Shown here: positions 1 to 64,000 of the stretch, one piece after another
Layout of the letters: every line of letters starts with the position of its first letter
How positions within the stretch are numbered: the stretch's first letter is position 1
NCBI GenBank assembly: GCA_902800625.1
Contig: CADCFG010000004.1
Location: 52,816 to 116,815 of the forward strand
Direction: 5' to 3'
Length of the DNA: 64,000 nt
From: an uncultured Eubacteriales bacterium
Lineage (GTDB): Bacteria > Bacillota > Clostridia > Christensenellales > Aristaeellaceae
Notes under the pieces: model-generated
Told to the model about the DNA's origin: nothing
Databases searched by the model: none
What the model saw: the letters and a program-made list of their open reading frames with translations, nothing else
Made by a program: the position numbers and the translations under genes

Positions 1-1660
1 GGGGACAGGGGCAAGGGTGGTCCAGTGATCCACACACCGGGCAGGGCTCGCCGTCGCGCAGCTGCTCCCTGGCGATGTAGCCCGCCTGGGCGTCCAGGAA
101 CGCCGTGCGAAGGCTGCTGTACTCGGCGTCGGCCTCGAGGAAGGCCGCCCGGGCGTCGGCATAGGCCCGCTGGGCCCTTTCGCCGGCCTCGCGCTGCCTG
201 GCAATGTCTTCCCGGGCCTTTTGCAGCTCCGCAACCTCGCTCTGCAGGCCCTCGACCTCCTCCACGCGACGCTGCCACAGCCTCAGCCGCTCGCCTGCGC
301 CGGAGAGCTCGTCGGCACGCCGACGCACGGCCTTCGCCTCGTCCTCGAAGGCGGCGAGCGCGTGCTGCGCCTTTTCGACGTCGGCCCTGCCGATTTCGAC
401 CTGCTTTTCAAGGTAGGCCTTTTTCGCTTCGGCCTCCCGGATCTGATCCAGCATCGCCAGCGCCTTTTCCACCCGTTCCGTCACCTTGGCGCAGCTTGAA
501 AGCGCCGCATCCATGGCCTCCCTGGCGGCGGCTTCCCTGGTCTCGGCGGCGGCCTGGGCCTTTTGTAGTCCGGGCAGGATGCTGCGCTGCTCATCCAGGC
601 CTGCCTGCACGCTTGCGGCGGCCTCCTTCGCGTCGATGAAGCGCTGGTGGGCGGCCTTCAGTTCATAGGCGGCGGCGATGGCGGCGATCAGCGCGGCGGC
701 TTCGGCCATTGCCGGTTCCCGGGCCGCGCAGTCGGAAAGCTCCGCCTCCGCCCGGGCCAGCTGCTCGTGCGCCTGGTTCAAGGCGTCGGCCTGGGTCAGG
801 GCATCCCGGGCGGCGTCCCGCTGTTTGCCCAGCGCCGCGCAGCTGTCGCGGCTTTCCGAAACGCGGCCGTCCAGCCAGAGACACAGCGCGTCCAGGCCCT
901 GCATCAGCGCTTCCATCCGGGCGATGTTCATCCGGTCGGAACCGAGTAAATCCCCCTTCAGCGCCAGGAGCGCTGTGGCGCCTTCATAATCCCCGGGCAC
1001 CTCCACGTGCCCCACCTCCGCCTGGCAGGCGGTGCGGATGCGGGCCATCTCGGCGCGGCCGTCCTTCTGGCGACGCGCCAGCTCTGCGACGATGTTCTGG
1101 TACAGCTCCGTGCCGAACAGCTTGCGGAAGATCACCTTGCGGTCCTCGGATTTGGCGCGCAGCAGCGCCATGAACTCGCCCTGGGCGATCATGGCCACCT
1201 GCATGAACTGGTCCTTGTTCAGGCCCACGATCTCCACGAGTTTTTCATCTGTCTCCCTTTGATTCTGGGAATACTCCCGGCCGTCCGGCAGGATGAGGGA
1301 CACGATCTCCTTCTCGTCGGTGAAGCCGGTGCCCCGCTTAACGGGCCGCCGGTGCCGGGGCGAGCGCCGCGCGACATAGGTCATGGCCTCGCCGCCCTTT
1401 GCCTCGGAGAACGTCAGCTCCACGAAGGGGGTCAGCGACGGGTCGGCGAACTGGCTGTGCAGCTCCGCGCCGTCCTTGCGGTTCGCGCCGGAGCTGGCCT
1501 CGCCGTACAGGGCGAAAACGATGGCGTCGAAGAGGGTGGTCTTGCCCGCGCCGGTGTCGCCGGTGATCAAAAACAGGTTCTGGCCGGGGACTGTGAAGTC
1601 GACCTCCGTCCGCGCCGCATAGGAACCAAAGGCCTGCAATACCAGTTTGATCGGCTTCAT
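1..1660 (-). CDS. sbcC: SbcC/Rad50-family exonuclease ATPase subunit, N-terminal ~553 codons; the 3' end runs off the window edge
   Basis: Not in the ORF track because it has no stop in the window. Reverse translation from the ATG at 1660 gives MKPIKLVLQAFGSYAARTEVDFTVPGQNLFLITGDTGAGKTTLFDAIVFALYG (Walker A GDTGAGKT), followed by a long Ala/Glu/Arg coiled coil. An in-frame CPVCGS zinc hook lies at nt 26-43. ATGA start/stop overlap with sbcD at 1657-1660. Confidence 0.85.
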   Translation of the reverse strand, partial: MKPIKLVLQAFGSYAARTEVDFTVPGQNLFLITGDTGAGKTTLFDAIVFALYGEASSGANRKDGAELHSQFADPSLTPFVELTFSEAKGGEAMTYVARRSPRHRRPVKRGTGFTDEKEIVSLILPDGREYSQNQRETDEKLVEIVGLNKDQFMQVAMIAQGEFMALLRAKSEDRKVIFRKLFGTELYQNIVAELARRQKDGRAEMARIRTACQAEVGHVEVPGDYEGATALLALKGDLLGSDRMNIARMEALMQGLDALCLWLDGRVSESRDSCAALGKQRDAARDALTQADALNQAHEQLARAEAELSDCAAREPAMAEAAALIAAIAAAYELKAAHQRFIDAKEAAASVQAGLDEQRSILPGLQKAQAAAETREAAAREAMDAALSSCAKVTERVEKALAMLDQIREAEAKKAYLEKQVEIGRADVEKAQHALAAFEDEAKAVRRRADELSGAGERLRLWQRRVEEVEGLQSEVAELQKAREDIARQREAGERAQRAYADARAAFLEADAEYSSLRTAFLDAQAGYIAREQLRDGEPCPVCGSLDHPCPCP

Positions 1661-2808
1661 GCGCCCACCTCCTTCGCCGCGTTCACCACGTCGTTGAGCA
1701 GTGCCCGGGATTCCTCGTCCAGTTCGCCCAGGAACGCCTCACACAGGGAGAGCGCATCCAGCTCCTCCATCGGCTCCGACATGGGGCCGTAGTCGGCGGG
1801 CCGGGGAAGCTGGCGGCGAATCTCCAGCAGATGGGGGAACGCCGCTTGCAGGCGATCGTGCAGATCGAAGGCGTCCAGAGCCGCGTCGCCCTCCAGCACG
1901 GCGGTCACATAGTCCCCGCAGGCCTGACGGAGCAGCTCCTCCAGGGTTCCCCTGAGCACCTTTACCTGGCGCAGCGGCGTCAGGGGAATGACCCGGGTGG
2001 CCACGTCGCCCTTTTTGCCCAGCGTCACCTCTATGATGCCCTTCTGCTGGCCGGCCTCGCTGACGGAGGCGGCCAGGGGCGTGCCGCAGTAGCGCAGGTA
2101 TTCGCTGCCCACGCGCATGGGCTTGTGGATGTGCCCCAGGGCGGCATAGTCGAAGGGAGCGAGCACGTCCGCGCGCACGGCGTCGATATTGCCGACGGTG
2201 ACGATCTCGCTGCCCATGCGCTCCACGCTTGCGGCGTCCTGGCCCACGGGCAGGTAGAACTGGTGGCTGACCAGCACGTTGCGCTGGGACGTGTCGACGG
2301 CTTCCCGGGCGATCAGCCGGCGCAGGCTCTCGTCGTAGGACAGGTTGTTGCCGTCTTTATCCACGCCCACGATGGATTTTACCATGCTGGGCTTCACGAA
2401 GGGCAGCAGGTAGAAGTTCACCGGGCCGAATTCGTCCGAGAGGGTGACTTTCTCGATGCGCTCGCCCTCCGACATGGGCGGCAGGCCGATCAGGTGCACG
2501 CCCTGGCGGTCCAGCAGCCCCCGGTACAGGTTGAGCCGCGTCGCGCTGTCGTGGTTGCCGGAGATCAGCATGATCTCCGCCTGCGGCGCGGCCTGGGTGA
2601 GCAGCGCGATAAAGCCGTCGAAGGCGGCCACGGCCTCGGCGGAGGGAACGGCCTTGTCGTAGATGTCCCCGGCGATGACGATGGCGTCGGGCCGCTCCCG
2701 GCGCGCGGCGTCCGCGATCTGGCGGAAGATGTGGTCCTGGTCATCCGACAGGTCCCGGTTCATCAGTTTCAAGCCGATGTGCAGGTCGGACAGGTGGAAG
2801 AATCTCAT
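1657..2808 (-). CDS. sbcD: SbcD/Mre11-family nuclease subunit
   Basis: 383-aa ORF MRFFHLSDLHIGLKL... with calcineurin-like phosphoesterase motifs (DLH, GDIYD, GNHD, GHIH). Translationally coupled to sbcC. Confidence 0.9.
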   Translation of the reverse strand: MRFFHLSDLHIGLKLMNRDLSDDQDHIFRQIADAARRERPDAIVIAGDIYDKAVPSAEAVAAFDGFIALLTQAAPQAEIMLISGNHDSATRLNLYRGLLDRQGVHLIGLPPMSEGERIEKVTLSDEFGPVNFYLLPFVKPSMVKSIVGVDKDGNNLSYDESLRRLIAREAVDTSQRNVLVSHQFYLPVGQDAASVERMGSEIVTVGNIDAVRADVLAPFDYAALGHIHKPMRVGSEYLRYCGTPLAASVSEAGQQKGIIEVTLGKKGDVATRVIPLTPLRQVKVLRGTLEELLRQACGDYVTAVLEGDAALDAFDLHDRLQAAFPHLLEIRRQLPRPADYGPMSEPMEELDALSLCEAFLGELDEESRALLNDVVNAAKEVGA

Positions 2809-2950
2809 GGCGTGCCTCCCGTGTGGAAATATCTGCCTCTATTGTAGCAGAGCGGGGGAATATGTGCAAATAAAAAAGTCATCAAGGAGAACGGCAGGTT
2901 GCGATTATGCGGGGACAAAGCACCCGCTTCAATGCCGCGGCCCGTCGAAA

Positions 2951-3026
2951 TGCACAGATCCTTCGCTGCGTTCAGGAGGACGGGGCTTCATTCCTTGTCA
3001 TCCCGAGCGCAGCGAAGGATCTGCAC
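2951..3026. repeat. Intergenic inverted repeat (REP-like hairpin): 16-bp perfect arms, 37-nt spacer
   Basis: cagatccttcgctgcg (2955-2970) pairs perfectly with cgcagcgaaggatctg (3008-3023). Lies between the HD-GYP stop (3105) and the sbcD start (2808). Confidence 0.5.
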
Positions 3027-3104
3027 ACAGTATTTCTTCAATGCGCATGGACGGTCCCATGGCTTTTTTGGCGAATCGACACAGGATTCCATGGCTTCGA
3101 TATT

Positions 3105-4796
3105 CTATGCCAAGCCGCTGTAATAGGCCTCCAGCTTTGGCTTGGCGGCCAGGTAATACGCTTCCAGCCGCTTGTCGAAGTGCCTGCCCATGCCGTCCAT
3201 GATGATGGCGTGGGCCTGCTCGAAGGACATGCTCTCCTTGTACACCCGCTTGCTCACCAGCGCGTCGTACACGTCCGCCACGGCCATGATCCGGGCCTCC
3301 AGCGGGATCTCGTCGCCCTTCAGGCCCTCCGGATAGCCGGAGCCGTCCCAGCGCTCGTGGTGGTAGTGGGCCACGTTCTCGGCGATCTGCTGGAAGTAGG
3401 CGTCGTCGGTGCCTGCGAGGATCTCGCGCACGATCCGCGCACCCTCGGCGGCGTGGGACTTCATCTTGTCGAACTCTTCAGGTGTGAACCGGCCGGGCTT
3501 GCGTAGCACGGCGTCGTCCACGGCGATCTTGCCCAGGTCGTGCATGGGCGCGGCCTTCACCACGGCCCGGCAGAACTCGTCCGTCAGCTCGAACACGTTG
3601 TCCTCGCGGATGGCCTCCACCAGCAGCCGCACGCCCTCGCTGGTGCGCTTGATGTGGCCGCCGGTGGAGTTGTCCCGGCTTTCAACCATGGTCGCCATGC
3701 CCAGCACCAGCTTGTCATGCATCTCCACGATGTGCGCCGTCTTCTCGGCCACCTCCGCCTCCAGCTGGGCGTTGTAGCGGTCCACCAGGGCGATGTGCTG
3801 CTGGTTCTCGGTGTCGTCGGTGATGAACAGCTCATAGCCCCGCTTGCGGCTGCCGTCGTAGAGGTAGGTAGTTTTGACCAGATAGATGCTGTCGTCCCGC
3901 TCGTAGTAGTGGGAATCCTGGCTCTCGTCGTCCCGGAACGCCTCCAGCCAGGGGCGCACGATGTCCTGCATCTGCTTGTCCCGCCGGATGGACCGGTCCA
4001 CGGTCAGGTTGTTCAGGTTGGGAAAGATGGCCTTAGCGGTTTCATTGCTGCCCAGGTAGTGGAAGCCGAAGTCGAAGCTCACCAGTCCCGTGTTGCCGCT
4101 CTGCACCAGGGAATCCACGGCGGTGTCGGTGATGTCATACAGGCAGATGCGGTACACGATCACCAGGCTGGTGGCCAGCGCGATGTCGAAGGCCGCGGGC
4201 ACCAGTTCCACCCGGGGGAACAGCTGCCGTCCGCCGTAGAAGGCCACCATGCACACCACCACCGGGAAAAATAGCAGCCCCAGCATCTTCCGGGACACCT
4301 GGTTCTTGCGGATGTAGCAGTAGACGATGGCGCCCACGCTCATCAGGAAGTAGACCAGGATCATCGCCACGAACAGGCTGTGCACCGGCCCGTATTCCTT
4401 GGTGAGCACCGCCGTGCCCTCCACGCGCTCAAAGGCGATGCTCTTGTAGAAGAAGTCAGCCCGGCCCATGGACATGGCCGCGACGAACACCGCCGTGGAC
4501 ACCAACACCATCGCCACCCGCAGCCAGCGATTCAGCTTAATCTGGCACATGCTGAACACCACGAAGGTGATGTTCATCATCAGGTAGCACCCGCCCACGT
4601 AGGTCAGCCGGTTGGCCACCAGCGCCGCCTCCAGCGTCTCGGCGCGGCTGAGCATGGCCCAGCCCAGGTTCGTCACAGACACCAACACGAAGGTCAGCGT
4701 GATGTGCACGTCGAAGTGCTTGTGCCACATGAACACATACACCAGCGTCATCAGCAGCGAGAGCGCCAGCGCGATGTCGTAATAGGTGGTTATCAT
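3105..4796 (-). CDS. Membrane (about 7 TM) sensor protein with a C-terminal HD-GYP domain (putative c-di-GMP phosphodiesterase)
   Basis: 563-aa ORF. Hydrophobic N-terminal ~220 aa. C-terminal HDLGKIAV...HHERWDGSGYPEGL...VADVYDAL, i.e. HD plus GYP signatures. Confidence 0.85.
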   Translation of the reverse strand: MITTYYDIALALSLLMTLVYVFMWHKHFDVHITLTFVLVSVTNLGWAMLSRAETLEAALVANRLTYVGGCYLMMNITFVVFSMCQIKLNRWLRVAMVLVSTAVFVAAMSMGRADFFYKSIAFERVEGTAVLTKEYGPVHSLFVAMILVYFLMSVGAIVYCYIRKNQVSRKMLGLLFFPVVVCMVAFYGGRQLFPRVELVPAAFDIALATSLVIVYRICLYDITDTAVDSLVQSGNTGLVSFDFGFHYLGSNETAKAIFPNLNNLTVDRSIRRDKQMQDIVRPWLEAFRDDESQDSHYYERDDSIYLVKTTYLYDGSRKRGYELFITDDTENQQHIALVDRYNAQLEAEVAEKTAHIVEMHDKLVLGMATMVESRDNSTGGHIKRTSEGVRLLVEAIREDNVFELTDEFCRAVVKAAPMHDLGKIAVDDAVLRKPGRFTPEEFDKMKSHAAEGARIVREILAGTDDAYFQQIAENVAHYHHERWDGSGYPEGLKGDEIPLEARIMAVADVYDALVSKRVYKESMSFEQAHAIIMDGMGRHFDKRLEAYYLAAKPKLEAYYSGLA

Positions 4797-4917
4797 ACGA
4801 TCCCTCCCACAGGGATAATCTCCTCACGGGCATAAGCATAGCAGAGCCAGGTTAACTGCAGGTTGCCTTTGGGTGAGAAGCCCATGAGAACGCCGTGAGA
4901 AATGGGCGCTTTCGCCC

Positions 4918-4946
4918 TTGACGGCGCTGACCGGGCCAGCTATAAT
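4918..4946 (+). promoter_or_regulatory. Candidate sigma-70-type promoter for the 5000-6820 operon
   Basis: TTGACG (4918-4923), 17-nt spacer, TATAAT (4941-4946). GGAGGA RBS lies before the ATG at 5000. Confidence 0.45.
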
Positions 4947-4999
4947 ATGAGCGGAGTGATAGAAATTATGGGCGCTGCCCATCAAATGGAGGATGCCAT

Positions 5000-5857
5000 A
5001 TGAATACATTTCCCCGGACTGAAGTGGAGGGCGTTTCTCTCTCCCGCATGATTATCGGCACCAACTGGATCCTGGGCTGGAGCCACCGCAGCCCCGCTGC
5101 GGACCGGCAGATCAAGAACCGCTTTCCCGCCGGCGCGCAGGTGGTGCCGCTGCTGAAGACCTTCCTGGACGAAGGCGTGGACACCATCATGGGCCCGCTG
5201 CAGCAGGAGCGGGTGATGCAGGAGGCCGTGCAGGAGACCATGCAGGCCACGGGCAGGGAGCTGATCCTGATCGACACGCCCATCATCAACGTGGACGACA
5301 CCGAGGAGGGCCGCAAGCAGGCTCGGGCCACCATCCACCGCAGCAAGACGTGCGGCGCGAAGCTGTGCCTGATCCACCACTCCAGCGCCGAGCAGCTGGT
5401 GAACAAGAACAAGCACGCCATCCAGCGCATCGACGACTACACCGACATGATCCGCCAGGAGGGCATGATCCCCGGCCTGTCCTGCCACATGCCGGAGCTG
5501 ATCACCTATTCCGACGAGAACGGCTACGACGTGCAGACCTACATCCAGATCTACAACTGCATGGGCTTTTTGATGCAGGTGGAGATCGAGACCGTGGCCG
5601 CCATCATCAACAGCGCGAAAAAGCCGGTGATGACCATCAAGCCCTTCGCCGCGGGCCGCACCACGCCCTATGTGGGATTGAACTTCGTGTGGAACACCAT
5701 CCGCGACTGCGACATGGTCACCGTGGGCTGCACCCATCCTGACGAGGCCGCCGAGGACATCGAGATCTCCCGCGCCGCGCTGGAGCGCCGCTTTCCGGAC
5801 ATTGAAAAACGGGCCAGCCCCAACGCCCACCAGGACGCCTTCGGCAAGGCGAAATAG
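5000..5857 (+). CDS. Hypothetical protein, function not recognised
   Basis: 285-aa ORF with a good RBS and non-repetitive composition, 9 nt upstream of the next gene. No motif I can name with confidence. Confidence 0.6.
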   Translation: MNTFPRTEVEGVSLSRMIIGTNWILGWSHRSPAADRQIKNRFPAGAQVVPLLKTFLDEGVDTIMGPLQQERVMQEAVQETMQATGRELILIDTPIINVDDTEEGRKQARATIHRSKTCGAKLCLIHHSSAEQLVNKNKHAIQRIDDYTDMIRQEGMIPGLSCHMPELITYSDENGYDVQTYIQIYNCMGFLMQVEIETVAAIINSAKKPVMTIKPFAAGRTTPYVGLNFVWNTIRDCDMVTVGCTHPDEAAEDIEISRAALERRFPDIEKRASPNAHQDAFGKAK

Positions 5858-5866
5858 GAGGATGCC

Positions 5867-6820
5867 ATGCAGCACATGCCCTTTCTGAACGCCTACACCT
5901 TCGGCTTCTGCGAGAAGCGGGGCTTCACCGCGGGCTCGGCCTGGAAGGCGTCCCTTCAACTGATGGCCCGGTCCACCGGCTGCAACGCCATCATACTGCC
6001 CGTCACCGCCTGGCAGGAGCATCCCTGGTCCACCGAGGTCGTGTCCGATTCCTCCGACGTGATGGACGAGGCGGACGTGGCCGCGGTGTGCGCCGAGGCG
6101 AAAAGGCTGGGCCTGAAGGTGATATTGAAGGCCATGGTGAACTGTCGGGACGGCGCCTGGCGGGCCTACATCCACTTCTTCGACCCGCCCGTGCCCACCG
6201 AGCCCAACTGGTCGGACTGGTTCCCGAGCTGGACCGCCCACGTCTGCCGCGTGGCGGACATGGCCCGCCAGAACGATGTGGACATGCTGTGCGTGGGCTG
6301 CGAGATGGTGGGCACCGACGGCCAGGCGGGCCACTGGCGCGCTCTGATCGCCGAGGCACGCAAGCGCTATGGCGGCCCCATCACCTACAACTGCGACAAG
6401 TACCAGGAGGACCGGGTCACCTGGTGGGACGCCGTGGACGTGATCTCCTCCTCCGGCTATTATCCCATCGACCAGCTGGATGAGCACTTCGAGCGCATCC
6501 GCGCCGCGGCGGAGAAGGCCGACCGCCCCTTCATGTTCATGGAGTGCGGCTGCCCCGCCCGGGTGGGCAGCGAGTACCGGCCCAACGACTGGCGCTTCGG
6601 CGAGGGCATTGACATGGACGTGCAGCGGCGCTGGTACGAGGCCTTCACCGACGCGATCAGGCGCCATCCCTTTGTGCGAGGCACGGGCTGGTGGGACTGG
6701 TCCGCCACCCGGCTCTATCCCGAGTTCGCTGGGCCGGACAACAACGGCTACTGCACCTGGGGCAAGCCGGCCAACGAAGTGCTGAAGCGCTTCGCGGGGG
6801 ATATAGGGGAAGCGTATTGA
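5867..6820 (+). CDS. Putative TIM-barrel glycoside hydrolase-like protein (GH113/GH5-like); assignment tentative
   Basis: 317-aa ORF. The pattern ...LKAMVNCRDGAWRAYIHF...CVGCEM...YYP...FMECGCP...WWDW resembles clan GH-A barrels. No search was possible. Confidence 0.5.
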   Translation: MQHMPFLNAYTFGFCEKRGFTAGSAWKASLQLMARSTGCNAIILPVTAWQEHPWSTEVVSDSSDVMDEADVAAVCAEAKRLGLKVILKAMVNCRDGAWRAYIHFFDPPVPTEPNWSDWFPSWTAHVCRVADMARQNDVDMLCVGCEMVGTDGQAGHWRALIAEARKRYGGPITYNCDKYQEDRVTWWDAVDVISSSGYYPIDQLDEHFERIRAAAEKADRPFMFMECGCPARVGSEYRPNDWRFGEGIDMDVQRRWYEAFTDAIRRHPFVRGTGWWDWSATRLYPEFAGPDNNGYCTWGKPANEVLKRFAGDIGEAY

Positions 6821-7024
6821 TAAAGCACTGGCAGCTTCAAAGGCGACAGGATCAGGGTTGCCTCAAAACGATTTCGCTTTGAGACAACCCCTGTGTTCAT
6901 AACGTATGTGGATTCTCTTTCTCTCGCGCAGGGGAACATGTCGCGAAACCGGAATTTGGCAGTCAAAGGTATACACATCTGCGACACACGGTTGGCTGTA
7001 TCCCCAATGACCAGCCTGTTGTTT

Positions 7025-7569
7025 TCAATGCGCATTGGATTTCCTGTCAGTGACGTATTTACACAAATCATGGTCACGGATCAATAAAAGGGTCTTATAT
7101 TCCCGCTGATTCCATGCTTGCAGTCCCTCTTTTTCCAACACGCTCTTGCTCTTTCCCAATGCATCCTCAATGGAATAGAGTACATACCTGAATCCGGGCT
7201 TTATTTCATTCTCCGAATAATGGCATTGACCTTTCACTGGATTGACCTTGCAAAAGTACAGCCGACTAATCTGATGCCACAGCTTCGGCTCACGGATGGA
7301 CATTCTTTTTTCTTCAATTTCGCCGAAAGGTTCTATTGTGTCAGGAATCACATCATATCAGGTTTCTTCCTTGACTTCCCTCACCAGTGCCTGGCAATCG
7401 TCTTCACCGTCGTCGATCCCTCCGCTGGCAGCTTTAGTTCTCCGGAATCGCCCTCTATCATCAATAGCTTTCCATAAACAAAAATGATCCCTCGCACGGC
7501 CGCTCGATAGATCTCCTCTAAATCAGGCGGGTAATTCATCTCGTCCAGAATCAGTATTTTCTTCATCAC
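7025..7569 (-). pseudogene. NUDIX hydrolase gene inactivated by one frameshift and one nonsense codon
   Basis: ORFs 7381-7569 and 7025-7351 are pieces of one gene. Restoring a 1-nt deletion near 7421-7425 and reading through the TGA (plus-strand tca at 7358-7360) gives ...KLPAGGIDDGEDDCQALVREVKEET*YDVIPDT... This is the NUDIX box GX5EX7REUXEEXGU with the conserved Gly codon mutated to a stop (GGA to TGA). The region is visibly AT-richer than its flanks. Confidence 0.7.
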
Positions 7570-7658
7570 AGCACCTCCGCGAAGCCTGCTTTTCTCGAAG
7601 CATCGTTCGCCTCATGGATTCATGTCCCCAGGACGATTCACGCGCCGTCGGGCGCAAT

Positions 7659-8981
7659 TCATTGTCGGGACAACGATGCCACAGTCTCGACGTGCCCCGT
7701 CCACGCGAACATATCCACGGGCTGGGCCCATTCCAGCCTGTAGCCCCCGGCGGACAGCAGCTTTACGTCCCTGGCCAGGGTGGCGGGGTTGCAGGAGACG
7801 TAGGCGAGGACGGGAATCTTCGCGGCGATGAGGGCCTCCAGCAGCGCGGCGTCGCAGCCCTTGCGGGGCGGGTCGAGTATGGCGGCGTCAAAGCGCTGAC
7901 CCCGGCCCAGCAGCCGGGGGATCTCCCTGGCCGCGTCGCCGCAGATGAAGCGCGCCCTGCCCGCGAGGCCGTTGCGCTGGGCGTTGCGCTTGGCGTCGGC
8001 GATGGCCGGGGCGACGATCTCGATGCCCAGGGCGGACTTCGCCTGCCGCGCCGCCGCAAGCGTGATGGTGCCCGCGCCGCAGTAGGCATCCAGCACGATC
8101 AAACCGCAGCCCGGGCCGATGCCGGCGGCTTCCAGCGCGCAGGCGTAGAGCCGCTCGGTCTGCACGGGATTCACCTGGAAAAACGACTGGGGCGACACTT
8201 CGAATTCCAGCTCCAGCAGCGTCTCCTTCAGCGCCTCCGCGCCCCACAGCCGCGCGCAGCGGCCGTCCAGCGCATGGGCGGGGCGGCGGTTCAGCTGGCA
8301 GAACCACAGCGATTTCAGATCGGGCAGGGCGCATTTCAGCGCGGGGATGAGCCTTTCGATCTCAGACCGCACCGGCGCGTCCGCGCAGACGACCAGCATC
8401 AGCTCTCCCGCGCGGTTTACCCGGGTGACCAGGTACTTGAGCTGTCTTGCGCAGGGGAGGGCGTTCAGGTTTTCCGAGAACCAGCGCAGCGCAAGGCTGC
8501 TCTGGGACGCATGCAGCAGGCAGTTATCGATGGGCACGATGCGGCTGCTGGCCGCGGCGTGCATGCCGATCACGGGCCGCCCGTCCTGCCAGGCGATGGG
8601 ATACTCCGCCTTGTTGCGATAGCGCTCGGGCGTCTCGCAGCCCAGGGTTTCCCGTACCTGGGGCGCTTCCACGCCGCCCAGCCGCGTCAGCGCGTCATAG
8701 ACGATCTGCCGCTTCAGCTCAAGCGTGCGCCCGTAGGCCATGTGCCGCCCCTGGCAGCCGCCGCACGTCCCTGCGTGGGGACAGGCGGGCTCGACGCGGT
8801 CGGCAGACGGCTCCAAAACAGCAGAAAGAGACGCTTCGCAGAAGCGCCCCTTCTCCTGGGTGATCTCGATTTGAACGACCTCGCCGGGAATCGCGCCGGG
8901 CACGAACACCGCGCGGCCGTCGGCCAGGCGGCCAACCCCCTGCAGCTGGGAGCCGACGCCGGTGATGGCGATCCTCTCCAT
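7659..8981 (-). CDS. rlmD: 23S rRNA (uracil-C5)-methyltransferase, RlmD/RumA family (TRAM + 4Fe-4S + SAM MTase)
   Basis: Start trimmed to MERIAITGVGSQLQG (ATG at 8981), a 1-nt overlap with the upstream ORF stop. Motifs: CPHAGTCGGCQ cluster, DAYCGAGTITL SAM site, DPPRKG, VSCNPATLARD. Confidence 0.85.
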   Translation of the reverse strand: MERIAITGVGSQLQGVGRLADGRAVFVPGAIPGEVVQIEITQEKGRFCEASLSAVLEPSADRVEPACPHAGTCGGCQGRHMAYGRTLELKRQIVYDALTRLGGVEAPQVRETLGCETPERYRNKAEYPIAWQDGRPVIGMHAAASSRIVPIDNCLLHASQSSLALRWFSENLNALPCARQLKYLVTRVNRAGELMLVVCADAPVRSEIERLIPALKCALPDLKSLWFCQLNRRPAHALDGRCARLWGAEALKETLLELEFEVSPQSFFQVNPVQTERLYACALEAAGIGPGCGLIVLDAYCGAGTITLAAARQAKSALGIEIVAPAIADAKRNAQRNGLAGRARFICGDAAREIPRLLGRGQRFDAAILDPPRKGCDAALLEALIAAKIPVLAYVSCNPATLARDVKLLSAGGYRLEWAQPVDMFAWTGHVETVASLSRQ

Positions 8982-9190
8982 TACAGCCCCTGCTCCATCA
9001 GGAACATCCGGGCTTCCTCGGCCTCGGATTCCAGCGCCTTGATCTCGATGTCCTCGGCGTGGGCGCTCTGGGGCTGCTTCCAGTCGCACAGGAAGCCTGC
9101 CTGGCGCAGCAGGTCGTCGATCTGCCGGGCCTGCGCTTCTCCGCGGGCGATGTAAATGACGCGCCAGGGCGCGCTGTGACCGGGCCGCAT
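8981..9190 (-). CDS. Small hypothetical protein (69 aa), co-transcribed with rlmD
   Basis: MRPGHSAPWRVIYIARGEAQ... The start at 9190 is preceded by a GGGGGTG RBS. The longer track ORF (to 9328) would overlap the promoter and terminator found upstream. Confidence 0.45.
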   Translation of the reverse strand: MRPGHSAPWRVIYIARGEAQARQIDDLLRQAGFLCDWKQPQSAHAEDIEIKALESEAEEARMFLMEQGL

Positions 9191-9218
9191 GAAGTTCACC
9201 CCCTTGTGTATTGCTTTC

Positions 9219-9247
9219 ATTATACCGTCAACAGGCACATAAGTCAA
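9219..9247 (-). promoter_or_regulatory. Candidate promoter for the small ORF-rlmD operon
   Basis: Minus strand: TTGACT (9242-9247), 17 nt, TATAAT (9219-9224), immediately after the pyrH terminator. Confidence 0.45.
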
Positions 9248-9250
9248 CAT

Positions 9251-9281
9251 AAAAAGGCCGTCGGACGGTTCTCCGACGGCC
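9251..9281 (-). terminator. Rho-independent terminator downstream of pyrH
   Basis: GGCCGTCGGA/TCCGACGGCC 10-bp perfect stem (9256-9281), followed on the minus strand by TTTTT (9251-9255). Confidence 0.6.
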
Positions 9282-9466
9282 TTAGACCGCTGACAGACAA
9301 AGCCCGCAAATGCAAAATCCCCTGACACACAGCGTGCAGGGGAGGGATTTCTGCTTCCAGTGTCAGGACAGCTTGCCCATTTCGGTTGCTTACGTCTGTG
9401 TAAACGCCCTCATTGGCAGGCTGTCCTTCCTTGTCTTGCAGGCTTTCTCAAGCCTGCATGGAATAA

Positions 9467-10186
9467 TCACATGTGCACCACGGTGCCGATGTCCTCGCCC
9501 CTGGCGACCCGCAGGATGTTGTCCAGGTCGTCCATGTTGAACACGCGGATCACCGGGATCTTCTGGTCCTGGCACAGCTGGAAGGCGGAAGTGTCCATCA
9601 CCTTCAGGCCCATTTCGATGGTCTGCTGGTAGGTGATGTCCTTGATCAGCTTCGCGTCCGGGTTCTTCCGGGGGTCGGAGTCGTACACGCCGTCCACGGT
9701 GGTGCCCTTGAACACCGCGTCCGCGCCCAGCTCGGCCGCCCGCAGCGCTGCGGCGGTGTCAGTGGTGAAGAATGGGTTGCCGCTGCCGCCGGCCAGCAGC
9801 ACGATGTCGCCGCGCTCCATGGCCGCGATAGCGCGGTCGGCGCGGTACAGCTCGGCGAAGCGGGTCATCTCCTGGGCGGTGAAAACGGACGCGCCGCGGC
9901 CCAGCCGCTGGATGGCGTCCTGCACGCACAGGGCGTTGATGATCGTGGCCAGCATGCCCATCTGGTCCGCCAGCACAGGGTTCATCGCGTCGGTGAAGCG
10001 GCCGCGCCAGATGTTGCCGCCGCCCATTACCACGCCCACCTGCACGCCCAGGTCGGCCAGGGCCACGATGGCCTTCGCCGCGCGGTCCACGCGGCCGGCC
10101 TCAAAGCTATGGGAGGCGCCGGTGGGGGAGAACTTCTCCGGGGCCAGCGTCTCGCCACTCAATTTCAGTATGATGCGCTTGTACAT
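9467..10186 (-). CDS. pyrH: UMP kinase
   Basis: MYKRIILKLSGETL...GGGNIWRG...DGVYDSDP... Start set at the second ATG (10186, AAAGGA RBS). The track ORF starts at 10204. Confidence 0.9.
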   Translation of the reverse strand: MYKRIILKLSGETLAPEKFSPTGASHSFEAGRVDRAAKAIVALADLGVQVGVVMGGGNIWRGRFTDAMNPVLADQMGMLATIINALCVQDAIQRLGRGASVFTAQEMTRFAELYRADRAIAAMERGDIVLLAGGSGNPFFTTDTAAALRAAELGADAVFKGTTVDGVYDSDPRKNPDAKLIKDITYQQTIEMGLKVMDTSAFQLCQDQKIPVIRVFNMDDLDNILRVARGEDIGTVVHM

Positions 10187-10200
10187 AATCAATCGTCCTT

Positions 10201-11343
10201 TCATGCCGCTTTGTTGGCAATGTGGTCGTCCGCGTATTCCTTGCGGACGGCGTCGATCTGGTCATAGGCGGCCACGAAGGCCTCCACCACCTTGGGGTCA
10301 AACTGGGTGCCGCTGCAGCGCACGATCTCGTCGTAGGCGACCTTTGGGTCCCAGGCGTCCTTGTAGCTGCGCCGGCTGGTCAGGGCGTCATACACGTCCG
10401 CCACGGCCACGATGCGGCTCTCAAGTCCGATTTCCTCGCCGGTCTCGCCGTTGGGATAGCCCTTGCCGTCATAGCGCTCGTGGTGCTCCAGGGCGATCTG
10501 CCGCGCCAGGGTCATGGTTTCGCCCTCCACGTTGTGCAGCAGGTGCTCTCCAAAGCCAGGGTGCTTCTTGATCTCTGCGAACTCCGCATCTGTCAAACGC
10601 CCGGGCTTGTCCAGGATCTCCGACGGGATCATCAGCTTGCCCAGATCGTGCATCGTGCTGGCCAGGCGCAGGCTCTCCACCTGCTCCTCGGGCAGGCCCA
10701 TCTGTTGCGCCAGGATCTTTGAATACTCCGACACGCGACGGATGTGCTGGCCGGTCTGCTCACTCTTGTTCTCGGTGATCTCCGCCAGGGACACGATGAC
10801 CTCCTCCTGGATGCGGCTGGTCTCTCCGGCCTTGTCCTGCAGATACGCGCCGTATTCAAACACCAGCGAGAAGAACCGAAACAGCAGGAACATCAACAGC
10901 CCCAGCACCGGGTTGACCAGCGCCAGCAGCAGCAGCCCCCAGCTGTTTTCCCGCATGTGCCGGGCTGCCTCGGCGGAGAATGGCTGGCCCTCCTCGACGA
11001 TGCGGCGGATCAGTTTTTTGAAGAAGCCGATGTAATACAGCAGCACCAGCAGCGACAGGAACGTGATGAACAGCTCGATGGCCTTCGTATAGACCGGCTC
11101 CATGGCGCTCAGGTTGGCGCTCTGGAACAGGATTTCAAAGACCGTGCTGCGGCCCAGCACGCTTTCGATTTGACTGATATGGCCGTCGAAGAAGCCGGTA
11201 AGAGCCGGCACCTTGATGGAGAAGGCCGCCGCGATCTGAAGGCATGTCACCACCATCAACACGATGGTGATCACCTTGGCGACGGTGGCCGCCGCAAAGA
11301 GCATCTTCGCAATCTGTACGATGCGCTTTTTGACATCGCTCAT
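10201..11343 (-). CDS. Membrane protein with a C-terminal HD-GYP domain (putative c-di-GMP phosphodiesterase)
   Basis: Start trimmed to MSDVKKRIVQ (ATG at 11343, GGGGGAGG RBS). About 4 TM segments, then HDLGKLMIP...HHERYDGKGYPNG...VADVYDAL. Confidence 0.85.
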   Translation of the reverse strand: MSDVKKRIVQIAKMLFAAATVAKVITIVLMVVTCLQIAAAFSIKVPALTGFFDGHISQIESVLGRSTVFEILFQSANLSAMEPVYTKAIELFITFLSLLVLLYYIGFFKKLIRRIVEEGQPFSAEAARHMRENSWGLLLLALVNPVLGLLMFLLFRFFSLVFEYGAYLQDKAGETSRIQEEVIVSLAEITENKSEQTGQHIRRVSEYSKILAQQMGLPEEQVESLRLASTMHDLGKLMIPSEILDKPGRLTDAEFAEIKKHPGFGEHLLHNVEGETMTLARQIALEHHERYDGKGYPNGETGEEIGLESRIVAVADVYDALTSRRSYKDAWDPKVAYDEIVRCSGTQFDPKVVEAFVAAYDQIDAVRKEYADDHIANKAA

Positions 11344-11363
11344 ATTTCGACCTCCCCCATTTG

Positions 11364-11394
11364 AAAAAAGGGAACGCGTTTCCACGTTCCCTTT
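11364..11394 (-). terminator. Rho-independent terminator after tsf
   Basis: Minus strand: AAGGGAACG-loop-CGTTCCCTT followed by TTTTTT, 10 nt after the tsf stop. Confidence 0.6.
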
Positions 11395-11404
11395 GAAGAG
11401 TTGC

Positions 11405-12328
<924 letters not shown>

Positions 12329-12437
12329 TTTGAATTCCTCCTAAGATGATGTGGGGTGGGGGGAGCGCAATCGCTCCATTACGCGATTCAAGCGGCACTC
12401 CAACAAGGGAGCGTCGCATGAATCATTGGAAGTTCAA

Positions 12438-13163
12438 TTATTCCTCGGCGGCAACGGGAGCGGCTTCGTCCTCGGTCTGCTCGCCCTGCTTGCCCTCCAG
12501 CACGGCGTCCGCCAGCTTGCCGGCGATCAGCTTGACAGCGCGGATGGCGTCGTCGTTGCCGGGGATGACGTAGTCGATCTCATCGGGGTCGCAGTTGGTG
12601 TCGACGATGGCCACGATCGGGATGCCCAGGTTGCGGGCCTCGGCCACGGCGATGCGCTCCTTGCGGGGGTCGACGATGAACAGCGCGCCGGGCAGCTTCT
12701 TCATCTCGCGGATGCCGCCCAGGTTCTTCAGCAGCTTTTCGCGCTCAGCGCACAGCTTGATGACTTCCTTCTTGGGCAGGACGTCGAACTGGCCGTTCTT
12801 CTCCATCGCGTCGATGTCATTCAGCCTCTTGATGCGGGTCTGCATGGTGCGGAAGTTGGTCAGGGTGCCGCCCAGCCAGCGGTTGTTCACATAGAACATG
12901 CCGCAGCGCTTGGCCTCGACCTCGATGCTCTCCTGGGCCTGCTTCTTGGTGCCGACGAACAGGATGCTCTTGCCCTCCAGCGCGATGTCGCGCACGAACA
13001 TATAAGCCTCGTCGATCTTGCGAACGGTCTTCTGCAGGTCGATGATGTAGATGCCGTTGCGCTCGGTGAAGATGTACTGGGCCATCTTCGGGTTCCAGCG
13101 GCGGGTCTGGTGGCCGAAGTGAACGCCGGCCTCCAGCAGCTGCTTCATGGAAATGACTGCCAT
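12438..13163 (-). CDS. rpsB: 30S ribosomal protein S2
   Basis: 241 aa, [27 protein letters not shown]... Confidence 0.95.
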
Positions 13164-13281
13164 AGTGGGTTTCCCTCCTTGTTTTTTCCACCTCCTGCTT
13201 CATCTCCGCTTGGCACCATGAGGGCTTTGCCCCCTACGGTCAACCGCCGCGCGAATCGGCAGAAGTGCGTTTTGCCCGAGA

Positions 13282-13311
13282 ATTATAACACAATTCACTC
13301 GGCATATTCAA
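13282..13311 (-). promoter_or_regulatory. Candidate rpsB promoter
   Basis: Minus strand: TTGAAT (13306-13311), 18 nt with a TG just upstream of the -10, TATAAT (13282-13287). Leader of about 120 nt. Confidence 0.4.
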
Positions 13312-13475
13312 GGCCTGAAAGTTAAATCTTGGGGCAATTTGAACTTTTGAGCGGTTTTTTACATTATATAATGGAGAATCCCGCGACAACGGTTGAGATA
13401 TGGGTGTGAATGGGCATGGCGATTGGCCCGCATGCATGGATAACAAATGGTTATATGATAATGCAGAAAAAAACA

Positions 13476-13504
13476 TAGACAAATAACCGCAAATGTATTA
13501 TAAT
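13476..13504 (+). promoter_or_regulatory. Candidate promoter for the giant ORF
   Basis: TAGACA (13476-13481), 17 nt, TATAAT (13499-13504) in an AT-rich block. Predicts a 5' leader of about 240 nt. Confidence 0.35.
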
Positions 13505-13531
13505 AATATTGGTATCGTGTATAGCTATACC

Positions 13532-13665
13532 CAGAATCAGGTCTGCATGTCGGCTGCTGGCCTGGAAGCGGGAAATGGGACGAAATAAAACAGAATCCGG
13601 TCTGAAAAATGTCTTAAAAGCAGACGCCGGTCCAAATTGCGTCACAAATAAGAGACTTAGGTCTG
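13532..13665 (+). promoter_or_regulatory. Four copies of a 14-nt motif, CAGA-NN-(C/T)-N-GGTC-TG, in the giant-gene leader
   Basis: CAGAATCAGGTCTG (13532-13545), CAGAATCCGGTCTG (13591-13604), CAGACGCCGGTCCA (13621-13634), GAGACTTAGGTCTG (13652-13665). Confidence 0.35.
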
Positions 13666-13748
13666 TATCGGCAAGATTGCGCGCTTGCGTGACGCAGGCT
13701 GTGTCGAAAAGCACGGCAAAAACTTCGACCAGGCAGTAGGAGGCAAAA

Positions 13749-16700
13749 ATGAGACATCCTACCAGAAATACGAATACATATGGAGCGCGTCCGCGTGGAG
13801 GCAGCCGCTTCAGCTTGGCCTATTTTGGCAGGCTGATGAGTTGTCTGCTTGCGTTGAGCCTCATATTGAATTCCTTTACATTTACGGTGGAGGACTTTGG
13901 CGTCGCCATCGCGCAAACCGCAGACACTGCAGAGTATGGCGCGGATGTCCTGGAAGAGGAAGAGAAGGCCGTCGAGGAGCTTCAGGATGTGGATCTTGGG
14001 CTGGAAGAAGGGAACGATCAGGAGACGGCTGACCAGGATGCCTACCTATTTAATGCGGGCTATGACAGCGAGTTCCTGTTCAGCAGGATCATGGATGACG
14101 CGAAGCTGCCCATCAAAAAGGTTAAGGATGTCGAGATGATCAGCGTCATGGGCAGCCTGGACGAGCAGGATCCCGATTCAAAGCAGGAAACCGGCGAGGC
14201 GCTGTATGTCGAGCCGATTCTGAACGACAAGAACGAGATTTCCGACTACAGCATCACCGCGCTGCGCTTCTTTGAGGAAGCGGGGTTGATGGTCTATACC
14301 GCCGACGATTACTATACCGTGCGCCTCTGGAGGCCGGATGACGCAGCCAAGGAGATGGAAAAGCGCGCCCAGCAGGCCCAGGCGCTGCCCGAGGAGACCG
14401 AAGAACCCGTGCCGGAAGCGACGGCCGAACCCGTCTATGAAATCGGCGCGGCCTGGCCGGAGCGACTGGGCACGGTGCTGGAAAGCGTTGGACTGCCCAT
14501 AAAACCGACCGAAGTCGAGAATGTGGCCGTGTTGGGCGATGGGGATGGAGAACCTGACCCGCTCACCGTGGAAGCTGTTGACGGGGACTATCTGATCTCC
14601 GTGACCCGTGATTTTGACGAGGCGCGGCTGGCCCTGTATCTGGGGGAGGAGGTCTGCGTCCTGACGCTGATCAATGGCATTGGCGCAGAACCGGTCGAGG
14701 AGACCGAGGTCGACGTTCCTGAGGAACCCGAAGCCGATCCCGTAGATGAAGCGGTGGAAGAGCCTGTCAAAGAGACTGAAATCGATCTGCCCACCGAAGA
14801 TGAAACCGAGACGACCGAAGAAATCGATGAAGTTGAGGAGCCGACGGAAGAGCTCACCGAGGAAACGGAAGTCGAGCTGATCGCCGAGCCGACCGCAGAG
14901 CCCACTGAGGAGCCGACCGTCGAACCTACCGAGGAGCCGACCGCAGAACCTACCGAGGAGCCGATGCTGGAGCCCACTGAGGAACCGACTGCCGAGCCGG
15001 CACCAGAGCCCACCGAGGAGCCCGAGGCTGATCTTGTCGAGGAACCCACCGAAGCGCCGACGGTTGAACCTACCGAGGAGCCGACGCCGGAGCCTACAGA
15101 AGAACCGACCGAAGTCGCTTATCCTGCGCAGCACTTTACCGGCAGCACGGTGTTCGTGCGCGTGGACGTGGACGCTCCCGAAGGCGCGTTCCCAGAAGGC
15201 GCGACCATGGCCGTCAAGCCCGTGTGGAACAGCGACACCATCGCTGACTTCACCGACGCTGTCTCCGCGGACAATATGGAGGTGGACCGCTGCCTCGTGG
15301 TGGACATCACCTTCTACGACGCCGACGGCAATGAAATCGAGCCGCTGGCGCCCGTGGCCGTGGAAATGAGCATGGCGGCGCGCATGAATGAGGAGCAGGA
15401 AGCCCTGGTGGCCCACATGGACGACACCGGCGCGGTGGAGCTGATGGAGCAGACCGAAGTGGCCGAAAGCACTGGCAGCCGCGTGGCCATGAGCGTGGAG
15501 ATCGGCACAGAACAGACCGAGGTCGAATATAAACAGACTGAAGTCGGTGATGCCGATGAAACCACGGTTGCCTTTGACGCCGACGGCTTCTCCATGTATG
15601 CGCTGATGCTCGCCCGCTATACGGTGGACTTTCACTGGGGTGACTATATATATAATATAGAAGGCGAGGGCGAAATCACCCTCTCGTCCCTTCTGGAAAA
15701 GCTCGGCGTGACGGAGATCACCTCCGCAGACGTGGCGAACGTCACTTTCTCCAATCCCGAATACATAGCAATCGAGCAGCTTGACTCTGACTGGCTGCTC
15801 CGCTCCCTTGCGCCCTTCAGCACTGAAGAGGCGCTGACGCTCACGCTCCAAAATGGCCAGAGTGTGGAGATCAAGGTCACGGATGAACAGCAGGAAGAGC
15901 CCGCACCCACCCCGGTTACGAACCTTGTCTACAACGGACAGCCGCAGGCGCTGGTGACAAACGTGGAAGGCGGAACATACCTCTATGCCCTTGTCGAGAA
16001 CGGCGAGACAGCGCCGGAGAACAATGTGAGCTGGAACACAACCGTTCCCTCTGCTACCGACGCCGGAACCTATTATGTCTGGTACAAAGCGGACGGCAGC
16101 GATGCTGCGGCGCAGTGCGTCACGGCAGCCATCGCGCGGATGCCCCTGACCATCACGGCCGACAGCGCCGAGAAGGCTTATGACGGTTCTCCCTTAACGA
16201 AAGATACCTACACATACACTAAACCGGCCGAAGGCGATACAATGCAATCCGTGACAATAAGCGGCAGCCAGGAACACATGGGCTCCAGCGATAATGTGCC
16301 TTCTGCGGCGGTCATTAATAACACCTCAAACGAAGATGTCACCGCAAACTATGACATCACCTATGTCAACGGCACCTTGACCGTCACATGGCCTGAGAAT
16401 ATGGTCGCGAAGGAACTCACAGCCTTCAACGGCAACCTTGCTACCTATACGATAACAGTCAACCCTGCCGGGGATGTTATGACTGGTGGACAAAACTATA
16501 TTGTGAAGGATACCTTCAGCAGGAATCAGTCCATCAACTACGGGTCGGTAACCGTATCTCCCGAGGAGAATGTCACCTACGATTTCAGCGAGCAAACCGG
16601 TACCTATACCATTCCTGACGGAGCCAAGGTTACCATCACCTATACTACCAGAGTAGCAGGACAGGTGGGCAAACCGGCAAACTTTTACAACACCGCCGTC

Positions 16701-19700
16701 GTCGGCAGTATGGGGGATTCGGGCTTCGTTCCCGGCCCGACGGCTACGGTAAATGAAACCAGGACCATCTCCCCGACCGGCACGGACATCTCCGGAACGG
16801 GCGGCGTGTACAGCATCGATTTGTTTGCTTATGCGGACGGCCATATGGAACGTGGTCTCAGCGGCGCCGAATTCCGCCTGCTCGATTCCAACATGCGCCC
16901 GATGCATTACCTTGCCGGGGAGAATGCGGGCAAGGAAATTAAGTTTACGACGGGAGAAGACGGAACCGTCACCATTAGGCTCAATCATGAAAGCGACGGT
17001 CTGGCAATTCAAAAGAATACCGTATATTTCCTTGAAATGGCTACCGCGCCTTATGAGGAGATAAACGGAGAAAACGTTTATTACCAGAAGGATGATACTT
17101 TTTACAGCTTCCTGATTACAGATGAGCCGAGCTATAAGTACGGCGACATCTACAGCTACTTCAACGGCGACGTGCTGAAGGTGCGTTGCTATCCCGAAGC
17201 TGAGGGCATCAACGTAACCAAGCGCTTTAGCGGCAACTATACCCTGACGGACGAGCAGAAAAATGCCATCACCTTTACCCTGCAGAAGGAGGCGCAGTAT
17301 ACCGCCAGCGGCTGGGTGGATGTGGAGAGCCATACCTATGCGGATTTCTCCTATGGTTCCATCAACTTCAACACCGGGCGCAAGGGCGGAACCGAACTGG
17401 AAGACTTTGCGACCTATCGGATCATCGAGGAGCATGCGCGTCCCGAGGCGCTTGCCGACACCATCGACGAGAACGTCTCCGTGACCGTTTCCTATCAGCA
17501 GGGCGGCAAGCGGGTGACGGAAAACAGCAACGAGTTTACCGTGGACCCGGATGAAAAACTCGCGTTCAGCTATGATTTCGCCTTCACCAACGAGTATGTG
17601 GATCACAAGCTGACCCTCATCAAGATTGACGAAAACACGGGCGCGCCTATTCCGGGCGCAATCTTCTCGGTTTACACAGCGGATAATACGGAGACAACTG
17701 TCGCAACCTACACCACCGGAAAGGACGGTTCGATTACGATCCGTCGGTCGGATGAAGGGGCGGGCTATGCCCCTGACACACTTTACTATGTTGTGGAAAG
17801 CAAAGCGCCCGAGGGGTACGTCCTTCCGGCCGATCCGGAGAAGATATACTTCTACTTCTCGGAAAACGGCGGCGGAGTTCCTGCCGGACTGCCCTCCGGC
17901 AAGACAGCCACAGACCTGACGACCTCCTATAACACCGTCACCCTGCCCAACAGCAGCGCAAGCGTCAACGTCCCCGTGACGGCGGTCTGGGGCGTCGGCA
18001 CGGAGAATATCAGCAAAGTGGTAGTCGGGCTGTATAAGTCTGTCGGTGGCGCGACAGCCGAAAAAGTGCTGGACAATAACAGCGAGGCTCTGACACTTGA
18101 ACTGACCAAAGAAAAATACTATGACACCACGACGTTTGTAAACCTCCCTGCCCAGGAGGATGGCAAGAATATCGTCTATTCCGTCGTGGTGAAGGGCGTC
18201 TTCGCCCCGGACGACGCGGACATCACCACGCAGTTTGCCCAAAGCGTCAGCGTCAGCGGCACCGGCTGGTATGTGGTGAAGAATGAACCCGCGGTCAGTG
18301 TCGTGGTTCAGAAGCAATGGTTTGAACAAGACGGTACAACACCGGTCTCTGATACATCTGGCAGGGCTGCTGTCACCTTTGACCTGTACCGCACGACGAC
18401 AGAGGCAGAAGGCAATTTCAATCGTGCTGAACTGGTCGCCTTTCTTGCGGATGCCGAGAAGGTGCGCACGGGGTTGACGCTTTCCAAGGAGAGTTGGAGT
18501 ACAACCATTGACTCCCTGCAGAGCAAAGACAGACAGGATAACACTTACTATTACTATGCTCTGGAGAATCCGATTCCGGACAACCAGGAGGATAGTTACC
18601 TTGTCGCGCCCGCCGTGGATTCTGCTCCGCGCACACTGACGATCAAAAACACCCAGACGCCGGTCACGGTCACGATTAAGGCCGGTGATTTGACAAAGAC
18701 TTACGGCGATGAGGATCCGAAATATCCGTTGACTGCGAGCGTTATGCAGGATGAAGCATCCGCAGTCATAACAGGCCCGGATGCCAGTGGTCATTACACC
18801 GCCACAGTGACGGACCCCCAGAGCGAGTCAAAAACCATCAAGTTCACGGTTTCCCGAGACGAAGGTGAGAACGTAGGCGCTTACACGATCACACCTACGG
18901 GCGAGGCCTCCCAGGCAGGATACAGAGTTCTGTTTGAGACTGGAAAGCTGACGATCAGCTCCGCAGAGGTCACCATCACCGCCGGCGCCTCCAAGGTCTA
19001 TGGCGAGGATGATCCTGCGCTCGTGACGGTGACGGGCCTTAAAAATAATGAAACTGCCGGATCCGGGGATAGCGATACCGTGAAATACACGGTCTCCCGC
19101 GAGGAGGGCGAGGATGTCGGCGATTATCCCATCACCCTGACCGGCGAAAGCGACCAGGGCAATTACAGGGTGACCTATGACAGCTCGAACGCGGTATTCA
19201 GAATCGGCCGAGCGCAGGCCACGGTGACCGCGAATGCGGCCTCCAAGGTATATGGCGAGGATGACCCGGAGCTTACCGCGACAGTTACCGGGCTTCAGCG
19301 TGGCGACGAAGCGTCCGTCCTGAACTATGAGCTGACCCGTGAGGCGGGCGAGAATGTCGGTACATACAGCATAACGTCCGCGGGTGAAGCGGAGCAGGGC
19401 AATTACACCGTGACCTATGCGCCCGCAGAGTTCACCATCACTCCCGCTGCCCTGACCGTTAAGGTTGTGAACACGGAGAAGACCTACGGAGATGAAGACC
19501 CCGAATGGGAAGTGGAAATCGACGGCCTGTACAGGGACGAAGAAGGCGGCACGCTTAATTCTGTGCTGGATGAAGCGACCGGCGTAAGGACCTATACCTA
19601 TACGCTGAGCGAAGGGGACGAAGCGGTCTCTCTGCTTACCTTCACGATCACTCGTACGGCGGGTGAAAGTGTCGGCAATTATCCCCTGACACCCACCGGA

Positions 19701-22700
19701 GCGGAAACACAGGGAAACTATACGCTTACATTTGAACCCGGCACGCTGAGCATTGAGCGGGCGGAGCTGTTTGTCACGGCCGATCATGTCGTGAAGGCGG
19801 TTGGCGTGGAAACGGATCCGCTGCTTACCGCGACGGTCACTGGCTGGAAAAACGGGGATGACCCGTTGGAGGACACCACGCTGTTTTCTACGGAAACCGA
19901 CGAGAACGGTACCGTCACCCGTACCTACAAGCGAGGAAGCGGCGCGGCTGAGGTGACGTTCCTTGTGATTTCAAGCGTCGGTGCGGACGGCACCGTAACC
20001 TGGACTTATAAACGTGGAGACACCGCTCTGCTCACCTTCACGCTCAAGCGCGATGCGAGCGAGGAGGAAGGCGAGTACCCGATCACGGTTTCGGGTGGAC
20101 AGAACCAATCTAACTACAGCGTTGAATATGAGCAGGGAAGCTTCGGGATCCTTTCGATCCTGGACGTGGATGTGAAGCAGCCGGTGATCGACTATGCCGA
20201 CACCGATGCCGCACCCTCCTATACCTATACTGCAAAGCTTGACCTGACCGGGACAGGCCTGGTCGAATATGAAAAGAACGGCTTCACGCGCGTTGACGGC
20301 GTTCCCACCCTTACCTTCACCCTGCCGGATGAGAATAAAGCGGATACCATGACGCTGAAGGTTCCGGGCGGCGCAAAGCTGACGGTGGAGCAGACGAGCA
20401 CAAACGACGACTATGATACCGCGCTCAGCCTTGACGGCAATCCTTACACAAATCCGAATAATGCGGCGCTTTGCATCCTTGAGCATGTGGATACCTATCA
20501 TGAAATGGCCTTTACCCACAGCCGTATCAGTTATCCCGTGGAGGCAAGAGTTTCCGAGACCCAGTCCGAGGAAGGCGCGAAGAAGCTGGAGGGCAGGAAG
20601 GGCGCCATGGGCATCCCGACGGGCGACGAGCTCACCCGGGCCATCGACGCGGATTTTGCTGATGACATGCATAGCAAGATCGGCTATGTGCTGCCCACGG
20701 ATAAGTACTACATGTATGACCATGCCTCGCTGTACACCGCGGCGGGGGAGGCTATCGAGGGCGCGTCCCATGTCTCGGCGATCAAGTATGACCGGGAGAA
20801 TGCCAAGTGGCAGTATAAGGTGGGGGAAGGCGACTTCGTTGATGCTCCCGAAAATGCCCAGCTGGTGCTGTTCTACCTGCCAAAGTTTGTCTGCAAGATC
20901 GGTACGGAAAAGTTCTATTCGCTGAGGGCGGCTGTGGATTATGTCGTCAACAACGCCGAAACAAACGGCACAACAGCGACCATCGAAATGCTGATCGGAG
21001 ATTATACCATCCGGTCTTCAAATGACGCGGTGACCATTCCCGAAGGGTATACCATTACCATCACCACGGCACAAACGGAATACGAGGGCGAGGGTACGGC
21101 GGTCATCAGCCGCAGCATGAACTATACGGCGGGGCACCTGTTCTACAATGACGGTAGACTGACCTTCGATAACATCATTCTCGACGGCAAGAACGTCCAG
21201 GCGACGGACGCGTTGGTACTCAACCGGGATGCAAACTCGGTGCTGACTGTCAATGCAGGCGCGACGATGCAAAATGCCAAGGGCGTCAACGGCGGCGCGA
21301 TCTACGTGAAAAACGGCACCGTGACCGTGAACGGCACCCTGACGAACAATGAGGCGACAAACGGTGGTGGCGCGGTGTATGTCAAGGCGGGTACGTTTAC
21401 GATAGGAGCATCCGGAAAGCTCAGCGGCAACTCAGCTATGACAGGCGGCGCGGTGTATGTAGATGACGGTACAGTCAACATTGTCGGCACCATCGGCGGC
21501 ACAGGAGCAGAAAGCAACACTGCCACCATCGGCGGCGCGGTGTACATCAACAAGGGCACGGTCAGCGTGACCGGGTCCGTGATTGGAAATACAGCTGAAA
21601 ACGGCGGTGCGGTCTATCAGGTCGGCGGTACGCTGACGGTTAACGGCAGCATGGCTCAGAACACCGCATCGGTCAACGGCGGCGCGGTATACCTGAGCAA
21701 CGGCACTTTGACCAACAATGGTACAATCGATGGAAACAGCGCAACCGGCAATGGCGGCGCGGTCTATCAGGTCGGCGGCACATTGTCCAATGAGGGTACC
21801 ATCAGCGGTAACAACGCATCCAACGGCGGCGGCATCTACCGTGTCGGCGGCACACTGACGGTCGGCGGCATACTCAGCGGCAACGAGGCAGACGAAGAAG
21901 GCGGCGCCATTCATTCTACAAACGGCACGCTGAACGTCAACGCGGCGGTCACCGGCAATCATGCGGCAACAGGCGGCGCAGTCTATGTCAGCGGCGCGAC
22001 CCTGAACATCAACGGCGGAAGCTTCTCCCAAAATACCGCCACTGCCAACGGCGGCGCGGTCTATGCGCTCAACAGCACCACCAGGATCGGCAGCGCCGAT
22101 GCGGAGGTGACAGTTGAAAACAACACTTCCGAGGGCAACGGCGGCGCGGTCTACATGGAAGGCGGCAGCGTGACCGTTGAGAATGCAAACAGCACTTTGA
22201 CCGGCAACAGCGCCATCAACGGCGGCGGCATCTACGCAACCAGCGGCGCGATCACCGTGGACAATGGCAGGCTGGAGAGCAACGAGGCCACTGCCAACGG
22301 CGGCGCGATCTATGCCGAAAGCGCTTCGGTGACGGTCAACGGCGGCGTGCTCGGCGGCACCGGCAAAGGGAATAAAGCAAACCAGGGCAACGGCGGCGCG
22401 ATCTATGCCGGCAGCGGCACCGTGACCGTAAGCGACGGTACGCTTTCCGGAAACAGCGCCGGCAGAGGCGAGAGCGAAGATACCACCCTTGGTCTGGGCG
22501 GTGCGATCTACGCAGGCACCGGCACGGTGAACTATACCGGCGGCGCCATCAACGGCGGCAACAGCGCGGTCAACGGCGCGGCGATCTTCGTCGGGTCGGG
22601 CATTGCCAATGTCTCCGCGTCCATCACCGGGAACACCGCAACGAACGGCGGCGCCATCGGCGTCGGCGGCACCTCGGCGCGCCTGAACTTCAAGGGTAGC

Positions 22701-25700
22701 GCCGAGGTCAACAACAACACGATGAACGGCGCGCAGAGCAACGTCTACCTGGACGTGGATTCCGAGCTGGTCGTCAACGCCGACAGCCTGAACAACGGCA
22801 AGAAGATCGGCATCTATGTGCCCGGCGACGTAAATGGCGATCAGGTGGTCAAGCACGGCGACGTCACCGGCTATTTCGGGGCCTACGTATCCGCCGGCAC
22901 GCTCGCAAACATCCCCAATGTGTTCAAGAGCGACCGTTTCAGCGACCTGAAGGTGGCGTATGAAAACAACCGGGTGTACTGGATCAGCGAGCTGAAGTAT
23001 GATATTTACTACCTGAAGAACTATACCACCAGCAAGTTCCCGCCCACTTCAAACTATTTGACGGAAAGCACAAAGGTGTGTAGCAATAAGGATTACGCGC
23101 CGCGCACGCGCACGAGCGACATCTACGACCTCGTCATGGCCATGAAGCTGTACGAGAAACATGTCACGGATTTTGAAAACAAAGTAGATAAAACCAAATA
23201 CGCTTCATTGGCGGTCTATGCCTATACCTTCTCGGATAAGGCCATGGGTAATAATTTCGAGAACTATTTGAAGACCATCCGGTGGGACGGCACGGCCCGC
23301 AAGTGGATGTATGACAAGCAGGACGGCACGACCGCCCCTGCGGATACCACCAAGCTGGTCATCTTTTATTCCGCCCCGGCCTACCTGACCATTGTCAACA
23401 ACAACACCAGTAACCTGGAGCTCGATATTTCCGGGCTGACCGTGCTGGGCAAAGATGCCACGGATGGCGTCTATGGCTTCGTGACCGCGAAGAACGGCGC
23501 GACCGTGACGACATTGCGAACACTTACCGCAGATGACCTGAAGCTCGGCGTCGGCGATTCCATCAAGCTGATGTTCCCCGGCGCACAGGGTCAGAGCTTC
23601 ACCATCAGGGGTGAGTTTGTCGGCAGCGGCGAGGGCGAGATCAAATATACCTTCAACGGCGGCGCTGAGCAGACGATCAGCGGCACCACGGTTGATCTGA
23701 GCAGCTACAGTCTTAATACCAACGACGAAGCGGCGGAACTGGTTTTCGGCGATGCTCTGCCTATCTGCAAAATCGGGAACGAACCTTTCTCCACCCTCAA
23801 GGCGGCAATGGACTATGCTGTCGCGCAGAAAGCGGCAACCGGCAGCAATACCTACAAAATTGAGATGCTGGTGGACTATCTGGTGCCCAAGGATGACGTG
23901 CTGGATATTCCCGACGGCTACAACATCACTTTCACCACCGCTGACAGGGACGCCGAAACCCTGCCCTACACCGGAAACGGCACCCGGGCAACCCTCAGCC
24001 GCGATACCGGCAACTCCGGTTCTTCCGTCTCGGCCACGAACAGCATTCTGACCGTTGACAATCTGGCCTTTGACGGCAGATCCCTGACTGCAGGCGGCAA
24101 GGGCGGTGCAATCAGTACCACGAATTGTGCGACCGTAACCATTACAAACAGTGAGTTCAAAGGCTATCGAGCTGACAACGGCGGCGCAATTTATGTGGAT
24201 AACCGAAACGCGGGCAGCAGTCTGACAGTAGAACACTGTGATTTCTCCAACTGCCAGACCAACGCCTCCGTGGATAAAGCGGGTGGCGGCGCGCTCTGGA
24301 CCACAGCCAGAGAGCTGTATGTGAGAAACTGCACCTTTGACTTCTGCGCCTGCCTGAAGGGCAACGCCCAGGCCGGCTCCATATTCCACAACATCAGGAG
24401 CGGCTGGGCTTCCAATTCCAAGACGGTGATCTCGGACTGCACCTTCAGCAACTCCTACTCGGTGGGCGGCTCCGGCGGCACGATCGAAACCGACGCCCTG
24501 GATGTCACGATAGAAAATTGCAGGTTCCGTGGCAGCTATACGAATAAGAGCAAAGGCAACGGCGGAGCAATCAATGCCCTGGCTGGCGATACGGGGGCAA
24601 GCGGCAGTGAAGGCTATATTGGTACATACAACAGTGATTGTTGGCTCACGGTCAGAAATTGCCTGTTTGAAGAATGCAGAGCTGCAAACAGCGGCAATGG
24701 CGGGGCGATCGTAAGCTCCATGTGGTACGTGACAATCGAGAATTGCAAATTCGATAATTGTCAGTCAAAATATGGTGGCGCGATCAAAATGACCAATGGT
24801 AACGCAAAATGGCTGCACATCAACGGATCTACATTTAAGAACTGTACCGCCGCGGATGTTGGCGGCGGCGTTCACGCCGCGGTTCCGTCTATTGAGATAA
24901 AAAAATCCAATGCCGGAAAGTTCCTGGATAACACTGATAACGACGGCTCCACGCACTTTATCGACTGCGTGGCGAACCGCGGCGGCGGCATCGATAACAA
25001 CAAAGATGGCGCGACCGTCACGATGGAGAACGTCGACTTTAACCGCTGCGCGGCGAGAAGCAGCAACGGCGGCGCGCTGTACACGAAGGCCCAGACCCTT
25101 TCCATCACCGGCGACGCAAACACCTTTACCGATTGCACCGGTTACGGCTCGGGCGGCGCGGTGTACCAGTTGAGAAATGCCGATAAGAGCAGTGTGACGC
25201 TTGAAAACTGCACATTTACCGGCTGCGAGGCCAACAACAACGGAAACGGCGGCGGTCTGTACGCCAACGCCATGACGCTGACCGTTAATTACGATACGGC
25301 GAACGATTCTGCCATAGAGGGTGCGAAAGGCTCCTTTGTAAACTGCACGGCGGCCAACGCGGGCGGCGGACTGTATCACGATTATGCCGGCACCGCTAAG
25401 ATAGCAAACTGCGGCTTTGAAGGCTGCACGGCCAAGACGACCACCGGCGGCGGGCTGTACACCTCCGCGCATACGTTGAAAATAATCGGCGTGGACAGCA
25501 AATTCAAGAATTGTACAGCCCAGACCGACGGCGGCGGTCTGTACCATAACCGGGATGCCAACGGTTCAACGCTTACATTCAAGGACGGTTCCTTCGAAAG
25601 CTGTACTGCAACAGGCAATTACGGCGGTGCGATCTATACCAAGGTCAAGGGAACTGTGACGCTGGAAGGCGGCACCGTCAAGGACAGCACTGCCAAGGCT

Positions 25701-28700
25701 CAGGGCGGCGGTATCTATTTTGCCAATGGCAACACCGCCAGCTTTGACAGCTGCACCATCACCGGTAACACCGTCACCAATAGCGACAGCAAGGGCGGCG
25801 GCGTCTACGTTGCCGGGGGTACGACGACCTATAAGAGCGGCACCGTCAGCGGTTGCAGCGCGGCCTATGGCGGCGGCTGGTACCAGAACAACGGCAATCT
25901 GTACATCCTCGGCGGTTCCATCAGCGGCAGCGCCACGGTCAACGGAGGCGGCCTGTATATAAACGATTCCAAAGCCTGGGTTCGCCAGTACAGCGGTACC
26001 GTCGCCGGTACGGCTGCGGGCAACGGTGGTGGTATTTACGAGAATGCCGGCAACTATACCATCGGCGATGCCACCTATGAGGGCACGGCCTATTCCGGTG
26101 CGTCTGTTGGCACTGTGACCGTGGATGAAGGCGGCAGTCCCGTGTATACTGCGACGGCGGTCAACGGCGGCGGCATCTACCAGAACACTGGAACCATCTA
26201 CCAGAACGCGGGTTCCAGAATCGTCGGCCAGGCTTCCGCCAACGGCGGCGGTTTGTATGTCGGCGGCGCATTACAGTTCAACGGCGGCCTCATTACCAAC
26301 TGTATGGCGTCGGCCAACGGCGGCGGCATCTATTACGCCAGCACTACCAGCGACCTTAACTTCTATGCCGATGCCGATTCGAAGATTCAGAACTGTCGCG
26401 CTGCCAATGGCGGCGGCGTCTACATGAACTCGGCGAAAACCTTCCACATTGGGCAGAAAGACCAGAACAGCATTGGTACTATTGAGAATTGCCATGCAAC
26501 TGCCAATGGCGGAGGCCTGTATCAGACAAGCGGCACCTGTAATCTGCGAAACGCCTCCATCATCCAGGACTGCACTGCGGTAGCAAATGGCGGTGGTGTG
26601 TATCACGCAGGCGGCACGTTCAACATCTACGGGACAAGCCGCATCGAACACTGTAAAGCCGAGGATAACGGCGGTGGCCTGTATAGCGCGGGCGGCATCT
26701 TGACCTTTGAAGGCGGCAGCATCATCCGCAATATGGCGGAAGAGAATGGCGGCGGCGTGTATCACGCGGGCGGTACGTTCAACATGACGAGCAAAGGCGC
26801 GGTGATAGGCGGTTCGACGGAGAACGCGAATACCGCGAATGTCGGCGCGGGCGTGTTTGTGGCCGACGGACAGACGGCGACCTTCAGCGATAACTCGGCC
26901 AAGGCATTGGAGATCAGCTATAACCACGCTGTGACCGCGGGCGGCGGCATCGCAGTCGGCGGGCCGAACGCATTGCTGGACTTCTATTATATGGTGACGG
27001 TGCGGCACAACACGATGGGCTCGCAGAATGCCGAGTGCAACGTGTACCTCGATCAGAACCGCAACACAGTGATCAAGAACAAAGATTTGAACGTGAATGC
27101 CTACATCGGCGTCTACACCTCTGACGCGCAGGACGCGGGCCATGGCGTGCCCGGGAAGCCCTTTGCGACGTATAACAACACGAACAATCTCAACGTCTAT
27201 CACAACGATCGCAGGCCATACCTGTATGGCATGAAGGGCAGCAGCAACAATGAGGTCATCTGGCCGGAGTTCGTCTGCAAGATCAATGACGGGGAAGGCA
27301 ACCTGCTGTACAAGGATGCCAATGGCACGCCCGCGGTGTATTCGGAGCTGGAGAACATCGGCGCTTCCGGCGCGTTCAGCGCGCTCAATACCTCGGCTAC
27401 GCCCGATCTCTATCGCCTGAACGAAGACGGAACCTATAGTAAGTACACCGATGAAGCGCGCGACGGCTACCAGGTCCAGATGCTGGTGCAGGAGTACGCG
27501 CTTGGCTCGGGCAGGCAGATCAAGCTGGACCAGAGTGTCGAGCGGAAGATCGTCCTGACCACGGCTTCAACCGATAAGGATGAGTGCGGCTTTGGTTATA
27601 CGGGCGACGCCAGATTTGCCGCGACCATCAAGCGCACTGCCCCTACCAGCGCCATGGTGTTCGTGGGCGGCGGCAACCAGTGGGAGCTGACCCTGAGCAA
27701 CATCACCCTGGACGGCAACGAACAGGCGGCAACCCAAGAAGGCGCGATACTGCGCATCGAGAATAAGGGTACGGCGATCCTGGGCGACGGCGCGACCCTC
27801 CAGAATGGCTTGACGGCGAACAAAGCCGGCGGCGCGGTGTATCTCAACGATACTGGCTGCGCGTTCACCATGAACGCCGGCAGCCAGATCAAGGATTGCT
27901 CCGCAGGAACGAGCAACGGCGGCGCGGTGGCCGTCAACAACGGCACCTTCACCATGAACGGCGGCAGCAGCATCACCGGCTGCTCGGCGGCCAATGGCGG
28001 CGGCGTCTATCTGAACAACAGCGGCAGGATTGTCATGAACGGCGGCACGATCACCGGCAACAACGCTACCAGCCAGGGTGGCGGTATCGCGCTGGTTCAT
28101 GGTAATTCGCGGGCGACCTTCTCGGACTACTGCATCGTGACGGACAATACCCTGAACGGCACCACCCGCTGTAATGTCCAGTTCAATCAGGACAACAACC
28201 TGCTCATCAATGCCAACGGCCTCGATGGCAGATCCGAGATCGGCATTTATACCGCCGGTCTGGAAAGCAATACGGGTTCTATCTACTACAAGCATGGTTT
28301 GTCCGGGAAACCCTTTGGCACCTGGGCAGTGAATGAAGATAACCTCTTCTGCTTTGTCAACGATCGCAGCACCAATCTGCGCGGCTTCCAGAGTGCCAAG
28401 GAAACGGATACAAGGATATTCTGGGAGTATCATCCGCTGCTCACCGTGACGAAGGACGTCAGCAGCGACTTGAGCGCGGATAAGAATACGGCGGAATTTA
28501 CATTCCAGGTACAACTGCCTGCCGGATCGTTTGATAAGAACAGCACCAAGTATGGCGACATGACCTTTAATAAAACTGGTCTGGCTACAGTAAAACTGAA
28601 GGCCGGACAGTCTGCGACCGCGATCCTGCCGGATACCTTTGACAAGGTTGCTTATGATGTGACGGAGGTTCTGTCTGAAGATCAGAGCGAGGACTATACG

Positions 28701-31700
28701 GCGACGGCGGAGCGGAACGGAACGGCATACCCCTTCACAGAGGCAAAGCCGCTGACGGTCTCCGGCACTCTGGGCGAAAATATCGGAACAGAGAATTCCA
28801 CCAGCCTTTCCGAAGTCGTATTCACCAACACCCGTGCGACGGGCGATCTGACCGTCTCCAAGCAGGTCATCAGCGAAGTCGAGGATGACAAGGAAGAGAG
28901 CTTTGCCTTCACCTTGACCCTGAAGGATACCGGCATCAGCAAGACCTATAAAACAATAAAGAAAGACGCTGAAAACAATGCGACCGAAGGGACGCTGACC
29001 TTTACGGCAGGCGTATCTGATGCTTTCAGCCTCAAGCACGGCGAATCGCTCACGATCAAGGGCTTACCCACCGATCTGGAGTATACTGTGGAGGAAAAAC
29101 TCACAGACGCGCAGAAGGCCCAAATCCGCACCCAGGTGTCCAAGAACCGCTCCGAACCGGTCTATGCCGTGAAGCAGGAAGGCACAATCGGCGAGCATTC
29201 TACGACCACAACCGTGGAAGACGAGGAAAAGACGGTTTATGCCTCGGAAGTAGCCTTTATCAACAACTTCCTTGAGATCGTCTGCAAGATCACCAACCGA
29301 AGCCGCGCACTGCTCTACTACAGGGATGCAGCCGGCAACCTGCAGCCTGCGATCTTCGCCCATCTGGAGGATGCCTTTGACCAGATCAACAGCGGCAATC
29401 TGAGAACCTCCAGCAACGGCACCGTGTCGGGACAGTTGCGCATTGAAATGGTCGTGCCGCAGTACACCATGGAGAGAACGGCGACGCTCAACAGCGGCAA
29501 AACGGTTCTCCTGTCCACGGCTCTGCCTTCGGATGCGGATTATCCCTACAACAAGGGGGAGAGCGACGGAGACAATATTTCCACGGTCTATCGCGGCTTT
29601 GAGAAGGGCGGCATGATCGTGGATAATGGTGCGCTGACCATCGACAGGATTGTCCTGGACGGGGGCGGCACGTCTGCCGCCACCACGGCAAACGGCGGCA
29701 TCGTCTGCGTGGCGGGCCGGGTGCGCCTGACGGTCAACAGCGACGCGAAGCTGCAAAACTCAGTGACCTCCGGTAACGGCGGCGCGATTTGGCTGGGCTC
29801 TGGCGCGTCCCTCACGATGAACGGAACCATTTCCAACTGCTCGGCCGCGTCGGGTGGCGGTGTGTATGCCTCGAATGGCTTTACCACCATTACCACGACC
29901 GGCACCATCACCGGCTGCAAGGCAACCAGCGGCGACGGCGGCGCGATATACGCCTCCACCGGGACAAGCGTAAACCTGAACGCGGGAACAGCGCTGACCG
30001 GCAATACAGCCACCGGCAACGGCGGCGCGGTCTATACCGGGGCCAATCTGATCCTGCGCGGAAGCGTCGGTGGGATCGGAACCGATGAAGGGAACACGGC
30101 GGATGGAAACGGCGGCGGTATTTACATGGGCGAAGGCACCACCTTCACCATGTATGCCGGCAGCAGCGTCAGCGGCAACACGGCAACGAACGGCGGCGGA
30201 CTTGCGACCCTGTCCACAGCTCGAATCGCCGGCGGCACTCTTCAAGGCAATGAAGCGAACCAGAAGGGCGGCGCGGTCTATGCCACGGCAGACGCGGCTG
30301 TGACGATCTCCGGCGCGCCTGTCCTCACCCAAAATAAGGCGGCACTGGGCGGCGCGGTATACGACGGCGGAACCGTGACCATGACTGGCGGCACTATGAC
30401 CGGGAACACTGCCACAGAAAAGGGCGGTGCGGTCTACGTTGAAGCTGGCAGGAGATTCACAATGTCCGGCGGCACCATTAAGGACGGGAACAAATCGCCC
30501 GAAGGCGCTGTTTCAACCGCTGCAAACGCCACGCTGGCCTTCTCCGGGAACGCGGTCGTCAGCGGGAACACGGATTCTGACGGAACGACCGCCAAAAACG
30601 TATATCTTGGCCATGACAGCAACGCCATAATTACAAGCTCCGGCCTCGGTTCCAGCGCCAACATCGGCGTCTATGTGGCCAACGGCAAACCGGAAACGTC
30701 TGATTCATCTGATCCGAATTATCGGGCGGATCATGTGAACAACCCGATCTACGCGGATCATGGCGTGAGCGGCAGAGATTTTGGCACTTATACCGGCAGC
30801 AACCTCAGCGGCGCAAAGCTCAATAAATTTGTCAACGACCGCGATCCGTCGCTGACCGGTATGAGCGGCTCAGTCGCTGACGGAACCCAGTATATTGCCT
30901 GGATCGGCAAGGGCTTGGAACTGCAGGTGACCCAGTACCTGATTCAAACCGATGAAGACGGAAATCCTGTGCTGGATGACGACAGAAACCCCGTCCTTTC
31001 CGAGAAGCAGGTTCCTGTACAGAACGCCAGCTTCACTTTTACCCGAGCGGATGGCGTTCAGGTCTGGAGCGGAAAGAGCGGAAAGGATGGCATTGTGACC
31101 ATTCCCTGGGGCGGCAACGAAACAGCGGGCGGAAATGTTGCTTCCTTTGTCCCGGGCAGTGTATATAGGCTTGATCAGACTGCTGCCGCAGAGAAGACTG
31201 TACTTCCCGCGGGCCACTGGAAGGTGACCATCGGCAGGGATAATTCCGTGACCTGGGAAATGGTGCCCGTGGAGGGTGCAGTTGACCGCACCCTGGAAAT
31301 TGTGCTTCCCGAAAAGGCTTACCTCGGCGAAACCTTCGGCCTGAAGAACGATGTGAAGCCGACGCTGACCTATAACGCCATGAACGGCAAGCTGTCCGAC
31401 GGCAGAGGGGAGCGAACGGATACCATCGCCTTCACCACCAAAGAGACCAGCCACAGCTATGAGATCAGGGAAACGAATCCCACCAGGGAAAGCCATGTGT
31501 TCAAGGCGTGGGCAACGATGGATAAAAAGCCGGAGGGCGAGAAGGACGCAGAGCTGACAGAGGAAGAATTGACAGCAAAGGGATACTTTGAGTACGCGCG
31601 GGAGGACAATATCACCTTCTATCGCGGTACGGATTCTGCAGACCCCGCTGTTAAGTATGCTCAATCAATATCCAAAGGCGACATGACGCTCTATGCGCAG

Positions 31701-33758
31701 TGGGACGAGGTGGTCTGCAAGATCACAGACAGAAACGGCACGCTCCTCTACATGAACGGCAGTCCCGCCGTCTATAGCTCTCTGAAGGATGGGTTTGAGG
31801 CCTATAATGCTGCCGGCACATATGATTTCACCTACCGCAGTGGCGGCAGAGCTACTGCGCGCAGAATCGAGATGCTGGTCGACGAGCATGAACTCGGCGC
31901 GGGGGTCGAGCTGAACCGAGGCAAGACCGTCATGTTGACGACCGCGCCCAAGAGCGACACGGACGGCTATGCGTACACAGGCGAAGACGGCACCGTGTGC
32001 GTCATCACGAGGGGCGAAGGCTGCACCGGCAGCATGATCACCAATCATTCCAACCTGACGCTGATGAATATCACCCTGGACGGTGACGGTCACAGGGATG
32101 GGCGCGACGATGACCTCGTTATCATCACCGACGGCGGCATCGTCAAAAACGCGCAGACCTCAGCCGTGCTGACGATCGCCGAAGGCGCGACGCTGCGCAA
32201 CTCCTTTGTGGAAGGAAACGGCGGCGCAGTCAATGCGATTGCCGGAACGACGGTTTATCTCACCGGCGGCACGATCAGCGGCAATAGCAGCGGCAAGACG
32301 GCCGGAACAGATGGCGGCAATGGCAATGGCGCGGGCATCTACCTTGCCAAGGGCAGCAGGCTCTATCTCTCCGGCGATCCGAGCTTTGGCGACAACTTCA
32401 GCGACGCGGAATTGCCTGAGAACGCCAAGAACGGCGGCGAGACATATTCAAAGGCACGACAGGACATCTATCTTGCCGGAGCCACGGGTGAGGGTGAAGC
32501 GCTGACGTCCATTACCCTGACCGACAATCTTCCCGACGACTATCCGGCAGGCTCGATCTGGGTATGGGCGGAAGGCAGTTACAACACTGAGCCCAACCAC
32601 TACTACATGCTCAAGCAGTTCGCCGTGGTTTCCTTCACCAAGCCCATCTCAGAGGCAACGTGCAAGGCTTTCAGGAACGCAAGGGCCGATGTGGACACGG
32701 ATTGCGGCGGAGATTACCTGACGGGCCAGACCGGGGATGACATCGGAACAACCAGGTGTCTCTACTGGACCGGCGGCTTCGACTTCGCCTTCCGGAAGAT
32801 CAACGGCCAGGGCGAAGCGTTGAACGACGCGACGTTCACGCTGTACACGTCCGCGAAGACCGATGATGGCAAGCTGCTGGTGCCGGCCATGAAGGATCCA
32901 AAGGGCACCCCGATCGTTGATCCTTACGCCCCGGACCTGAATGCTGACGAATGGAATGCTTACCAGCAGCAGAACAACGACGCCACGGGCACCTCGGCGT
33001 ATATCGCCGCGACAAACGCCGTGACCATCAAGGCGTTCGTCGCAGGGAATAAACCTGTGGACCGTGCTGTCTACGGCGATGGACTGGTGGTATTCGAAAA
33101 GATCCCGCCGGGAAATTACTTCATGGTGGAGACGACCAAGCCCAATACCTGGAATTCTCTCTTCGATGTGTACTGGGTTTACGTGGATGGCTCCGGATGG
33201 ATCAGCATTTCCGGCGTGAAAAAGGACGTTTCCGGCAAGTATCAGTGGCCGAACGCGACGGAGGATATCACTGTGCCTGCGGACAAGCCCACGGTCGACT
33301 TTACGAAGAAGGGTTCCGATGATAAGTATACAGTGGCCGCTTCTGGGAGTACGGGGACGCTGAAGATCTACAACATCATGAACGTCTCCACCCTGGAACG
33401 CAAGGTCATCCTCAAGAAGGTCAACAGTGGAAACGCGCCGCTGAAAGACGCGATGTTCACCGTGTACTACGCGGACAAGCAGACGGTGGTGAAGGTCAGC
33501 GCTAAGGACAGTTCCGGCAATATCACCACAAAAGAGCTGAAGGATCTGACTTCCGGCGCGACCGGCGTCTACTGGATCGGCATGCTGCCTTGCGGCACGT
33601 ATTACATCCACGAGACAAGCGTGCCCGACACCGTGAAGCAAAGCACGGATGGCTGGTGGTACACGCTGAAAGTGGAGATCAGCGACAGCAACGGCGGCAT
33701 TACGGTCAGCACGCAGCGCACCACGATCGAAGAACAACCGCAAAACGGCAATTCATAA
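13749..33758 (+). CDS. Giant (6,669 aa) secreted or surface multi-domain protein with no recognisable C-terminal anchor
   Basis: Single uninterrupted 20,010-nt ORF with an AGGAGG RBS. Signal-like N-terminus (RFSLAYFGRLMSCLLALSLILNSF). Acidic PT-rich linker. MBG-like repeats (KxYDG / KxYGEDDP) at ~15907-16385 and 18661-20150. Cna-B/SpaA-like domains at ~16790-18650, 28440-29270 and 32775-33755. Listeria/Bacteroides-type repeat (TLYAQW). Five parallel beta-helix modules rich in NGGAIY/GGGLY (Pmp/PbH1-like) turns. The C-terminus ...TTIEEQPQNGNS has no LPXTG tail, SLH domain or TM segment. Confidence 0.9.
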   Translation: MRHPTRNTNTYGARPRGGSRFSLAYFGRLMSCLLALSLILNSFTFTVEDFGVAIAQTADTAEYGADVLEEEEKAVEELQDVDLGLEEGNDQETADQDAYLFNAGYDSEFLFSRIMDDAKLPIKKVKDVEMISVMGSLDEQDPDSKQETGEALYVEPILNDKNEISDYSITALRFFEEAGLMVYTADDYYTVRLWRPDDAAKEMEKRAQQAQALPEETEEPVPEATAEPVYEIGAAWPERLGTVLESVGLPIKPTEVENVAVLGDGDGEPDPLTVEAVDGDYLISVTRDFDEARLALYLGEEVCVLTLINGIGAEPVEETEVDVPEEPEADPVDEAVEEPVKETEIDLPTEDETETTEEIDEVEEPTEELTEETEVELIAEPTAEPTEEPTVEPTEEPTAEPTEEPMLEPTEEPTAEPAPEPTEEPEADLVEEPTEAPTVEPTEEPTPEPTEEPTEVAYPAQHFTGSTVFVRVDVDAPEGAFPEGATMAVKPVWNSDTIADFTDAVSADNMEVDRCLVVDITFYDADGNEIEPLAPVAVEMSMAARMNEEQEALVAHMDDTGAVELMEQTEVAESTGSRVAMSVEIGTEQTEVEYKQTEVGDADETTVAFDADGFSMYALMLARYTVDFHWGDYIYNIEGEGEITLSSLLEKLGVTEITSADVANVTFSNPEYIAIEQLDSDWLLRSLAPFSTEEALTLTLQNGQSVEIKVTDEQQEEPAPTPVTNLVYNGQPQALVTNVEGGTYLYALVENGETAPENNVSWNTTVPSATDAGTYYVWYKADGSDAAAQCVTAAIARMPLTITADSAEKAYDGSPLTKDTYTYTKPAEGDTMQSVTISGSQEHMGSSDNVPSAAVINNTSNEDVTANYDITYVNGTLTVTWPENMVAKELTAFNGNLATYTITVNPAGDVMTGGQNYIVKDTFSRNQSINYGSVTVSPEENVTYDFSEQTGTYTIPDGAKVTITYTTRVAGQVGKPANFYNTAVVGSMGDSGFVPGPTATVNETRTISPTGTDISGTGGVYSIDLFAYADGHMERGLSGAEFRLLDSNMRPMHYLAGENAGKEIKFTTGEDGTVTIRLNHESDGLAIQKNTVYFLEMATAPYEEINGENVYYQKDDTFYSFLITDEPSYKYGDIYSYFNGDVLKVRCYPEAEGINVTKRFSGNYTLTDEQKNAITFTLQKEAQYTASGWVDVESHTYADFSYGSINFNTGRKGGTELEDFATYRIIEEHARPEALADTIDENVSVTVSYQQGGKRVTENSNEFTVDPDEKLAFSYDFAFTNEYVDHKLTLIKIDENTGAPIPGAIFSVYTADNTETTVATYTTGKDGSITIRRSDEGAGYAPDTLYYVVESKAPEGYVLPADPEKIYFYFSENGGGVPAGLPSGKTATDLTTSYNTVTLPNSSASVNVPVTAVWGVGTENISKVVVGLYKSVGGATAEKVLDNNSEALTLELTKEKYYDTTTFVNLPAQEDGKNIVYSVVVKGVFAPDDADITTQFAQSVSVSGTGWYVVKNEPAVSVVVQKQWFEQDGTTPVSDTSGRAAVTFDLYRTTTEAEGNFNRAELVAFLADAEKVRTGLTLSKESWSTTIDSLQSKDRQDNTYYYYALENPIPDNQEDSYLVAPAVDSAPRTLTIKNTQTPVTVTIKAGDLTKTYGDEDPKYPLTASVMQDEASAVITGPDASGHYTATVTDPQSESKTIKFTVSRDEGENVGAYTITPTGEASQAGYRVLFETGKLTISSAEVTITAGASKVYGEDDPALVTVTGLKNNETAGSGDSDTVKYTVSREEGEDVGDYPITLTGESDQGNYRVTYDSSNAVFRIGRAQATVTANAASKVYGEDDPELTATVTGLQRGDEASVLNYELTREAGENVGTYSITSAGEAEQGNYTVTYAPAEFTITPAALTVKVVNTEKTYGDEDPEWEVEIDGLYRDEEGGTLNSVLDEATGVRTYTYTLSEGDEAVSLLTFTITRTAGESVGNYPLTPTGAETQGNYTLTFEPGTLSIERAELFVTADHVVKAVGVETDPLLTATVTGWKNGDDPLEDTTLFSTETDENGTVTRTYKRGSGAAEVTFLVISSVGADGTVTWTYKRGDTALLTFTLKRDASEEEGEYPITVSGGQNQSNYSVEYEQGSFGILSILDVDVKQPVIDYADTDAAPSYTYTAKLDLTGTGLVEYEKNGFTRVDGVPTLTFTLPDENKADTMTLKVPGGAKLTVEQTSTNDDYDTALSLDGNPYTNPNNAALCILEHVDTYHEMAFTHSRISYPVEARVSETQSEEGAKKLEGRKGAMGIPTGDELTRAIDADFADDMHSKIGYVLPTDKYYMYDHASLYTAAGEAIEGASHVSAIKYDRENAKWQYKVGEGDFVDAPENAQLVLFYLPKFVCKIGTEKFYSLRAAVDYVVNNAETNGTTATIEMLIGDYTIRSSNDAVTIPEGYTITITTAQTEYEGEGTAVISRSMNYTAGHLFYNDGRLTFDNIILDGKNVQATDALVLNRDANSVLTVNAGATMQNAKGVNGGAIYVKNGTVTVNGTLTNNEATNGGGAVYVKAGTFTIGASGKLSGNSAMTGGAVYVDDGTVNIVGTIGGTGAESNTATIGGAVYINKGTVSVTGSVIGNTAENGGAVYQVGGTLTVNGSMAQNTASVNGGAVYLSNGTLTNNGTIDGNSATGNGGAVYQVGGTLSNEGTISGNNASNGGGIYRVGGTLTVGGILSGNEADEEGGAIHSTNGTLNVNAAVTGNHAATGGAVYVSGATLNINGGSFSQNTATANGGAVYALNSTTRIGSADAEVTVENNTSEGNGGAVYMEGGSVTVENANSTLTGNSAINGGGIYATSGAITVDNGRLESNEATANGGAIYAESASVTVNGGVLGGTGKGNKANQGNGGAIYAGSGTVTVSDGTLSGNSAGRGESEDTTLGLGGAIYAGTGTVNYTGGAINGGNSAVNGAAIFVGSGIANVSASITGNTATNGGAIGVGGTSARLNFKGSAEVNNNTMNGAQSNVYLDVDSELVVNADSLNNGKKIGIYVPGDVNGDQVVKHGDVTGYFGAYVSAGTLANIPNVFKSDRFSDLKVAYENNRVYWISELKYDIYYLKNYTTSKFPPTSNYLTESTKVCSNKDYAPRTRTSDIYDLVMAMKLYEKHVTDFENKVDKTKYASLAVYAYTFSDKAMGNNFENYLKTIRWDGTARKWMYDKQDGTTAPADTTKLVIFYSAPAYLTIVNNNTSNLELDISGLTVLGKDATDGVYGFVTAKNGATVTTLRTLTADDLKLGVGDSIKLMFPGAQGQSFTIRGEFVGSGEGEIKYTFNGGAEQTISGTTVDLSSYSLNTNDEAAELVFGDALPICKIGNEPFSTLKAAMDYAVAQKAATGSNTYKIEMLVDYLVPKDDVLDIPDGYNITFTTADRDAETLPYTGNGTRATLSRDTGNSGSSVSATNSILTVDNLAFDGRSLTAGGKGGAISTTNCATVTITNSEFKGYRADNGGAIYVDNRNAGSSLTVEHCDFSNCQTNASVDKAGGGALWTTARELYVRNCTFDFCACLKGNAQAGSIFHNIRSGWASNSKTVISDCTFSNSYSVGGSGGTIETDALDVTIENCRFRGSYTNKSKGNGGAINALAGDTGASGSEGYIGTYNSDCWLTVRNCLFEECRAANSGNGGAIVSSMWYVTIENCKFDNCQSKYGGAIKMTNGNAKWLHINGSTFKNCTAADVGGGVHAAVPSIEIKKSNAGKFLDNTDNDGSTHFIDCVANRGGGIDNNKDGATVTMENVDFNRCAARSSNGGALYTKAQTLSITGDANTFTDCTGYGSGGAVYQLRNADKSSVTLENCTFTGCEANNNGNGGGLYANAMTLTVNYDTANDSAIEGAKGSFVNCTAANAGGGLYHDYAGTAKIANCGFEGCTAKTTTGGGLYTSAHTLKIIGVDSKFKNCTAQTDGGGLYHNRDANGSTLTFKDGSFESCTATGNYGGAIYTKVKGTVTLEGGTVKDSTAKAQGGGIYFANGNTASFDSCTITGNTVTNSDSKGGGVYVAGGTTTYKSGTVSGCSAAYGGGWYQNNGNLYILGGSISGSATVNGGGLYINDSKAWVRQYSGTVAGTAAGNGGGIYENAGNYTIGDATYEGTAYSGASVGTVTVDEGGSPVYTATAVNGGGIYQNTGTIYQNAGSRIVGQASANGGGLYVGGALQFNGGLITNCMASANGGGIYYASTTSDLNFYADADSKIQNCRAANGGGVYMNSAKTFHIGQKDQNSIGTIENCHATANGGGLYQTSGTCNLRNASIIQDCTAVANGGGVYHAGGTFNIYGTSRIEHCKAEDNGGGLYSAGGILTFEGGSIIRNMAEENGGGVYHAGGTFNMTSKGAVIGGSTENANTANVGAGVFVADGQTATFSDNSAKALEISYNHAVTAGGGIAVGGPNALLDFYYMVTVRHNTMGSQNAECNVYLDQNRNTVIKNKDLNVNAYIGVYTSDAQDAGHGVPGKPFATYNNTNNLNVYHNDRRPYLYGMKGSSNNEVIWPEFVCKINDGEGNLLYKDANGTPAVYSELENIGASGAFSALNTSATPDLYRLNEDGTYSKYTDEARDGYQVQMLVQEYALGSGRQIKLDQSVERKIVLTTASTDKDECGFGYTGDARFAATIKRTAPTSAMVFVGGGNQWELTLSNITLDGNEQAATQEGAILRIENKGTAILGDGATLQNGLTANKAGGAVYLNDTGCAFTMNAGSQIKDCSAGTSNGGAVAVNNGTFTMNGGSSITGCSAANGGGVYLNNSGRIVMNGGTITGNNATSQGGGIALVHGNSRATFSDYCIVTDNTLNGTTRCNVQFNQDNNLLINANGLDGRSEIGIYTAGLESNTGSIYYKHGLSGKPFGTWAVNEDNLFCFVNDRSTNLRGFQSAKETDTRIFWEYHPLLTVTKDVSSDLSADKNTAEFTFQVQLPAGSFDKNSTKYGDMTFNKTGLATVKLKAGQSATAILPDTFDKVAYDVTEVLSEDQSEDYTATAERNGTAYPFTEAKPLTVSGTLGENIGTENSTSLSEVVFTNTRATGDLTVSKQVISEVEDDKEESFAFTLTLKDTGISKTYKTIKKDAENNATEGTLTFTAGVSDAFSLKHGESLTIKGLPTDLEYTVEEKLTDAQKAQIRTQVSKNRSEPVYAVKQEGTIGEHSTTTTVEDEEKTVYASEVAFINNFLEIVCKITNRSRALLYYRDAAGNLQPAIFAHLEDAFDQINSGNLRTSSNGTVSGQLRIEMVVPQYTMERTATLNSGKTVLLSTALPSDADYPYNKGESDGDNISTVYRGFEKGGMIVDNGALTIDRIVLDGGGTSAATTANGGIVCVAGRVRLTVNSDAKLQNSVTSGNGGAIWLGSGASLTMNGTISNCSAASGGGVYASNGFTTITTTGTITGCKATSGDGGAIYASTGTSVNLNAGTALTGNTATGNGGAVYTGANLILRGSVGGIGTDEGNTADGNGGGIYMGEGTTFTMYAGSSVSGNTATNGGGLATLSTARIAGGTLQGNEANQKGGAVYATADAAVTISGAPVLTQNKAALGGAVYDGGTVTMTGGTMTGNTATEKGGAVYVEAGRRFTMSGGTIKDGNKSPEGAVSTAANATLAFSGNAVVSGNTDSDGTTAKNVYLGHDSNAIITSSGLGSSANIGVYVANGKPETSDSSDPNYRADHVNNPIYADHGVSGRDFGTYTGSNLSGAKLNKFVNDRDPSLTGMSGSVADGTQYIAWIGKGLELQVTQYLIQTDEDGNPVLDDDRNPVLSEKQVPVQNASFTFTRADGVQVWSGKSGKDGIVTIPWGGNETAGGNVASFVPGSVYRLDQTAAAEKTVLPAGHWKVTIGRDNSVTWEMVPVEGAVDRTLEIVLPEKAYLGETFGLKNDVKPTLTYNAMNGKLSDGRGERTDTIAFTTKETSHSYEIRETNPTRESHVFKAWATMDKKPEGEKDAELTEEELTAKGYFEYAREDNITFYRGTDSADPAVKYAQSISKGDMTLYAQWDEVVCKITDRNGTLLYMNGSPAVYSSLKDGFEAYNAAGTYDFTYRSGGRATARRIEMLVDEHELGAGVELNRGKTVMLTTAPKSDTDGYAYTGEDGTVCVITRGEGCTGSMITNHSNLTLMNITLDGDGHRDGRDDDLVIITDGGIVKNAQTSAVLTIAEGATLRNSFVEGNGGAVNAIAGTTVYLTGGTISGNSSGKTAGTDGGNGNGAGIYLAKGSRLYLSGDPSFGDNFSDAELPENAKNGGETYSKARQDIYLAGATGEGEALTSITLTDNLPDDYPAGSIWVWAEGSYNTEPNHYYMLKQFAVVSFTKPISEATCKAFRNARADVDTDCGGDYLTGQTGDDIGTTRCLYWTGGFDFAFRKINGQGEALNDATFTLYTSAKTDDGKLLVPAMKDPKGTPIVDPYAPDLNADEWNAYQQQNNDATGTSAYIAATNAVTIKAFVAGNKPVDRAVYGDGLVVFEKIPPGNYFMVETTKPNTWNSLFDVYWVYVDGSGWISISGVKKDVSGKYQWPNATEDITVPADKPTVDFTKKGSDDKYTVAASGSTGTLKIYNIMNVSTLERKVILKKVNSGNAPLKDAMFTVYYADKQTVVKVSAKDSSGNITTKELKDLTSGATGVYWIGMLPCGTYYIHETSVPDTVKQSTDGWWYTLKVEISDSNGGITVSTQRTTIEEQPQNGNS
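14687..15115 (+). repeat. Acidic Glu/Pro/Thr-rich linker with tandem EPTEEPT(A/V) units, inside the giant ORF
   Basis: ...AEPTAEPTEEPTVEPTEEPTAEPTEEPMLEPTEEPTAEPAPEPTEEPE...; imperfect tandem gagccgacc/gaacctacc units. Confidence 0.8.
16790..18650 (+). other. Block of Cna-B / SpaA (prealbumin-fold) type domains in the giant ORF
   Basis: GAEFRLLDSN...GEDGTVTIRL...YFLEMATAP; LTLIKIDENTGAPIPGAIFSVY...GKDGSITI...YYVVESKAPEGY; VPVTAVWG...VVVGLYK; VVVQKQW...VTFDLYR. Confidence 0.6.
18661..20150 (+). repeat. Array of about 6 MBG-type repeats (YGDEDP/YGEDDP ... GNY(R/T)VTY)
   Basis: LTKTYGDEDPKYP, ASKVYGEDDPALV, ASKVYGEDDPELT, TEKTYGDEDPEWE, each followed by ...GEN/DVG.Y.IT..GE..QGNY.V.Y.. Confidence 0.7.
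20889..22990 (+). other. Beta-helix module 1 of the giant ORF
   Basis: Opens FVCKIGTEKFYSLRAAVDYV...IEML...ITITTAQ...LTFDNIILDG. About 25 NGGA(I/V)Y turns. Closes SNVYLDVDSELVVN...KIGIYVPGD...RVYWIS. Confidence 0.7.
23763..27265 (+). other. Beta-helix module 2, the largest, with Cys-containing PbH1-type turns
   Basis: Opens ICKIGNEPFSTLKAAMDYA...IEML...ITFTTAD...LTVDNLAFDG. Repeated F.NC.A....GGG.Y turns. Closes CNVYLDQNRNTVIKN...YIGVYTSD...EVIWPE. Confidence 0.7.
27273..28435 (+). other. Beta-helix module 3
   Basis: Opens VCKINDGEGNLLY...VQMLVQEY...IVLTTAS...LTLSNITLDG. Closes CNVQFNQDNNLLIN...EIGIYTAG...RIFWEY. Confidence 0.65.
29280..30910 (+). other. Beta-helix module 4
   Basis: Opens VCKITNRSRALLYY...IEMVVPQY...VLLSTAL...LTIDRIVLDG. 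Closes KNVYLGHDSNAIIT...NIGVYVAN...QYIAWIG. Confidence 0.65.
31713..32775 (+). other. Beta-helix module 5, the shortest
   Basis: Opens VCKITDRNGTLLYM...IEMLVDEH...VMLTTAP...LTLMNITLDG. Closes QDIYLAG...SIWVWAE...RCLYWTG. Confidence 0.6.
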
Positions 33759-33913
33759 CCCTACAGCCTGCGACGTTATAAAAGAGCGTTGCGGGCCGAC
33801 CCGCAGGCGGAGCGGCATGGCTGTTCCGCCCGCATCATAAGACAGTACGGGCAATGGGGGAGCATCAAACAGATGGTTCCCTTCTGTCCTGTTCCATGAT
33901 TGCCAAAAAACTG

Positions 33914-33942
33914 TTGCGATAAACGCGGTTTTGTGGTATCAT
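33914..33942 (+). promoter_or_regulatory. Possible internal promoter ahead of the pilin genes
   Basis: TTGCGA (33914-33919), 17 nt, TATCAT (33937-33942). Weak -10, and no terminator seen upstream of it. Confidence 0.3.
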
Positions 33943-34014
33943 GCAATAAGGGTTCTTATGCCCATTGAGCCTGAAAAAGGCTGAACAATCGTGCGAGAGG
34001 GAGGTGACGGGCCC

Positions 34015-34638
34015 ATGATGAATATGAAGCGAAAGCTGCGCTCCAACCGGGGCGCGTCCATCACCTTCGCGCTGCTGATCTTCCTGGTCTGCGCCATCGT
34101 CAGCGGCGTGGTCATCGTGGCGGCCAGCACTGCCGGCGGCCGCATGAGCGGCATGAAGGAGACCGACCAGCGCTATTTCGCGGCAACCGCCGCGGCGCAC
34201 ACGCTGCAGGAGATATTTGATGGGCAAACAGTGGTTATCACTTATAACAAGATTGGCGACACTTACACGTTGGTCAGCGCAGTAAATAATAGTGATGGCT
34301 CTGCTATTACCGACGACATTTTAAAGAACGCCTGTTGGGCGGTAGTCACTGACGCAAATTACGAGAAGAAGTCCTGGTCTGCTGCCAACGTGGTGTCGGA
34401 TACGGAGGTTTATACATGTACCGTCGAACAGCAACCTACAAAAGGTACGCTGGAATTCATCATAAGTGCTGTAGGTGGATCGAATCTTAATAAGGGGACG
34501 TATACATTGGATATTCTGTTTACGCCAAACCTGAAAAGACCAGAAACAGGAAAAAGCCTTTCTAATGTAAAAGCAATCGTCACATGGTCGCTGAACAGCC
34601 TCTCCAGGGGACAGGCAAGTCAGAAAACAGGAGGCTGA
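34015..34638 (+). CDS. Pilin-like protein lacking Glu5 (PilX/minor-pilin-like N-terminus)
   Basis: Start trimmed to MMNMKRKLRSNRG/ASITFALLIFLVCAIVSGVVIV (GAGGGAGG RBS): basic leader, Gly, ~20-aa hydrophobic helix. The 3' two-thirds is visibly AT-rich. Confidence 0.65.
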   Translation: MMNMKRKLRSNRGASITFALLIFLVCAIVSGVVIVAASTAGGRMSGMKETDQRYFAATAAAHTLQEIFDGQTVVITYNKIGDTYTLVSAVNNSDGSAITDDILKNACWAVVTDANYEKKSWSAANVVSDTEVYTCTVEQQPTKGTLEFIISAVGGSNLNKGTYTLDILFTPNLKRPETGKSLSNVKAIVTWSLNSLSRGQASQKTGG

Positions 34639-34645
34639 TGAAGCA

Positions 34646-34876
34646 ATGATGAAGAAAATCAAAGCCAAGTTACGCGGCAGGGCGGGGGAATCCATCGCTG
34701 AGACGCTGATCGCCACGCTGATCGCCGCGCTGGCGCTGGTGATGCTGGCGGGGGCCGTCGCTTCCGCCGCGCGGATCATCACCACCAGCCGGAAGGCGAT
34801 AGAGGAATATCAGTCAGAAGCCGGGAACATTGAGGGACAATGGCAGACGTTGATGAGCGACACCCTGAACCCGTAG
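34646..34876 (+). CDS. Very short (76 aa) prepilin-type protein
   Basis: MMKKIKAKLRGRAG/ESIAETLIATLIAALALVMLAG: class-III-like leader with Glu at +5. AGGAGG RBS. Confidence 0.55.
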   Translation: MMKKIKAKLRGRAGESIAETLIATLIAALALVMLAGAVASAARIITTSRKAIEEYQSEAGNIEGQWQTLMSDTLNP

Positions 34877-34923
34877 GTCAAACCGTAGAATAGAAGTATT
34901 ATGATATAGCGAGGTGAAGCACC

Positions 34924-35523
34924 ATGAAAGCCAGAAAAAAACTGAATAGCCGCGCCGGCTTCACGCTGGCGGAGACGCTGCTGGCGGTGCTGATCCTGCT
35001 GCTGGTTTCCACGATCGTGGCCACGGGCATGCCCGTGGCGCGGACGGCTTATGAAAAGGTGGTGCTGACCAGCAACGCCGAGACGCTGCTCACCACGGCA
35101 GTCTCCGCCCTGCGCAACGAACTGGGCACGGCCTGGAAGGTGGAACAGCCGTCCAATAATCATGTGACATATTTCAGTGCATCTACCGGTACACGGGCAG
35201 AGTTGTATTTGGATGGAGAAAACAAAATCAAGATTTTAGATTATGCCGGGGCAACCAGCCTGGATGCTCTGCTGGGCACCAACCAGAACAAGGCCGCGAC
35301 CACGGCCCGCGACCTGGTGTTCCAGTCCGACATCGACCGGCTGGGCAAGCTGACACTGAAGGCCGGGAGCATCACGCTGGACAAGGCCACCGGGAAAGTG
35401 AGGATCAGCGGCATGAAGGTGTTCAGCGCCAGCAATGTGGAGCTGGCTTCGCTGGGTGATTCCTCGGATGATTCCTCGGATGATTCATTGGTAATTTCCG
35501 TGTTCTCCTGCGAAGGTGCCTGA
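34924..35523 (+). CDS. Type IV prepilin (199 aa), canonical G/FTLAE N-terminus
   Basis: MKARKKLNSRAG/FTLAETLLAVLILLLVSTIV. The C-terminus carries SSDDSSDDS. Confidence 0.8.
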   Translation: MKARKKLNSRAGFTLAETLLAVLILLLVSTIVATGMPVARTAYEKVVLTSNAETLLTTAVSALRNELGTAWKVEQPSNNHVTYFSASTGTRAELYLDGENKIKILDYAGATSLDALLGTNQNKAATTARDLVFQSDIDRLGKLTLKAGSITLDKATGKVRISGMKVFSASNVELASLGDSSDDSSDDSLVISVFSCEGA

Positions 35524-35582
35524 CGGGCGGCGGAAAACTGCGCATAAATGATCGAATTCGACCGAACAATGGCGGTGGATAT

Positions 35583-38108
35583 ATGATGAGAAAAAACAAT
35601 AGACGCGGCTTTACCATGGCTGAGCTGCTGATTGTGGTGGCGATCATCGTCATCCTGACCGGCGTCAGCTTTGTCGCCGTGCAGGCCCACCAGAAGAATC
35701 TGGCCCAGCTGGAGGCGGATACCGTCGCCAAGGAGATCTTCTTTGCCGCGCAGAACCACCTGACCATGGCCGAGGGCCAGGGCTACCTGGGTGACACCAT
35801 CAATTACGGCACGCCCACCAGCTACACCCATGATGACGGGACCACCGTCACCGACAACGTATACTATGTCACGATGAACACACCGGGTTCCTTCCCGGCC
35901 AACAGCATTCTGAACCAGATGCTGCCCTTCGGTTCCATTGACGATACCATCCGTGCGTCGGGTAACTATGTCATCCGCTACCAGTCCAAGCCCGCGCGGG
36001 TGCTGGACGTGTGGTATGGCCGTCGCACCAACGAGCTGTACGCTGGCCGTTACGACGCCGATCCCTGCGGGATCACCATCGACAAACTCGCGAGCCACAG
36101 CTACGACAGCAAGGTCGTCGGTTGGTATGGCGGCGACGAAGCCCTGGAGGGCGGCGCGATCCTGAACGCGCCCTATATCGAGGTGGAAAACGCCGAGCGG
36201 CTCATCGTGCGCATAAAGACCGCGGACGTCAACAAGGACCCGAAGACCGGCAATGAGATCAAGGACGCCGATGGCAATGCCGTTTCCGTCTCCGTCAAGC
36301 TGATCATCCGGGGCAAGACCAGCGGAGCCATGGCGGCCATTCCCGTGCTGCCCGACCAGAACCAGCGCGTGAAGGCATCGACGACCGATGGCTTCGATTA
36401 CGACATCATACTGGACGACATCACCATGGCCTATGACTCGGGGCGCAAGGATGGCGGCCACTTCGCGGACATTACCACCGACATGGCCTCCACGACCAGC
36501 ACCACGGTGCCGGCCATCGACGTGCTGGCGGGCACGGCATTCATCCCCGGCGAAAACATCACCGTGCAGGCCGTGGCCTTCAGCAACACCGCCCTGGCCA
36601 GCATCGACTACAGCAACGAGTGGACCACCAACAGCCTGTTCGCGGACGTGGAGGACGAGGGCGCAGTGGATTCCGAAGGCGTGCCGCCCGCGGGTAAGAT
36701 TGCAATGATCTCCAACATGCGCCACCTGGCCAACCTGGACAAGCTGGTCTCCGGCGTGAACACGACGGGTACCGATAAGCTCATTATCGTCGAAGCCCGC
36801 CAGACCGCGGATTTGGTATGGAAGTATACCGATACGACCTATACTCCCACCGATGATGACCCGAAGGCCTTTACCGCTGCCATCCCCAACGCCTGCATCT
36901 ATAAGAAGGGCGAGTCCACCCACACAGACGAGGGCTGCTGGCTGCCGGTGAACATCGACTATGATCTGATCTATGAGGGTGCGGAGCCCGGCGACGCAGA
37001 TGCCGCGGACGACGCGGACAAGGTCGCCCGGAGCCACAGCATCACCGGCGTGAAGGTTTCCGCGAAGGACGGCAACCCGGCTGGCCTGTTCGGCACGGTG
37101 GGTGCAAATGTCACGATCCGCAACATGGAGCTGATCGACTTCGACATCACCGCCGCCTCCGGCAACGCCGGCGCGCTGGCGGGCACGCTGTCGAATCCCG
37201 ACGGCGCGAAGGTGACGGTGGAAAACGTGCTGGCCCGGAATACAGACAGCTTCGACAAGCTCGAAACTGCCACGGTGAAATCCGGCTCCGGCGCGGCGGG
37301 AGGCCTGATCGGCAAGACGACTGGCGCGGACGTCAACCACTGCGCCGCGGCCCTGGTGGTCGAGAGCACCAATGGCAACGCAGGCGGCCTGGTGGGCGAG
37401 AGCAACGGCGGCAGTATCAAGGCCAGCTATTCCGGCGGCCACACCAACGCGCACAGCTATTACAAGAACGGCGCGGCGATCTACAACGTCACCGCCGGTG
37501 GGTGCGCGGGCGGCCTGGTGGGCAATGTCGGCTTCGTCAACATCGACCACTGCTATTCCACTTGCTCCGCCTCCGGCGACACCGCGGGCGGCCTGGTGGG
37601 CAGGACGGAGGGCCCCGTTGAGAACAGCTACGCCACCGGCCTCGTGAACGGCACCAACGCCGGGGCCATCGCGGGCAATATCCTTTCCAGCAAGCAGTTC
37701 GTGAACTGTCAGTACCTGGAGATCATCAACGAGATCACGACCGGCGGCGCGGTCAGCTATTTGCCGCCCGCGCCGAACTGGGCGCCGTCGGACGAGACGG
37801 ACGTTCCCGCCGGTTCCGTGAAGCTGACGGGCGTCAGCCGCGCGGATTACAGCGCCGCCAGCTACGCCGATTTCTCCGGTGCGAAGGTGGACTGGAAGGA
37901 CGCCATCAGCTACGATGGGACGCTGATCAATCTGTATAATGTGGAGAGCGACAGCGGCGAAAAGCAGCCGAAGTACAACTTCAATACCGTGGAACAGCTG
38001 GGGGACGTCGCCGTCGTTGCAGAGGCGGACGAGACCGACCCGGTGGACTTCGTCGCCACGCATTACGGCGACTGGCCCGCGCCGGAGACCCTGGTCGTGA
38101 ACGAGTAA
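35583..38108 (+). CDS. Giant modular type IV prepilin (841 aa) with a C-terminal GLUG-repeat module
   Basis: MMRKNNRRG/FTMAELLIVVAIIVILTGVSFVA is a textbook class III signal plus alpha1-N helix. At ~37030-37700 there are seven G-L/I-x-G turns: AGLFG, AGALAG, AGGLIG, AGGLVG x3, AGAIAG (GLUG-motif-like). Confidence 0.8.
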   Translation: MMRKNNRRGFTMAELLIVVAIIVILTGVSFVAVQAHQKNLAQLEADTVAKEIFFAAQNHLTMAEGQGYLGDTINYGTPTSYTHDDGTTVTDNVYYVTMNTPGSFPANSILNQMLPFGSIDDTIRASGNYVIRYQSKPARVLDVWYGRRTNELYAGRYDADPCGITIDKLASHSYDSKVVGWYGGDEALEGGAILNAPYIEVENAERLIVRIKTADVNKDPKTGNEIKDADGNAVSVSVKLIIRGKTSGAMAAIPVLPDQNQRVKASTTDGFDYDIILDDITMAYDSGRKDGGHFADITTDMASTTSTTVPAIDVLAGTAFIPGENITVQAVAFSNTALASIDYSNEWTTNSLFADVEDEGAVDSEGVPPAGKIAMISNMRHLANLDKLVSGVNTTGTDKLIIVEARQTADLVWKYTDTTYTPTDDDPKAFTAAIPNACIYKKGESTHTDEGCWLPVNIDYDLIYEGAEPGDADAADDADKVARSHSITGVKVSAKDGNPAGLFGTVGANVTIRNMELIDFDITAASGNAGALAGTLSNPDGAKVTVENVLARNTDSFDKLETATVKSGSGAAGGLIGKTTGADVNHCAAALVVESTNGNAGGLVGESNGGSIKASYSGGHTNAHSYYKNGAAIYNVTAGGCAGGLVGNVGFVNIDHCYSTCSASGDTAGGLVGRTEGPVENSYATGLVNGTNAGAIAGNILSSKQFVNCQYLEIINEITTGGAVSYLPPAPNWAPSDETDVPAGSVKLTGVSRADYSAASYADFSGAKVDWKDAISYDGTLINLYNVESDSGEKQPKYNFNTVEQLGDVAVVAEADETDPVDFVATHYGDWPAPETLVVNE

Positions 38109-38160
38109 TACAAACCAACCCGAAGAAACCGGGATTGACGCAGAAACAGAGGGATGGACT

Positions 38161-39909
38161 TTGGCAATCATAGGCAATAACGGGAAAAAGCCGGCGGGCA
38201 AGGGCTACCTGCGCCTGGGCGACCTGCTGATCTCGGCGGGTCTGATCACCGAGGAACAGCTGGAGGAAGGCCTGCGGCTGCAAAAGGGCAGCGGCAAGCG
38301 CCTGGGCACGGTGCTGCAGGAAAACGGCATCATCACCGAGACCGACCTGATCGAGGCGCTGCAGATGCAGCTGGGCATCGAGTTCATCGACCTGAGCAAG
38401 GTGAATATCCCCACGGAGCTCGTTCAGATGGTGCCCAAGAACATCGCCAAGCAGTATCAAGTGGTGCCGGTGCGCCTGAACCGGGACGAGCTGTACATCG
38501 CCATGAGCGACCCGCTGAACTTCTATGCCATCGAGGAAGTCCGCAAGGCCGCCCGGCGCAAGATCGTGCCCATGGTGGCCATGTCCGCCGCCGTGGAGCG
38601 TGCCATCCAGGTGCTCTACGGCAATGAGGGCGCGGCCAAGGCCATCGAGGAGATGAAGCGCGAGGCTGCCGCCTCCGGCGAGACCACCGTCGCGCTGGAC
38701 AGCGCTTTCACCGCCAACCAGGTGGGCGAGGAGAACGTGAACCAGGCCCCGGCCATCCGGCTGGTGAACGCCATCATCGAGCGCGCCGTCACCGAGCGTG
38801 CCAGCGACATCCACATGGAGCCGAGGGAGACGGAGTTCTCCGTGCGTATGCGCATTGACGGCCTGCTGCGCGACATCCTCACCGTGCCGCGGGAGCTGCA
38901 GGCCGCCGTGATCAGCCGCGTGAAGGTCATGTCCGGCCTGGACATCACCGAGCGCCGCGTGCCCCAGGACGGCCGCTTCAACGTGAAGGTTCGCGACAAG
39001 GACATCGACCTGCGTATTTCCACGCTGCCCACCGTCTACGGTGAAAAGATCGTAGCCCGACTGCTGGACAAGTCCGGCCGGAAGCTGAGCCGCGATTCCA
39101 TCGGCCTGACCGGCGACGATTTGGAGAAGTACCTGCGCCTGGTGAAGATCAAGAACGGCGTGATACTGATCGTCGGCCCCACCGGTTCCGGTAAGTCCAC
39201 CACCATGTATACCATGATCGGCGATATGAACACCCGCGACGTGAACCTGGTTACCCTGGAGGACCCGGTGGAGTACAATATCGATGGCGTCAACCAGGTG
39301 CAGATCAACGAGAAGGTGGGCATGACGTTTGCCAGCGGCCTGCGCTCCATACTGCGCCAGGACCCGGACATCATCGCCGTGGGCGAGATCCGCGATGGCG
39401 AGACGGCGGAGATCGCCATGCGCTCGGCCATCACCGGCCACGTGGTGCTGTCCACCCTGCACGCCAACGACGCGCTGGGCACGGTGGAGCGCCTGATCGA
39501 CATGGGCGTGGAGCCCTATCTGGTAGCCAGTGCCCTGAAGGGCGTGTTCAGCCAGAGGCTGGTGCGCCGCATCTGCCCCAACTGCCGCCAGGCCTATGAA
39601 CCCACTGAGGAGGAACAGGCTGAGTTGGGCCTGGAGTATATGCCCGGGCGCACGTTCTACCGCGGCACGGGCTGCCCCGAGTGCTTCGACACCGGCTATC
39701 GCGGCCGTACCGCTGTGTTTGAGATATTCCCCTTGTCCGTGCAGGTGCGTCGCCTGATCTCCAAGGGCGCCGGGCGCGACGCCATCGAGGCCATGCTGAA
39801 GGCCCCGGGCAGCGGCTTCGTCTCTCTGCGGGAGAACGCCATCCGCCTGGTGGAGAACGGCACCACCACCGCCAGCGAGCTGCTGCGCGTGATCTATGAG
39901 GATATTTAG
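38161..39909 (+). CDS. pilB: Type IV pilus assembly (extension) ATPase PilB/GspE family with an MshEN-type N-terminus
   Basis: 582 aa from a TTG start. N-terminal tandem RLGxxLIxxGLI....L...L..Q motifs, Walker A GPTGSGKSTT, CPNC...CPEC tetracysteine. Confidence 0.9.
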   Translation: MAIIGNNGKKPAGKGYLRLGDLLISAGLITEEQLEEGLRLQKGSGKRLGTVLQENGIITETDLIEALQMQLGIEFIDLSKVNIPTELVQMVPKNIAKQYQVVPVRLNRDELYIAMSDPLNFYAIEEVRKAARRKIVPMVAMSAAVERAIQVLYGNEGAAKAIEEMKREAAASGETTVALDSAFTANQVGEENVNQAPAIRLVNAIIERAVTERASDIHMEPRETEFSVRMRIDGLLRDILTVPRELQAAVISRVKVMSGLDITERRVPQDGRFNVKVRDKDIDLRISTLPTVYGEKIVARLLDKSGRKLSRDSIGLTGDDLEKYLRLVKIKNGVILIVGPTGSGKSTTMYTMIGDMNTRDVNLVTLEDPVEYNIDGVNQVQINEKVGMTFASGLRSILRQDPDIIAVGEIRDGETAEIAMRSAITGHVVLSTLHANDALGTVERLIDMGVEPYLVASALKGVFSQRLVRRICPNCRQAYEPTEEEQAELGLEYMPGRTFYRGTGCPECFDTGYRGRTAVFEIFPLSVQVRRLISKGAGRDAIEAMLKAPGSGFVSLRENAIRLVENGTTTASELLRVIYEDI

Positions 39910-40022
39910 GGAAACGGGCGACAGGAATCCCCGCTGCCACGTTCCCACAGGGGCGGCGATGCGCCGCCCGCCTTCATACGCTTTCCAAACCCATTTTACC
40001 AGAATACAAGGAGACGACAGCC

Positions 40023-41075
40023 ATGACAATGACCATTGAACAGCTTGTCGCCAAGGCGCGAGAAGACCACGCTTCCGATATTCACCTGATCTGCGGCTTG
40101 CCGCCCAAGTACCGCAAGGACGGCCAGCTGGAGAACATGACGGACACCCCGCTGACCGCCAGCGATTGCTCGGCCTATGCCCGCGAGCTCGCGGGTACGC
40201 CGGAGAATTACGACATCTATCTGCAGACCGGCGAGTTGGACGCGGCAGAGACCTACGCCGGCAACCGCTGCCGTATCCATATCTTCCGCCAGCAGGGCCT
40301 GCCCTCCGTGGCGCTGCGCCTGCTGTCGGACCGCATCCCCAAGCTGGACACCCTGGGCCTGCCCCCGGCGGCGCTGAAGCTGCCGGACCTGCACAAGGGC
40401 ATCGTGCTGGTCACTGGCGAGACCGGCTCCGGTAAGTCCACCACGCTGGCGGCGCTGCTGGATTACATCAACCACACCCGCAAGGCCCACATCGTCACCC
40501 TGGAGGACCCGGTGGAGTACATCTATACCCCCGACAAGTGTGCCATCAACCAGCGCGAGGTGGGCAAGGACACCCTGTCCTTCGCGGCGGGGCTGCGCGC
40601 CAGCCTGCGCGAGGACCCGAACGTGATACTGATCGGCGAAATGCGCGACCGGGAGACCATCGAAACCGCCATCACCGCCGCCGAGACCGGCCATCTGGTG
40701 TTCGGCACGCTGCACACCGGCAGCGCCTCCGACGCCGTGGACCGCATCGTACAGGTGTTCCCCGAGGGCATGCAGGTGCAGATCCGCCTGCAGCTGTCCA
40801 TGTGCCTGCAGGCCGTGCTGACCCAGCAGCTGATCCCCAAGAAGATGGGCGGGCGCGCGCTGGCCTGCGAGATGATGGTGGTCACCGACGCCATCCGCAA
40901 CCTGATCCGCAACGGCAACACCCCGCAGATCGCCAACGCCATCGCCACCAGCGCGGCCATTGGCGGCCAGACCATGGACCAGGCCCTGGTGCGCCTGGTG
41001 CGCTCGGGCCAGATTACCCGCGACATGGCGCTGACCTTCGCCCACGAGCCGGATTATGTGAAGAAGAACGCATAG
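40023..41075 (+). CDS. pilT: Type IV pilus retraction ATPase PilT
   Basis: 350 aa. ASDIHL..., Walker A GETGSGKSTT, AHIVTLEDPVEY, GEMRD, LVFGTLHT. Confidence 0.9.
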   Translation: MTMTIEQLVAKAREDHASDIHLICGLPPKYRKDGQLENMTDTPLTASDCSAYARELAGTPENYDIYLQTGELDAAETYAGNRCRIHIFRQQGLPSVALRLLSDRIPKLDTLGLPPAALKLPDLHKGIVLVTGETGSGKSTTLAALLDYINHTRKAHIVTLEDPVEYIYTPDKCAINQREVGKDTLSFAAGLRASLREDPNVILIGEMRDRETIETAITAAETGHLVFGTLHTGSASDAVDRIVQVFPEGMQVQIRLQLSMCLQAVLTQQLIPKKMGGRALACEMMVVTDAIRNLIRNGNTPQIANAIATSAAIGGQTMDQALVRLVRSGQITRDMALTFAHEPDYVKKNA

Positions 41076-41109
41076 CGCTGTCCATTAAGCGACAAAGGAG
41101 ATCCGCTCA

Positions 41110-42330
41110 ATGCCCCAATACAAGTATACCGCCGTCACCAAGGACGGCAAGAAGGTCTCCGGTCTGATCGAAGCCTTCAACGAGCTGGACGCCGCCACCA
41201 AGGTCAAGGAGTCCTATTCCATCGTGCTGCAGCTGGGCGAGGTACAGGAAAAGAGCAAGGCCGCGGCCTTCCTCAGCATGGACCTGGGCGGCAACAAGCT
41301 GGACGACAAGGCCTTCATGCTGATGTGCCGACAGTTCTCCGTTATCCTCAAGGCAGGCGTGCCCATCCGCCGTACGGTTGAGCTGATCGCCGACAAGATG
41401 ACGGACAAGACGCTCAAGCGCATCCTGGAACAGGTGGTCGAGGACGTGGAGGGCGGCCGCTCCCTTGCGGCCAGCTTCGAGGAGCGGGGCGGGAAGATCC
41501 TGCCCGTCACCTTCCTGGAGACCGTGCGCGCTGGCGAGGAGGCCGGCAGCCTGGATTCCGCCTTTGAGTCCGTCAGCGAGCACTATGCCAAGCAGAGCAA
41601 GATGAAGGGCAAGGTGCGCGGCGCGCTGATCTATCCGGCCTTCGTGCTGGTGGTGGCCATCGTGGTCGTCATCGTGCTGATGGTGAAGGTGGTGCCCACG
41701 TTCACCGCCATCTTCGACAGCTACGATGCCGAGCTGCCCATTCCCACCCAGATTCTGATCGCCATGTCCAACTTCTTCAGCCACAACTGGATGATCCTGG
41801 CGGCGGTGGCGGCGGCCATCGTGCTGGGCTTCAAGCTCTATGGCAACACAGAGGCAGGGCGCATCAACCTGGCCAAGCTGCAATTAAGGCTGCCCGTTCT
41901 GGGCAACATCGCGGTGCTGAACGCCGCCAGCCAGTTTGCCAACACCATGGCCATGATGATGGGCGCGGGCCTGCCGATGACCAAGGCCGTTACCATCACC
42001 AGCCGCGTGCTGGACAACTATTTCATCAGCCAGCAGGTGGGCAAGATCACTGCCCGCCTGGAGGAGGGCTACACCCTGGGCCACAGCATGCGGGAGGCCG
42101 ACTGCCTGCCGGACATCCTGGTGGACATGACCGCCGTGGGCGAGGAGAGCGGCGAGCTGGAGCAGACGCTGGGCATGACCGCCGAATATTACGATACCGA
42201 ATTGGAGCAGGCCACCGCCGCGGCGCTGGCCAAGCTGGAGCCTACGGTGTTGGTATTCCTGGCGGGCTTCGCCGGATTCATCGTCATCGCCATCTATATG
42301 GCCATGTTCGGCATGTACGCCGCGATGTGA
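41110..42330 (+). CDS. pilC: Type IV pilus platform protein PilC/GspF
   Basis: 406 aa, MPQYKYTAVTKDGKKVSGLIEA... Duplicated GspF domains, 3 TM segments. Confidence 0.9.
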   Translation: MPQYKYTAVTKDGKKVSGLIEAFNELDAATKVKESYSIVLQLGEVQEKSKAAAFLSMDLGGNKLDDKAFMLMCRQFSVILKAGVPIRRTVELIADKMTDKTLKRILEQVVEDVEGGRSLAASFEERGGKILPVTFLETVRAGEEAGSLDSAFESVSEHYAKQSKMKGKVRGALIYPAFVLVVAIVVVIVLMVKVVPTFTAIFDSYDAELPIPTQILIAMSNFFSHNWMILAAVAAAIVLGFKLYGNTEAGRINLAKLQLRLPVLGNIAVLNAASQFANTMAMMMGAGLPMTKAVTITSRVLDNYFISQQVGKITARLEEGYTLGHSMREADCLPDILVDMTAVGEESGELEQTLGMTAEYYDTELEQATAAALAKLEPTVLVFLAGFAGFIVIAIYMAMFGMYAAM

Positions 42331-42341
42331 TCGCCGGGGTG

Positions 42342-43043
42342 ATGAACGCTATGAACAAGTTGCGCGCGCGCCGGGGCGGGATTCCCCGGGTGATGGCGGT
42401 GCTGCTGGCGCTGATCGCCGTGATGCTGGTGATCATCGCCCTGCCCAGCCTCCAGAGCTTTTCGGAGCAGAGCCAGAGGATCGCCTGCGAACAGGCGCTG
42501 GCCTCCGCGCGGGACGGCCTGATCATCGAGTATTTCAACAGCTTCCAGGCCGGCTCCACCCAGGATGCCATGAACACCCTGGACGTGGTGATGCCCGCCC
42601 GGCCCAACATCTGCCCCTCCGGCGGCACGGTGTATCTGGTGCGAGGGGCCAACGGCATCTTCGAGCCCGTCTGCGGCCTGCATGCGCCGGATGGAAAGCA
42701 GCGCTGCCGGCTGAACGCCAGCCGGGCCAGGGAGCTGCTGGAAAGCAGTCTCACCAAGGCGAAGAAGAAGAGTACTACGGCGCCGGAGAGCGTGAAGATC
42801 GCGCTGAATGGCCAGATGCTGGAATGCGACTTGGTGGACAAAGCCGTGCGCCTGCGCCGGGGTACCGCCACTTCCAACGATTATGAGGGCGTCGTGGCCT
42901 TCTACGGAATCGCGGGGGAGGGCGAATTTCCCGTCAAGGGCGTGAAGGCGGGCGAGCTTTACTACTTCATCTATGCCGACGAGGACCACTGCGCCGTCTG
43001 GCGTGCGGACGACGGCTGGACGGGCGACGCCTACCAATATTGA
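42342..43043 (+). CDS. Membrane-anchored Cys-rich protein of unknown function; pilin-like leader without Glu5
   Basis: MNAMNKLRARRGG/IPRVMAVLLALIAVMLVIIAL, then a soluble domain with 5 Cys (RIAC, NICPSGG, PVCGLH, QRC, EC). Start uncertain: GTG 42327, ATG 42342 or ATG 42351. Confidence 0.55.
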   Translation: MNAMNKLRARRGGIPRVMAVLLALIAVMLVIIALPSLQSFSEQSQRIACEQALASARDGLIIEYFNSFQAGSTQDAMNTLDVVMPARPNICPSGGTVYLVRGANGIFEPVCGLHAPDGKQRCRLNASRARELLESSLTKAKKKSTTAPESVKIALNGQMLECDLVDKAVRLRRGTATSNDYEGVVAFYGIAGEGEFPVKGVKAGELYYFIYADEDHCAVWRADDGWTGDAYQY

Positions 43044-43103
43044 CGAAATACGTAAACAAATTAACAATTTTGCAAAAAGAACAGACCGTTGTGCTCCAAA
43101 CCC

Positions 43104-43130
43104 TTGACACACGGCCTGTTTTGGTATAAA
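43104..43130 (+). promoter_or_regulatory. Possible internal promoter before pilD
   Basis: TTGACA (43104-43109), 15-nt spacer (short), TGGTATAAA extended -10 (43122-43130). Confidence 0.25.
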
Positions 43131-43173
43131 GTATGGGTGGCGTAATAGCGCCTCAGGAAGGCCGAAGGAGGGG

Positions 43174-43974
43174 ATGGATGTGTCCATCTACGAATATCGG
43201 CCAGTGCTGTTTTTCTTCGTGATCGTCGCGGCCTGCTTTGGCGCGGTGATGGGTTCCTTCCTGAATTGTGCGGCCTTCCGCATCGTTCGCGGGGAGAGCT
43301 TCCTCAGGGGTCACAGCCGCTGTCCCGCCTGCAGTCACGAACTCACGGCCCTGGAGCTGATCCCGGTGCTCAGCTGGGTGTTCCAGCGGGGCAAATGCCG
43401 CGCCTGCGGGGCGAAGGTGTCCGTCCGCTATCCGCTGACGGAAATGGGCTTTGCGCTGGTGACGGTATTGTGCCTGTTGCGGTTCGACCTGACGGTGCTG
43501 TGCCTTCGGAACTATGTGTTCCTGTGCTGCCTGTTCCTTTTGACGCTGACGGACATGGAGGACATGACCATCCCCGACGGCTGCCATATCGCGGCGGTGG
43601 TGGCGTGGCTGGCGGCCCTGCCGTTCCTGTTCACGGGATGGGGGGACGTGCTGCGCTCCGTGCTGTCGGCGGTGATCTTCGGCGGGGGACTGCTGGGAAT
43701 CTCGCTGGTCATGGACAAGGTGCTGGGCCGTGACTCCCTGGGCGGCGGCGACATCAAGCTGTTTGCCGTGGTGGGGCTGTACCTGGGCATTGTGGGCACG
43801 CTGTTTTCGCTGCTGGCAGCCTGCGTGCTGGGCCTTTTGATGAACGCGGCCATGAAGCGGCGGGACGGCGAGCGGGCGTTTCCGTTCGGGCCGGCCATCG
43901 CGCTGTCCGCGGCGCTGATGCTGCTGTACGGCGAGCCGCTGGTGAAGTGGTATCAGGGATTGCTGAATATATAG
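43174..43974 (+). CDS. pilD: Prepilin peptidase (A24 family) PilD
   Basis: 266 aa. CPACSHEL...IPVLSW...GKCRACG zinc-finger-like N-terminus, multiple TM segments, GGGDIKL active-site motif. Confidence 0.9.
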   Translation: MDVSIYEYRPVLFFFVIVAACFGAVMGSFLNCAAFRIVRGESFLRGHSRCPACSHELTALELIPVLSWVFQRGKCRACGAKVSVRYPLTEMGFALVTVLCLLRFDLTVLCLRNYVFLCCLFLLTLTDMEDMTIPDGCHIAAVVAWLAALPFLFTGWGDVLRSVLSAVIFGGGLLGISLVMDKVLGRDSLGGGDIKLFAVVGLYLGIVGTLFSLLAACVLGLLMNAAMKRRDGERAFPFGPAIALSAALMLLYGEPLVKWYQGLLNI

Positions 43975-43985
43975 AGGGTATTTGA

Positions 43986-45005
43986 ATGGCAAAGACGATA
44001 ATGGGTGTCGATATCGGGCACGACCAGCTGAAGCTGGCGCTGGTGCGGGGCCGGCAGGTCATCAAGACCGCCTCCGCGCCCATGCCGGAGAACCTGCTCA
44101 AGGAAGGCCGAATCGCCAGCCGTGAGAGCATGGGCGAGCTGATCAAGACCACCATGAAGTCCGGCGGGATCCGCGCGGGCCGTGCCGCTGTGGCTCTGCC
44201 CAACCACGTGGTCTTTGTCAAGAACGTGGAAATGCCCCTGATGAGCATCGAGCAGCTGGAGTACAACCTGCCGTTTGAGTTCAATGACTACATCACCGGC
44301 GAGCTGAAGGACTATGTGTTCGACTACGCCGTGGTCTCCGACCCCAATGCCGCTTCCGGCGAAGGGGAGGGCGGCGAGGCCGTAGCGCCCTCGCTGGAGC
44401 TGATGGCGGTGGGCACGCTGCGCGCCGTGCTGGAGGACTGCAAGGAGTCGCTGCGCAAGTCGGGCCAGAAGATGGTGCTCTCGGCCCCGGCCATCAGCGC
44501 TTACATATCGCTGATCCGCGCGCTGGGTGACAAGCTGTCCCTGATGACGGACGAGTACTGCGTACTGGATCTGGGCTTTGAGTCCATCCGCATGTATATG
44601 TTCAAGGGCGACAGGCACGTGGCCACTCGTGTGCTGGAGATGGGCATGTCCAACCTGGACAGCGTCCTGGCCGACCTCTACGGCGTGGACGTACACCTGG
44701 CGCACACCTACCTGATGAGCAACTTCGAAAACTGCCAGCAGCGCGAGGAGTGCATGAACGCCTATTCCAACATTGCGGTGGAACTGATGCGGGCGTTGAA
44801 CTTCTATCGCTTCTCCAACCCGGACAGCACGCTGGAGCATATGTGGCTCTGCGGCGGCGGCGCGGTGATCCAGCCCCTGGCCGAAACCATCGGCGATATG
44901 CTGAACATCCAGCTGCACGAGGCCTCCGAGCTGGTGCCCGGCGGCGAGAACGTGCCGGAGTGCAACACCTATATCCAGGCCATCGGCATTGCGCTGGGGC
45001 TGTAA
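43986..45005 (+). CDS. pilM: Type IV pilus assembly protein PilM (actin-like ATPase fold)
   Basis: 339 aa. MAKTIMGVDIGHDQLKLALV... and a ...LCGGGA... motif. Confidence 0.85.
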   Translation: MAKTIMGVDIGHDQLKLALVRGRQVIKTASAPMPENLLKEGRIASRESMGELIKTTMKSGGIRAGRAAVALPNHVVFVKNVEMPLMSIEQLEYNLPFEFNDYITGELKDYVFDYAVVSDPNAASGEGEGGEAVAPSLELMAVGTLRAVLEDCKESLRKSGQKMVLSAPAISAYISLIRALGDKLSLMTDEYCVLDLGFESIRMYMFKGDRHVATRVLEMGMSNLDSVLADLYGVDVHLAHTYLMSNFENCQQREECMNAYSNIAVELMRALNFYRFSNPDSTLEHMWLCGGGAVIQPLAETIGDMLNIQLHEASELVPGGENVPECNTYIQAIGIALGL

Positions 45006-45070
45006 TTCAGGGCGGCCTGCGAAGCGGGTTGGAAGATGTGTGAGTTTAAATCTCACTGGAGGTAAGAATA

Positions 45071-45853
45071 TTGGCTGCTAAGGGCAGACCGGCGCGCGGC
45101 AAGGCCCCCAAGAAGGGCATTGGCGGGCACATGCCGGTGAAGCGGTCGATCAACCTGGTGTTGGTCGATGAAAACAAAATAAACCCCGTCAAGGCGGCGC
45201 TGGGCATCATCCTGATCGTCGCGCTGGCGTTTGCGTTCGGCAAATTCCTGGTGGCGGATCGCCTCGTGGCCATGTCCCAGGCCTCAGGCCGGGTCAACCA
45301 GCTGCAAAAGACGCTGGACGACACGCTGGCGGCCATCGAGGGCTTCGGCGAGGTGGAGGCCACCTATGCCCACTATACCTATGACGACATGAACGCGGAG
45401 GAGACGGGCCTGGTGGGTCGCGCCGAAGTGGTGAACCTGGTCAGCACCATCATCAAGGAGCAGGACAACCTGTTCGACATGAAGGCCTATGCCCCGCGGC
45501 TGAACAACCTGGTGGAGGAGTTGTCCTCCGGCGGCAATCCCTATCTGTCGCTGAGTGAGTTCCGCCAGAAGGTTTCCGCCCTGGGCTCGGAGATCGTGGC
45601 CTATCGCGAGCAGGTGCTCTCCTGGAACGTGCAGGGCAACGTGCTGCAGGTGGAGCTGACCGGCAAGACGCTGGAAAACCTGAACAAGCTGGCCCGCAAG
45701 GTGGAGGAGAGCCCCCTGGTGGACACCTGCAGCCTGACCACCGCCAACAAGGACTCCAAGGCCCGCGCGCTGACTTCTCTGGAATCCGGCGTGCGCGGCA
45801 AGTTCGTGATCTATCTGGTTCAGCCCGTGGAAGAGGAGGTGGCGGAGCAATGA
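45071..45853 (+). CDS. pilN: PilN-like bitopic pilus assembly protein
   Basis: 260 aa from TTG (GGAGG RBS). Single TM (AALGIILIVALAFAFGKFLV) followed by a coiled coil. Position after pilM. Assignment is by context and topology. Confidence 0.6.
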   Translation: MAAKGRPARGKAPKKGIGGHMPVKRSINLVLVDENKINPVKAALGIILIVALAFAFGKFLVADRLVAMSQASGRVNQLQKTLDDTLAAIEGFGEVEATYAHYTYDDMNAEETGLVGRAEVVNLVSTIIKEQDNLFDMKAYAPRLNNLVEELSSGGNPYLSLSEFRQKVSALGSEIVAYREQVLSWNVQGNVLQVELTGKTLENLNKLARKVEESPLVDTCSLTTANKDSKARALTSLESGVRGKFVIYLVQPVEEEVAEQ

Positions 45854-46437
45854 AGCTGTTCAGCCGAGACTTTTCCACCACTGAAAAGGTGCTGATCGTG
45901 ATCCTGGCGCTGATCCTGCTGGCGCTGGTCTACTATCAATTCGTGGACAAGACAGTGCGCAGCACCATCCAGAACGCCCAGTCCGAGGCCCAGATGCTGG
46001 AGACGGAGATCGACGCCGCCCAGATGCGAGCCGCGCGCCTGCGGTCGCTGAAAAACTCCATGGACGAGATGGAAGCCCAGGGCAAGCTGTCCTGGATGGC
46101 CAGCTACAACAACAGCAAGCCGGAGGTGCGCTTTTTGAACGACCTGCTGGCCGACACGCTGAGCTACTCCATCGACTTCGCCGACGTCACCCGCACCGGC
46201 AACCAGATCCGCCGCAGCTTCAAGCTGAGGTACCAGACCGGCGGCTTCCGCAAGGCGAGGGAGATCGTCGAGGACCTGCTCAAGAGCGAGAACCGCTGCC
46301 TGATCAGCGACGTGAAATGCACCATCGAGACCTCCGGCACCACCACCGTGGAGGCCAACGCCACCTTCTACGAGACCATGGTGGGCGGCGTGGCCGACGC
46401 TGGCCTGCCGACCGATTCCGCCGCGGTGAACAACTGA
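45850..46437 (+). CDS. pilO: PilO-like bitopic pilus assembly protein
   Basis: 195 aa. ATGA overlap with the previous gene. TM (VLIVILALILLALVYY), coiled coil, then a globular C-terminus. Assignment is by context and topology. Confidence 0.6.
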   Translation: MKLFSRDFSTTEKVLIVILALILLALVYYQFVDKTVRSTIQNAQSEAQMLETEIDAAQMRAARLRSLKNSMDEMEAQGKLSWMASYNNSKPEVRFLNDLLADTLSYSIDFADVTRTGNQIRRSFKLRYQTGGFRKAREIVEDLLKSENRCLISDVKCTIETSGTTTVEANATFYETMVGGVADAGLPTDSAAVNN

Positions 46438-46454
46438 CGGACGGCACAGAGACG

Positions 46455-46491
46455 AACCGCCATTCCTCCAAACGGGGGATGGCGGTTTTTT
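46455..46491 (+). terminator. Rho-independent terminator closing the pil locus
   Basis: AACCGCCAT-loop-ATGGCGGTT followed by TTTTTT. Confidence 0.7.
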
Positions 46492-46509
46492 CGCGCACGC
46501 AAGTAATGT

Positions 46510-46538
46510 TTGCACCCAAAGCCCACTTGTGCTATAAT
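46510..46538 (+). promoter_or_regulatory. Candidate promoter of the MATE gene
   Basis: TTGCAC (46510-46515), 17 nt ending in TGC, TATAAT (46533-46538). Confidence 0.45.
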
Positions 46539-46565
46539 GGTTTGGATGCACTACCGAGGGAGGCG

Positions 46566-47954
46566 ATGGGCTTGCGGGCAAAGGACGGACGGCGGACGCT
46601 GTGGGTCGTGCTGGCGCTGGCCTGGCCCACGATGCTGGAGCAGCTGCTGCAGGTGGCGGCCCAGTACGTGGATTCCGCCATGGTGGGCCGCCTCGGCGCG
46701 GCGGCCACGGCCTCGGTGGGCGCGACGGTGACCATCAACTGGATGGTGGGCAGCACGCTCTCCGCGCTGGGCATCGGCTTCCTGGCCTATATCGCCCGGG
46801 AATATGGCGCGGGCAGGTTTGAAAACGCCTCCCGGGCCGTGGCCCAGTCCGTGTCGGCGGCGCTGATCGCCGGCCTGGGCTTCACCGCGCTGACCCTGGG
46901 TCTGAGCCAGTACATCCCCGGCTGGATGAACGCCGCCGAGGACATCCGCGAGACCGCCTCCCGCTACTTCTTCATCATCTACACGCCCATGCTGCTGCGC
47001 GCCGCCACGGTCATATTCGGCACGGTGCTGCGCGCTTCCGGCGACACCCGCACGCCCATGAAGGTGAACATGCTGGTGAACGGCGTGAACGTGGTGCTGA
47101 ACTACCTGCTGATCTACGAGACCCGGGACGTGACCCTGCTGGGCCTGACGGTGCGCATGCCCGGCGCGGGGCTGGGCGTGATCGGCGCGGCCATCGGCAC
47201 GGCGGCGGGCTTTGCCGTGGGCGGCGTGGCCATGACGCTGGCGCTGTGGCGGCACCCGCGCATATCGCCGAAGGGACAGAGCCTGAAGCCGGACTGGACG
47301 ATATTGAAGCCCTGCCTGAAGGTGGCCCTGCCGGCGGCGCTGCAGCGCTTCGGCACGTCCTTCGGCTACGTGGCCTTCGCCTCGGTGATCAATTCCCTGG
47401 GCACGGTGGCCACCGCCGCCCACTCCATCGCCAACACCGCCGAATCCGCGTTCTACATCCCCGCCTACGGCATCCAGACTGCCGCGGCCACCCTGTCCGG
47501 CAACGCTGGGGGCATGCGGGACCAGAAGTACATGAAGGCCATCACCCGCACGCTGCTGATCCTGGAGCCGACGCTGATGGCCGTCTCCGGCGCGACGCTG
47601 TTCATACTCGCGCCGAGGATGATGGCCATGTTCACCCCCGACCAACAGGTCATCCGCCTGGGCAGCACGGTGCTGCGCATGGTGGCGGTCACCGAGCCGC
47701 TGTACGGCATTGCCGTGGTGCTGGAGGGCATATTCATGGGCGTGGGCGACACGATGTATGCCTTCGTGTGCAACATCGTGGGCATGTGGGGCCTGCGGGT
47801 GCTGGGCACGGTCGTCCTCGTGCACGGCTTCGAACTGGGCCTCACCGCCGCCTGGGGCGCGATGATCGCACACAACATCCTGCTCTGTGCGCTGTTTGCC
47901 ATCCACTATAAGAACGGCAAGTGGAACCCGATCCTGTCGGGGGAGAAGTTTTAG
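46566..47954 (+). CDS. MATE family efflux transporter
   Basis: Start trimmed to MGLRAKDGRRTLWVVLALAWPTMLEQLLQVAAQYVDSAMVGRLG (GAGGGAGG RBS). 12-TM-like hydrophobic pattern. Confidence 0.85.
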   Translation: MGLRAKDGRRTLWVVLALAWPTMLEQLLQVAAQYVDSAMVGRLGAAATASVGATVTINWMVGSTLSALGIGFLAYIAREYGAGRFENASRAVAQSVSAALIAGLGFTALTLGLSQYIPGWMNAAEDIRETASRYFFIIYTPMLLRAATVIFGTVLRASGDTRTPMKVNMLVNGVNVVLNYLLIYETRDVTLLGLTVRMPGAGLGVIGAAIGTAAGFAVGGVAMTLALWRHPRISPKGQSLKPDWTILKPCLKVALPAALQRFGTSFGYVAFASVINSLGTVATAAHSIANTAESAFYIPAYGIQTAAATLSGNAGGMRDQKYMKAITRTLLILEPTLMAVSGATLFILAPRMMAMFTPDQQVIRLGSTVLRMVAVTEPLYGIAVVLEGIFMGVGDTMYAFVCNIVGMWGLRVLGTVVLVHGFELGLTAAWGAMIAHNILLCALFAIHYKNGKWNPILSGEKF

Positions 47955-47969
47955 CGGACAGAATACATC

Positions 47970-47999
47970 GGCCCGGACGCCAAGCGTCCGGGCCTTTAT
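47970..47999 (+). terminator. Terminator after the MATE gene
   Basis: GGCCCGGACGC-caa-GCGTCCGGGCC followed by TTTAT. Confidence 0.6.
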
Positions 48000-48017
48000 C
48001 GGATAAACCGTCATCTG

Positions 48018-48212
48018 TCAGAACCTGCCGAATCCCCGGCCGGGGCCGCCGAAGCCGCCCATCGGGGGACGGTGGGGCCCAAAGCCAAAGCCCATCGGCG
48101 GGCGGCGCCACATGCCGCCCCACATGCCCCAGGGGCGATACCACATGCCCCAGGGCCGCCACGGGCGAAGCATCGCCCGAAAGACGAAAAACATTATCAT
48201 AAGCGTGAACAT
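48018..48212 (-). CDS. Small (64 aa) membrane-anchored Trp/Gly/Pro/Arg/Met-rich peptide
   Basis: GGGAGGTGG RBS 5 nt from the ATG. Extended -10 TGCTATACT at 48236-48244. Sequence: MFTLMIMFFVFRAMLRPWRPWGMWYRPWGMWGGMWRRPPMGFGFGPHRPPMGGFGGPGRGFGRF. Confidence 0.45.
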   Translation of the reverse strand: MFTLMIMFFVFRAMLRPWRPWGMWYRPWGMWGGMWRRPPMGFGFGPHRPPMGGFGGPGRGFGRF

Positions 48213-48318
48213 GGTTCCACCTCCCTTGTGGGTTCAGTATAGCAGAAATCGCTTGAATGAAGATTGAAAACCTCCGCCGCCGCCTGCCGCGCATGCGCCC
48301 ATGTCGCGGCAGCGATTG

Positions 48319-48738
48319 TCAGCCGATATTGTCGGCCGGCAGCTGCCTGAGCACGTCCTCCACCTGGCGGCAGGCGCGCTCCAGCTGTGAGCGGGCCTCG
48401 TTGATGCGCTGCTGCACCAGGAAGTCGGCCAGGAAGCCGTCGAAGAAGAAGTCCGCGAAGGTCAGGAAGCCGTCGATGCGCACGTCCGGCAGGTTCACGT
48501 CCTTCAGCTCCCGGCAGAAGTCCTCCAGGTCGTACTGCGCCTGCTCCACATAGTGCTGGGCGTCGTCCACCTTGCTGTGCTTGATAAGGGACGAGATCAA
48601 CCCGCCGCCCAGCATGTCCATGATGCCCCAGCCCCTGGCGCTGTCCAGGGCCTTTTCCGCCCTGCGCAGGCTGTTCAGCGCCCGAATGCCGGCTGCGCGC
48701 GCCTCGCGCACCTCCCGTGCCATATCCGCGTTCATCAT
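48319..48738 (-). CDS. Hypothetical protein (139 aa)
   Basis: Start trimmed to MMNADMAREVREARAAG (AAAGGAG RBS). Helical, non-repetitive. No recognisable motif. Confidence 0.55.
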   Translation of the reverse strand: MMNADMAREVREARAAGIRALNSLRRAEKALDSARGWGIMDMLGGGLISSLIKHSKVDDAQHYVEQAQYDLEDFCRELKDVNLPDVRIDGFLTFADFFFDGFLADFLVQQRINEARSQLERACRQVEDVLRQLPADNIG

Positions 48739-48986
48739 TTGAAACACTCCTTTCGTTGCTGCCGATATAAGAAAAGACCTATATCGTGATGGCTCACAAT
48801 ATAAGTCTTGCCGTCTCACCCGCACCGGATGCCTTCGCATCGTATTGACGGTTGCGGAACCGCGCTTTCGCGTTCGGCTACTCCCTCGTATTGAGTGATT
48901 GCATTATACCACTTTGGCGGGGAAGGTCAATGCTTCGCGTACGAAAACCGCAGTTTTCCGCACGAAATGTCGCTTTGGGGGATTCA

Positions 48987-49014
48987 CGGGGCTGTCTCAA
49001 AATGAGACAGCCCC
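48987..49014. repeat. Hairpin GGGGCTGTCTC-aaaat-GAGACAGCCCC; the same stem recurs at 51455-51481
   Basis: 11-bp perfect stem, with the identical stem sequence in both copies. Confidence 0.6.
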
Positions 49015-49142
49015 TGGTTATAATTGCTGATGGCAGAAATGATTTGCGCGACGCGCATGATTTCTCGCTGCGTTCCATGATTTGCACTGGCGGTGCTGCG
49101 CCTCAAATCTCTTGTAATCTTGCGTTTCTTCCCTTCAAGGGG

Positions 49143-49178
49143 AAAACAGGGGGCAGATCGGCGAAGCCGACCTGCCCC
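49143..49178 (-). terminator. Terminator after the Big_2 protein gene
   Basis: Minus strand: GGGGCAGGTCGGC-ttc-GCCGATCTGCCCC (one mismatch) followed by CTGTTTTCC. Confidence 0.5.
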
Positions 49179-49208
49179 TTACTTGCGGGATTGGATTTCT
49201 CTTACTAC

Positions 49209-50885
49209 CTACTTGGTCGCTCCGCACGTCGAGCACTTGTGCCCGGTCACAACCTGTTCGGTATGCGTCACGGCATCGTGATGCACTACGTGGGTGACGG
49301 GGTCATGGTGAACGACGTGGGTTTTTGCCGGGACGTTGATAGTCTCAGTCCAGGCTTTCTTGTCCACGACCCACTTGTTCTCAGTCCAACCAGCCTTGTC
49401 TTCGACCCACACCTTTTCTTCGTGGGTTTCAGCAGGATGCTGGACAGTCTCGTATTCGCCTGTGAAGTAGTTCTCCCAGACGCCCTCTTCCGGATGTTCG
49501 ATCCATTCGGAGGGGTCAAGATCGACTTCGTAGGAGACAATGCTGTATCCGTCATGCCTTTTGTTGATGTCGCCATCACATGTTGGTGGATTGCCGTAAG
49601 CTTCCTCAATGAGTTCCTTGACGTCAGGCTGGTTATCCCAGAAACCATTGTAATACTGCTGTACCGTTATACATTCGTCTGAGTGATCTCCCCAACTTAC
49701 AGTTTTGAGCTCTTTAGGGTTGAACACTTTCCCGCAGTAACACCTAACTACTTCTATCAACTTCGTCTTTTCCGTCCAGGCCTCCTGGGTCACGACCCAG
49801 CGATCCTTGTAGATAGGCTCATAGTCGACCCAGGCTTCTTTGTCGGTTACGGTCTTGGTCTCGTAGTGACCTTCGGCCTTGTGCTCGACCTGCTCGTAGT
49901 GGCCCTCTTCCGGATGGTTGACGGTCTGGGTGGTGGCAGGAGTGTCCACGACGGTTTCATCCCATGCGGGGGTGTCCACGACGGTCTCGTCCCAGGCGGG
50001 GGTGTCCACTACAGTGTTGGTGGCATAGACCGGCTCCCAGGCGTGCTGGTGTTCGCTCGCGCTGACGACCTTGATCTTGACCTTTGCGGACTTCTTGCCT
50101 ACCTTGGCCGTGATCGTGACCGTGCCCTTCTTCTTGGGGGTGACGACGCCACCGTTGACCGTGGCAACCTTCTTGTTGCTGGTCTTCCATGTGACGTTGC
50201 CCACGGCGGTAGAGGGCTGGAGCGTGGCGGTGAGCGTGAGGGTCTCGTTCATCGGGAGCTTGACGGTGCCGGAGCGGTTGATGCTGATGCCCGTGGGCTT
50301 GTTCGGGTTCACCACGGTGATGGTGATGGTTGCCTTTTTCTTACCGGCGGTTACGGTGATCTTGGCCTTGCCCTCGGCCTTGGCGGTTACCAGGCCGTTG
50401 CCGTCCACGGTGACGACCTTGGTCTTGCTGGACTTCCACTTGAGAGTCGCCCTGGCAGTCGAGGGCTTGAGCGCAGCGTTAAGCTGGAGGGTACTTCCCA
50501 GGTTCAGCTTTGCGGACTTGCCGTTGGAAAGGGTCACCTTGGTGACCTTGTTCGGGTCGACCACCTTGATCTTCACCTTGGCGGTCTTCTTGCCCGCCTT
50601 GGCGGTGATGGTGGCCGTGCCGGTCTTCTTCGCGGTCACCATTCCGGTCTTGCTCACGGTGGCAATTTTCTTCGATGACGACTTCCACGTCACCTTCTTA
50701 TTCGGCGTGACCGTGGCCGTCAGCTGGAGCGTGTCGCCCTTGTTGAGCGTGACGGTGCCGGAGTGGGAGAGCGTGATGACCGTCTTGGCCTTGCCGGCCT
50801 TGGGCGCGGTCTCCGCCAGAGCGGGCACGGTCAGCGTGGCGACGGCGAGGGCCAGCGCCAGCATGAGGGCAAAGTGTTTCTTCAT
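49209..50885 (-). CDS. Secreted protein with about 5 Big_2 (bacterial Ig-like) domains and an unusual Cys/His/Trp-rich C-terminal region
   Basis: Start trimmed to MKKHFALMLALALAVATLTVPALA (GGAGGA RBS). Repeated VTLNKGDTLQLTATV.P....V.WKSS..K.ATV...G.VTAKK.G.ATITA units. C-terminus has VVDTPAWDET x3, HVVHHD x2 and CSTCG. Confidence 0.8.
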   Translation of the reverse strand: MKKHFALMLALALAVATLTVPALAETAPKAGKAKTVITLSHSGTVTLNKGDTLQLTATVTPNKKVTWKSSSKKIATVSKTGMVTAKKTGTATITAKAGKKTAKVKIKVVDPNKVTKVTLSNGKSAKLNLGSTLQLNAALKPSTARATLKWKSSKTKVVTVDGNGLVTAKAEGKAKITVTAGKKKATITITVVNPNKPTGISINRSGTVKLPMNETLTLTATLQPSTAVGNVTWKTSNKKVATVNGGVVTPKKKGTVTITAKVGKKSAKVKIKVVSASEHQHAWEPVYATNTVVDTPAWDETVVDTPAWDETVVDTPATTQTVNHPEEGHYEQVEHKAEGHYETKTVTDKEAWVDYEPIYKDRWVVTQEAWTEKTKLIEVVRCYCGKVFNPKELKTVSWGDHSDECITVQQYYNGFWDNQPDVKELIEEAYGNPPTCDGDINKRHDGYSIVSYEVDLDPSEWIEHPEEGVWENYFTGEYETVQHPAETHEEKVWVEDKAGWTENKWVVDKKAWTETINVPAKTHVVHHDPVTHVVHHDAVTHTEQVVTGHKCSTCGATK

Positions 50886-51016
50886 GGGTATTCCTCCTTC
50901 TATGTTGATGTAATTATCTCCTATCAAACATTATAAGTCATGCAGACATAAAAATCAAGTCTTTATGAGAGGTATGTTTTTATGTCCTGCAATACAATGT
51001 TTGTAGGGGTGAGACA

Positions 51017-51325
51017 ATGGATGCGGTATTTGTTCAACGGCGCATTACGGAGTTGCGGATGCAGAAGGGCATCTCGGAACTGAAAATGTCCCGTGACCTG
51101 GGCCACAGCGACGGCTATATCCATCATATCGTTGCGGGGCGTTCCATGCCGTCATTGACGGAGTTTTTTTACATCTGCGATTACCTGGATGTATCGCCCT
51201 CCGCGTTTTTCGCGGGTGACGGGGAAGGGAATCTGCTTGCGCAGATGATTACAGCCGAAATACAGGATATGCCGGAGGATGAGTTGAAGCTGTTGCTACA
51301 GCTGATACACAAGATAAAAACATGA
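51017..51325 (+). CDS. XRE-family helix-turn-helix transcriptional regulator
   Basis: 102 aa. ITELRMQKGISELKMSRDLGHSDGYIHHIVAGRSMPSLTEFFYICDYLDVSPSAFF (HTH_3 pattern). Confidence 0.8.
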   Translation: MDAVFVQRRITELRMQKGISELKMSRDLGHSDGYIHHIVAGRSMPSLTEFFYICDYLDVSPSAFFAGDGEGNLLAQMITAEIQDMPEDELKLLLQLIHKIKT

Positions 51326-51451
51326 CGCCCGCGCCGATTGACGCGGGCTTGTCGTTACAGTAGTTCCTGTTCTATTGCCTTGTCGTAGAAGTCGCCGGTC
51401 TGTTCCTGCGTGGGGTAACCAGGCCATTTCATGCGCAGTCAGGCGCAATTC

Positions 51452-51484
51452 AAAGGGGCTGTCTCATCCAGAGACAGCCCCTTT
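51452..51484. terminator. Bidirectional terminator-like hairpin between the XRE gene and the ABC operon
   Basis: AAAGGGGCTGTCTC-atcca-GAGACAGCCCCTTT, 4 nt from the ABC gene stop. Confidence 0.6.
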
Positions 51485-51487
51485 GCC

Positions 51488-53332
51488 TTACGCGCTCGCG
51501 CCCTCCTCCCAGGCCCGCTTCTCGCCCTCCTCGCGGAACTGGTTGGCGTACAGGGTGTAGTAGTAGCCCCTCTGGCCCAGCAGCTCGGCGTGGGTGCCGC
51601 GCTCGATGATCTTGCCGCCCTTGATCACCAGGATCAAATCGGCGCTGCGGATGGTGGACAGCCGGTGGGCGATGATGAAGCTGGTGCGCCCGGTCAGCGC
51701 CACGGAGATGGCGGCCTGCAGCTTCTGCTCGGTCTGGGTGTCCACGGAGGACGTGGCCTCGTCCAGCACGAATATGGCGGGCTTGGCGATCAGCGCCCGG
51801 GCGAAGGAGATCAGCTGCTTCTGGCCGGTGGACAGGCGGCTGCCGCCCTCGCCGACCTCGGAGTCGTAGCCCTTGTCCATTTTGAGGATGAAGTCCTCGG
51901 CGTCCACGGCGCGGCAGGCGGCCTCGATCTCGCGATCCGTGGCGTCCAGCCGGCCGAAGCGGATGTTTTCGCGGATGGTGCCGGAAAACAGGTGCGGCTG
52001 CTGCAGCACGTAGCCCAGGTGGGCCTGGAGCCAGAGGATGCTGCGGCTGCGGTAGTCCTCGCCATCGATGCGGATCACGCCCTTGGTGGGCTCGTAGAAG
52101 CGGCAGATCAGGTTCACGATGGTGCTCTTGCCGCTGCCGGTCTCGCCCACAAGCGCCACGGTCTGCCCGGCCTTCACCTTCAGGCTGAAGTCCTCCAGCA
52201 CCTCCTCGCCGGTGGAATAGTGGAAGGACACGTGGTCGAACTCGATGTCGCCCTTGATGTCCGGCCAGTTCTCCTTCTTGGGGCTGAAGCTGTCGCCGAA
52301 CTTCTCGATCACCTCCGGCGTGTCGAAGATCTCCGGCTCGGTCTCAAGTAAGCTCACCACGCGCTCCGCCGCGGCCTGGCTGGCCTGGAGGTCAGCGAAG
52401 ATGCGGGCGATGTTGCTCACGGGCTCGAAGATGCCGGTGGAGTACTGCACGAAGGCAGCCAGCGTGCCCACGGTGACGATGCCGCTGGCGCTGAACACCT
52501 CCGTGCCGCCCCGCTGCAGCACCAGCGCCGTGGCGATGGAGCCCAGGGAGATGACGATGGGGTAGAACAGCGCGCTGAACACCGCCGCCCGGATGGAGGA
52601 CGTGCGCATCTTGCCCGTCAGTACGGAAAACTCCTTCGCGTTGGCCTCCTCGCGCACCAGCGTCTTGCTGGTCTTGGCGCCCATGATGCCCTCGTTGAAC
52701 GCGCCGGTGATCTGGCTGTTGGTCTTGCGCACCTCCCGGTAGCTGGCCAGGATGCGCTTCTGGAACCACACCGCCGTCACGGCGATGACGGGCATCACGC
52801 TCAGCACCAGCAGCGCCATTCGCGCGTTCAGCAGCAGCATGGCGATGGCGGTGATGAGTATGTAGGCCCCGGACCAAAACAGGTCCACCAGCCCCCAGGC
52901 CACCGTCTCGCCAATGCGGCTGGTGTCGCTGGTCATGCGGGAGATGATGAAGCCCACGGGCGTCTGGTCGTAGTAGGAGAAGGACAGCTCCTCCAGCCGC
53001 TTGAAGGCAAGCTTGCGGATGTGGCGGTTGATGCCGCACTCGGCCCGGCCGCAGATCTGGCAGAACGTGAATATGCAGGCGGACTGCAGCAGCACCGTGC
53101 CGATATAGCGCGCGACGAACCAGGCCCGCCCGGCGGTCTGCCCCGAACCGATGAAGGTGTCGATGGCCTCCCGGGTCAGCAGCGGGAAGATGGTGTCGCA
53201 GAGCGCGCTGACGGCCATGGTCGCCATGATGGCGATCAGGTGTCGGTGATAGGGCTTCATATAGCCGATCACCCGGCGCCACAGCCCCGCGTCCAGCTTC
53301 CTGGTATAATCCTGTTCCTGCTGGTATTGCAT
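51488..53332 (-). CDS. ABC exporter half-transporter (TMD-NBD), consensus-site subunit
   Basis: 614 aa. 6 TM segments. Walker A GETGSGKST, Walker B IFVLDEATS (catalytic Glu present), signature LSTGQ (non-canonical). Confidence 0.9.
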   Translation of the reverse strand: MQYQQEQDYTRKLDAGLWRRVIGYMKPYHRHLIAIMATMAVSALCDTIFPLLTREAIDTFIGSGQTAGRAWFVARYIGTVLLQSACIFTFCQICGRAECGINRHIRKLAFKRLEELSFSYYDQTPVGFIISRMTSDTSRIGETVAWGLVDLFWSGAYILITAIAMLLLNARMALLVLSVMPVIAVTAVWFQKRILASYREVRKTNSQITGAFNEGIMGAKTSKTLVREEANAKEFSVLTGKMRTSSIRAAVFSALFYPIVISLGSIATALVLQRGGTEVFSASGIVTVGTLAAFVQYSTGIFEPVSNIARIFADLQASQAAAERVVSLLETEPEIFDTPEVIEKFGDSFSPKKENWPDIKGDIEFDHVSFHYSTGEEVLEDFSLKVKAGQTVALVGETGSGKSTIVNLICRFYEPTKGVIRIDGEDYRSRSILWLQAHLGYVLQQPHLFSGTIRENIRFGRLDATDREIEAACRAVDAEDFILKMDKGYDSEVGEGGSRLSTGQKQLISFARALIAKPAIFVLDEATSSVDTQTEQKLQAAISVALTGRTSFIIAHRLSTIRSADLILVIKGGKIIERGTHAELLGQRGYYYTLYANQFREEGEKRAWEEGASA

Positions 53333-53385
53333 GGGTTTTCACCTCGAATACAACATAGATAATTAGCTTCTTTCGCGTTTGAGGG

Positions 53386-55251
53386 TTATCCGACTTCCCG
53401 CGTCAATTCGTCCTCCAGCGCGGCCTGGATGCGGTACACCCGCTGATACAGGCCATCCCGCTGGATCAGCTGCTCGTGCCGACCCTGCTGGGCGATTTTG
53501 CCGTCCTCCAGAACGAGGATCAGGTCGGCGTCGGCCAGCGTGGTCAGCCGGTGGGAGATGATGAACGTGGTGGGCACGCGGCTTCCCGCGCTGCGGCCCT
53601 CCTTCAGCGCCTCGCGGATGGCCCGGTCGGTCTCGGTGTCCACGGCGGACAGGGAGTCGTCCAGGATCAGTATGTCGTTCTCCCGCAGCAGCGTGCGCGC
53701 GATGGCGATGCGTTGCTTCTGGCCGCCGGACAGGGTCACGCCCCGCTCGCCCACCATGGTGCCGTAGCCCTCCTTGAACTGGGTGATGAAGCCCGTGGAG
53801 TGGGTCACGTCCGCCACGCGCTGGATCTCGCCGTCCGCGGCGTCCTCGCGGGTGATGGCCAGGTTGTCCCGGATGGAGCGGGAATAGAGGAAGGGCTCCT
53901 GCAGCACATAGCCCACGCGGCTGCGCAGGTATTTCTTTTCGATGGTATTGATGTTCCGCCCGCCGATCAGGATCTCGCCGCCGCTCACGTCGTACAGCCG
54001 CTGCAAGAGGTTCATCATCGTGCTCTTGCCGCTGCCCGTCGCGCCAAGTATGGCCACGGTCTGGCCCGCCTTCACGGTGAAGGACACGTCCTCAAGCACC
54101 GGGTGCTTGCCGTCGTAGTGGAAGGAGACGTGCTTGAATTCGATGTCCTCATAGAGCGGCGCTTCGCCAGCGCCGGGGGTGTCGCCCTCCACCTTCGCGT
54201 CCAGGATCTCGTACACGCGCTTCATGGCCACCATGGACTTGCCCAGGTCCTGCAATATGCGGCCCAGCTGGCGGATGGGCCAGATCAGCATGGAGATATA
54301 GCTGACGAAGGTCAACACGTTGCCGGTGGTGATCTCGCCCCGCACGGCAAACAGGATGCCGAACAGCAGCGTCAGCCCCGTCTGGAGCATGCTGAGCATG
54401 TCCGAGCCGGACCAGTAGATGGCCATCACGTGGCTGATGCGCACGCTCTTGTCATGCACGGCGTCGGCCCGCACGTTGAAGCGGTCGCTCTCGTAGCGCT
54501 GCCGCCCGAAGGCCCGCACCACGCGCACGCCGGTCAGGCTCTCCTGCAGCATGGCGCTCAGCTGGCCGTCCGCCTCGTCGGCCTCCAGAAACAGCTTCTG
54601 CACCCAGTGGAAGAACCAGAAGGCCAGGCCGAACAGCGGGGGAATGAGGATCAGCGAGATCAGCGTCAGCTTCACGTGGATGTTCAGCATCAGCGTCAGC
54701 GCCAAAACCACCATGATGACCGTGCGGAAGATCTCGATCACCTGGCTGGCCAGGAAGCGTCGCACGGTCTCCACGTCCGTGGTGCAGCGCTGGATCAAAT
54801 CGCCGGTCTGGGCCTTCACGTGGTAATCGTAGTCCATGGCCAGCAGGTGCCTGTACAGCCGCGTGCGCATGCGCTCGGCGATGGTCTCGCTGGCCTCGGC
54901 GCTCCACTTGCCCCGCAGGTACTGGAACAGGCCGCCGATCAGGCTCACCGCCACCAGCATCGCCGCCACGATCCACACGTGCCGCGCCAGGTATTCCGCG
55001 CCGCCCCGGGCATTGAACCAGCCCGCCAGGAAGCCCGGCAGGTTCACGGGGTTTGCGCCCGCGCCGTTCAGCGTGTCGGTGATGGCGTCCACGGCCCCGG
55101 CGATCAGCAGCGGCGTCAAAAAGCCGGTCAGCACGCTGACGGCCACGGACAGCACGCTGCCCAGGTATTTCATGCCGCTGCCCTTCATGAACTCCGGAAA
55201 GCGCTGCAGCACGCCGCGCTCCGCGGGGGATTTTGTCGTTTGATTCCGCAT
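53386..55251 (-). CDS. ABC exporter half-transporter (TMD-NBD), degenerate-site subunit
   Basis: Start trimmed to MRNQTTKSPAERG (GGAGG RBS). Walker A GATGSGKST, signature LSGGQ, Walker B ILILDDSLS (Asp replaces the catalytic Glu). Confidence 0.9.
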   Translation of the reverse strand: MRNQTTKSPAERGVLQRFPEFMKGSGMKYLGSVLSVAVSVLTGFLTPLLIAGAVDAITDTLNGAGANPVNLPGFLAGWFNARGGAEYLARHVWIVAAMLVAVSLIGGLFQYLRGKWSAEASETIAERMRTRLYRHLLAMDYDYHVKAQTGDLIQRCTTDVETVRRFLASQVIEIFRTVIMVVLALTLMLNIHVKLTLISLILIPPLFGLAFWFFHWVQKLFLEADEADGQLSAMLQESLTGVRVVRAFGRQRYESDRFNVRADAVHDKSVRISHVMAIYWSGSDMLSMLQTGLTLLFGILFAVRGEITTGNVLTFVSYISMLIWPIRQLGRILQDLGKSMVAMKRVYEILDAKVEGDTPGAGEAPLYEDIEFKHVSFHYDGKHPVLEDVSFTVKAGQTVAILGATGSGKSTMMNLLQRLYDVSGGEILIGGRNINTIEKKYLRSRVGYVLQEPFLYSRSIRDNLAITREDAADGEIQRVADVTHSTGFITQFKEGYGTMVGERGVTLSGGQKQRIAIARTLLRENDILILDDSLSAVDTETDRAIREALKEGRSAGSRVPTTFIISHRLTTLADADLILVLEDGKIAQQGRHEQLIQRDGLYQRVYRIQAALEDELTREVG

Positions 55252-55284
55252 GGGAAACCTCCAAATTGCATCAGTTATGCGCAT

Positions 55285-55314
55285 AAAAAACGCCGGACAC
55301 CTGCGTGTCCGGCG
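55285..55314 (-). terminator. Intrinsic terminator inside the 5' leader of the ABC operon (attenuator)
   Basis: Minus strand: CGCCGGACAC-gcag-GTGTCCGGCG followed by TTTTTT, 34 nt upstream of the ABC start codon. Confidence 0.6.
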
Positions 55315-55332
55315 GCACTTGCCCAATTTGAT

Positions 55333-55401
55333 TCAGGCAGAATAACCCCTTCGACGGCAGGTGAAAACAAGCTTGGCTGCGATTGCGTTGCGAAGCCTCA
55401 T
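55333..55401 (-). CDS. Candidate 22-codon leader peptide
   Basis: GGAGGTG RBS 7 nt before the ATG. Sequence MRLRNAIAAKLVFTCRRRGYSA*. The stop lies 18 nt before the terminator stem. Confidence 0.4.
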   Translation of the reverse strand: MRLRNAIAAKLVFTCRRRGYSA

Positions 55402-55494
55402 TTCACACACCTCCGTTCGGTTTATTCTGCGCTGGCGCGCGCGTGCCATTTTGTGCGAGAGGCCCCCCGCCAATAAAGGGCAGAGGTTCCTCTC

Positions 55495-55510
55495 TGGCGC
55501 ACGTGCGCCA
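55495..55510. promoter_or_regulatory. Perfect 16-bp palindrome TGGCGCACGTGCGCCA at the predicted transcription start (possible operator)
   Basis: Self-complementary 16-mer located 9-25 nt downstream of the minus-strand -10 hexamer. Confidence 0.4.
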
Positions 55511-55519
55511 CTGGAAAAC

Positions 55520-55548
55520 AGTATAGAGGAAAGCACTGCCCTTGTCAA
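55520..55548 (-). promoter_or_regulatory. Candidate promoter of the ABC exporter operon
   Basis: Minus strand: TTGACA (55543-55548), 17 nt, TATACT (55520-55525). Confidence 0.5.
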
Positions 55549-55646
55549 TCCATATGCGCTGGATAACACAAACTTCACGGGTTTTTGGGAGCGAATGGGA
55601 CATAAATGGAACATTTGGTCAAAATCTTTTCATAATCGGTTTGATC

Positions 55647-55675
55647 TTGACAAACTTATGACATAATATTAGAAT
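55647..55675 (+). promoter_or_regulatory. Candidate promoter of the 55721 gene
   Basis: TTGACA (55647-55652), 17 nt, TAGAAT (55670-55675). Confidence 0.5.
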
Positions 55676-55720
55676 ATTATTGTAATGTCAAAATACGGAA
55701 ACCCTTTGGAGGAAGAGAGT

Positions 55721-57559
55721 ATGCGACCGATGAAACTGATTGCGCTTCTGATGGCACTGTGCCTGCTGGCTTCCATGGTTCCCGCCGCTCTGATGGAAGA
55801 GCAGGCGGAGGCGGAGATTGCCCTGGCCGATACCGTGGACGCGGACACCGGCCTCACCGTGGACGACGGCCAGGAGGACGCGGCTCCGGAGATCATCTCC
55901 GAGCCTGAAGCCGGCGCTGAATATACCGAGACAGACGCATCCGACATGGCTTATTGTCTGGTCGGCACCGACGGCGCGGCGGTCTATTCCGATTTGGATA
56001 GCTGGGAACCCGCGGCGCTGCTGAGCCTGAACGACACCGTGCTGCTGACCGGCCCCATGGCCAGCCGCGCCCCCGTGGCCTTCTGTGCCGATGGCAAGGT
56101 GCTGTCCGGCTGGATGGAGCTTGCCGACCTGCTGCCCATGGACGAAGCGCGGACCCAGTCCTTCCTGGATGCCCTGGCCGTGGATGGCGTGGGCGCGCTG
56201 TACAAGGGCGATCTGAACTGGCCCCTGGCGGCGCTCAACGGCGTCACCTACGGCGACGGCCTGGAGGTGCTGGCGGCATCCTATCTGGCCAACGACACCC
56301 CGTTCGTGCTGAACGGCAAGGAGGTCAAGGCCACCCAGTTTCCGGAGGTCAACAACTGCTGGAAGTGGTCCCAGAACTGTTACAAATTCGTGTGGGGCTG
56401 CAATTTCAGCGAGACCTTTGAGGGCAAGAGTTCCACGGGCATGAATCTGCTGGCCAATCTGAACGATGCCCAGCGCAAGGTGACTCCGGTGCACGTGCGC
56501 TATTTCATCGGCCAGACCACCGTGGGCGCCACCATCCGCGTGTGCGGCTGCTCCAAGTCCTGCAAGAGCTTCAATAACGACGGCCTGGGCTGCGGCCACC
56601 ACGGCCACAGCATGATCGTAGCGGACAAGAGCGCCGACGGCGTGACCATCATCGACAACCTGAGCCATCACGCCCGCTACTATACCTGGCAGGGATTCTA
56701 TGATTCCTGGGGGAAGCAGGGCTACACCTACATCAAATACATTCGCTGGCCCGGCGTGAAGGCGCTGCCTGCCAACTGCGTCTCCGCGGACGACGGCAGC
56801 ATCAGCGTCACCGGCGTGAGCCTGGATCAGACCAGCCTCACCCTCACCGTGGGCGAGACCGCCACGCTGACCGCCACCGTCACCCCTGAAACTGCCGGCA
56901 TCAAGGCGGTCACCTGGGCCAGCAGCGACGAGACCGTGGCCAACGTGGCCGACGGCAAGATCACCGCGCTGAAGGCGGGCACCGCCACCATCGCCGTCAA
57001 GACCAGCGACGGCGGCTTCACCGCCAGCTGCGTCGTGACGGTGGTGAAGGCCCCCGTACAGAAGAAGCTGACCAGGACCGGCAAGAACGGCATCATTAAC
57101 GTGCCCCTGGGCGAGAAGGTGCAGCTGGTGCCCAAATTCGCCACGAAGAAGAAGTGGACCGTCACCGGTGTCAAGTCCTCCAAGAGCCAGTATGCCTCCG
57201 TCACCGACACTGGCCTGATCACGGCCGTCGCCGTAGGCAAGACAACCATCACCGTCACCACCAAGAACAAGAAAAAGGCGACGCTGACGGTGAAGGTGTA
57301 CGATCCCACCGTGCCCACCAAGGTGAAGCTGAACAAGACAAAGACCGTGAAGCTGAAGGTGGGCAAGACGCTGCAGCTGAAGGCGACCGTACTGCCCAAC
57401 ACCGCCGTCACCACTCTGGCCTGGAAGTCCTCCAAGGAGAGTATTGCCACAGTGGATGAAAACGGGCGGGTTACCGCCTGGAAGAAGGGCACCTGCTATG
57501 TGGCTGTGCGCACGTCCAACGGCAAGGTGGCCAAGGTGAAGATCAAAGTGGTCAAGTAA
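55721..57559 (+). CDS. Secreted protein: central Cys/His-containing (possibly papain-like/CHAP-like) domain plus 3 C-terminal Big_2 domains
   Basis: Start trimmed to MRPMKLIALLMALCLLASMVPAAL (GGAGGA RBS). Central NNCWKWSQNCYKFVW...GCGHHGHSMIV. C-terminal VTGVSLDQTSLTLTVGETATLTATVTPE...-type repeats. Confidence 0.75.
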   Translation: MRPMKLIALLMALCLLASMVPAALMEEQAEAEIALADTVDADTGLTVDDGQEDAAPEIISEPEAGAEYTETDASDMAYCLVGTDGAAVYSDLDSWEPAALLSLNDTVLLTGPMASRAPVAFCADGKVLSGWMELADLLPMDEARTQSFLDALAVDGVGALYKGDLNWPLAALNGVTYGDGLEVLAASYLANDTPFVLNGKEVKATQFPEVNNCWKWSQNCYKFVWGCNFSETFEGKSSTGMNLLANLNDAQRKVTPVHVRYFIGQTTVGATIRVCGCSKSCKSFNNDGLGCGHHGHSMIVADKSADGVTIIDNLSHHARYYTWQGFYDSWGKQGYTYIKYIRWPGVKALPANCVSADDGSISVTGVSLDQTSLTLTVGETATLTATVTPETAGIKAVTWASSDETVANVADGKITALKAGTATIAVKTSDGGFTASCVVTVVKAPVQKKLTRTGKNGIINVPLGEKVQLVPKFATKKKWTVTGVKSSKSQYASVTDTGLITAVAVGKTTITVTTKNKKKATLTVKVYDPTVPTKVKLNKTKTVKLKVGKTLQLKATVLPNTAVTTLAWKSSKESIATVDENGRVTAWKKGTCYVAVRTSNGKVAKVKIKVVK

Positions 57560-57573
57560 CGGAATCAACGGAA

Positions 57574-57602
57574 GCGCCCCTCTCATCCGGGAGGGGCGTT
57601 TT
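57574..57602 (+). terminator. Rho-independent terminator
   Basis: GCGCCCCTC-tcatccgg-GAGGGGCG followed by TTTT. Confidence 0.65.
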
Positions 57603-57614
57603 ACATCCGTACCC

Positions 57615-57642
57615 TTGCCATTTTCCGCCGTTGTGATATAAT
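57615..57642 (+). promoter_or_regulatory. Candidate promoter of the macro-domain gene
   Basis: TTGCCA (57615-57620), 16 nt ending in TGA, TATAAT (57637-57642). Confidence 0.45.
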
Positions 57643-57686
57643 AGATTTGATAGATAATCCTTTTTGACCATTTGAGGAGGGTTCCC

Positions 57687-58748
57687 ATGCCGCTGGAAAT
57701 CGTGAGAAATGACATCACCCGCATGGAGGTTGACGCCATCGTCAATGCCGCCAACGAAACGCTGCTGGGCGGCGGGGGCGTGGATGGTGCCATCCATCGC
57801 GCCGCCGGGCCCAGGCTGCTGGAGGAGTGCCGCACGCTGAACGGCTGCGAGACCGGCCAGGCCAAGATCACCCGGGGCTACAACCTGCCCTGCCAGTACG
57901 TGATCCACACCGTCGGCCCCATTTGGAAGGGCGGCGCGAATGGCGAGCGCAAGCTGCTGGCGTCCTGCTATCGCAGCTCCCTGGCGCTGGCGAAGGAATA
58001 CCACTGCGAATCGGTGGCCTTCCCGCTGATCTCCTCCGGCGTCTACGGCTATCCCAAGGCCGAGGCGCTGCAGGTGGCCATGGACGAGATCACCCGCTTC
58101 CTGCTGGAGAACGACATGACCGTCTATATCGTGGTGTTCACCCGGGATGCCGTGGAGCTGGGCGGCAAGCTGTACAAGGAGGTCGTCGCCTACATCGACG
58201 ACGTGTACGTCTCCGAGCACTACGATCCCTATCGGGAGGCCCGCCGCAGCGCCCGCGCCGACGGCGCACCGGCGAACGGCCTGTTCCGCCGCCCCCATCG
58301 CGAGGACACCGCCCGGAACGAGACCATCTTCGCGGAAAGCGCCATGCCCGCGCCGGTGATCGGTTCGACCGAGCCAAAGGCCAGCCTGGACGACATGCTG
58401 AGCCAGGTGGATGAGAGCTTCGGCCAGATGCTGCTGCGCAAGATCGACGAGAAGGGCCTGACCGACGCCGCCTGCTACAAGCGGGCCAACGTGGATCGGC
58501 GGCTGTTCAACAAGATCAAGAACAATCCCGCCTATCGCCCCAGCAAGCAGACCGCCCTGGCCTTCGCCATCGCGCTGGAGCTGCCCATGAACGAGGCGAA
58601 GGAGCTGCTGATGAAGGCGGGCTTTGCGCTGTCCCACAGCAACAAGGAGGACATCGTCGTCGAATACTGCATCATGACCGGCAATTACAACCTCATCGAG
58701 ATCAACCAGGTGCTGTTCCGCCTGGATCTGCAGCCGCTGGGATATTGA
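57687..58748 (+). CDS. Macro-domain (MacroD/YmdB-like ADP-ribose-binding/deacylase) protein with a C-terminal helical HTH-like extension
   Basis: Start trimmed to [41 protein letters not shown]... (GAGGAGGG RBS). The NAAN and GGGV motifs are typical of macro domains. Confidence 0.85.
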
Positions 58749-58842
58749 CGATTTGTCGCCTCGCGGGCGACCATCCCGCCCCCAAAACCTCCTATAATGA
58801 TCCTGTCAACCGAAACCACAGGACATTACAGGAGGTTTTATC

Positions 58843-59487
58843 ATGAACAACAATCTCACCGAATTGGTCTTCATCCTCGACCGCAGCGGCTCCATGTCCG
58901 GCCTGGAGCGGGACACCATCGGCGGCTTCAACGCCATGATCGACAAGCAGCGCCGGGAGCCGGGGGAGGCCCTGGTCTCCACCGTGCTGTTCGACACCCG
59001 GATCGACGTGATCCACGACCGCGCGCGCCTTTCAGACGTGCCCCGGCTGACGGAGAAGGAGTACTACGCCCGGGGCTGCACGGCCCTGCTGGACGCCATC
59101 GGCGGCGCGATCCACCACATCGGCAACGTCCACAAGTATGCCCGTGCGGAGGATGTGCCCGCCCGCACGCTGTTCGTCATCACCACCGACGGCATGGAGA
59201 ACGCCAGCCACCGCTACTCTGCCGACCGGGTGCGCGCCATGATCGAGCACCAGAAGCAGAAGCACGGCTGGGAGTTCCTGTTTCTGGGCGCGAACATCGA
59301 CGCCGTGCACACCGCCGAGGGCTTCGGCATCGACGCCAGCCGCGCCGTAAACTATCACGCCGATTCCGAGGGCACCGCCCTCAACTACGAGGTGCTGTCA
59401 CAGACCATCGCCGAGGTGCGCGCCTGCCGGCCCATCGCCTCGGACTGGAAGGAGCGCATCGACGAGGATTTCAACGGTCGCGGCTGA
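58843..59487 (+). CDS. Small von Willebrand factor type A (vWA) domain protein
   Basis: 214 aa. VFILDRSGSMSG is a MIDAS DxSxS motif. ...TDGMEN... AGGAGG RBS. Confidence 0.8.
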   Translation: MNNNLTELVFILDRSGSMSGLERDTIGGFNAMIDKQRREPGEALVSTVLFDTRIDVIHDRARLSDVPRLTEKEYYARGCTALLDAIGGAIHHIGNVHKYARAEDVPARTLFVITTDGMENASHRYSADRVRAMIEHQKQKHGWEFLFLGANIDAVHTAEGFGIDASRAVNYHADSEGTALNYEVLSQTIAEVRACRPIASDWKERIDEDFNGRG

Positions 59488-59506
59488 TACGGTTCCGCTG
59501 GCCAGA

Positions 59507-59560
59507 CCCCTTCGCCCGGGATTCCGGCCTTCAGCATGGCCCCGGTCCCGGGCGAAGGGG
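59507..59560. repeat. 15-bp perfect inverted repeat with a 24-nt spacer
   Basis: ccccttcgcccggga (59507-59521) pairs with tcccgggcgaagggg (59546-59560), 20 nt after the vWA stop. Confidence 0.5.
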
Positions 59561-59706
59561 GGATCGCCCCTCTGAATGGCTGCCTGATATGTAAAGCGTG
59601 ATTTGATACAGTGTTAATATTTTCGACATCATCGCTCCACATCTGTGCGATAAACTAATATCAGATAATAGGGTGTTTATGCGCCCGCACAGAAGGGGTG
59701 AATGAC

Positions 59707-60540
59707 ATGTTTTGTCCGAATTGCGGCACACAGCTTCCAGCGGGCGTGAACTTCTGCCCGAACTGCGGCACGAAGGTGAGCACTGTAACCGCCGTGAAAA
59801 CCGCCGATAACGACAACCGCGTGATGCTGCTTTCCCTGGGCACCTGTGCCCGCACGACGGCGGCGGCGCTGCTTGCGCAGATCTGCGGCTACACCACCGA
59901 GGAAGCGCTGCTGATCGTGGACAACGCGCCCATCGTGGTGGCCCGCAGCCTGAACGACAATCAGGCCATGTACCTGGCCCAGGCGCTGACGGAGTTCGGC
60001 CTGGAGGTGTCCGTGTACGACGGCAACGGCTGGCGCGACTGGGAGTCCGCCAGCGGCTCCGTGTGGGACCAGACGGGCGACCTGGTGGCCACCGTGGCGG
60101 CGGCCCTGGGGCTGATCGACGTGGGCAACCGCATTTCCCGGGACAAGATTCGTCGCATGGACTATCCATATCGCTTCAACGGCACGCGCCCGCCGGTCTA
60201 TCGCCTGAATAACACGCTTCGCGCCGTGCCGCCCCGCCGGGTGGCCCCTGTGCGCCCGCCGGTGCACCGCGCCGCGCCGCCGAGGCCCGTCGCTCCCGTG
60301 CAGCCGCCGAGGCCTGTGGTTCCCGTGAGGCCCGCTGCGCCCCAGCCGCCGAGGCCTGTGGTACCCGTGAGGCCCGCGGCGCCTCAGCCGCCGAGGCCCG
60401 CTGCGCCTGTGCGTCCCGCCGCGCCCCAGCGCCCCGCGAACCCGGCGGCGCCCAATCGCCCGGGCAATGTGCCTGGTGGCAATGGCAGGCCCGGCGGCGG
60501 CGCCGGTCGCCAGGGCGGCCCCGGCCGGCCCGGACGGTAA
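59707..60540 (+). CDS. Zinc-ribbon protein with a small alpha/beta domain and a Pro-rich repetitive tail
   Basis: MFCPNCGTQLPAGVNFCPNCGTKV (start trimmed; GGGGTG RBS). The tail contains PPRPVVPVRPAAPQ repeats and ends Gly/Arg/Pro-rich. Confidence 0.75.
   Translation: MFCPNCGTQLPAGVNFCPNCGTKVSTVTAVKTADNDNRVMLLSLGTCARTTAAALLAQICGYTTEEALLIVDNAPIVVARSLNDNQAMYLAQALTEFGLEVSVYDGNGWRDWESASGSVWDQTGDLVATVAAALGLIDVGNRISRDKIRRMDYPYRFNGTRPPVYRLNNTLRAVPPRRVAPVRPPVHRAAPPRPVAPVQPPRPVVPVRPAAPQPPRPVVPVRPAAPQPPRPAAPVRPAAPQRPANPAAPNRPGNVPGGNGRPGGGAGRQGGPGRPGR
60304..60429 (+). repeat. Three tandem 42-nt (14-codon) repeats inside the zinc-ribbon gene
   Basis: Units at 60304-60345, 60346-60387 and 60388-60429. 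Copies 1 and 2 differ at a few bases; copy 3 is more diverged. Confidence 0.8.
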
Positions 60541-60543
60541 AGG

Positions 60544-60578
60544 AAAAAGCCTTCCCCGAATTGGGGAAGGCTTTTTTT
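60544..60578. terminator. Bidirectional rho-independent terminator
   Basis: AAAAAGCCTTCCCC-gaatt-GGGGAAGGCTTTTTTT between convergent genes. Confidence 0.75.
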
Positions 60579-60585
60579 GTATACC

Positions 60586-61815
60586 TTATTCCGCCCAGTT
60601 GCCGTCGCGGAACACGGGTACCACCTTGCCATCTCTGGTGATGGCGTCGATGGCCATGTCCGCCGTGCCGATCATGAAGTCCACGTGGATCATGGAGTCG
60701 TTGATGCCCATGGCGCGGCACTCCTCCAGGGTCTTGTCCTCGAAGCCCCGGATGGTGTCGGCGAAGCCCATGCCCAGCGCCAGGTGGCAGGCGGCATTCT
60801 CGTCAAACAGTGTGTTGTAGAAGAGGATGCCGCTGTTCTGGATGGGGGAGTCGTAGGGCACCAGGGCACACTCGCCCAGATAGGCGCTGCCCTCGTCCAT
60901 GGTGATGATGTGGGTGAGCAGTTCGTTGTTCAGCTCCGCGTGCCACTCCACAGCCTTGCCCTCGTGGAAGCGGATCCAGAAGCCGTCGATCAGCTGGCCG
61001 TCCCGGCTAAGGGGTTTGGAGGCGTGCACGATGCCCTCGGCCACGCCGCGCATGGGGGAGATGAAGCACTCCTCGGTGGGGATGTTGGGGTTGAAGAACA
61101 CGCCGGACAGCGTGGTGTCCCCGCCGCCCTTGAACTCGGCCTCGGGGATCATGCCCACGGTGAAGTCCGTGCCGTTTCCGGCGGTATAGTGCAGCTTTTC
61201 GATGCCAAGGGAGTTGAGCCAGGCGCAGCGGCGGTGCAGCTCCTCGTTGTGCTGCTTCCAGGCTTCCACCGGGTCGTCGGTCACGCGGCTGGTGGCCAGT
61301 ATGGCCTCCCACAGCTTTTCAATGGCCTGGTGCCTGGACAGCCCCGGGAACAGCTTTTTCGCCCAGGCGGCCCCGGGCACGGCGGCGATGCACCACTGGT
61401 ACTTGTTCTCCATGGCGTCCACATAGCCCTTGATCAGCGGATAGCGCTTCTGCCGCGCGGTCGCCTGCTTCTTCTGGTTGATGCCGCGAAGCCCGTCCGG
61501 GTCGTCGGAATCCAGGTAGATGCGGCAGGGCAGCTTGTCCAGGAAGTGCTTGTAGCGCGCCTCCTGATAGTCGGTCAGCTCAGAGAGCGTCTTCACGCTC
61601 TGGTGCCGCACGTGCAGCTTCTCCAGCGGCTGGTAGTCCCAGTCCACCACCACGCGCTTCGCGCCCAGCTTGTAGCATTCGTCCACCACCATGGCCACGA
61701 ATTCCGGCTGGTCCAGCCCGGCCACGATGAACACCTCCTGGCCCTTTTGCACGTTCGCGCCGCTCTCGGCGATCAGCCGCGCGTACTTGCGCAATATCGT
61801 CTTTTTCACGGTCAT
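60586..61815 (-). CDS. M29-family aminopeptidase (AmpS/PepS-like)
   Basis: Start trimmed to MTVKKTILRKYARLIAESGANVQKGQEVFI... (GGAGGA RBS). 409 aa. C-terminal HVDFMIG motif. Confidence 0.8.
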   Translation of the reverse strand: MTVKKTILRKYARLIAESGANVQKGQEVFIVAGLDQPEFVAMVVDECYKLGAKRVVVDWDYQPLEKLHVRHQSVKTLSELTDYQEARYKHFLDKLPCRIYLDSDDPDGLRGINQKKQATARQKRYPLIKGYVDAMENKYQWCIAAVPGAAWAKKLFPGLSRHQAIEKLWEAILATSRVTDDPVEAWKQHNEELHRRCAWLNSLGIEKLHYTAGNGTDFTVGMIPEAEFKGGGDTTLSGVFFNPNIPTEECFISPMRGVAEGIVHASKPLSRDGQLIDGFWIRFHEGKAVEWHAELNNELLTHIITMDEGSAYLGECALVPYDSPIQNSGILFYNTLFDENAACHLALGMGFADTIRGFEDKTLEECRAMGINDSMIHVDFMIGTADMAIDAITRDGKVVPVFRDGNWAE

Positions 61816-61829
61816 TCCTCCAAATTCAT

Positions 61830-62786
61830 TTAAACTCCCAGCGGGTGATGGCACGCGCAGAAGCGGCCGTCGCCCAGGTCTTTAAGCTCCGGCTTTTCCG
61901 CGGCGCAGCGCTCGTCGGCAAAGGGGCAGCGCAGGTGGAACCGGCAGCCGCTGGGCGGGTTCACCGGGCTGGACACCTCGCCGGTCAGCAGCGCCCGCTC
62001 CTCGTTCCGGCGGGAGGGGTCGGGCTGGGGCACGGCGTCCAGCAGGAAGCGGGTGTAGGGGTGCCTCGGCGCGGCGTAGAGCGCTTCGGTGGGGGCCGTC
62101 TCGCACAGCTGGCCCAGGGACATCACCATCACCCGGTCGGACAGGTAGCGTACCACGTTCAGATCGTGGGAGATGAACAGGTAGGTCAGCCCCCGCTGGC
62201 GCTGCAGATCGCTGAGCAGGTTCAATATCTGCGCCTGGATGGACACGTCCAGCGCGCTGACCGGCTCGTCGCAGATGATCAGCCGCGGGTTTAGCGCCAG
62301 GGCCCTGGCGATGCCGATGCGCTGGCGCTGGCCGCCGGAGAACTGGTGGGGATAGCGGCTGTAGAACTCCGGCCGCAGGCCCACCTGCTCCATCAGGACG
62401 CGCACCATGTCCGCCCGCTCGGCGCGGCTGGCGCCGATATGGTGGGCGTTCAGCGGCTCCATGATGATCCTGCCCACGGACATGCGCGGGTCCAGGGAGG
62501 CGTAGGGGTCCTGGAAGATCATCTGCATGCCCCGGCGCAGCGCACGAAGCTCCTCGCCCCGCAGCGCGGACAGGTCCCGGCCGTCGAAAAACACCTTGCC
62601 GGAGGTGAGCGGGATCAGGTCCAGCACCAGCTTGCCCAGCGTGGACTTGCCGCAGCCGGATTCGCCCACCAGGCCCAGCGTCTCGCCCTCCTGGATGGCA
62701 AAGGAAACGTCGGACACCGCGTGGACCACGCCGCCCTTGACGGGGAATTCCTTTACGAGATGCTCGGCGCGCAGAAGCTCGCTCAT
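61830..62786 (-). CDS. oppF: Oligopeptide/dipeptide ABC transporter ATP-binding protein (OppF/DppF type)
   Basis: Start trimmed to [16 protein letters not shown]... Walker [10 protein letters not shown], signature FSGGQRQR, Cys-rich C-terminal Opp-type extension. ATGA overlap with the upstream gene. Confidence 0.85.
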
Positions 62787-63784
62787 CAATCGATACCTCC
62801 CGGGGACCGTCCGTCGTCCTTTGGATAGAAGCAGCGGCACAGGTGCCCGCCGCCCAGGTCGTTAAGCTCCGGCTTTTCGCCGCGGCACTTCTCCGTGGCG
62901 AACTCGCACCGCGGCGAGAACCGGCAGCCCGAGGGCATGGCGCGCAGGTTGGGCACGGTGCCCCGGATGTTGTACAGCCGCTGGCCCTTGGGCGTCATGC
63001 GGGGCAGGGAGGCCATCAGCCCCCGGGTGTAGGGGTGGGCGCAGGCGTCAAACAGCGTCGCCACGTCCGCCCGCTCCACCACCTCTCCGGCATACATCAC
63101 GTATACCTCGTCACACATCTCCGCCACCACGCCCAGGTTGTGGGTGATGAGCAGTATGGACGTGCCGGTTTCCCGCTGAAGATCCCGCATCAGCCGCAGG
63201 ATCTGGGCCTCGATGGACACGTCCAGCGCCGTGGTGGGCTCGTCCGCGATCAACAGCGCCGGACGCATCACCATGGCCATGCCGATCATCACCCGCTGGC
63301 GCAGGCCGCCGGACAGCTGGTGGGGATAGCTGCCGAAGCGCCTTTCCGCCTCCGGAATGCCCACCTTCTCAAAGATCTCGATGGTGCGCGCCCTCGCTGA
63401 GCGGGCGTCCATGCCGCTGTGCAGGCGAAGCGCCTCGGATACCTGCCTGCCCACGGTGATCACCGGGTTCAAGCTGGTCATCGGCTCCTGGAAGATCATC
63501 GAAATGCGGTTGCCGCGGATCCTGCGCATTTCCCGGTCGGAAAGGCGCAGCAGGTCCTGTCCGCCGAACAGCGCTTCGCCAGATTCCACGCGCCCGTTGT
63601 TCGCCAGCAAGCCCATCACGGACAGGCTCGTCACGCTCTTGCCGCAGCCGGATTCGCCCACCAGGCCCACGGTCCTGCCCTCGGGAATGGCCAGGCTCAC
63701 GTTGCTCACGGCCATGGCCCGCTCCTTCACGCCGTCGGAGGCGAAGGACACGCATAAATCCTTGATTTCTAAAATATTGGACAT
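62786..63784 (-). CDS. oppD: Oligopeptide/dipeptide ABC transporter ATP-binding protein (OppD/DppD type)
   Basis: Start trimmed to [15 protein letters not shown]... Walker [10 protein letters not shown], signature LSGGLRQR, Walker [13 protein letters not shown]. Confidence 0.85.
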
Positions 63785-63801
63785 ACACACCCCGCACTCA
63801 C

Positions 63802-64000
63802 TCACGTCTTCATATACGGGTCGATGGCGTCCCGCAGGCCGTCGCCCAGGAAGTTGAACGCCATGACGGTGAACAGGATCGCCAGTCCCGGGGCCAGGAT
63901 CAGCCAGGGGCACATATAGGCATAATCCTTTCCCTGGCTGACCATCAGCCCCCAGGAGGCGGCGTTGGGGTCGCCCACGCCCAGGAAGCTCATGCTGCTC
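63802..64000 (-). CDS. Opp/Dpp-type ABC permease, C-terminal end only (the gene continues beyond the window)
   Basis: ...SWGLMVSQGKDYAYMCPWLILAPGLAILFTVMAFNFLGDGLRDAIDPYMKT* is a typical BPD-permease C-terminus. Confidence 0.7.
   Translation of the reverse strand, partial: SSMSFLGVGDPNAASWGLMVSQGKDYAYMCPWLILAPGLAILFTVMAFNFLGDGLRDAIDPYMKT

Follow-up and report, generated by a model that had tools for sequence, protein, structure and literature searches.

A gene for a giant, anchorless adhesin lies on the same strand as a set of type IV pilus genes, ending at an intrinsic terminator, in an uncultured rumen Clostridia bacterium. The adjacency of the giant gene and four pilin genes recurs across many gut Firmicutes, so carriage or export of the giant adhesin by the pilus is probable. 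The best explanation of the locus is a conserved adhesion module, shared by Firmicutes of the rumen and gut and placed beside a type IVa-like retractile motor that serves it. Based on sequence comparison, we consider it likely that the giant protein and the pilin cassette form one functional unit. More tentatively, and with slightly less than even confidence, we propose by analogy that the giant is displayed on the pilus tip complex, as a monoderm counterpart of PilC/PilY1 and its minor pilins.

Organization of the locus and its transcription signals

All of the ORFs of the original prediction were recovered at their positions in the window, the 64-kb stretch of DNA analyzed here, and independent gene calls from a metagenome of the same species also show plus-strand genes only across the region, confirming the layout and the common orientation. 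The giant ORF is followed by four pilin-like genes, PilB, PilT, PilC, p238, PilD and PilM/N/O, and then by the strong terminator that had been predicted (46455-46491, plus strand), whose 9-bp outer stem (AACCGCCAT/ATGGCGGTT) and subsequent T-run are clear from direct reading of the sequence. The candidate promoter at 13476 corresponds to a promoter-like site, TAGACA-17-TATAAT, 5' of the giant gene (13476-13504, plus strand), which matches 11 of 12 consensus positions and sits in the divergent region between the giant gene and its neighbor on the far side, rpsB (12438-13163, minus strand).

The 256-nt gap between the giant gene and the pilins had been described as free of a terminator. No T-run terminator was found in it, but folding reveals two GC-rich hairpins without a T-run immediately 3' of the giant's stop codon (33790-33831, plus strand), a possible attenuator or 3'-end stabilizer, and the segment 33759-33860 has a folding energy of -50.1 kcal/mol (z = -3.86). 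These are followed by a promoter-like site, TTGCGA-17-TATCAT with an upstream TG, 5' of the pilin cassette (33914-33942, plus strand). Given the hairpins and this site, it is uncertain whether the giant gene and the cassette are co-transcribed here.

The giant protein, the pilin cassette and the motor

The giant gene (13749-33758, plus strand) encodes 6,669 aa (704 kDa, pI 4.4). Its Pfam matches are a PT repeat, seven MBG_2, SpaA, Chlam_PMP/Beta_helix, DUF7601 and a C-terminal SpaA, and its layout, from the N-terminus, comprises a Sec-type signal, an acidic PT linker, the seven MBG_2 domains, SpaA/DUF7601 Ig-like domains, and five beta-helix modules starting at aa 2381, 3339, 4509, 5178 and 5989. 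The GC content drops across the gene. As predicted, the protein has a signal-like N-terminus, no LPXTG near its C-terminus and no TM or SLH anchor. The predicted Sec signal peptide (13749-13913, plus strand), read from the sequence and the hydropathy profile, consists of a basic n-region, a hydrophobic segment at aa 21-48, which is the only one in the protein, and a likely AIA↓Q cleavage site past aa 55. This N-terminus is neither a prepilin signal nor a lipobox.

This single hydrophobic segment, being N-terminal, could alternatively be an uncleaved signal anchor, with the PT linker spanning the wall and the pilus irrelevant to retention. The long acidic PT repeat (aa ~350-470) would suit such an anchor, and the cleavage site is a prediction. 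Nevertheless, about 300 residues of folded-looking sequence separate the hydrophobic segment from the PT linker, the orthologues have similar, ordinary Sec-type N-termini with small-residue cleavage motifs, and the conserved synteny described below would be left unexplained, which makes an N-terminal anchor improbable.

The conserved part of the giant is its C-terminal "terminal module" (aa ~5985-6669; 31701-33755, plus strand), which, in alignments with orthologues, is collinear with the C-termini of most of them. It is made up of the last, short beta-helix, a cap motif (RQDIY..GSIWVWA..HY..FA..AFRNA..D..T.CGGDYLTGQ..IYWTGGFD) and two isopeptide-type domains of the CnaB/SpaA type, whose PDB profile matches are pilus subunits, collagen adhesins and FbaB CnaB2. 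This module is a candidate carrier or docking region. LPXTG, a TM segment and a basic tail are absent from the giant and from every aligned orthologue, and the Pfam search of the giant gave no PilC/PilY1 beta-propeller domain. The extreme C-terminal tails of the orthologues are variable, the last strand motif is missing in some, and the giant of one locus (L005) lacks the last ~28 codons, indicating that the giants have no conserved terminal peptide of the PilY1 kind.

Four prepilin-type genes had been predicted downstream. Three of them carry a canonical signal of the G↓FTLxE type, while the first, p207 (34015-34638, plus strand), is non-canonical and lacks Glu5. The N-terminus of p207 reads KLRSxRG↓ASITFALLLFLVCA (conserved form RG↓ASITFALL), and its structure model has the pilin layout, with a 53-residue alpha1 helix followed by an eight-strand beta-sheet; its family is large and unannotated. 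GspK-type tip pilins also lack Glu5. Next come p76 (34646-34876, plus strand), a very short canonical prepilin (GRAG↓ESIAE) with a weak GspI/XpsI-like match, and p199 (34924-35523, plus strand), a canonical prepilin (SRAG↓FTLAE) with an N_methyl domain and weak ComGF/ComGD-like matches. The fourth, p841 (35583-38108, plus strand), is a modular pilin with the prepilin signal NRRG↓FTMAE, an alpha1 helix (aa 12-65), Ig-like domains and a GLUG beta-helix (aa ~480-800). This GLUG module, already noted in the original prediction, is barely over the Pfam cut-off, and its assignment is backed by a predicted beta-helix that matches the GLUG domain of IgA1 protease. A patch at aa 361-440 of p841 is hypervariable among strains.

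The motor genes, all on the plus strand, largely agree with their predicted identities, which Pfam supports for PilB, PilT, PilC, PilD and PilM. The extension ATPase PilB (38161-39909) scores 432 bits for T2SSE and includes an N-terminal MshEN match (aa 17-70), the predicted c-di-GMP-binding motif, which is also recognized by NCBIfam NF053729 (64 bits, cut-off 38). The retraction ATPase PilT (40023-41075) is assigned by Pfam and by TIGR01420 (pilT_fam, 423 bits, cut-off 319), the platform protein PilC (41110-42330) has two T2SSF domains, the prepilin peptidase PilD (43174-43974) has A24_N_bact and Peptidase_A24 domains, and PilM lies at 43986-45005. The "Cys-rich membrane protein" p238 (42327-43043) is indeed a conserved membrane protein of 238 aa with 6 Cys, whose gene lies between those of PilC and PilD in every relative, but its degenerate pilin-like N-terminus had been overlooked. 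The PilO-like protein (45850-46437) has only a weak T2SSM match, and the PilN-like protein (45071-45853) is assigned by its position, single TM segment and synteny, no family match having been found in profile searches. The absence of a secretin is explained by the monoderm host.

The description of this pilus machine as complete is not supported, since no major-pilin gene occurs in the 64-kb window. Relatives have a separate, highly conserved pilin of 115-135 aa adjoining the motor genes, which makes minor pilins the best reading of the four cassette proteins.

Linkage of giant genes and pilin cassettes across genomes

The 841-aa pilin retrieved 75 loci, from Lachnospiraceae, Oscillospiraceae, Christensenellales, Erysipelotrichaceae and even one Eggerthellaceae MAG. 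The adjacency, which the original prediction allowed might be unique to this genome, is not: 34 of the 75 loci have, directly up- or downstream of the cassette, an ORF of 1,000 aa or more that runs in the same direction. Most of these ORFs exceed the 10-kb flank, their readable length of 2,300-3,300 aa being a lower bound. In 14 further loci the pilin itself reaches 1,300-3,046 aa, and among the loci whose two flanks can be read, only 10 show neither a giant ORF nor an enlarged pilin. The adjacent giants are homologous to the one described here, and the terminal module forms the C-terminus of most of them. Giant and pilin genes adjoin each other in dozens of genomes that are only distantly related, in either order but without exception on one strand, and most relatives have a gap of -4 to 135 nt between the giant's stop and the p207 start.

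The predicted unit of giant and pilus is supported for the giant and the pilin genes, but not for the motor, as roughly half of the loci that have a giant show no PilB to PilO in the 10-kb flank. Judged from gene neighborhoods, the conserved partner of the giant is the four-pilin cassette, rather than the motor or the whole 33-kb locus. When the terminal module alone was used as a reverse query, the cassette was found immediately downstream in 6 of 13 loci from metagenomes and in 3 of 5 that were reached through proteins; about half of the sampled terminal-module giants have no cassette downstream. In Butyrivibrio sp. XPD2002, a pilin of 2,991 aa combines a p841-type N-terminus, GLUG and a giant-like C-terminal SpaA pair. 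Such giant pilins and separate giants mostly exclude each other, only the locus L017 having both, and the fusion of giant adhesin parts to a pilin in some lineages argues for display over release.

A different reading takes the position of the giant gene to be a hypervariable "adhesin slot" by the pilin genes, without physical contact between the products, which may both be surface-exposed, co-regulated (e.g., by c-di-GMP) and swapped together by recombination, serving long- and short-range attachment. Sister strains are consistent with such a slot: their PilB is 100% identical, their motor 99-100% and their p207 98%, yet the giant allele is replaced by one only ~31% identical over the CnaB pair. 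This swap is hard to reconcile with a highly specific interface between p207 and the giant. The GC dip, mobile-element genes flanking some cassettes, the hairpins and promoter-like site between the two parts, the ten cassette loci without a giant ORF and the many giants without a cassette point the same way. However, only about one in a thousand genes is a giant, and it is not credible that chance placed one beside the cassette in 34 of 75 loci. The adjacency is conserved across Firmicutes orders and in the Eggerthellaceae MAG, in both gene orders and on the same strand, with very short gaps, and it persists even when the motor genes are elsewhere; moreover, independent adhesins would leave the missing anchor unexplained. 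We regard this reading as rather doubtful.

It is also unlikely, somewhat more so, that the pilus is purely an export device, a Gram-positive analogue of type II secretion in which a short filament drives the Sec-exported giant through the peptidoglycan, the giant being afterwards released or retained by other means rather than displayed on a stalk. Such export would fit the anchorless giant and the lack of a major pilin in the window, as expected of a short pseudopilus, and has parallels in BsaC of Clostridium perfringens, whose secretion needs type IV pilus genes (PMC11580942), and in Omnitrophota giant genes adjoining T2SS-like loci (10.1101/2023.11.21.568195). Against it, relatives do possess a major pilin, and the adhesin-type beta-helix of p841 implies a filament reaching outside. 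Furthermore, nearly all loci with the motor also have the retraction ATPase PilT (25 PilT for 26 PilB). We know of no characterized T2SS that requires PilT.

Tip display, in the scheme that we infer (docking, tip location, export role and ligand included), would proceed as follows. The giant, Sec-exported and anchorless, with its beta-helix and Ig-like domains and its C-terminal cap and CnaB pair, would be a non-pilin passenger, and p207, p76, p199 and p841 would form an initiation or tip complex on which it docks via the terminal module, much like PilC/PilY1 on the PilIJK-type minor pilins of diderms. A major pilin, encoded elsewhere in the genome, would polymerize and so drive the complex, with its cargo, across the peptidoglycan; docking would keep the adhesin on the cell, and PilT retraction would draw the cell to the adhesin-bound target, e.g., plant fiber or another cell. 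Synteny, homologous giants, a linkage that does not depend on the motor, tight gaps, the reverse query, the pilin fusion, minor-pilin status, the lack of another anchor and the PilC/PilY1 precedent speak for tip display. The missing beta-propeller, variable tails, allele swap, hairpins and promoter-like site in the gap, absence of a major pilin from the window and frequency of giants without a downstream cassette speak against it.

Comparison with known systems

The statement that no characterized system has this composition is fair, although close conceptual precedents exist. The two C-terminal domains resemble those of sortase-anchored CnaB/SpaA adhesins and pili, which differ by their LPXTG, TM segment and basic tail; no sortase gene was noted in the 64-kb window. 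In the CofB-CofJ and TcpB-TcpF pairs, a tip minor pilin is the adaptor for a secreted non-pilin protein of the same locus (PMC8179133), but the cargo is small and soluble, the pili are T4b of enteric diderms, and there is no sequence or domain relationship. Omnitrophota giant ORFs are likewise conserved beside type IV filament-type genes (GspE, GspF and small class III signal proteins), and adhesion roles were proposed (10.1101/2023.11.21.568195). That phylum, however, is diderm with a GspD secretin, its ecology is predation, and its giants, up to ten times larger, have many TM regions and SecA-like domains and no domain-content homology to ours.

Among monoderms, C. perfringens uses a clostridial pilus set (PilA3, PilB2, PilC1, PilD and PilMNO) to move Sec-exported BsaC across the wall, where peptidoglycan is argued to block folded proteins above ~25 kDa (PMC11580942). 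Unlike the giant, BsaC is only 70 kDa, comes from another operon (sipW-bsaABC) that is not beside the pilins, and has no beta-helix/CnaB architecture or reported conserved synteny. In the monoderm pili of Streptococcus sanguinis, the modular minor pilins PilB (vWA) and PilC (lectin) bear a bulky adhesive module on a pilin, thought to be at the tip (PMC8179133). The p841 pilin, with its alpha1 helix and GLUG beta-helix, fits this pattern, but a separate giant partner that is not a pilin is absent in S. sanguinis. With 841 aa, p841 comes close to the maximum of 860 aa in the sizes surveyed there (PMC8179133), and its relatives reach 3,046 aa.

The closest comparison is with PilC/PilY1 and the core minor pilins of diderm type IVa pili (FimU-PilVWX in Pseudomonas, PilHIJK in Neisseria), where PilC/PilY1 is retained on the minor pilins via its C-terminus (PMC13533445). 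A "carrier module plus effector module" concept has been put forward for pilins and PilY1 (PMC8179133). The giant, about six times the size of PilY1, differs in having a beta-helix cap and two CnaB domains as its conserved part instead of a beta-propeller, and no conserved terminal strand of ~10 residues, and the cassette pilins match no GspH-K or PilVWX model of Pfam/NCBIfam above cut-off. Shared by both systems are a large Sec-exported non-pilin adhesin with about four minor pilins, one of which lacks Glu5, a conserved C-terminus with a variable N-terminal "effector", and a PilT-retractile filament. In both, the adhesin operon often lies apart from the motor operons; the motor-independent linkage seen here parallels diderm T4aP, where minor pilins and pilY1 have operons of their own.

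The giant protein and its genomic setting

The 20,010-nt ORF at 13749-33758 (+) was confirmed as real and encodes an adhesin-like protein of 6,669 aa (704 kDa, pI 4.4), hereafter the giant. Its Pfam content comprises a PT repeat, seven MBG_2 domains, SpaA, a DUF7601 Ig-like domain, Chlam_PMP/Beta_helix repeats, and a final SpaA, and five beta-helix modules, each opened by a 'CKI' motif, start at aa 2381, 3339, 4509, 5178, and 5989. The conserved terminal module (aa ~5985-6669, ~680 aa) consists of a short beta-helix, then a strongly conserved cap motif, and then two CnaB/SpaA domains. The original prediction, a signal-like N-terminus and no LPXTG, TM, or basic tail, was borne out by sequence and hydropathy scans: the sole hydrophobic stretch in the hydropathy scan, aa 21-48, lies within the Sec-type signal, for which cleavage at A55|Q56 is predicted, and regular-expression and hydropathy scans found no LPXTG motif, hydrophobic or TM segment, or basic tail at the C-terminus. 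No cell-wall anchor was seen in 23 aligned orthologue C-termini, nor a Gram_pos_anchor domain in 55 homologues. Retention of the giant by its N-terminal signal, which would rely on that one hydrophobic stretch, seems very improbable. Sortase anchoring was rejected since LPXTG is absent from the giant and the aligned orthologues, as was a disguised pilin or lipoprotein, since the N-terminus has neither a G|FxxxE motif nor a proper lipobox.

The locus is chromosomal, with rpsB, tsf, an HD-GYP gene, and pyrH immediately upstream on the minus strand. The window derives from an uncultured rumen-type Clostridia bacterium; identical copies of its proteins were confined to MAGs and metagenome contigs that carry the label Clostridia or Clostridiales. 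Window GC is ~60%; within 12001-36000, it is 0.55-0.60 over the giant and first pilin genes versus 0.62-0.68 in the motor genes and flanks, a dip that could reflect amino-acid bias or horizontal origin. Nearby genes encode a GH113 family glycoside hydrolase (5867-6820, +) and two Big_2 Ig-like surface proteins (49209-50927, -; 55685-57559, +), which fits a plant-fibre-associated lifestyle and a rich cell-surface repertoire.

After the giant gene, from 34015 and all on the plus strand, come the genes of four pilin-like proteins named by their length, p207 (34015-34638), p76 (34646-34876), p199 (34924-35523), and p841 (35583-38108), which together form the cassette, then PilB, PilT, PilC, the membrane protein p238, PilD, PilM, and the PilN-like and PilO-like proteins. 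This run ends at a clear intrinsic terminator (46455-46491). The 256-nt gap behind the giant gene (33759-34014) does lack a T-run terminator, as first stated, but two GC-rich hairpins (33790-33831) and a promoter-like site occur there, and for this reason a single 33-kb transcript is not established for the window. The RNA right after the giant's stop (33759-33860) is unusually stable (-50 kcal/mol, z = -3.9) and has no U-tract. In L005, the corresponding locus of a sister species, a different yet equally strong hairpin stands at the same place after the giant gene. Rfam gave nothing at gathering score anywhere in the window, and riboswitch or RNA control of the giant or the cassette was rejected, as permissive scans of 13200-13800 and 33700-34100 gave nothing credible.

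The pilin cassette and its linkage to giants

Canonical prepilin motifs (G|ESIAE, G|FTLAE, and G|FTMAE) are found in three of the four cassette proteins; the announced set of four prepilin-type genes thus holds for three, whereas p207 is non-canonical, its conserved N-terminus (KLRSxRG|ASITFALLLFLVCA) lacking Glu5. In the AlphaFold model of p207 (pLDDT 78), a 53-residue N-terminal helix precedes an eight-strand beta-sheet, a predicted layout of long helix plus sheet that is pilin-like. No Pfam, NCBIfam, or PDB family was matched by its sequence or fold, nor was any Pfam or NCBIfam family consistently matched among 26 family members, and the family (3,020 representatives at 50% identity) is entirely without annotation. 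Membership of T2SSK/GspK, PilX_N/PilX, or ComGG was rejected for want of sequence or fold support; likenesses to that type are limited to the absent Glu5 and the helix-plus-sheet layout. Once mature, p76 would have ~62 residues, little beyond the alpha1 helix, and at 76 aa it is unusually short, homologues in relatives having 95-118 aa.

The fourth protein, p841 (N_methyl, 26.5 bits), is modelled (pLDDT 75) with an alpha1 helix at aa 12-65, Ig-like domains, and a beta-helix matching the GLUG domain of IgA1 proteases (3n6z, E 1e-6; 7uvl, E 2e-5), so that the GLUG module foreseen in this pilin is supported. Given this architecture, p841 is a modular type IV pilin in the sense of PMC8179133, with a class III signal, a pilin module, and an extra module. 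The p841 stretch aa 361-440 (36663-36902), part of a loop region modelled with low confidence, is hypervariable: strains with 90-100% identity over the rest of the pilin drop to 48-60% there.

Using an alignment of 15 p841 homologues, we retrieved 75 loci with 10-kb flanks, one genome per species, mostly from ruminant-gut MAGs and spanning Lachnospiraceae, Butyrivibrio, Oscillospiraceae, Ruminococcaceae, Acutalibacteraceae, Christensenellales, Mogibacterium, Erysipelotrichaceae, and one Eggerthellaceae. In 34 of the 75, the direct upstream or downstream neighbour of the cassette is an ORF of 1,000 aa or more in the same direction, and in 14 the pilin itself reaches 1,300-3,046 aa; 10 show neither feature with both flanks readable, and 17 are partly informative or uninformative. 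In most of the 34, the giant ORF is upstream, typically running off the flank at 2,300-2,800 aa; in L027, L042, L046, L053, L057, and L063 it is downstream. These giants are homologous to that of the window (BLAST E-values down to 0), most share the ~680-aa terminal module at the C-terminus in collinear alignment, and most relatives have -4 to 135 nt between the stop of the giant and the start of p207. The tally, the homology, and the short gaps lead us to reject an adjacency unique to this genome, and the neighbourhood check on pilin homologues that the original prediction had called for came out in its favour.

Of the pilus genes proposed to form one unit with the giant, it is the p207-p76-p199-p841 cassette, not the motor, that is the giant's constant partner: about half of the giant-bearing loci have no PilB to PilO within 10 kb, while in other such loci p238-PilD-PilM come straight after the cassette, or PilC and p238 enclose it. 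When the search started from the terminal module instead, the cassette followed directly downstream in 6 of 13 metagenome loci, as it did in 3 of 5 loci found via protein matches; the negatives include truncation at contig ends, one IS insertion, and disrupted genes. The comparative signal for giant-cassette linkage across these genomes is strong. 'Mini' adhesins from this reverse search (P0254, P0260, and P0246; 442-755 aa) were rejected as proof of a stand-alone terminal module; without signal peptides and with recombinase or IS gene neighbours, they probably represent the 3' parts left over from disrupted giants. Recombinase or IS genes also flank some related cassettes (L080, L093, and L099).

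Between contigs of the same species, PilB and PilC are 100% identical, PilT, PilD, PilM, PilN, and PilO about 99%, p207 98%, p238 97-98%, and p76 97%, with p841 at 91.5% and p199 at 82%. At the giant's position, the same-species contigs L002 and L003 carry a different allele (6,226 or 6,252 aa), whose C-terminus is ~31% identical to that of the window giant over the CnaB pair only (L002 1-5639 and L003 1-5638 compared with window 28161-33758), and nucleotide homology starts again at 33813, just past the giant's stop. It would seem that a 19-20-kb gene has undergone allelic replacement between strains, and the pattern marks the giant and part of the cassette as the exposed, diversifying components. 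Such divergence argues against a very sequence-specific p207-giant interface, while the similar tails in which the two ~31%-identical alleles end (ITVSTQRTTIEE versus IVISAQRATMEE) are a hint toward one. Co-location of giant and pilus without contact, to be set beside the conserved adjacency in relatives, is in our judgement unlikely. In L005, the tail shared by the two alleles is gone: the giant gene lacks the last ~28 codons and stop of L002 and reads into former intergenic sequence (~8230-8268), through a true deletion or through an error in the assembly of the MAG.

The pilus machine

An extension ATPase of the PilB/GspE family is present (Pfam T2SSE, 431.7 bits; TIGR02538, 574 bits, under the equivalog cut-off of 676), as is the retraction ATPase PilT (TIGR01420, 423 bits, cut-off 319). 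PilC (T2SSF twice), PilD (A24_N_bact plus Peptidase_A24), and PilM (PilM_2) are all over cut-off. The PilO-like protein (T2SSM, 26.8 bits, slightly under the cut-off of 27.8) and the PilN-like protein, which matches no family, are placed by conserved position. As the original prediction had it, no secretin occurs among the scanned ORFs and gene calls around the locus; with GspG-K pseudopilin models giving sub-threshold matches only, type II secretion system membership was rejected on both counts. Between pilC and pilD, as always in relatives, sits the unannotated p238 (42327-43043), whose N-terminal region resembles a pilin alpha1 (a small pilin of L024 shares 31% identity with it across 71 aa) and has no cleavage motif or Glu5; we regard it as a putative machine-associated pseudo-pilin.

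The description of the machine as complete was too strong: the window has no major pilin gene, its only small canonical pilins being p76 and p199, while relatives carry a highly conserved small pilin (mature 115-135 aa; KKGFTLAELLIVVAIIAVLVAIAIP... family, N-terminus KKGFTLAELLIVVAIIAVLVAIAIPVFTSQLEKSREATD) beside the motor genes, for instance at L006 ~21319, L008 ~21124, L016 ~10440, and L039 ~18910. This small pilin probably represents the major pilin. The window contains no homologue of it, and it is missing also from the closest species, where pilO is followed by a terminator and a MatE gene (L005). The major pilin of the window's machine may be encoded elsewhere in the genome.

The c-di-GMP-binding motif ascribed to PilB was confirmed. 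Residues 17-40 (RLGDLLISAGLITEEQLEEGLRLQ), tested against the 24-residue RLGxx(L/V/I)(L/V/I)xxG(L/V/I)(L/V/I)xxxxLxxxLxxQ, are followed by a second near-perfect copy, and both NF053729 (64 bits, cut-off 38) and Pfam MshEN (E = 1.2e-19) match, making PilB, with this textbook MshEN motif, a putative c-di-GMP receptor. Two HD-GYP-type (HD_5) proteins, putative c-di-GMP phosphodiesterases, are encoded at 3105-4796 (-) and 10201-11430 (-), one with a 7TM sensor domain and the other inserted in the rpsB-tsf-pyrH housekeeping cluster, which adjoins the giant gene on its upstream side. Taken with the MshEN motif, they hint at c-di-GMP control of the locus.

Proposed pilus-borne display and likeness to PilY1-type systems

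Loci at greater evolutionary distance have a p841-type pilin that is giant in its own right and keeps a canonical prepilin N-terminus. Pilins of ~2,600-3,050 aa with such N-termini are encoded at L061 9827-18964, L076 8282-17260, and L073 5503-13353, their hosts being the cultured Lachnoclostridium sp. Marseille-P6806 and Butyrivibrio sp. XPD2002 and a Lachnospiraceae MAG. The 2,991-aa pilin of Butyrivibrio sp. XPD2002 combines N_methyl, GLUG, and a C-terminal SpaA pair resembling that of the giant. Among the 75 loci, a giant pilin and a separate giant occur together only in L017. This 'in cis or in trans' pattern, fused or separate, suggests that the adhesin works on the pilus. The largest modular pilin noted previously has 860 aa (PMC8179133); the present ones would enlarge the type IV pilin size range about three-fold.

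Full-text literature searches turned up neither a giant non-pilin adhesin described as linked to pilin genes in Firmicutes nor any GLUG pilin; the nearest published associations are Omnitrophota giant genes by T2SS-like loci (10.1101/2023.11.21.568195) and a C. perfringens secretion study (PMC11580942). How very large adhesins pass the Gram-positive wall and are retained without sortase is poorly understood, and the locus is a widespread candidate answer. For export assisted by the pilus with subsequent release, BsaC (PMC11580942) is a genuine precedent from clostridia; for the giant we consider this reading rather improbable.

Display at the pilus tip or stalk, with the pilus also carrying the giant through the wall, is the reading we favour, tentatively, at somewhat below an even chance. 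In a bolder version of this reading, Sec would export the giants, and a dedicated tip complex of four pilins would then capture them by a 'carrier' module, made of the beta-helix cap and CnaB and without relation to PilY1. The pilus, of type IV and retractile, would serve at once as wall-crossing device, anchor, and winch, and in some lineages the same adhesin would be joined straight to a pilin, whose size would thereby reach ~3,000 aa. That these proteins form a previously undescribed class of Sec-exported, tip-complex-captured, pilus-borne megadalton adhesins of rumen and gut Firmicutes, up to at least 6,669 aa, is possible, if doubtful as yet. If true, it would be the first PilY1-like system in monoderms, extending the PilY1/minor-pilin 'carrier plus effector' logic to them, and would explain how anchorless giant adhesins stay on Gram-positive cells. 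The locus also points to a probable factor by which rumen Clostridia attach to fibre or cells, one that varies at strain level and is relevant to colonisation and niche partitioning. The idea is testable in cultured relatives, e.g. Butyrivibrio sp. XPD2002.

We take the locus to be a variation on a known theme, in which a non-pilin adhesin or cargo accompanies a type IV pilus. A non-pilin with a Sec-type N-terminus and a conserved adjacency to a four-pilin cassette, the giant resembles PilC/PilY1 in these respects. Membership of the PilC/PilY1 family itself was rejected, as a Pfam scan of both halves found no PilY1/PilC beta-propeller, the defining domain, and the C-terminus is instead a beta-helix with two CnaB domains; our claim is that the giant 'works like' PilY1, not that it 'is a' PilY1. 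In PilC/PilY1, a conserved C-terminal beta-strand of ~10 residues is donated to a PilK-type minor pilin, and in Neisseria and Acinetobacter this beta-strand addition holds the protein at the tip (PMC13533445). The tails of giant orthologues vary, the last strand motif being missing in some, and a family-wide conserved C-terminal docking peptide was rejected for that variability. Our preference for tip or stalk display draws on this tip-holding, on the 'carrier module plus effector module' idea of Raynaud et al. 2021 for modular pilins and PilY1 (PMC8179133), and on parallels with diderm minor-pilin/PilY1 operons. Like these, the locus combines about four minor pilins, one without Glu5, with a large Sec-exported non-pilin adhesin whose C-terminal part is conserved and whose remainder is variable, and, again like them, it is often unlinked from the motor and served by a retractile machine.

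Follow-up and report, generated by a model that had tools for sequence, protein, structure and literature searches.

A large family of putative modular type IV pilins carrying a repeatable GLUG beta-helix module

Introduction

The question raised by this locus is what an 841-residue protein with the N terminus of a type IV prepilin may contribute to the pilus machinery encoded directly downstream of it. The locus lies in a 64-kb stretch of DNA, all of which was analysed and which is termed the window, and the protein is termed p841. Adhesion by type IV pili is poorly understood and the best current answer is given by the modular pilins, two of which have been characterized. Type IV pili of ruminant-gut Clostridia have already been implicated in attachment to cellulose. 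The two characterized proteins are PilB and PilC of Streptococcus sanguinis, in which a pilin is joined to a vWA module and to a lectin module, respectively, and which define the term 'modular pilins' (PMC8179133; PMC9934059), as an earlier note on this DNA had rightly stated. Whether the minor pilins serve to prime assembly and to present cargo at the pilus tip has been flagged as an open question (PMC6916266). The earlier note had read p841 as a modular type IV pilin in which a class III signal is fused to a GLUG module, and this reading is supported here by HMM matches, a structure model, fold matches and the surrounding type IV pilus locus.

Results

The p841 gene and its class III signal

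The gene and its parts are as follows.

35583..38108, + strand: p841, the whole gene for a predicted 841-aa modular prepilin (open reading frame; N_methyl and Glug above the Pfam gathering scores)
35583..35609, + strand: class III leader MMRKNNRRG, residues 1-9, with Gly-1 at its end (sequence reading)
35610..35780, + strand: alpha1 helix of residues 10-66, which contains Phe+1 and Glu+5 (E14, invariant) (DSSP, alignment)
35781..36164, + strand: putative pilin head, residues 67-194, with four beta-strands, ending in an invariant GWYGG strand (both models)
36165..36677, + strand: Ig/Fn3-like beta-sandwich region, residues 195-365; the repeatable module starts here (all-beta by DSSP)
36678..37742, + strand: right-handed beta-helix of residues 366-720; its seven GLUG-type turns fall at nt 37080-37676 (Pfam Glug, Foldseek)
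37743..38105, + strand: small alpha/beta C-terminal domain (721-822) and a tail with an invariant H-x-G-D-W-P-x-P-E (827-835) (DSSP, alignment)

In the list of open reading frames p841 runs from an ATG start to a TAA stop over 841 aa, and a Shine-Dalgarno-like GGTGGA lies 5 nt 5' of the start. The mature protein would have a mass of 87.2 kDa and a pI of 4.4. The N-terminal sequence is MMRKNNRRG/FTMAELLIVVAIIVILTGVSFVA, and a basic leader, Gly-1, Phe+1 and Glu+5, as a class III signal demands, are all present in MMRKNNRRG/FTMAE. An HMM search, as the earlier note had suggested, gave 26.5 bits for Pfam N_methyl against a gathering score of 21.2, and 21.9 bits, over two stretches, for Pfam Glug (PF07581) against 20.5; TIGR02532 scored 22.4 with a cut-off of 16.3. 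Alignment of 92 family sequences showed that Glu+5 (E14) is invariant, and the G/F-T-M-A-E signature is kept across 71 loci. Only five prepilin-like N termini were present in the window and that of p841 scored best, which bears out the proposal that this Gly-1, Phe+1 and Glu+5 signature is the most canonical in the locus.

The alpha1 helix and the putative pilin head

The complete protein was modelled with AlphaFold (AF2; pLDDT 89, pTM 0.78), and residues 1-199 were also modelled alone (pLDDT 84). Helix was assigned by DSSP to residues 12-66 of the full model and 12-65 of the N-terminal model, giving an alpha1 of ~ 55 residues. This is the most conserved part of p841, with a mean top-residue frequency of 0.8, and it matched solved pilins by sequence with E values of 1.8e-7 to 5e-3, the alignments including Geopilin (1.8e-7), PilA (9.6e-6) and 3sok (residues 10-83). 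Four head strands (93-98, 129-134, 139-146 and 179-183) were present in both models, all of them ending before residue 184. Since residues 1-199 gave the same secondary structure when folded alone, the module of p841 is appended to the pilin part and not inserted into it. When residues 1-199 were compared with the PDB by Foldseek, no pilin was matched (best E 0.57), and the assignment of a pilin head is therefore based only on the order of its secondary structure and on the alpha1 sequence.

The GLUG beta-helix and the rest of the module

The beta-sandwich region gave weak fold matches to Fn3 and cytokine-receptor domains (E 0.009-0.1) and also to Fn3 phage proteins. Beyond it the AlphaFold model, the second check that had been suggested, contained a right-handed beta-helix, with pLDDT 94-98 over residues 480-700. 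All seven of the GLUG-type turns previously noticed were located, namely AGLFG at residue 500, AGALAG at 529, AGGLIG at 572, AGGLVG at 600, 642 and 668, and AGAIAG at 693. The number expected by shuffling was 0.09, and none of 20 000 composition-preserving shuffles reached seven. The turns had been described as evenly spaced and this description has to be corrected, as the actual gaps are 29, 43, 28, 42, 26 and 25 aa. Their identity as GLUG motifs was upheld by the Pfam match and by Foldseek, in which the beta-helix matched 3n6z (E 2.5e-7, probability 1.00, TMt 0.57) and the N-terminal domain of IgA1 protease (7uvl_P, E 1.1e-6; 6xja_P, E 1e-3).

Invariant in 92 sequences of the family are the glycines of GGLxG, H620 and T660-C661-S662. 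H620 and the T660-C661-S662 triplet occupy equivalent positions on adjacent rungs and so should be spatial neighbours. The C-terminal domain was modelled with pLDDT 90-96 up to residue 830, and the tail is highly conserved (top-residue frequency 0.87). The GLUG region makes up only about a quarter of the extra mass of p841, the rest being the beta-sandwich and C-terminal domains, and together the Ig-like domains, beta-helix and C-terminal domain are a self-contained unit of ~ 640 aa. Nothing in the p841 sequence points to a ligand.

A large family with tandem copies of the module

With a cut-off of E<=1e-30, the homologues found made up at least 667 clusters (50% identity), nearly all of which come from metagenome-assembled genomes (MAGs) of ruminant-gut Clostridia. 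Judged by its sequences, p841 is a member of a real, constrained, large and unnamed family. In relatives of 1380-2102 aa one pilin N terminus is followed by two or three copies of the ~ 640-aa module (tandem copies in P0019, P0121, P0122, P0123, P0124 and P0031). In these long variants of 1400-2100 aa the repeat boundary falls at NAERL, at about residue 203, and HYGDW closes every module copy. The family thus includes what would be the largest pilins described (up to 2102 aa). Between the window and its closest relative, dN/dS was 0.31 for p841 and 0.05 for PilB/T/C, a pattern that suggests surface-protein-like evolution.

Many gene calls in this family take the internal Met of FTMAEL as the start codon. 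Such calls lose the prepilin signal, and these family members are consequently hidden from pilin censuses.

Pilus machinery and the major pilin

Directly downstream of p841, on the same strand, lie genes for the assembly machinery and the prepilin peptidase.

38161..39909, + strand: PilB-type assembly ATPase (T2SSE 2.4e-129 and MshEN)
40023..41075, + strand: PilT-type retraction ATPase, 350 aa (T2SSE 2.4e-47)
41110..42330, + strand: PilC platform protein (T2SSF, two domains, 4.7e-56)
43174..43974, + strand: PilD prepilin peptidase/N-methyltransferase (A24), the expected processor of p841 (A24_N_bact 2.6e-28, Peptidase_A24 4.4e-11)
43986..46437, + strand: PilM, PilN-like and PilO/GspM-like proteins of the alignment subcomplex (PilM_2 3e-22; T2SSM 6.8e-6, just below the cut-off)

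The middle reading frame of 43986..46437 had no Pfam match and is called PilN-like from its position only. A cognate prepilin peptidase and an assembly machine are thus encoded together with p841, and a p841-type gene is also linked to assembly machinery in about 20-26 related loci. No gene for a major pilin was found in the window. In 10 related loci a canonical pilin of 114-133 aa is encoded beside pilO or pilC, and its alpha1N, FTLAELLIVVAIIAVL, is nearly identical to that of p841.

The four-prepilin cassette

Upstream of p841 are three further prepilin-like genes.

34015..34638, + strand: p215, prepilin-like, RG/ASITF, without Phe+1 and Glu+5, first gene of the cassette (synteny, signature)
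34646..34876, + strand: p76, small and prepilin-like, G/ESIAE, with Glu at +1 and +5 (open reading frame, signature)
34924..35523, + strand: p199, third cassette gene, a canonical prepilin with G/FTLAE (N_methyl, signature)

These genes and p841, which comes last, are found in the same order and on the same strand in about 67 of 77 loci, and no + strand terminator was found inside the cassette, where the gaps are 7-59 bp. The p76 gene was present in 58 of the 77 loci, its signature being kept in 57 orthologues, and p199 in 67 of the 77, with N_methyl matches in 62 of 65 orthologues. All 67 orthologues of p215 read G/ASITF and lack Glu+5, which the other three cassette proteins retain. The p215 family gave no consistent match in Pfam or the PDB, and p215, p76 and p199 showed no significant homology to GspH/I/J/K, PilV/W/X or ComGD-G. 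Matches to such families were below threshold and confined to alpha1 (GspH 20.5 with a threshold of 80; XpsI 16 with 150; ComGF 18.2 with 80). The cassette is often unlinked from the pilus machinery, and more than one copy can occur in a genome.

A giant adhesin-like gene upstream

One very large gene lies immediately 5' of the cassette.

13749..33758, + strand: 6669-aa adhesin-like protein with a Sec signal (MBG_2 x7, SpaA, Beta_helix, DUF7601)

LPXTG is absent from the C terminus of this protein. Among the 63 loci with usable sequence upstream of p215, about 35 have a giant same-strand reading frame (>2300 aa, running off the flank) that ends 23-240 bp 5' of p215. Relatives of the C-terminal region of the window's giant are encoded upstream in 44 of 77 loci, and in three loci (L006, L017 and L070) the giant gene abuts the p841 homologue directly. 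The association of giant and cassette is conserved, and a role of the giant protein in the pilus is putative.

Discussion

A proposed role for p841

Our interpretation of these data is that p841 is probably a minor type IV pilin of the modular kind, which serves as an adhesin at the tip of the pilus. From the motif, the locus-encoded A24 peptidase PilD would cut the 9-residue leader after Gly9 and methylate Phe10, and the hydrophobic alpha1N would keep p841 in the membrane. There p841 may form a complex with p215, p76 and p199 that primes filament assembly on the PilB/PilC/PilMNO machine, a step proposed by analogy with the GspHIJK, FimU-PilVWX and ComGD-G sets. By the same analogy p215, because it lacks Glu+5 like the tip subunits of the GspK type, is placed at the very top of the complex as the candidate tip-most subunit. 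A small canonical major pilin, encoded outside the window, would polymerise beneath, with the complex staying at the tip of the pilus. The module, taken to comprise two Ig/Fn3-like sandwiches, the GLUG right-handed beta-helix and the C-terminal domain, follows the pilin head and would project from the tip. There it may bind a rumen ligand, possibly a protein or a glycan carried by plant fibre, by host mucus or by other cells. PilT-driven retraction would then pull the cell toward the bound target. The number of module copies (1-3) and fast sequence turnover may tune reach and specificity.

Other readings of the locus

The giant gene bears on a different division of labour, in which the tip complex made by p841 with its three partners mainly carries the giant adhesin, the GLUG/Ig module being a docking platform and not itself adhesive. 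This would resemble the Gram-negative minor pilins that present the non-pilin adhesin PilY1, or CofB presenting CofJ, and we consider it rather unlikely. It is consistent with the closeness of giant genes to p215 and, in three loci, to the p841 homologue itself. The giants have a Sec signal and neither LPXTG nor another recognisable wall anchor, so that something would have to hold them, and the one characterized GLUG beta-helix does bind a protein, the IgA1 Fab. Modular pilins have likewise been likened to PilY1 by Raynaud et al. (PMC8179133). Note, however, that a giant gene is missing upstream of nearly half of the cassettes, and that the C-terminal tails of the giants are not conserved, a SpaA-type domain of a generic kind and then low-complexity sequence being all they offer. 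Machinery that is 97-99% identical is shared by the window and L001, its closest relative, but their giant genes differ, and two adjacent adhesin genes may merely reflect co-regulation. It is similarly doubtful that, in Gram-positive cells, cassette and giant correspond to the 'minor pilins + PilY1' tip machine of Gram-negative bacteria, with the GLUG pilin docking an anchorless adhesin of several thousand residues onto the tip of a retractile pilus; in a variant of this reading the His620/Cys661 pair may be the active site of a pilus-delivered enzyme.

That invariant pair also raises the question of catalysis. H620 and C661 on adjacent rungs could be an enzymatic or metal site instead of part of a pure adhesin, and right-handed beta-helices are a common scaffold of polysaccharide-active enzymes. 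It could be that the beta-helix has glycanase, lyase or peptidase activity against polymers of plants or of the host, with the pilin N terminus serving for pilus display or as a membrane anchor. Weak BFVD matches include 'pectate lyase superfamily' tailspikes, and Raynaud et al. interpret the N_methyl and GLUG architecture as a peptidase. An M26 peptidase was rejected because HExxH is absent from p841, which also gave no match at E<=1 to Peptidase_M26_C or another peptidase family. These results count against the enzyme as a whole, as do the lack of matches to Pectate_lyase, Beta_helix or any catalytic family at the same threshold, and the closest structural matches, which are 3n6z and a non-catalytic domain of IgA1 protease. 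The Y-S/A-T/G positions are part of the repeat, so that the conserved residues may be structural, and an enzyme seems to us decidedly unlikely. A role away from the pilus is also improbable. Here the class III signal would serve only for PilD-dependent export and membrane anchoring, like that of the archaeal 'bindosome' sugar-binding proteins, or p841 would belong to a short pseudopilus that works like a T2SS and drives proteins, the giant adhesin for example, across the wall. A protein of 87 kDa is very large for passing peptidoglycan on a filament tip, the head of p841 has no detectable structural similarity to solved pilins and the window contains no major pilin. Nevertheless, the invariant Glu+5 and the major-pilin-like alpha1N favour packing in a filament core, related loci have a PilT retraction ATPase and a canonical major pilin, and modular pilins of 50 kDa have a precedent in Gram-positive pili (PMC8179133). 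Finally, p841 has the window's most canonical prepilin signature and no small pilin gene is found there, yet it is scarcely credible as the filament's major subunit, given that a small canonical pilin adjoins the machinery in 10 related loci and that the cassette often lies apart from the machinery genes and can be present more than once in a genome. The axial rise of a type IV pilus is ~ 1 nm, at which a globular part of ~ 780 aa cannot repeat.

Significance

The favoured reading, a tip-displayed adhesive pilin, makes the p841 family, by its size, repeatable module and concentration in ruminant-gut Clostridia, a concrete candidate for the adhesive tip of the pili of these bacteria, and thereby for one stage in the colonisation of fibre. 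The conserved cassette of four prepilin genes often follows a giant adhesin gene and is a more interesting part of the locus than p841 alone. With its Glu5-less subunit and adjoining giant, it offers a Gram-positive system for the question of priming and cargo presentation. If the cassette and giant did work as a tip machine, the interchangeable cassettes would equip ruminant-gut Clostridia with a range of grappling hooks, retractable and of very long reach, with which to catch plant fibre or other cells.

Comparison with known systems

We take IPR011493 to be the GLUG entry, and the architecture IPR012902-IPR011493 accordingly to be N_methyl plus GLUG. Raynaud et al. 2021 list this architecture in their Dataset S1, with 6 proteins, and in a single sentence of their Discussion call it a 'predicted peptidase of family M26' (PMC8179133). 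These proteins almost certainly share the architecture of p841 and probably belong to its family. Compared with that entry, p841 lacks M26 catalytic features and its family is far larger (at least 667 clusters versus 6 proteins). The earlier note had supposed that a GLUG or beta-helix-type module on a pilin was uncharacterized; this stands insofar as no experimental study of a p841-family member or GLUG pilin was found in the literature, and fails insofar as the architecture was catalogued in 2021 and the beta-solenoid pilin ComZ is cited as characterized in the same paper (PMC8179133).

Raynaud et al. 2021 define a modular pilin by IPR012902 together with a domain that is not pilus-specific, grafted after a complete pilin module and with a direct part in what the pilus does, for instance adhesion. 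In p841, N_methyl and Glug lie on one polypeptide, and the model and the tandem repeats place the graft after the pilin module; a direct part of the module in adhesion is predicted. Like S. sanguinis PilB and PilC, p841 has a small and apparently complete pilin module followed by a bulky appended module that is also found in non-pilin proteins, its gene lies in a pil locus beside other minor pilins, and tip-displayed adhesion is predicted. Unlike them, it has Ig-like domains, a GLUG beta-helix and a C-terminal domain in place of vWA or ConA-lectin, is about twice their size (87 versus 50 kDa), has a type of module that can be repeated in tandem up to three copies (2102 aa) and shares no sequence similarity with them outside alpha1N; p841 is known from sequence and model alone.

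The GLUG-type right-handed beta-helix of p841 is like those of the S. pneumoniae IgA1 protease N-terminal domain (6XJA, 7UVL) and BACOVA_03286 (3N6Z), although no similarity to the PDB sequences of either was detectable. In the protease this domain is non-catalytic and contacts the Fab of the substrate, the catalytic residues being in the MD/CTD. Unlike the protease, p841 lacks G5, middle and catalytic domains as well as HExxH, and its beta-helix sits on a pilin and not on a wall-anchored protease.

In Thermus thermophilus ComZ a DNA-binding solenoid is inserted in the pilin beta-sheet, and ETEC CofB is a pilin with beta-repeat and beta-sandwich domains. Neither was among the fold-search matches of p841, which, as a probable minor pilin, is like both in its large size, its beta-rich extra domains and its putative tip position, and unlike ComZ in that its module is C-terminal and repeatable.

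The cassette as a whole is comparable with GspH-I-J-K, FimU-PilV-W-X (with PilY1) and ComGD-E-F-G. As in gene sets of the GspK/PilX/ComGG type, about four co-oriented prepilin-like genes form one operon, Glu+5 is missing from one member and one is far larger than the others, and, as with FimU-PilV-W-X and PilY1, a large non-pilin adhesin gene often adjoins them. In contrast to these sets, the Glu5-less member, p215, is not the large one, and the adjoining adhesin has no beta-propeller, unlike PilY1. The hosts are Gram-positive and therefore have no secretin. As the cassette has no family-level homology to the known tip sets, it is classed as working like them and not as one of their members.

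A class III signal on an 841-residue protein

The open reading frame described in the earlier note was confirmed at 35583-38108 on the + strand, with an ATG start, 841 codons, a TAA stop and an RBS-like GGTGGA located 5 nt before the start. The encoded protein, p841, begins MMRKNNRRG/FTMAELLIVVAIIVILTGVSFVA and has a mature form of 87.2 kDa with a pI of 4.4. The N terminus scored 26.5 bits against Pfam N_methyl (curated cut-off 21.2) and 22.4 bits against NCBIfam TIGR02532 (curated cut-off 16.3), in agreement with the textbook class III signal claimed for it. A six-frame scan of the window revealed only five prepilin-like N termini, and that of p841 was indeed the most canonical. When the family profile was compared with the PDB, the alpha1 region aligned with Geopilin, PilA, PilE and other pilins, and nothing beyond pilin alpha1 was matched; at the level of sequence, the alpha1 part is unquestionably pilin-like.

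A GLUG beta-helix follows the pilin part

The structure of p841 was predicted with AlphaFold2 using an alignment (A1) of 92 full-length homologues that are 41-93% identical to the query, giving a mean pLDDT of 89 and a pTM of 0.78.

Architecture of p841 along the chain
Residues 1-9: leader peptide
Residues 12-66: alpha1, a single continuous helix
Residues 93-98, 129-134, 139-145 and 180-183: four beta-strands of a putative pilin head
Residues 195-365: all-beta region
Residues 366-720: beta-helix
Residues 721-822: small alpha/beta domain
Residues 823-841: short tail

Residues 1-199 modelled alone gave a pLDDT of 84 and a pTM of 0.75 with unchanged secondary structure. A fold search of the PDB with this isolated module returned no significant match and no pilin (best E 0.57), and the fold of the head is therefore not confirmed.

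Seven glycine-rich turns were located at residues 500, 529, 572, 600, 642, 668 and 693 (nt 37080-37676). Only 0.09 such motifs would be expected in p841, none of 20000 composition-preserving shuffles reached seven, and the protein scored 21.9 bits against Pfam Glug (gathering score 20.5). The seven GLUG-type turns described in the earlier note are thus present, and the HMM check that had been proposed for them and for N_methyl passed the Pfam gathering scores in both cases. Their description as evenly spaced was an overstatement, since the gaps vary from 25 to 43 residues.

The top PDB fold match obtained with Foldseek was 3n6z (E 2.5e-7, TM 0.57 on target), a Bacteroides ovatus 'putative IgA1 protease' with a GLUG beta-helix, and next came two structures of the IgA1 protease of S. 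pneumoniae, 7uvl (E 1e-6) and 6xja (E 1e-3). Fn3/cytokine-receptor sandwiches were matched more weakly (E 0.009-0.1), probably by residues 195-365. A sequence-level search of the PDB with the beta-helix region alone gave no matches, and a BFVD fold search returned only generic Fn3/beta-helix proteins of phages and giant viruses. The earlier note named the lack of a predicted GLUG or beta-helix fold as a refuting outcome, and this did not occur: the model has a beta-helix at residues 366-720, with 3n6z as the leading match. The original reading of a GLUG beta-helix joined to a pilin N terminus was essentially right.

The module is repeatable within a large ruminant-gut family

A word-indexed search recovered at least 573 homologues of p841, while an exhaustive HMMER search against 1.84 billion cluster representatives gave 2395 matches at E<=1e-3, 1193 at E<=1e-10 and at least 667 at E<=1e-30, mostly of 730-900 aa and aligned end to end. 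The closest of the 77 loci described below, in RUG11065, is 85% identical. Source databases give the family no names, except for one 'type II secretion system protein'. Related loci (77) were taken from species-representative genomes, nearly all of them MAGs from the gut of cattle, sheep, goat, deer, buffalo or yak. Their labels include Oscillospiraceae, Ruminococcaceae, Lachnospiraceae, Christensenellales, Butyrivibrio, Blautia and Mogibacterium, with a single Eggerthellaceae.

The class III signature was found in 193 of 231 family sequences, and the remaining 38 were nearly all called from the internal Met of FTMAEL, together with a few fragments. In such late-start calls (P0008, P0015, P0019, P0023 and ~30 others) the leader and the Gly-1/Phe+1 signature are gone and the precomputed Pfam field often has no N_methyl, so any count of pilins that relies on N_methyl will miss part of the family.

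Some relatives (P0019, P0031, P0121, P0122, P0123 and P0124) are 1380-2100 aa long, with P0121 at 2102 aa and P0123 at 1617 aa, and have a single pilin N terminus, behind which the segment matching p841 residues ~195/230-840 occurs two or three times in tandem, every copy terminating in H-Y-G-D-W. To our knowledge, no larger pilin-like proteins than these are known. Because the module is repeated in this way, the extra mass of p841 is a self-contained ~640-aa unit placed after a complete pilin module, in keeping with how modular pilins are defined. No copy of the module on a non-pilin carrier was seen among the 231 family sequences. A module common to p841 and the 6669-aa protein encoded upstream was considered and rejected, as blastp of the module against that protein gave nothing below E 0.3.

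Conservation across the family was highest in alpha1, including alpha1C with its invariant AAQNH, and in the C-terminal tail, where H827, G829, D830, W831, P832 and P834 are invariant; the GLUG helix ranked between these and the remaining regions, which were the least conserved.

A four-prepilin cassette beside pilus machinery and a giant adhesin-like gene

Genes of the cassette and selected neighbours
13749-33758, +, giant adhesin-like ORF of 6669 aa with a Sec-type signal, directly upstream of the cassette
34015-34638, +, p215, prepilin-like; signature G/ASITF, Glu+5 absent in 67/67 orthologues
34646-34876, +, p76, prepilin-like; signature G/E-[ST]-I-x-E, Glu+5 present
34924-35523, +, p199, prepilin-like; signature G/FTLAE, Glu+5 present
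35583-38108, +, p841; signature G/FTMAE, Glu+5 present
42327-43043, +, 238-aa membrane protein between pilC and pilD

The cassette genes are separated by 7-59 bp, a promoter/terminator scan found no + strand terminator among them, and the order p215-p76-p199-p841 is kept in ~67 of the 77 loci. When orthologues of p215 (62) and p199 (65) were scanned one by one with Pfam and searched as profiles against the PDB, p215 received no assignment and p199 only N_methyl, while NCBIfam produced only sub-threshold alpha1 matches for the partner proteins. The small p76 carries Glu at +1 as well as +5 (G/ESIAE), a feature kept in 57 orthologues; an acidic +1 residue is unusual among prepilin peptidase substrates.

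The tip or priming sets GspH-I-J-K, FimU-PilV-W-X and ComGD-G consist of four prepilins of which one lacks Glu5. The cassette shares this Glu5 pattern, but its partner proteins have no significant homology to those families, and the likeness is therefore one of functional analogy rather than membership: the cassette may work as tip or priming sets do.

Downstream of p841, on the same strand, lie genes for PilB, PilT, PilC, the 238-aa membrane protein, PilD (A24), PilM, a PilN-like and a PilO/GspM-like protein. The 238-aa protein, whose position is conserved in ~26 loci, has an N-terminal RGG/(V/I)NR followed by a hydrophobic stretch, has neither Phe+1 nor Glu+5, and gave no Pfam or NCBIfam match; it is a candidate atypical pilin-like protein or bitopic machinery component. 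More than half of all p841-type cassettes do not adjoin pilus machinery, and several can occur on separate contigs of one MAG, as in RGIG4894 (L006, L017, L070, L076) and RUG12424 (L007, L009). The genes stand in a different order in RGIG4894, where the giant gene abuts a p841 homologue that is followed by p215.

The giant neighbour contains seven MBG_2 domains, SpaA, DUF7601, Beta_helix/PMP-like repeats (many of the NGGAVY type) and acidic PT-rich linkers, but neither LPXTG nor any other wall anchor could be recognised in it. Upstream sequence was usable in 63 loci, and in ~35 of them a same-strand ORF of >2300 aa ends 23-240 bp before p215, this length being a minimum because the ORFs extend past the fetched flank. 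These ORFs have a SpaA-type domain and then a low-complexity tail at the end, again without a sortase signal.

Comparison of the window with its closest relative, locus L001, gave 94-99% identity for p215 together with the machinery (95-99% for the machinery genes, at dN/dS of 0.05-0.13) and 82-87% for p76, p199 and p841 (34646-38108 against 9096-12499 in L001); the giant genes upstream are not the same. A local hypervariable or recombining tract is suggested by these differences. The dN/dS of p841 was 0.31, with the fastest divergence at residues 366-480 and 721-822. Exposed parts of the protein may turn over faster, although the support is weak because it comes from one pairwise comparison.

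The proposed role of p841 in the filament

The analysis shows the class III signature, the domain layout and beta-helix fold, the extent of the family, its synteny and the presence of pilus machinery, and p841 can be described with high confidence as a pilin-like protein of the modular kind that carries a GLUG beta-helix. We are less confident of its role as a tip adhesin, for which we infer processing, incorporation, tip location and binding. In the model proposed, PilD would process p841, which would form a priming complex with p215, p76 and p199 in which the Glu5-less p215 is uppermost; the major pilin would polymerise below it; the Ig-like domains, GLUG helix and C-terminal domain would be displayed at the pilus tip as an adhesin; and PilT would retract the pilus. 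Taken as a whole, this account of p841 as a tip-displayed modular minor pilin is favoured at somewhat better than even chances.

That p841 is itself the major pilin is extremely improbable and was rejected, since small canonical pilins of 114-133 aa after cleavage are encoded directly after pilO or pilC in 10 related loci (L002, L015, L018, L026, L029, L036, L046, L048, L049 and L053). They have the alpha1N FTLAELLIVVAIIAVLVAIAIP, and that of p841 is almost identical, as would be expected of proteins that pack in a common filament core; they are the obvious major subunit. A six-frame scan found no small major pilin gene within the 64-kb window, despite the full T4P machinery. Set beside that shared alpha1N, a non-pilus surface protein or pseudopilus component is a rather improbable identity for p841. 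It could also be that p841 is an adaptor for the giant adhesin, the arrangement of the two resembling the placement of pilY1 by minor pilin genes in Gram-negative bacteria; here, however, there is adjacency only, almost half of the cassettes have no giant gene, and this reading is considered unlikely.

An enzymatic role was weighed against the nature of the fold matches. In the pneumococcal IgA1 protease the beta-helix is a non-catalytic N-terminal domain that touches the Fab of IgA1 and acts as a gate to the active site; the HExxH of catalysis sits outside it (PMC7695701). No HExxH was present in p841 and a Pfam scan gave no match to any catalytic family, which rules out an M26 protease. Residues H620 (nt 37440-37442) and T660-C661-S662 (nt 37560-37568) are invariant in the 92-homologue alignment and occupy equivalent positions on adjacent beta-helix rungs (ASYSGGHT / HCYSTCSA). 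Together they could serve catalysis or bind a metal, or their role could be purely structural; a pilus-borne enzyme is considered quite improbable.

Comparison with known systems

The finding is solid and testable and matters to pilus and rumen-microbiology specialists; its importance would be greater if the giant adhesin is indeed carried by the tip complex or if catalytic activity is shown for the beta-helix. The earlier note took a GLUG module on a pilin to be uncharacterised, and this stands in so far as the literature has no paper joining GLUG with pilins. The architecture itself had already been catalogued in 2021: among the 264 modular-pilin architectures tallied by Raynaud et al., Dataset S1 lists IPR012902-IPR011493, the latter presumably GLUG, with 6 proteins, which the Discussion takes for an M26 peptidase, and the 'extreme case' of size noted was 860 aa (PMC8179133). 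In rumen Ruminococcus species, type IV pili are linked to cellulose adhesion by way of a small major pilin, and no large minor pilin has been reported (PMC6916266, PMC3672088).

New in this work are the true domain make-up of the p841 module and its tandem repetition, which takes pilins up to 2102 aa where 860 aa was the extreme in 2021; how large the family is and where its members live; and, around the gene, a conserved cassette of four prepilins, one of them Glu5-less, that often has a giant-adhesin neighbour. The family falls within the modular type IV pilins and is not a new category, the concept being that of the S. sanguinis modular pilins PilB and PilC (PMC8179133, PMC9934059).
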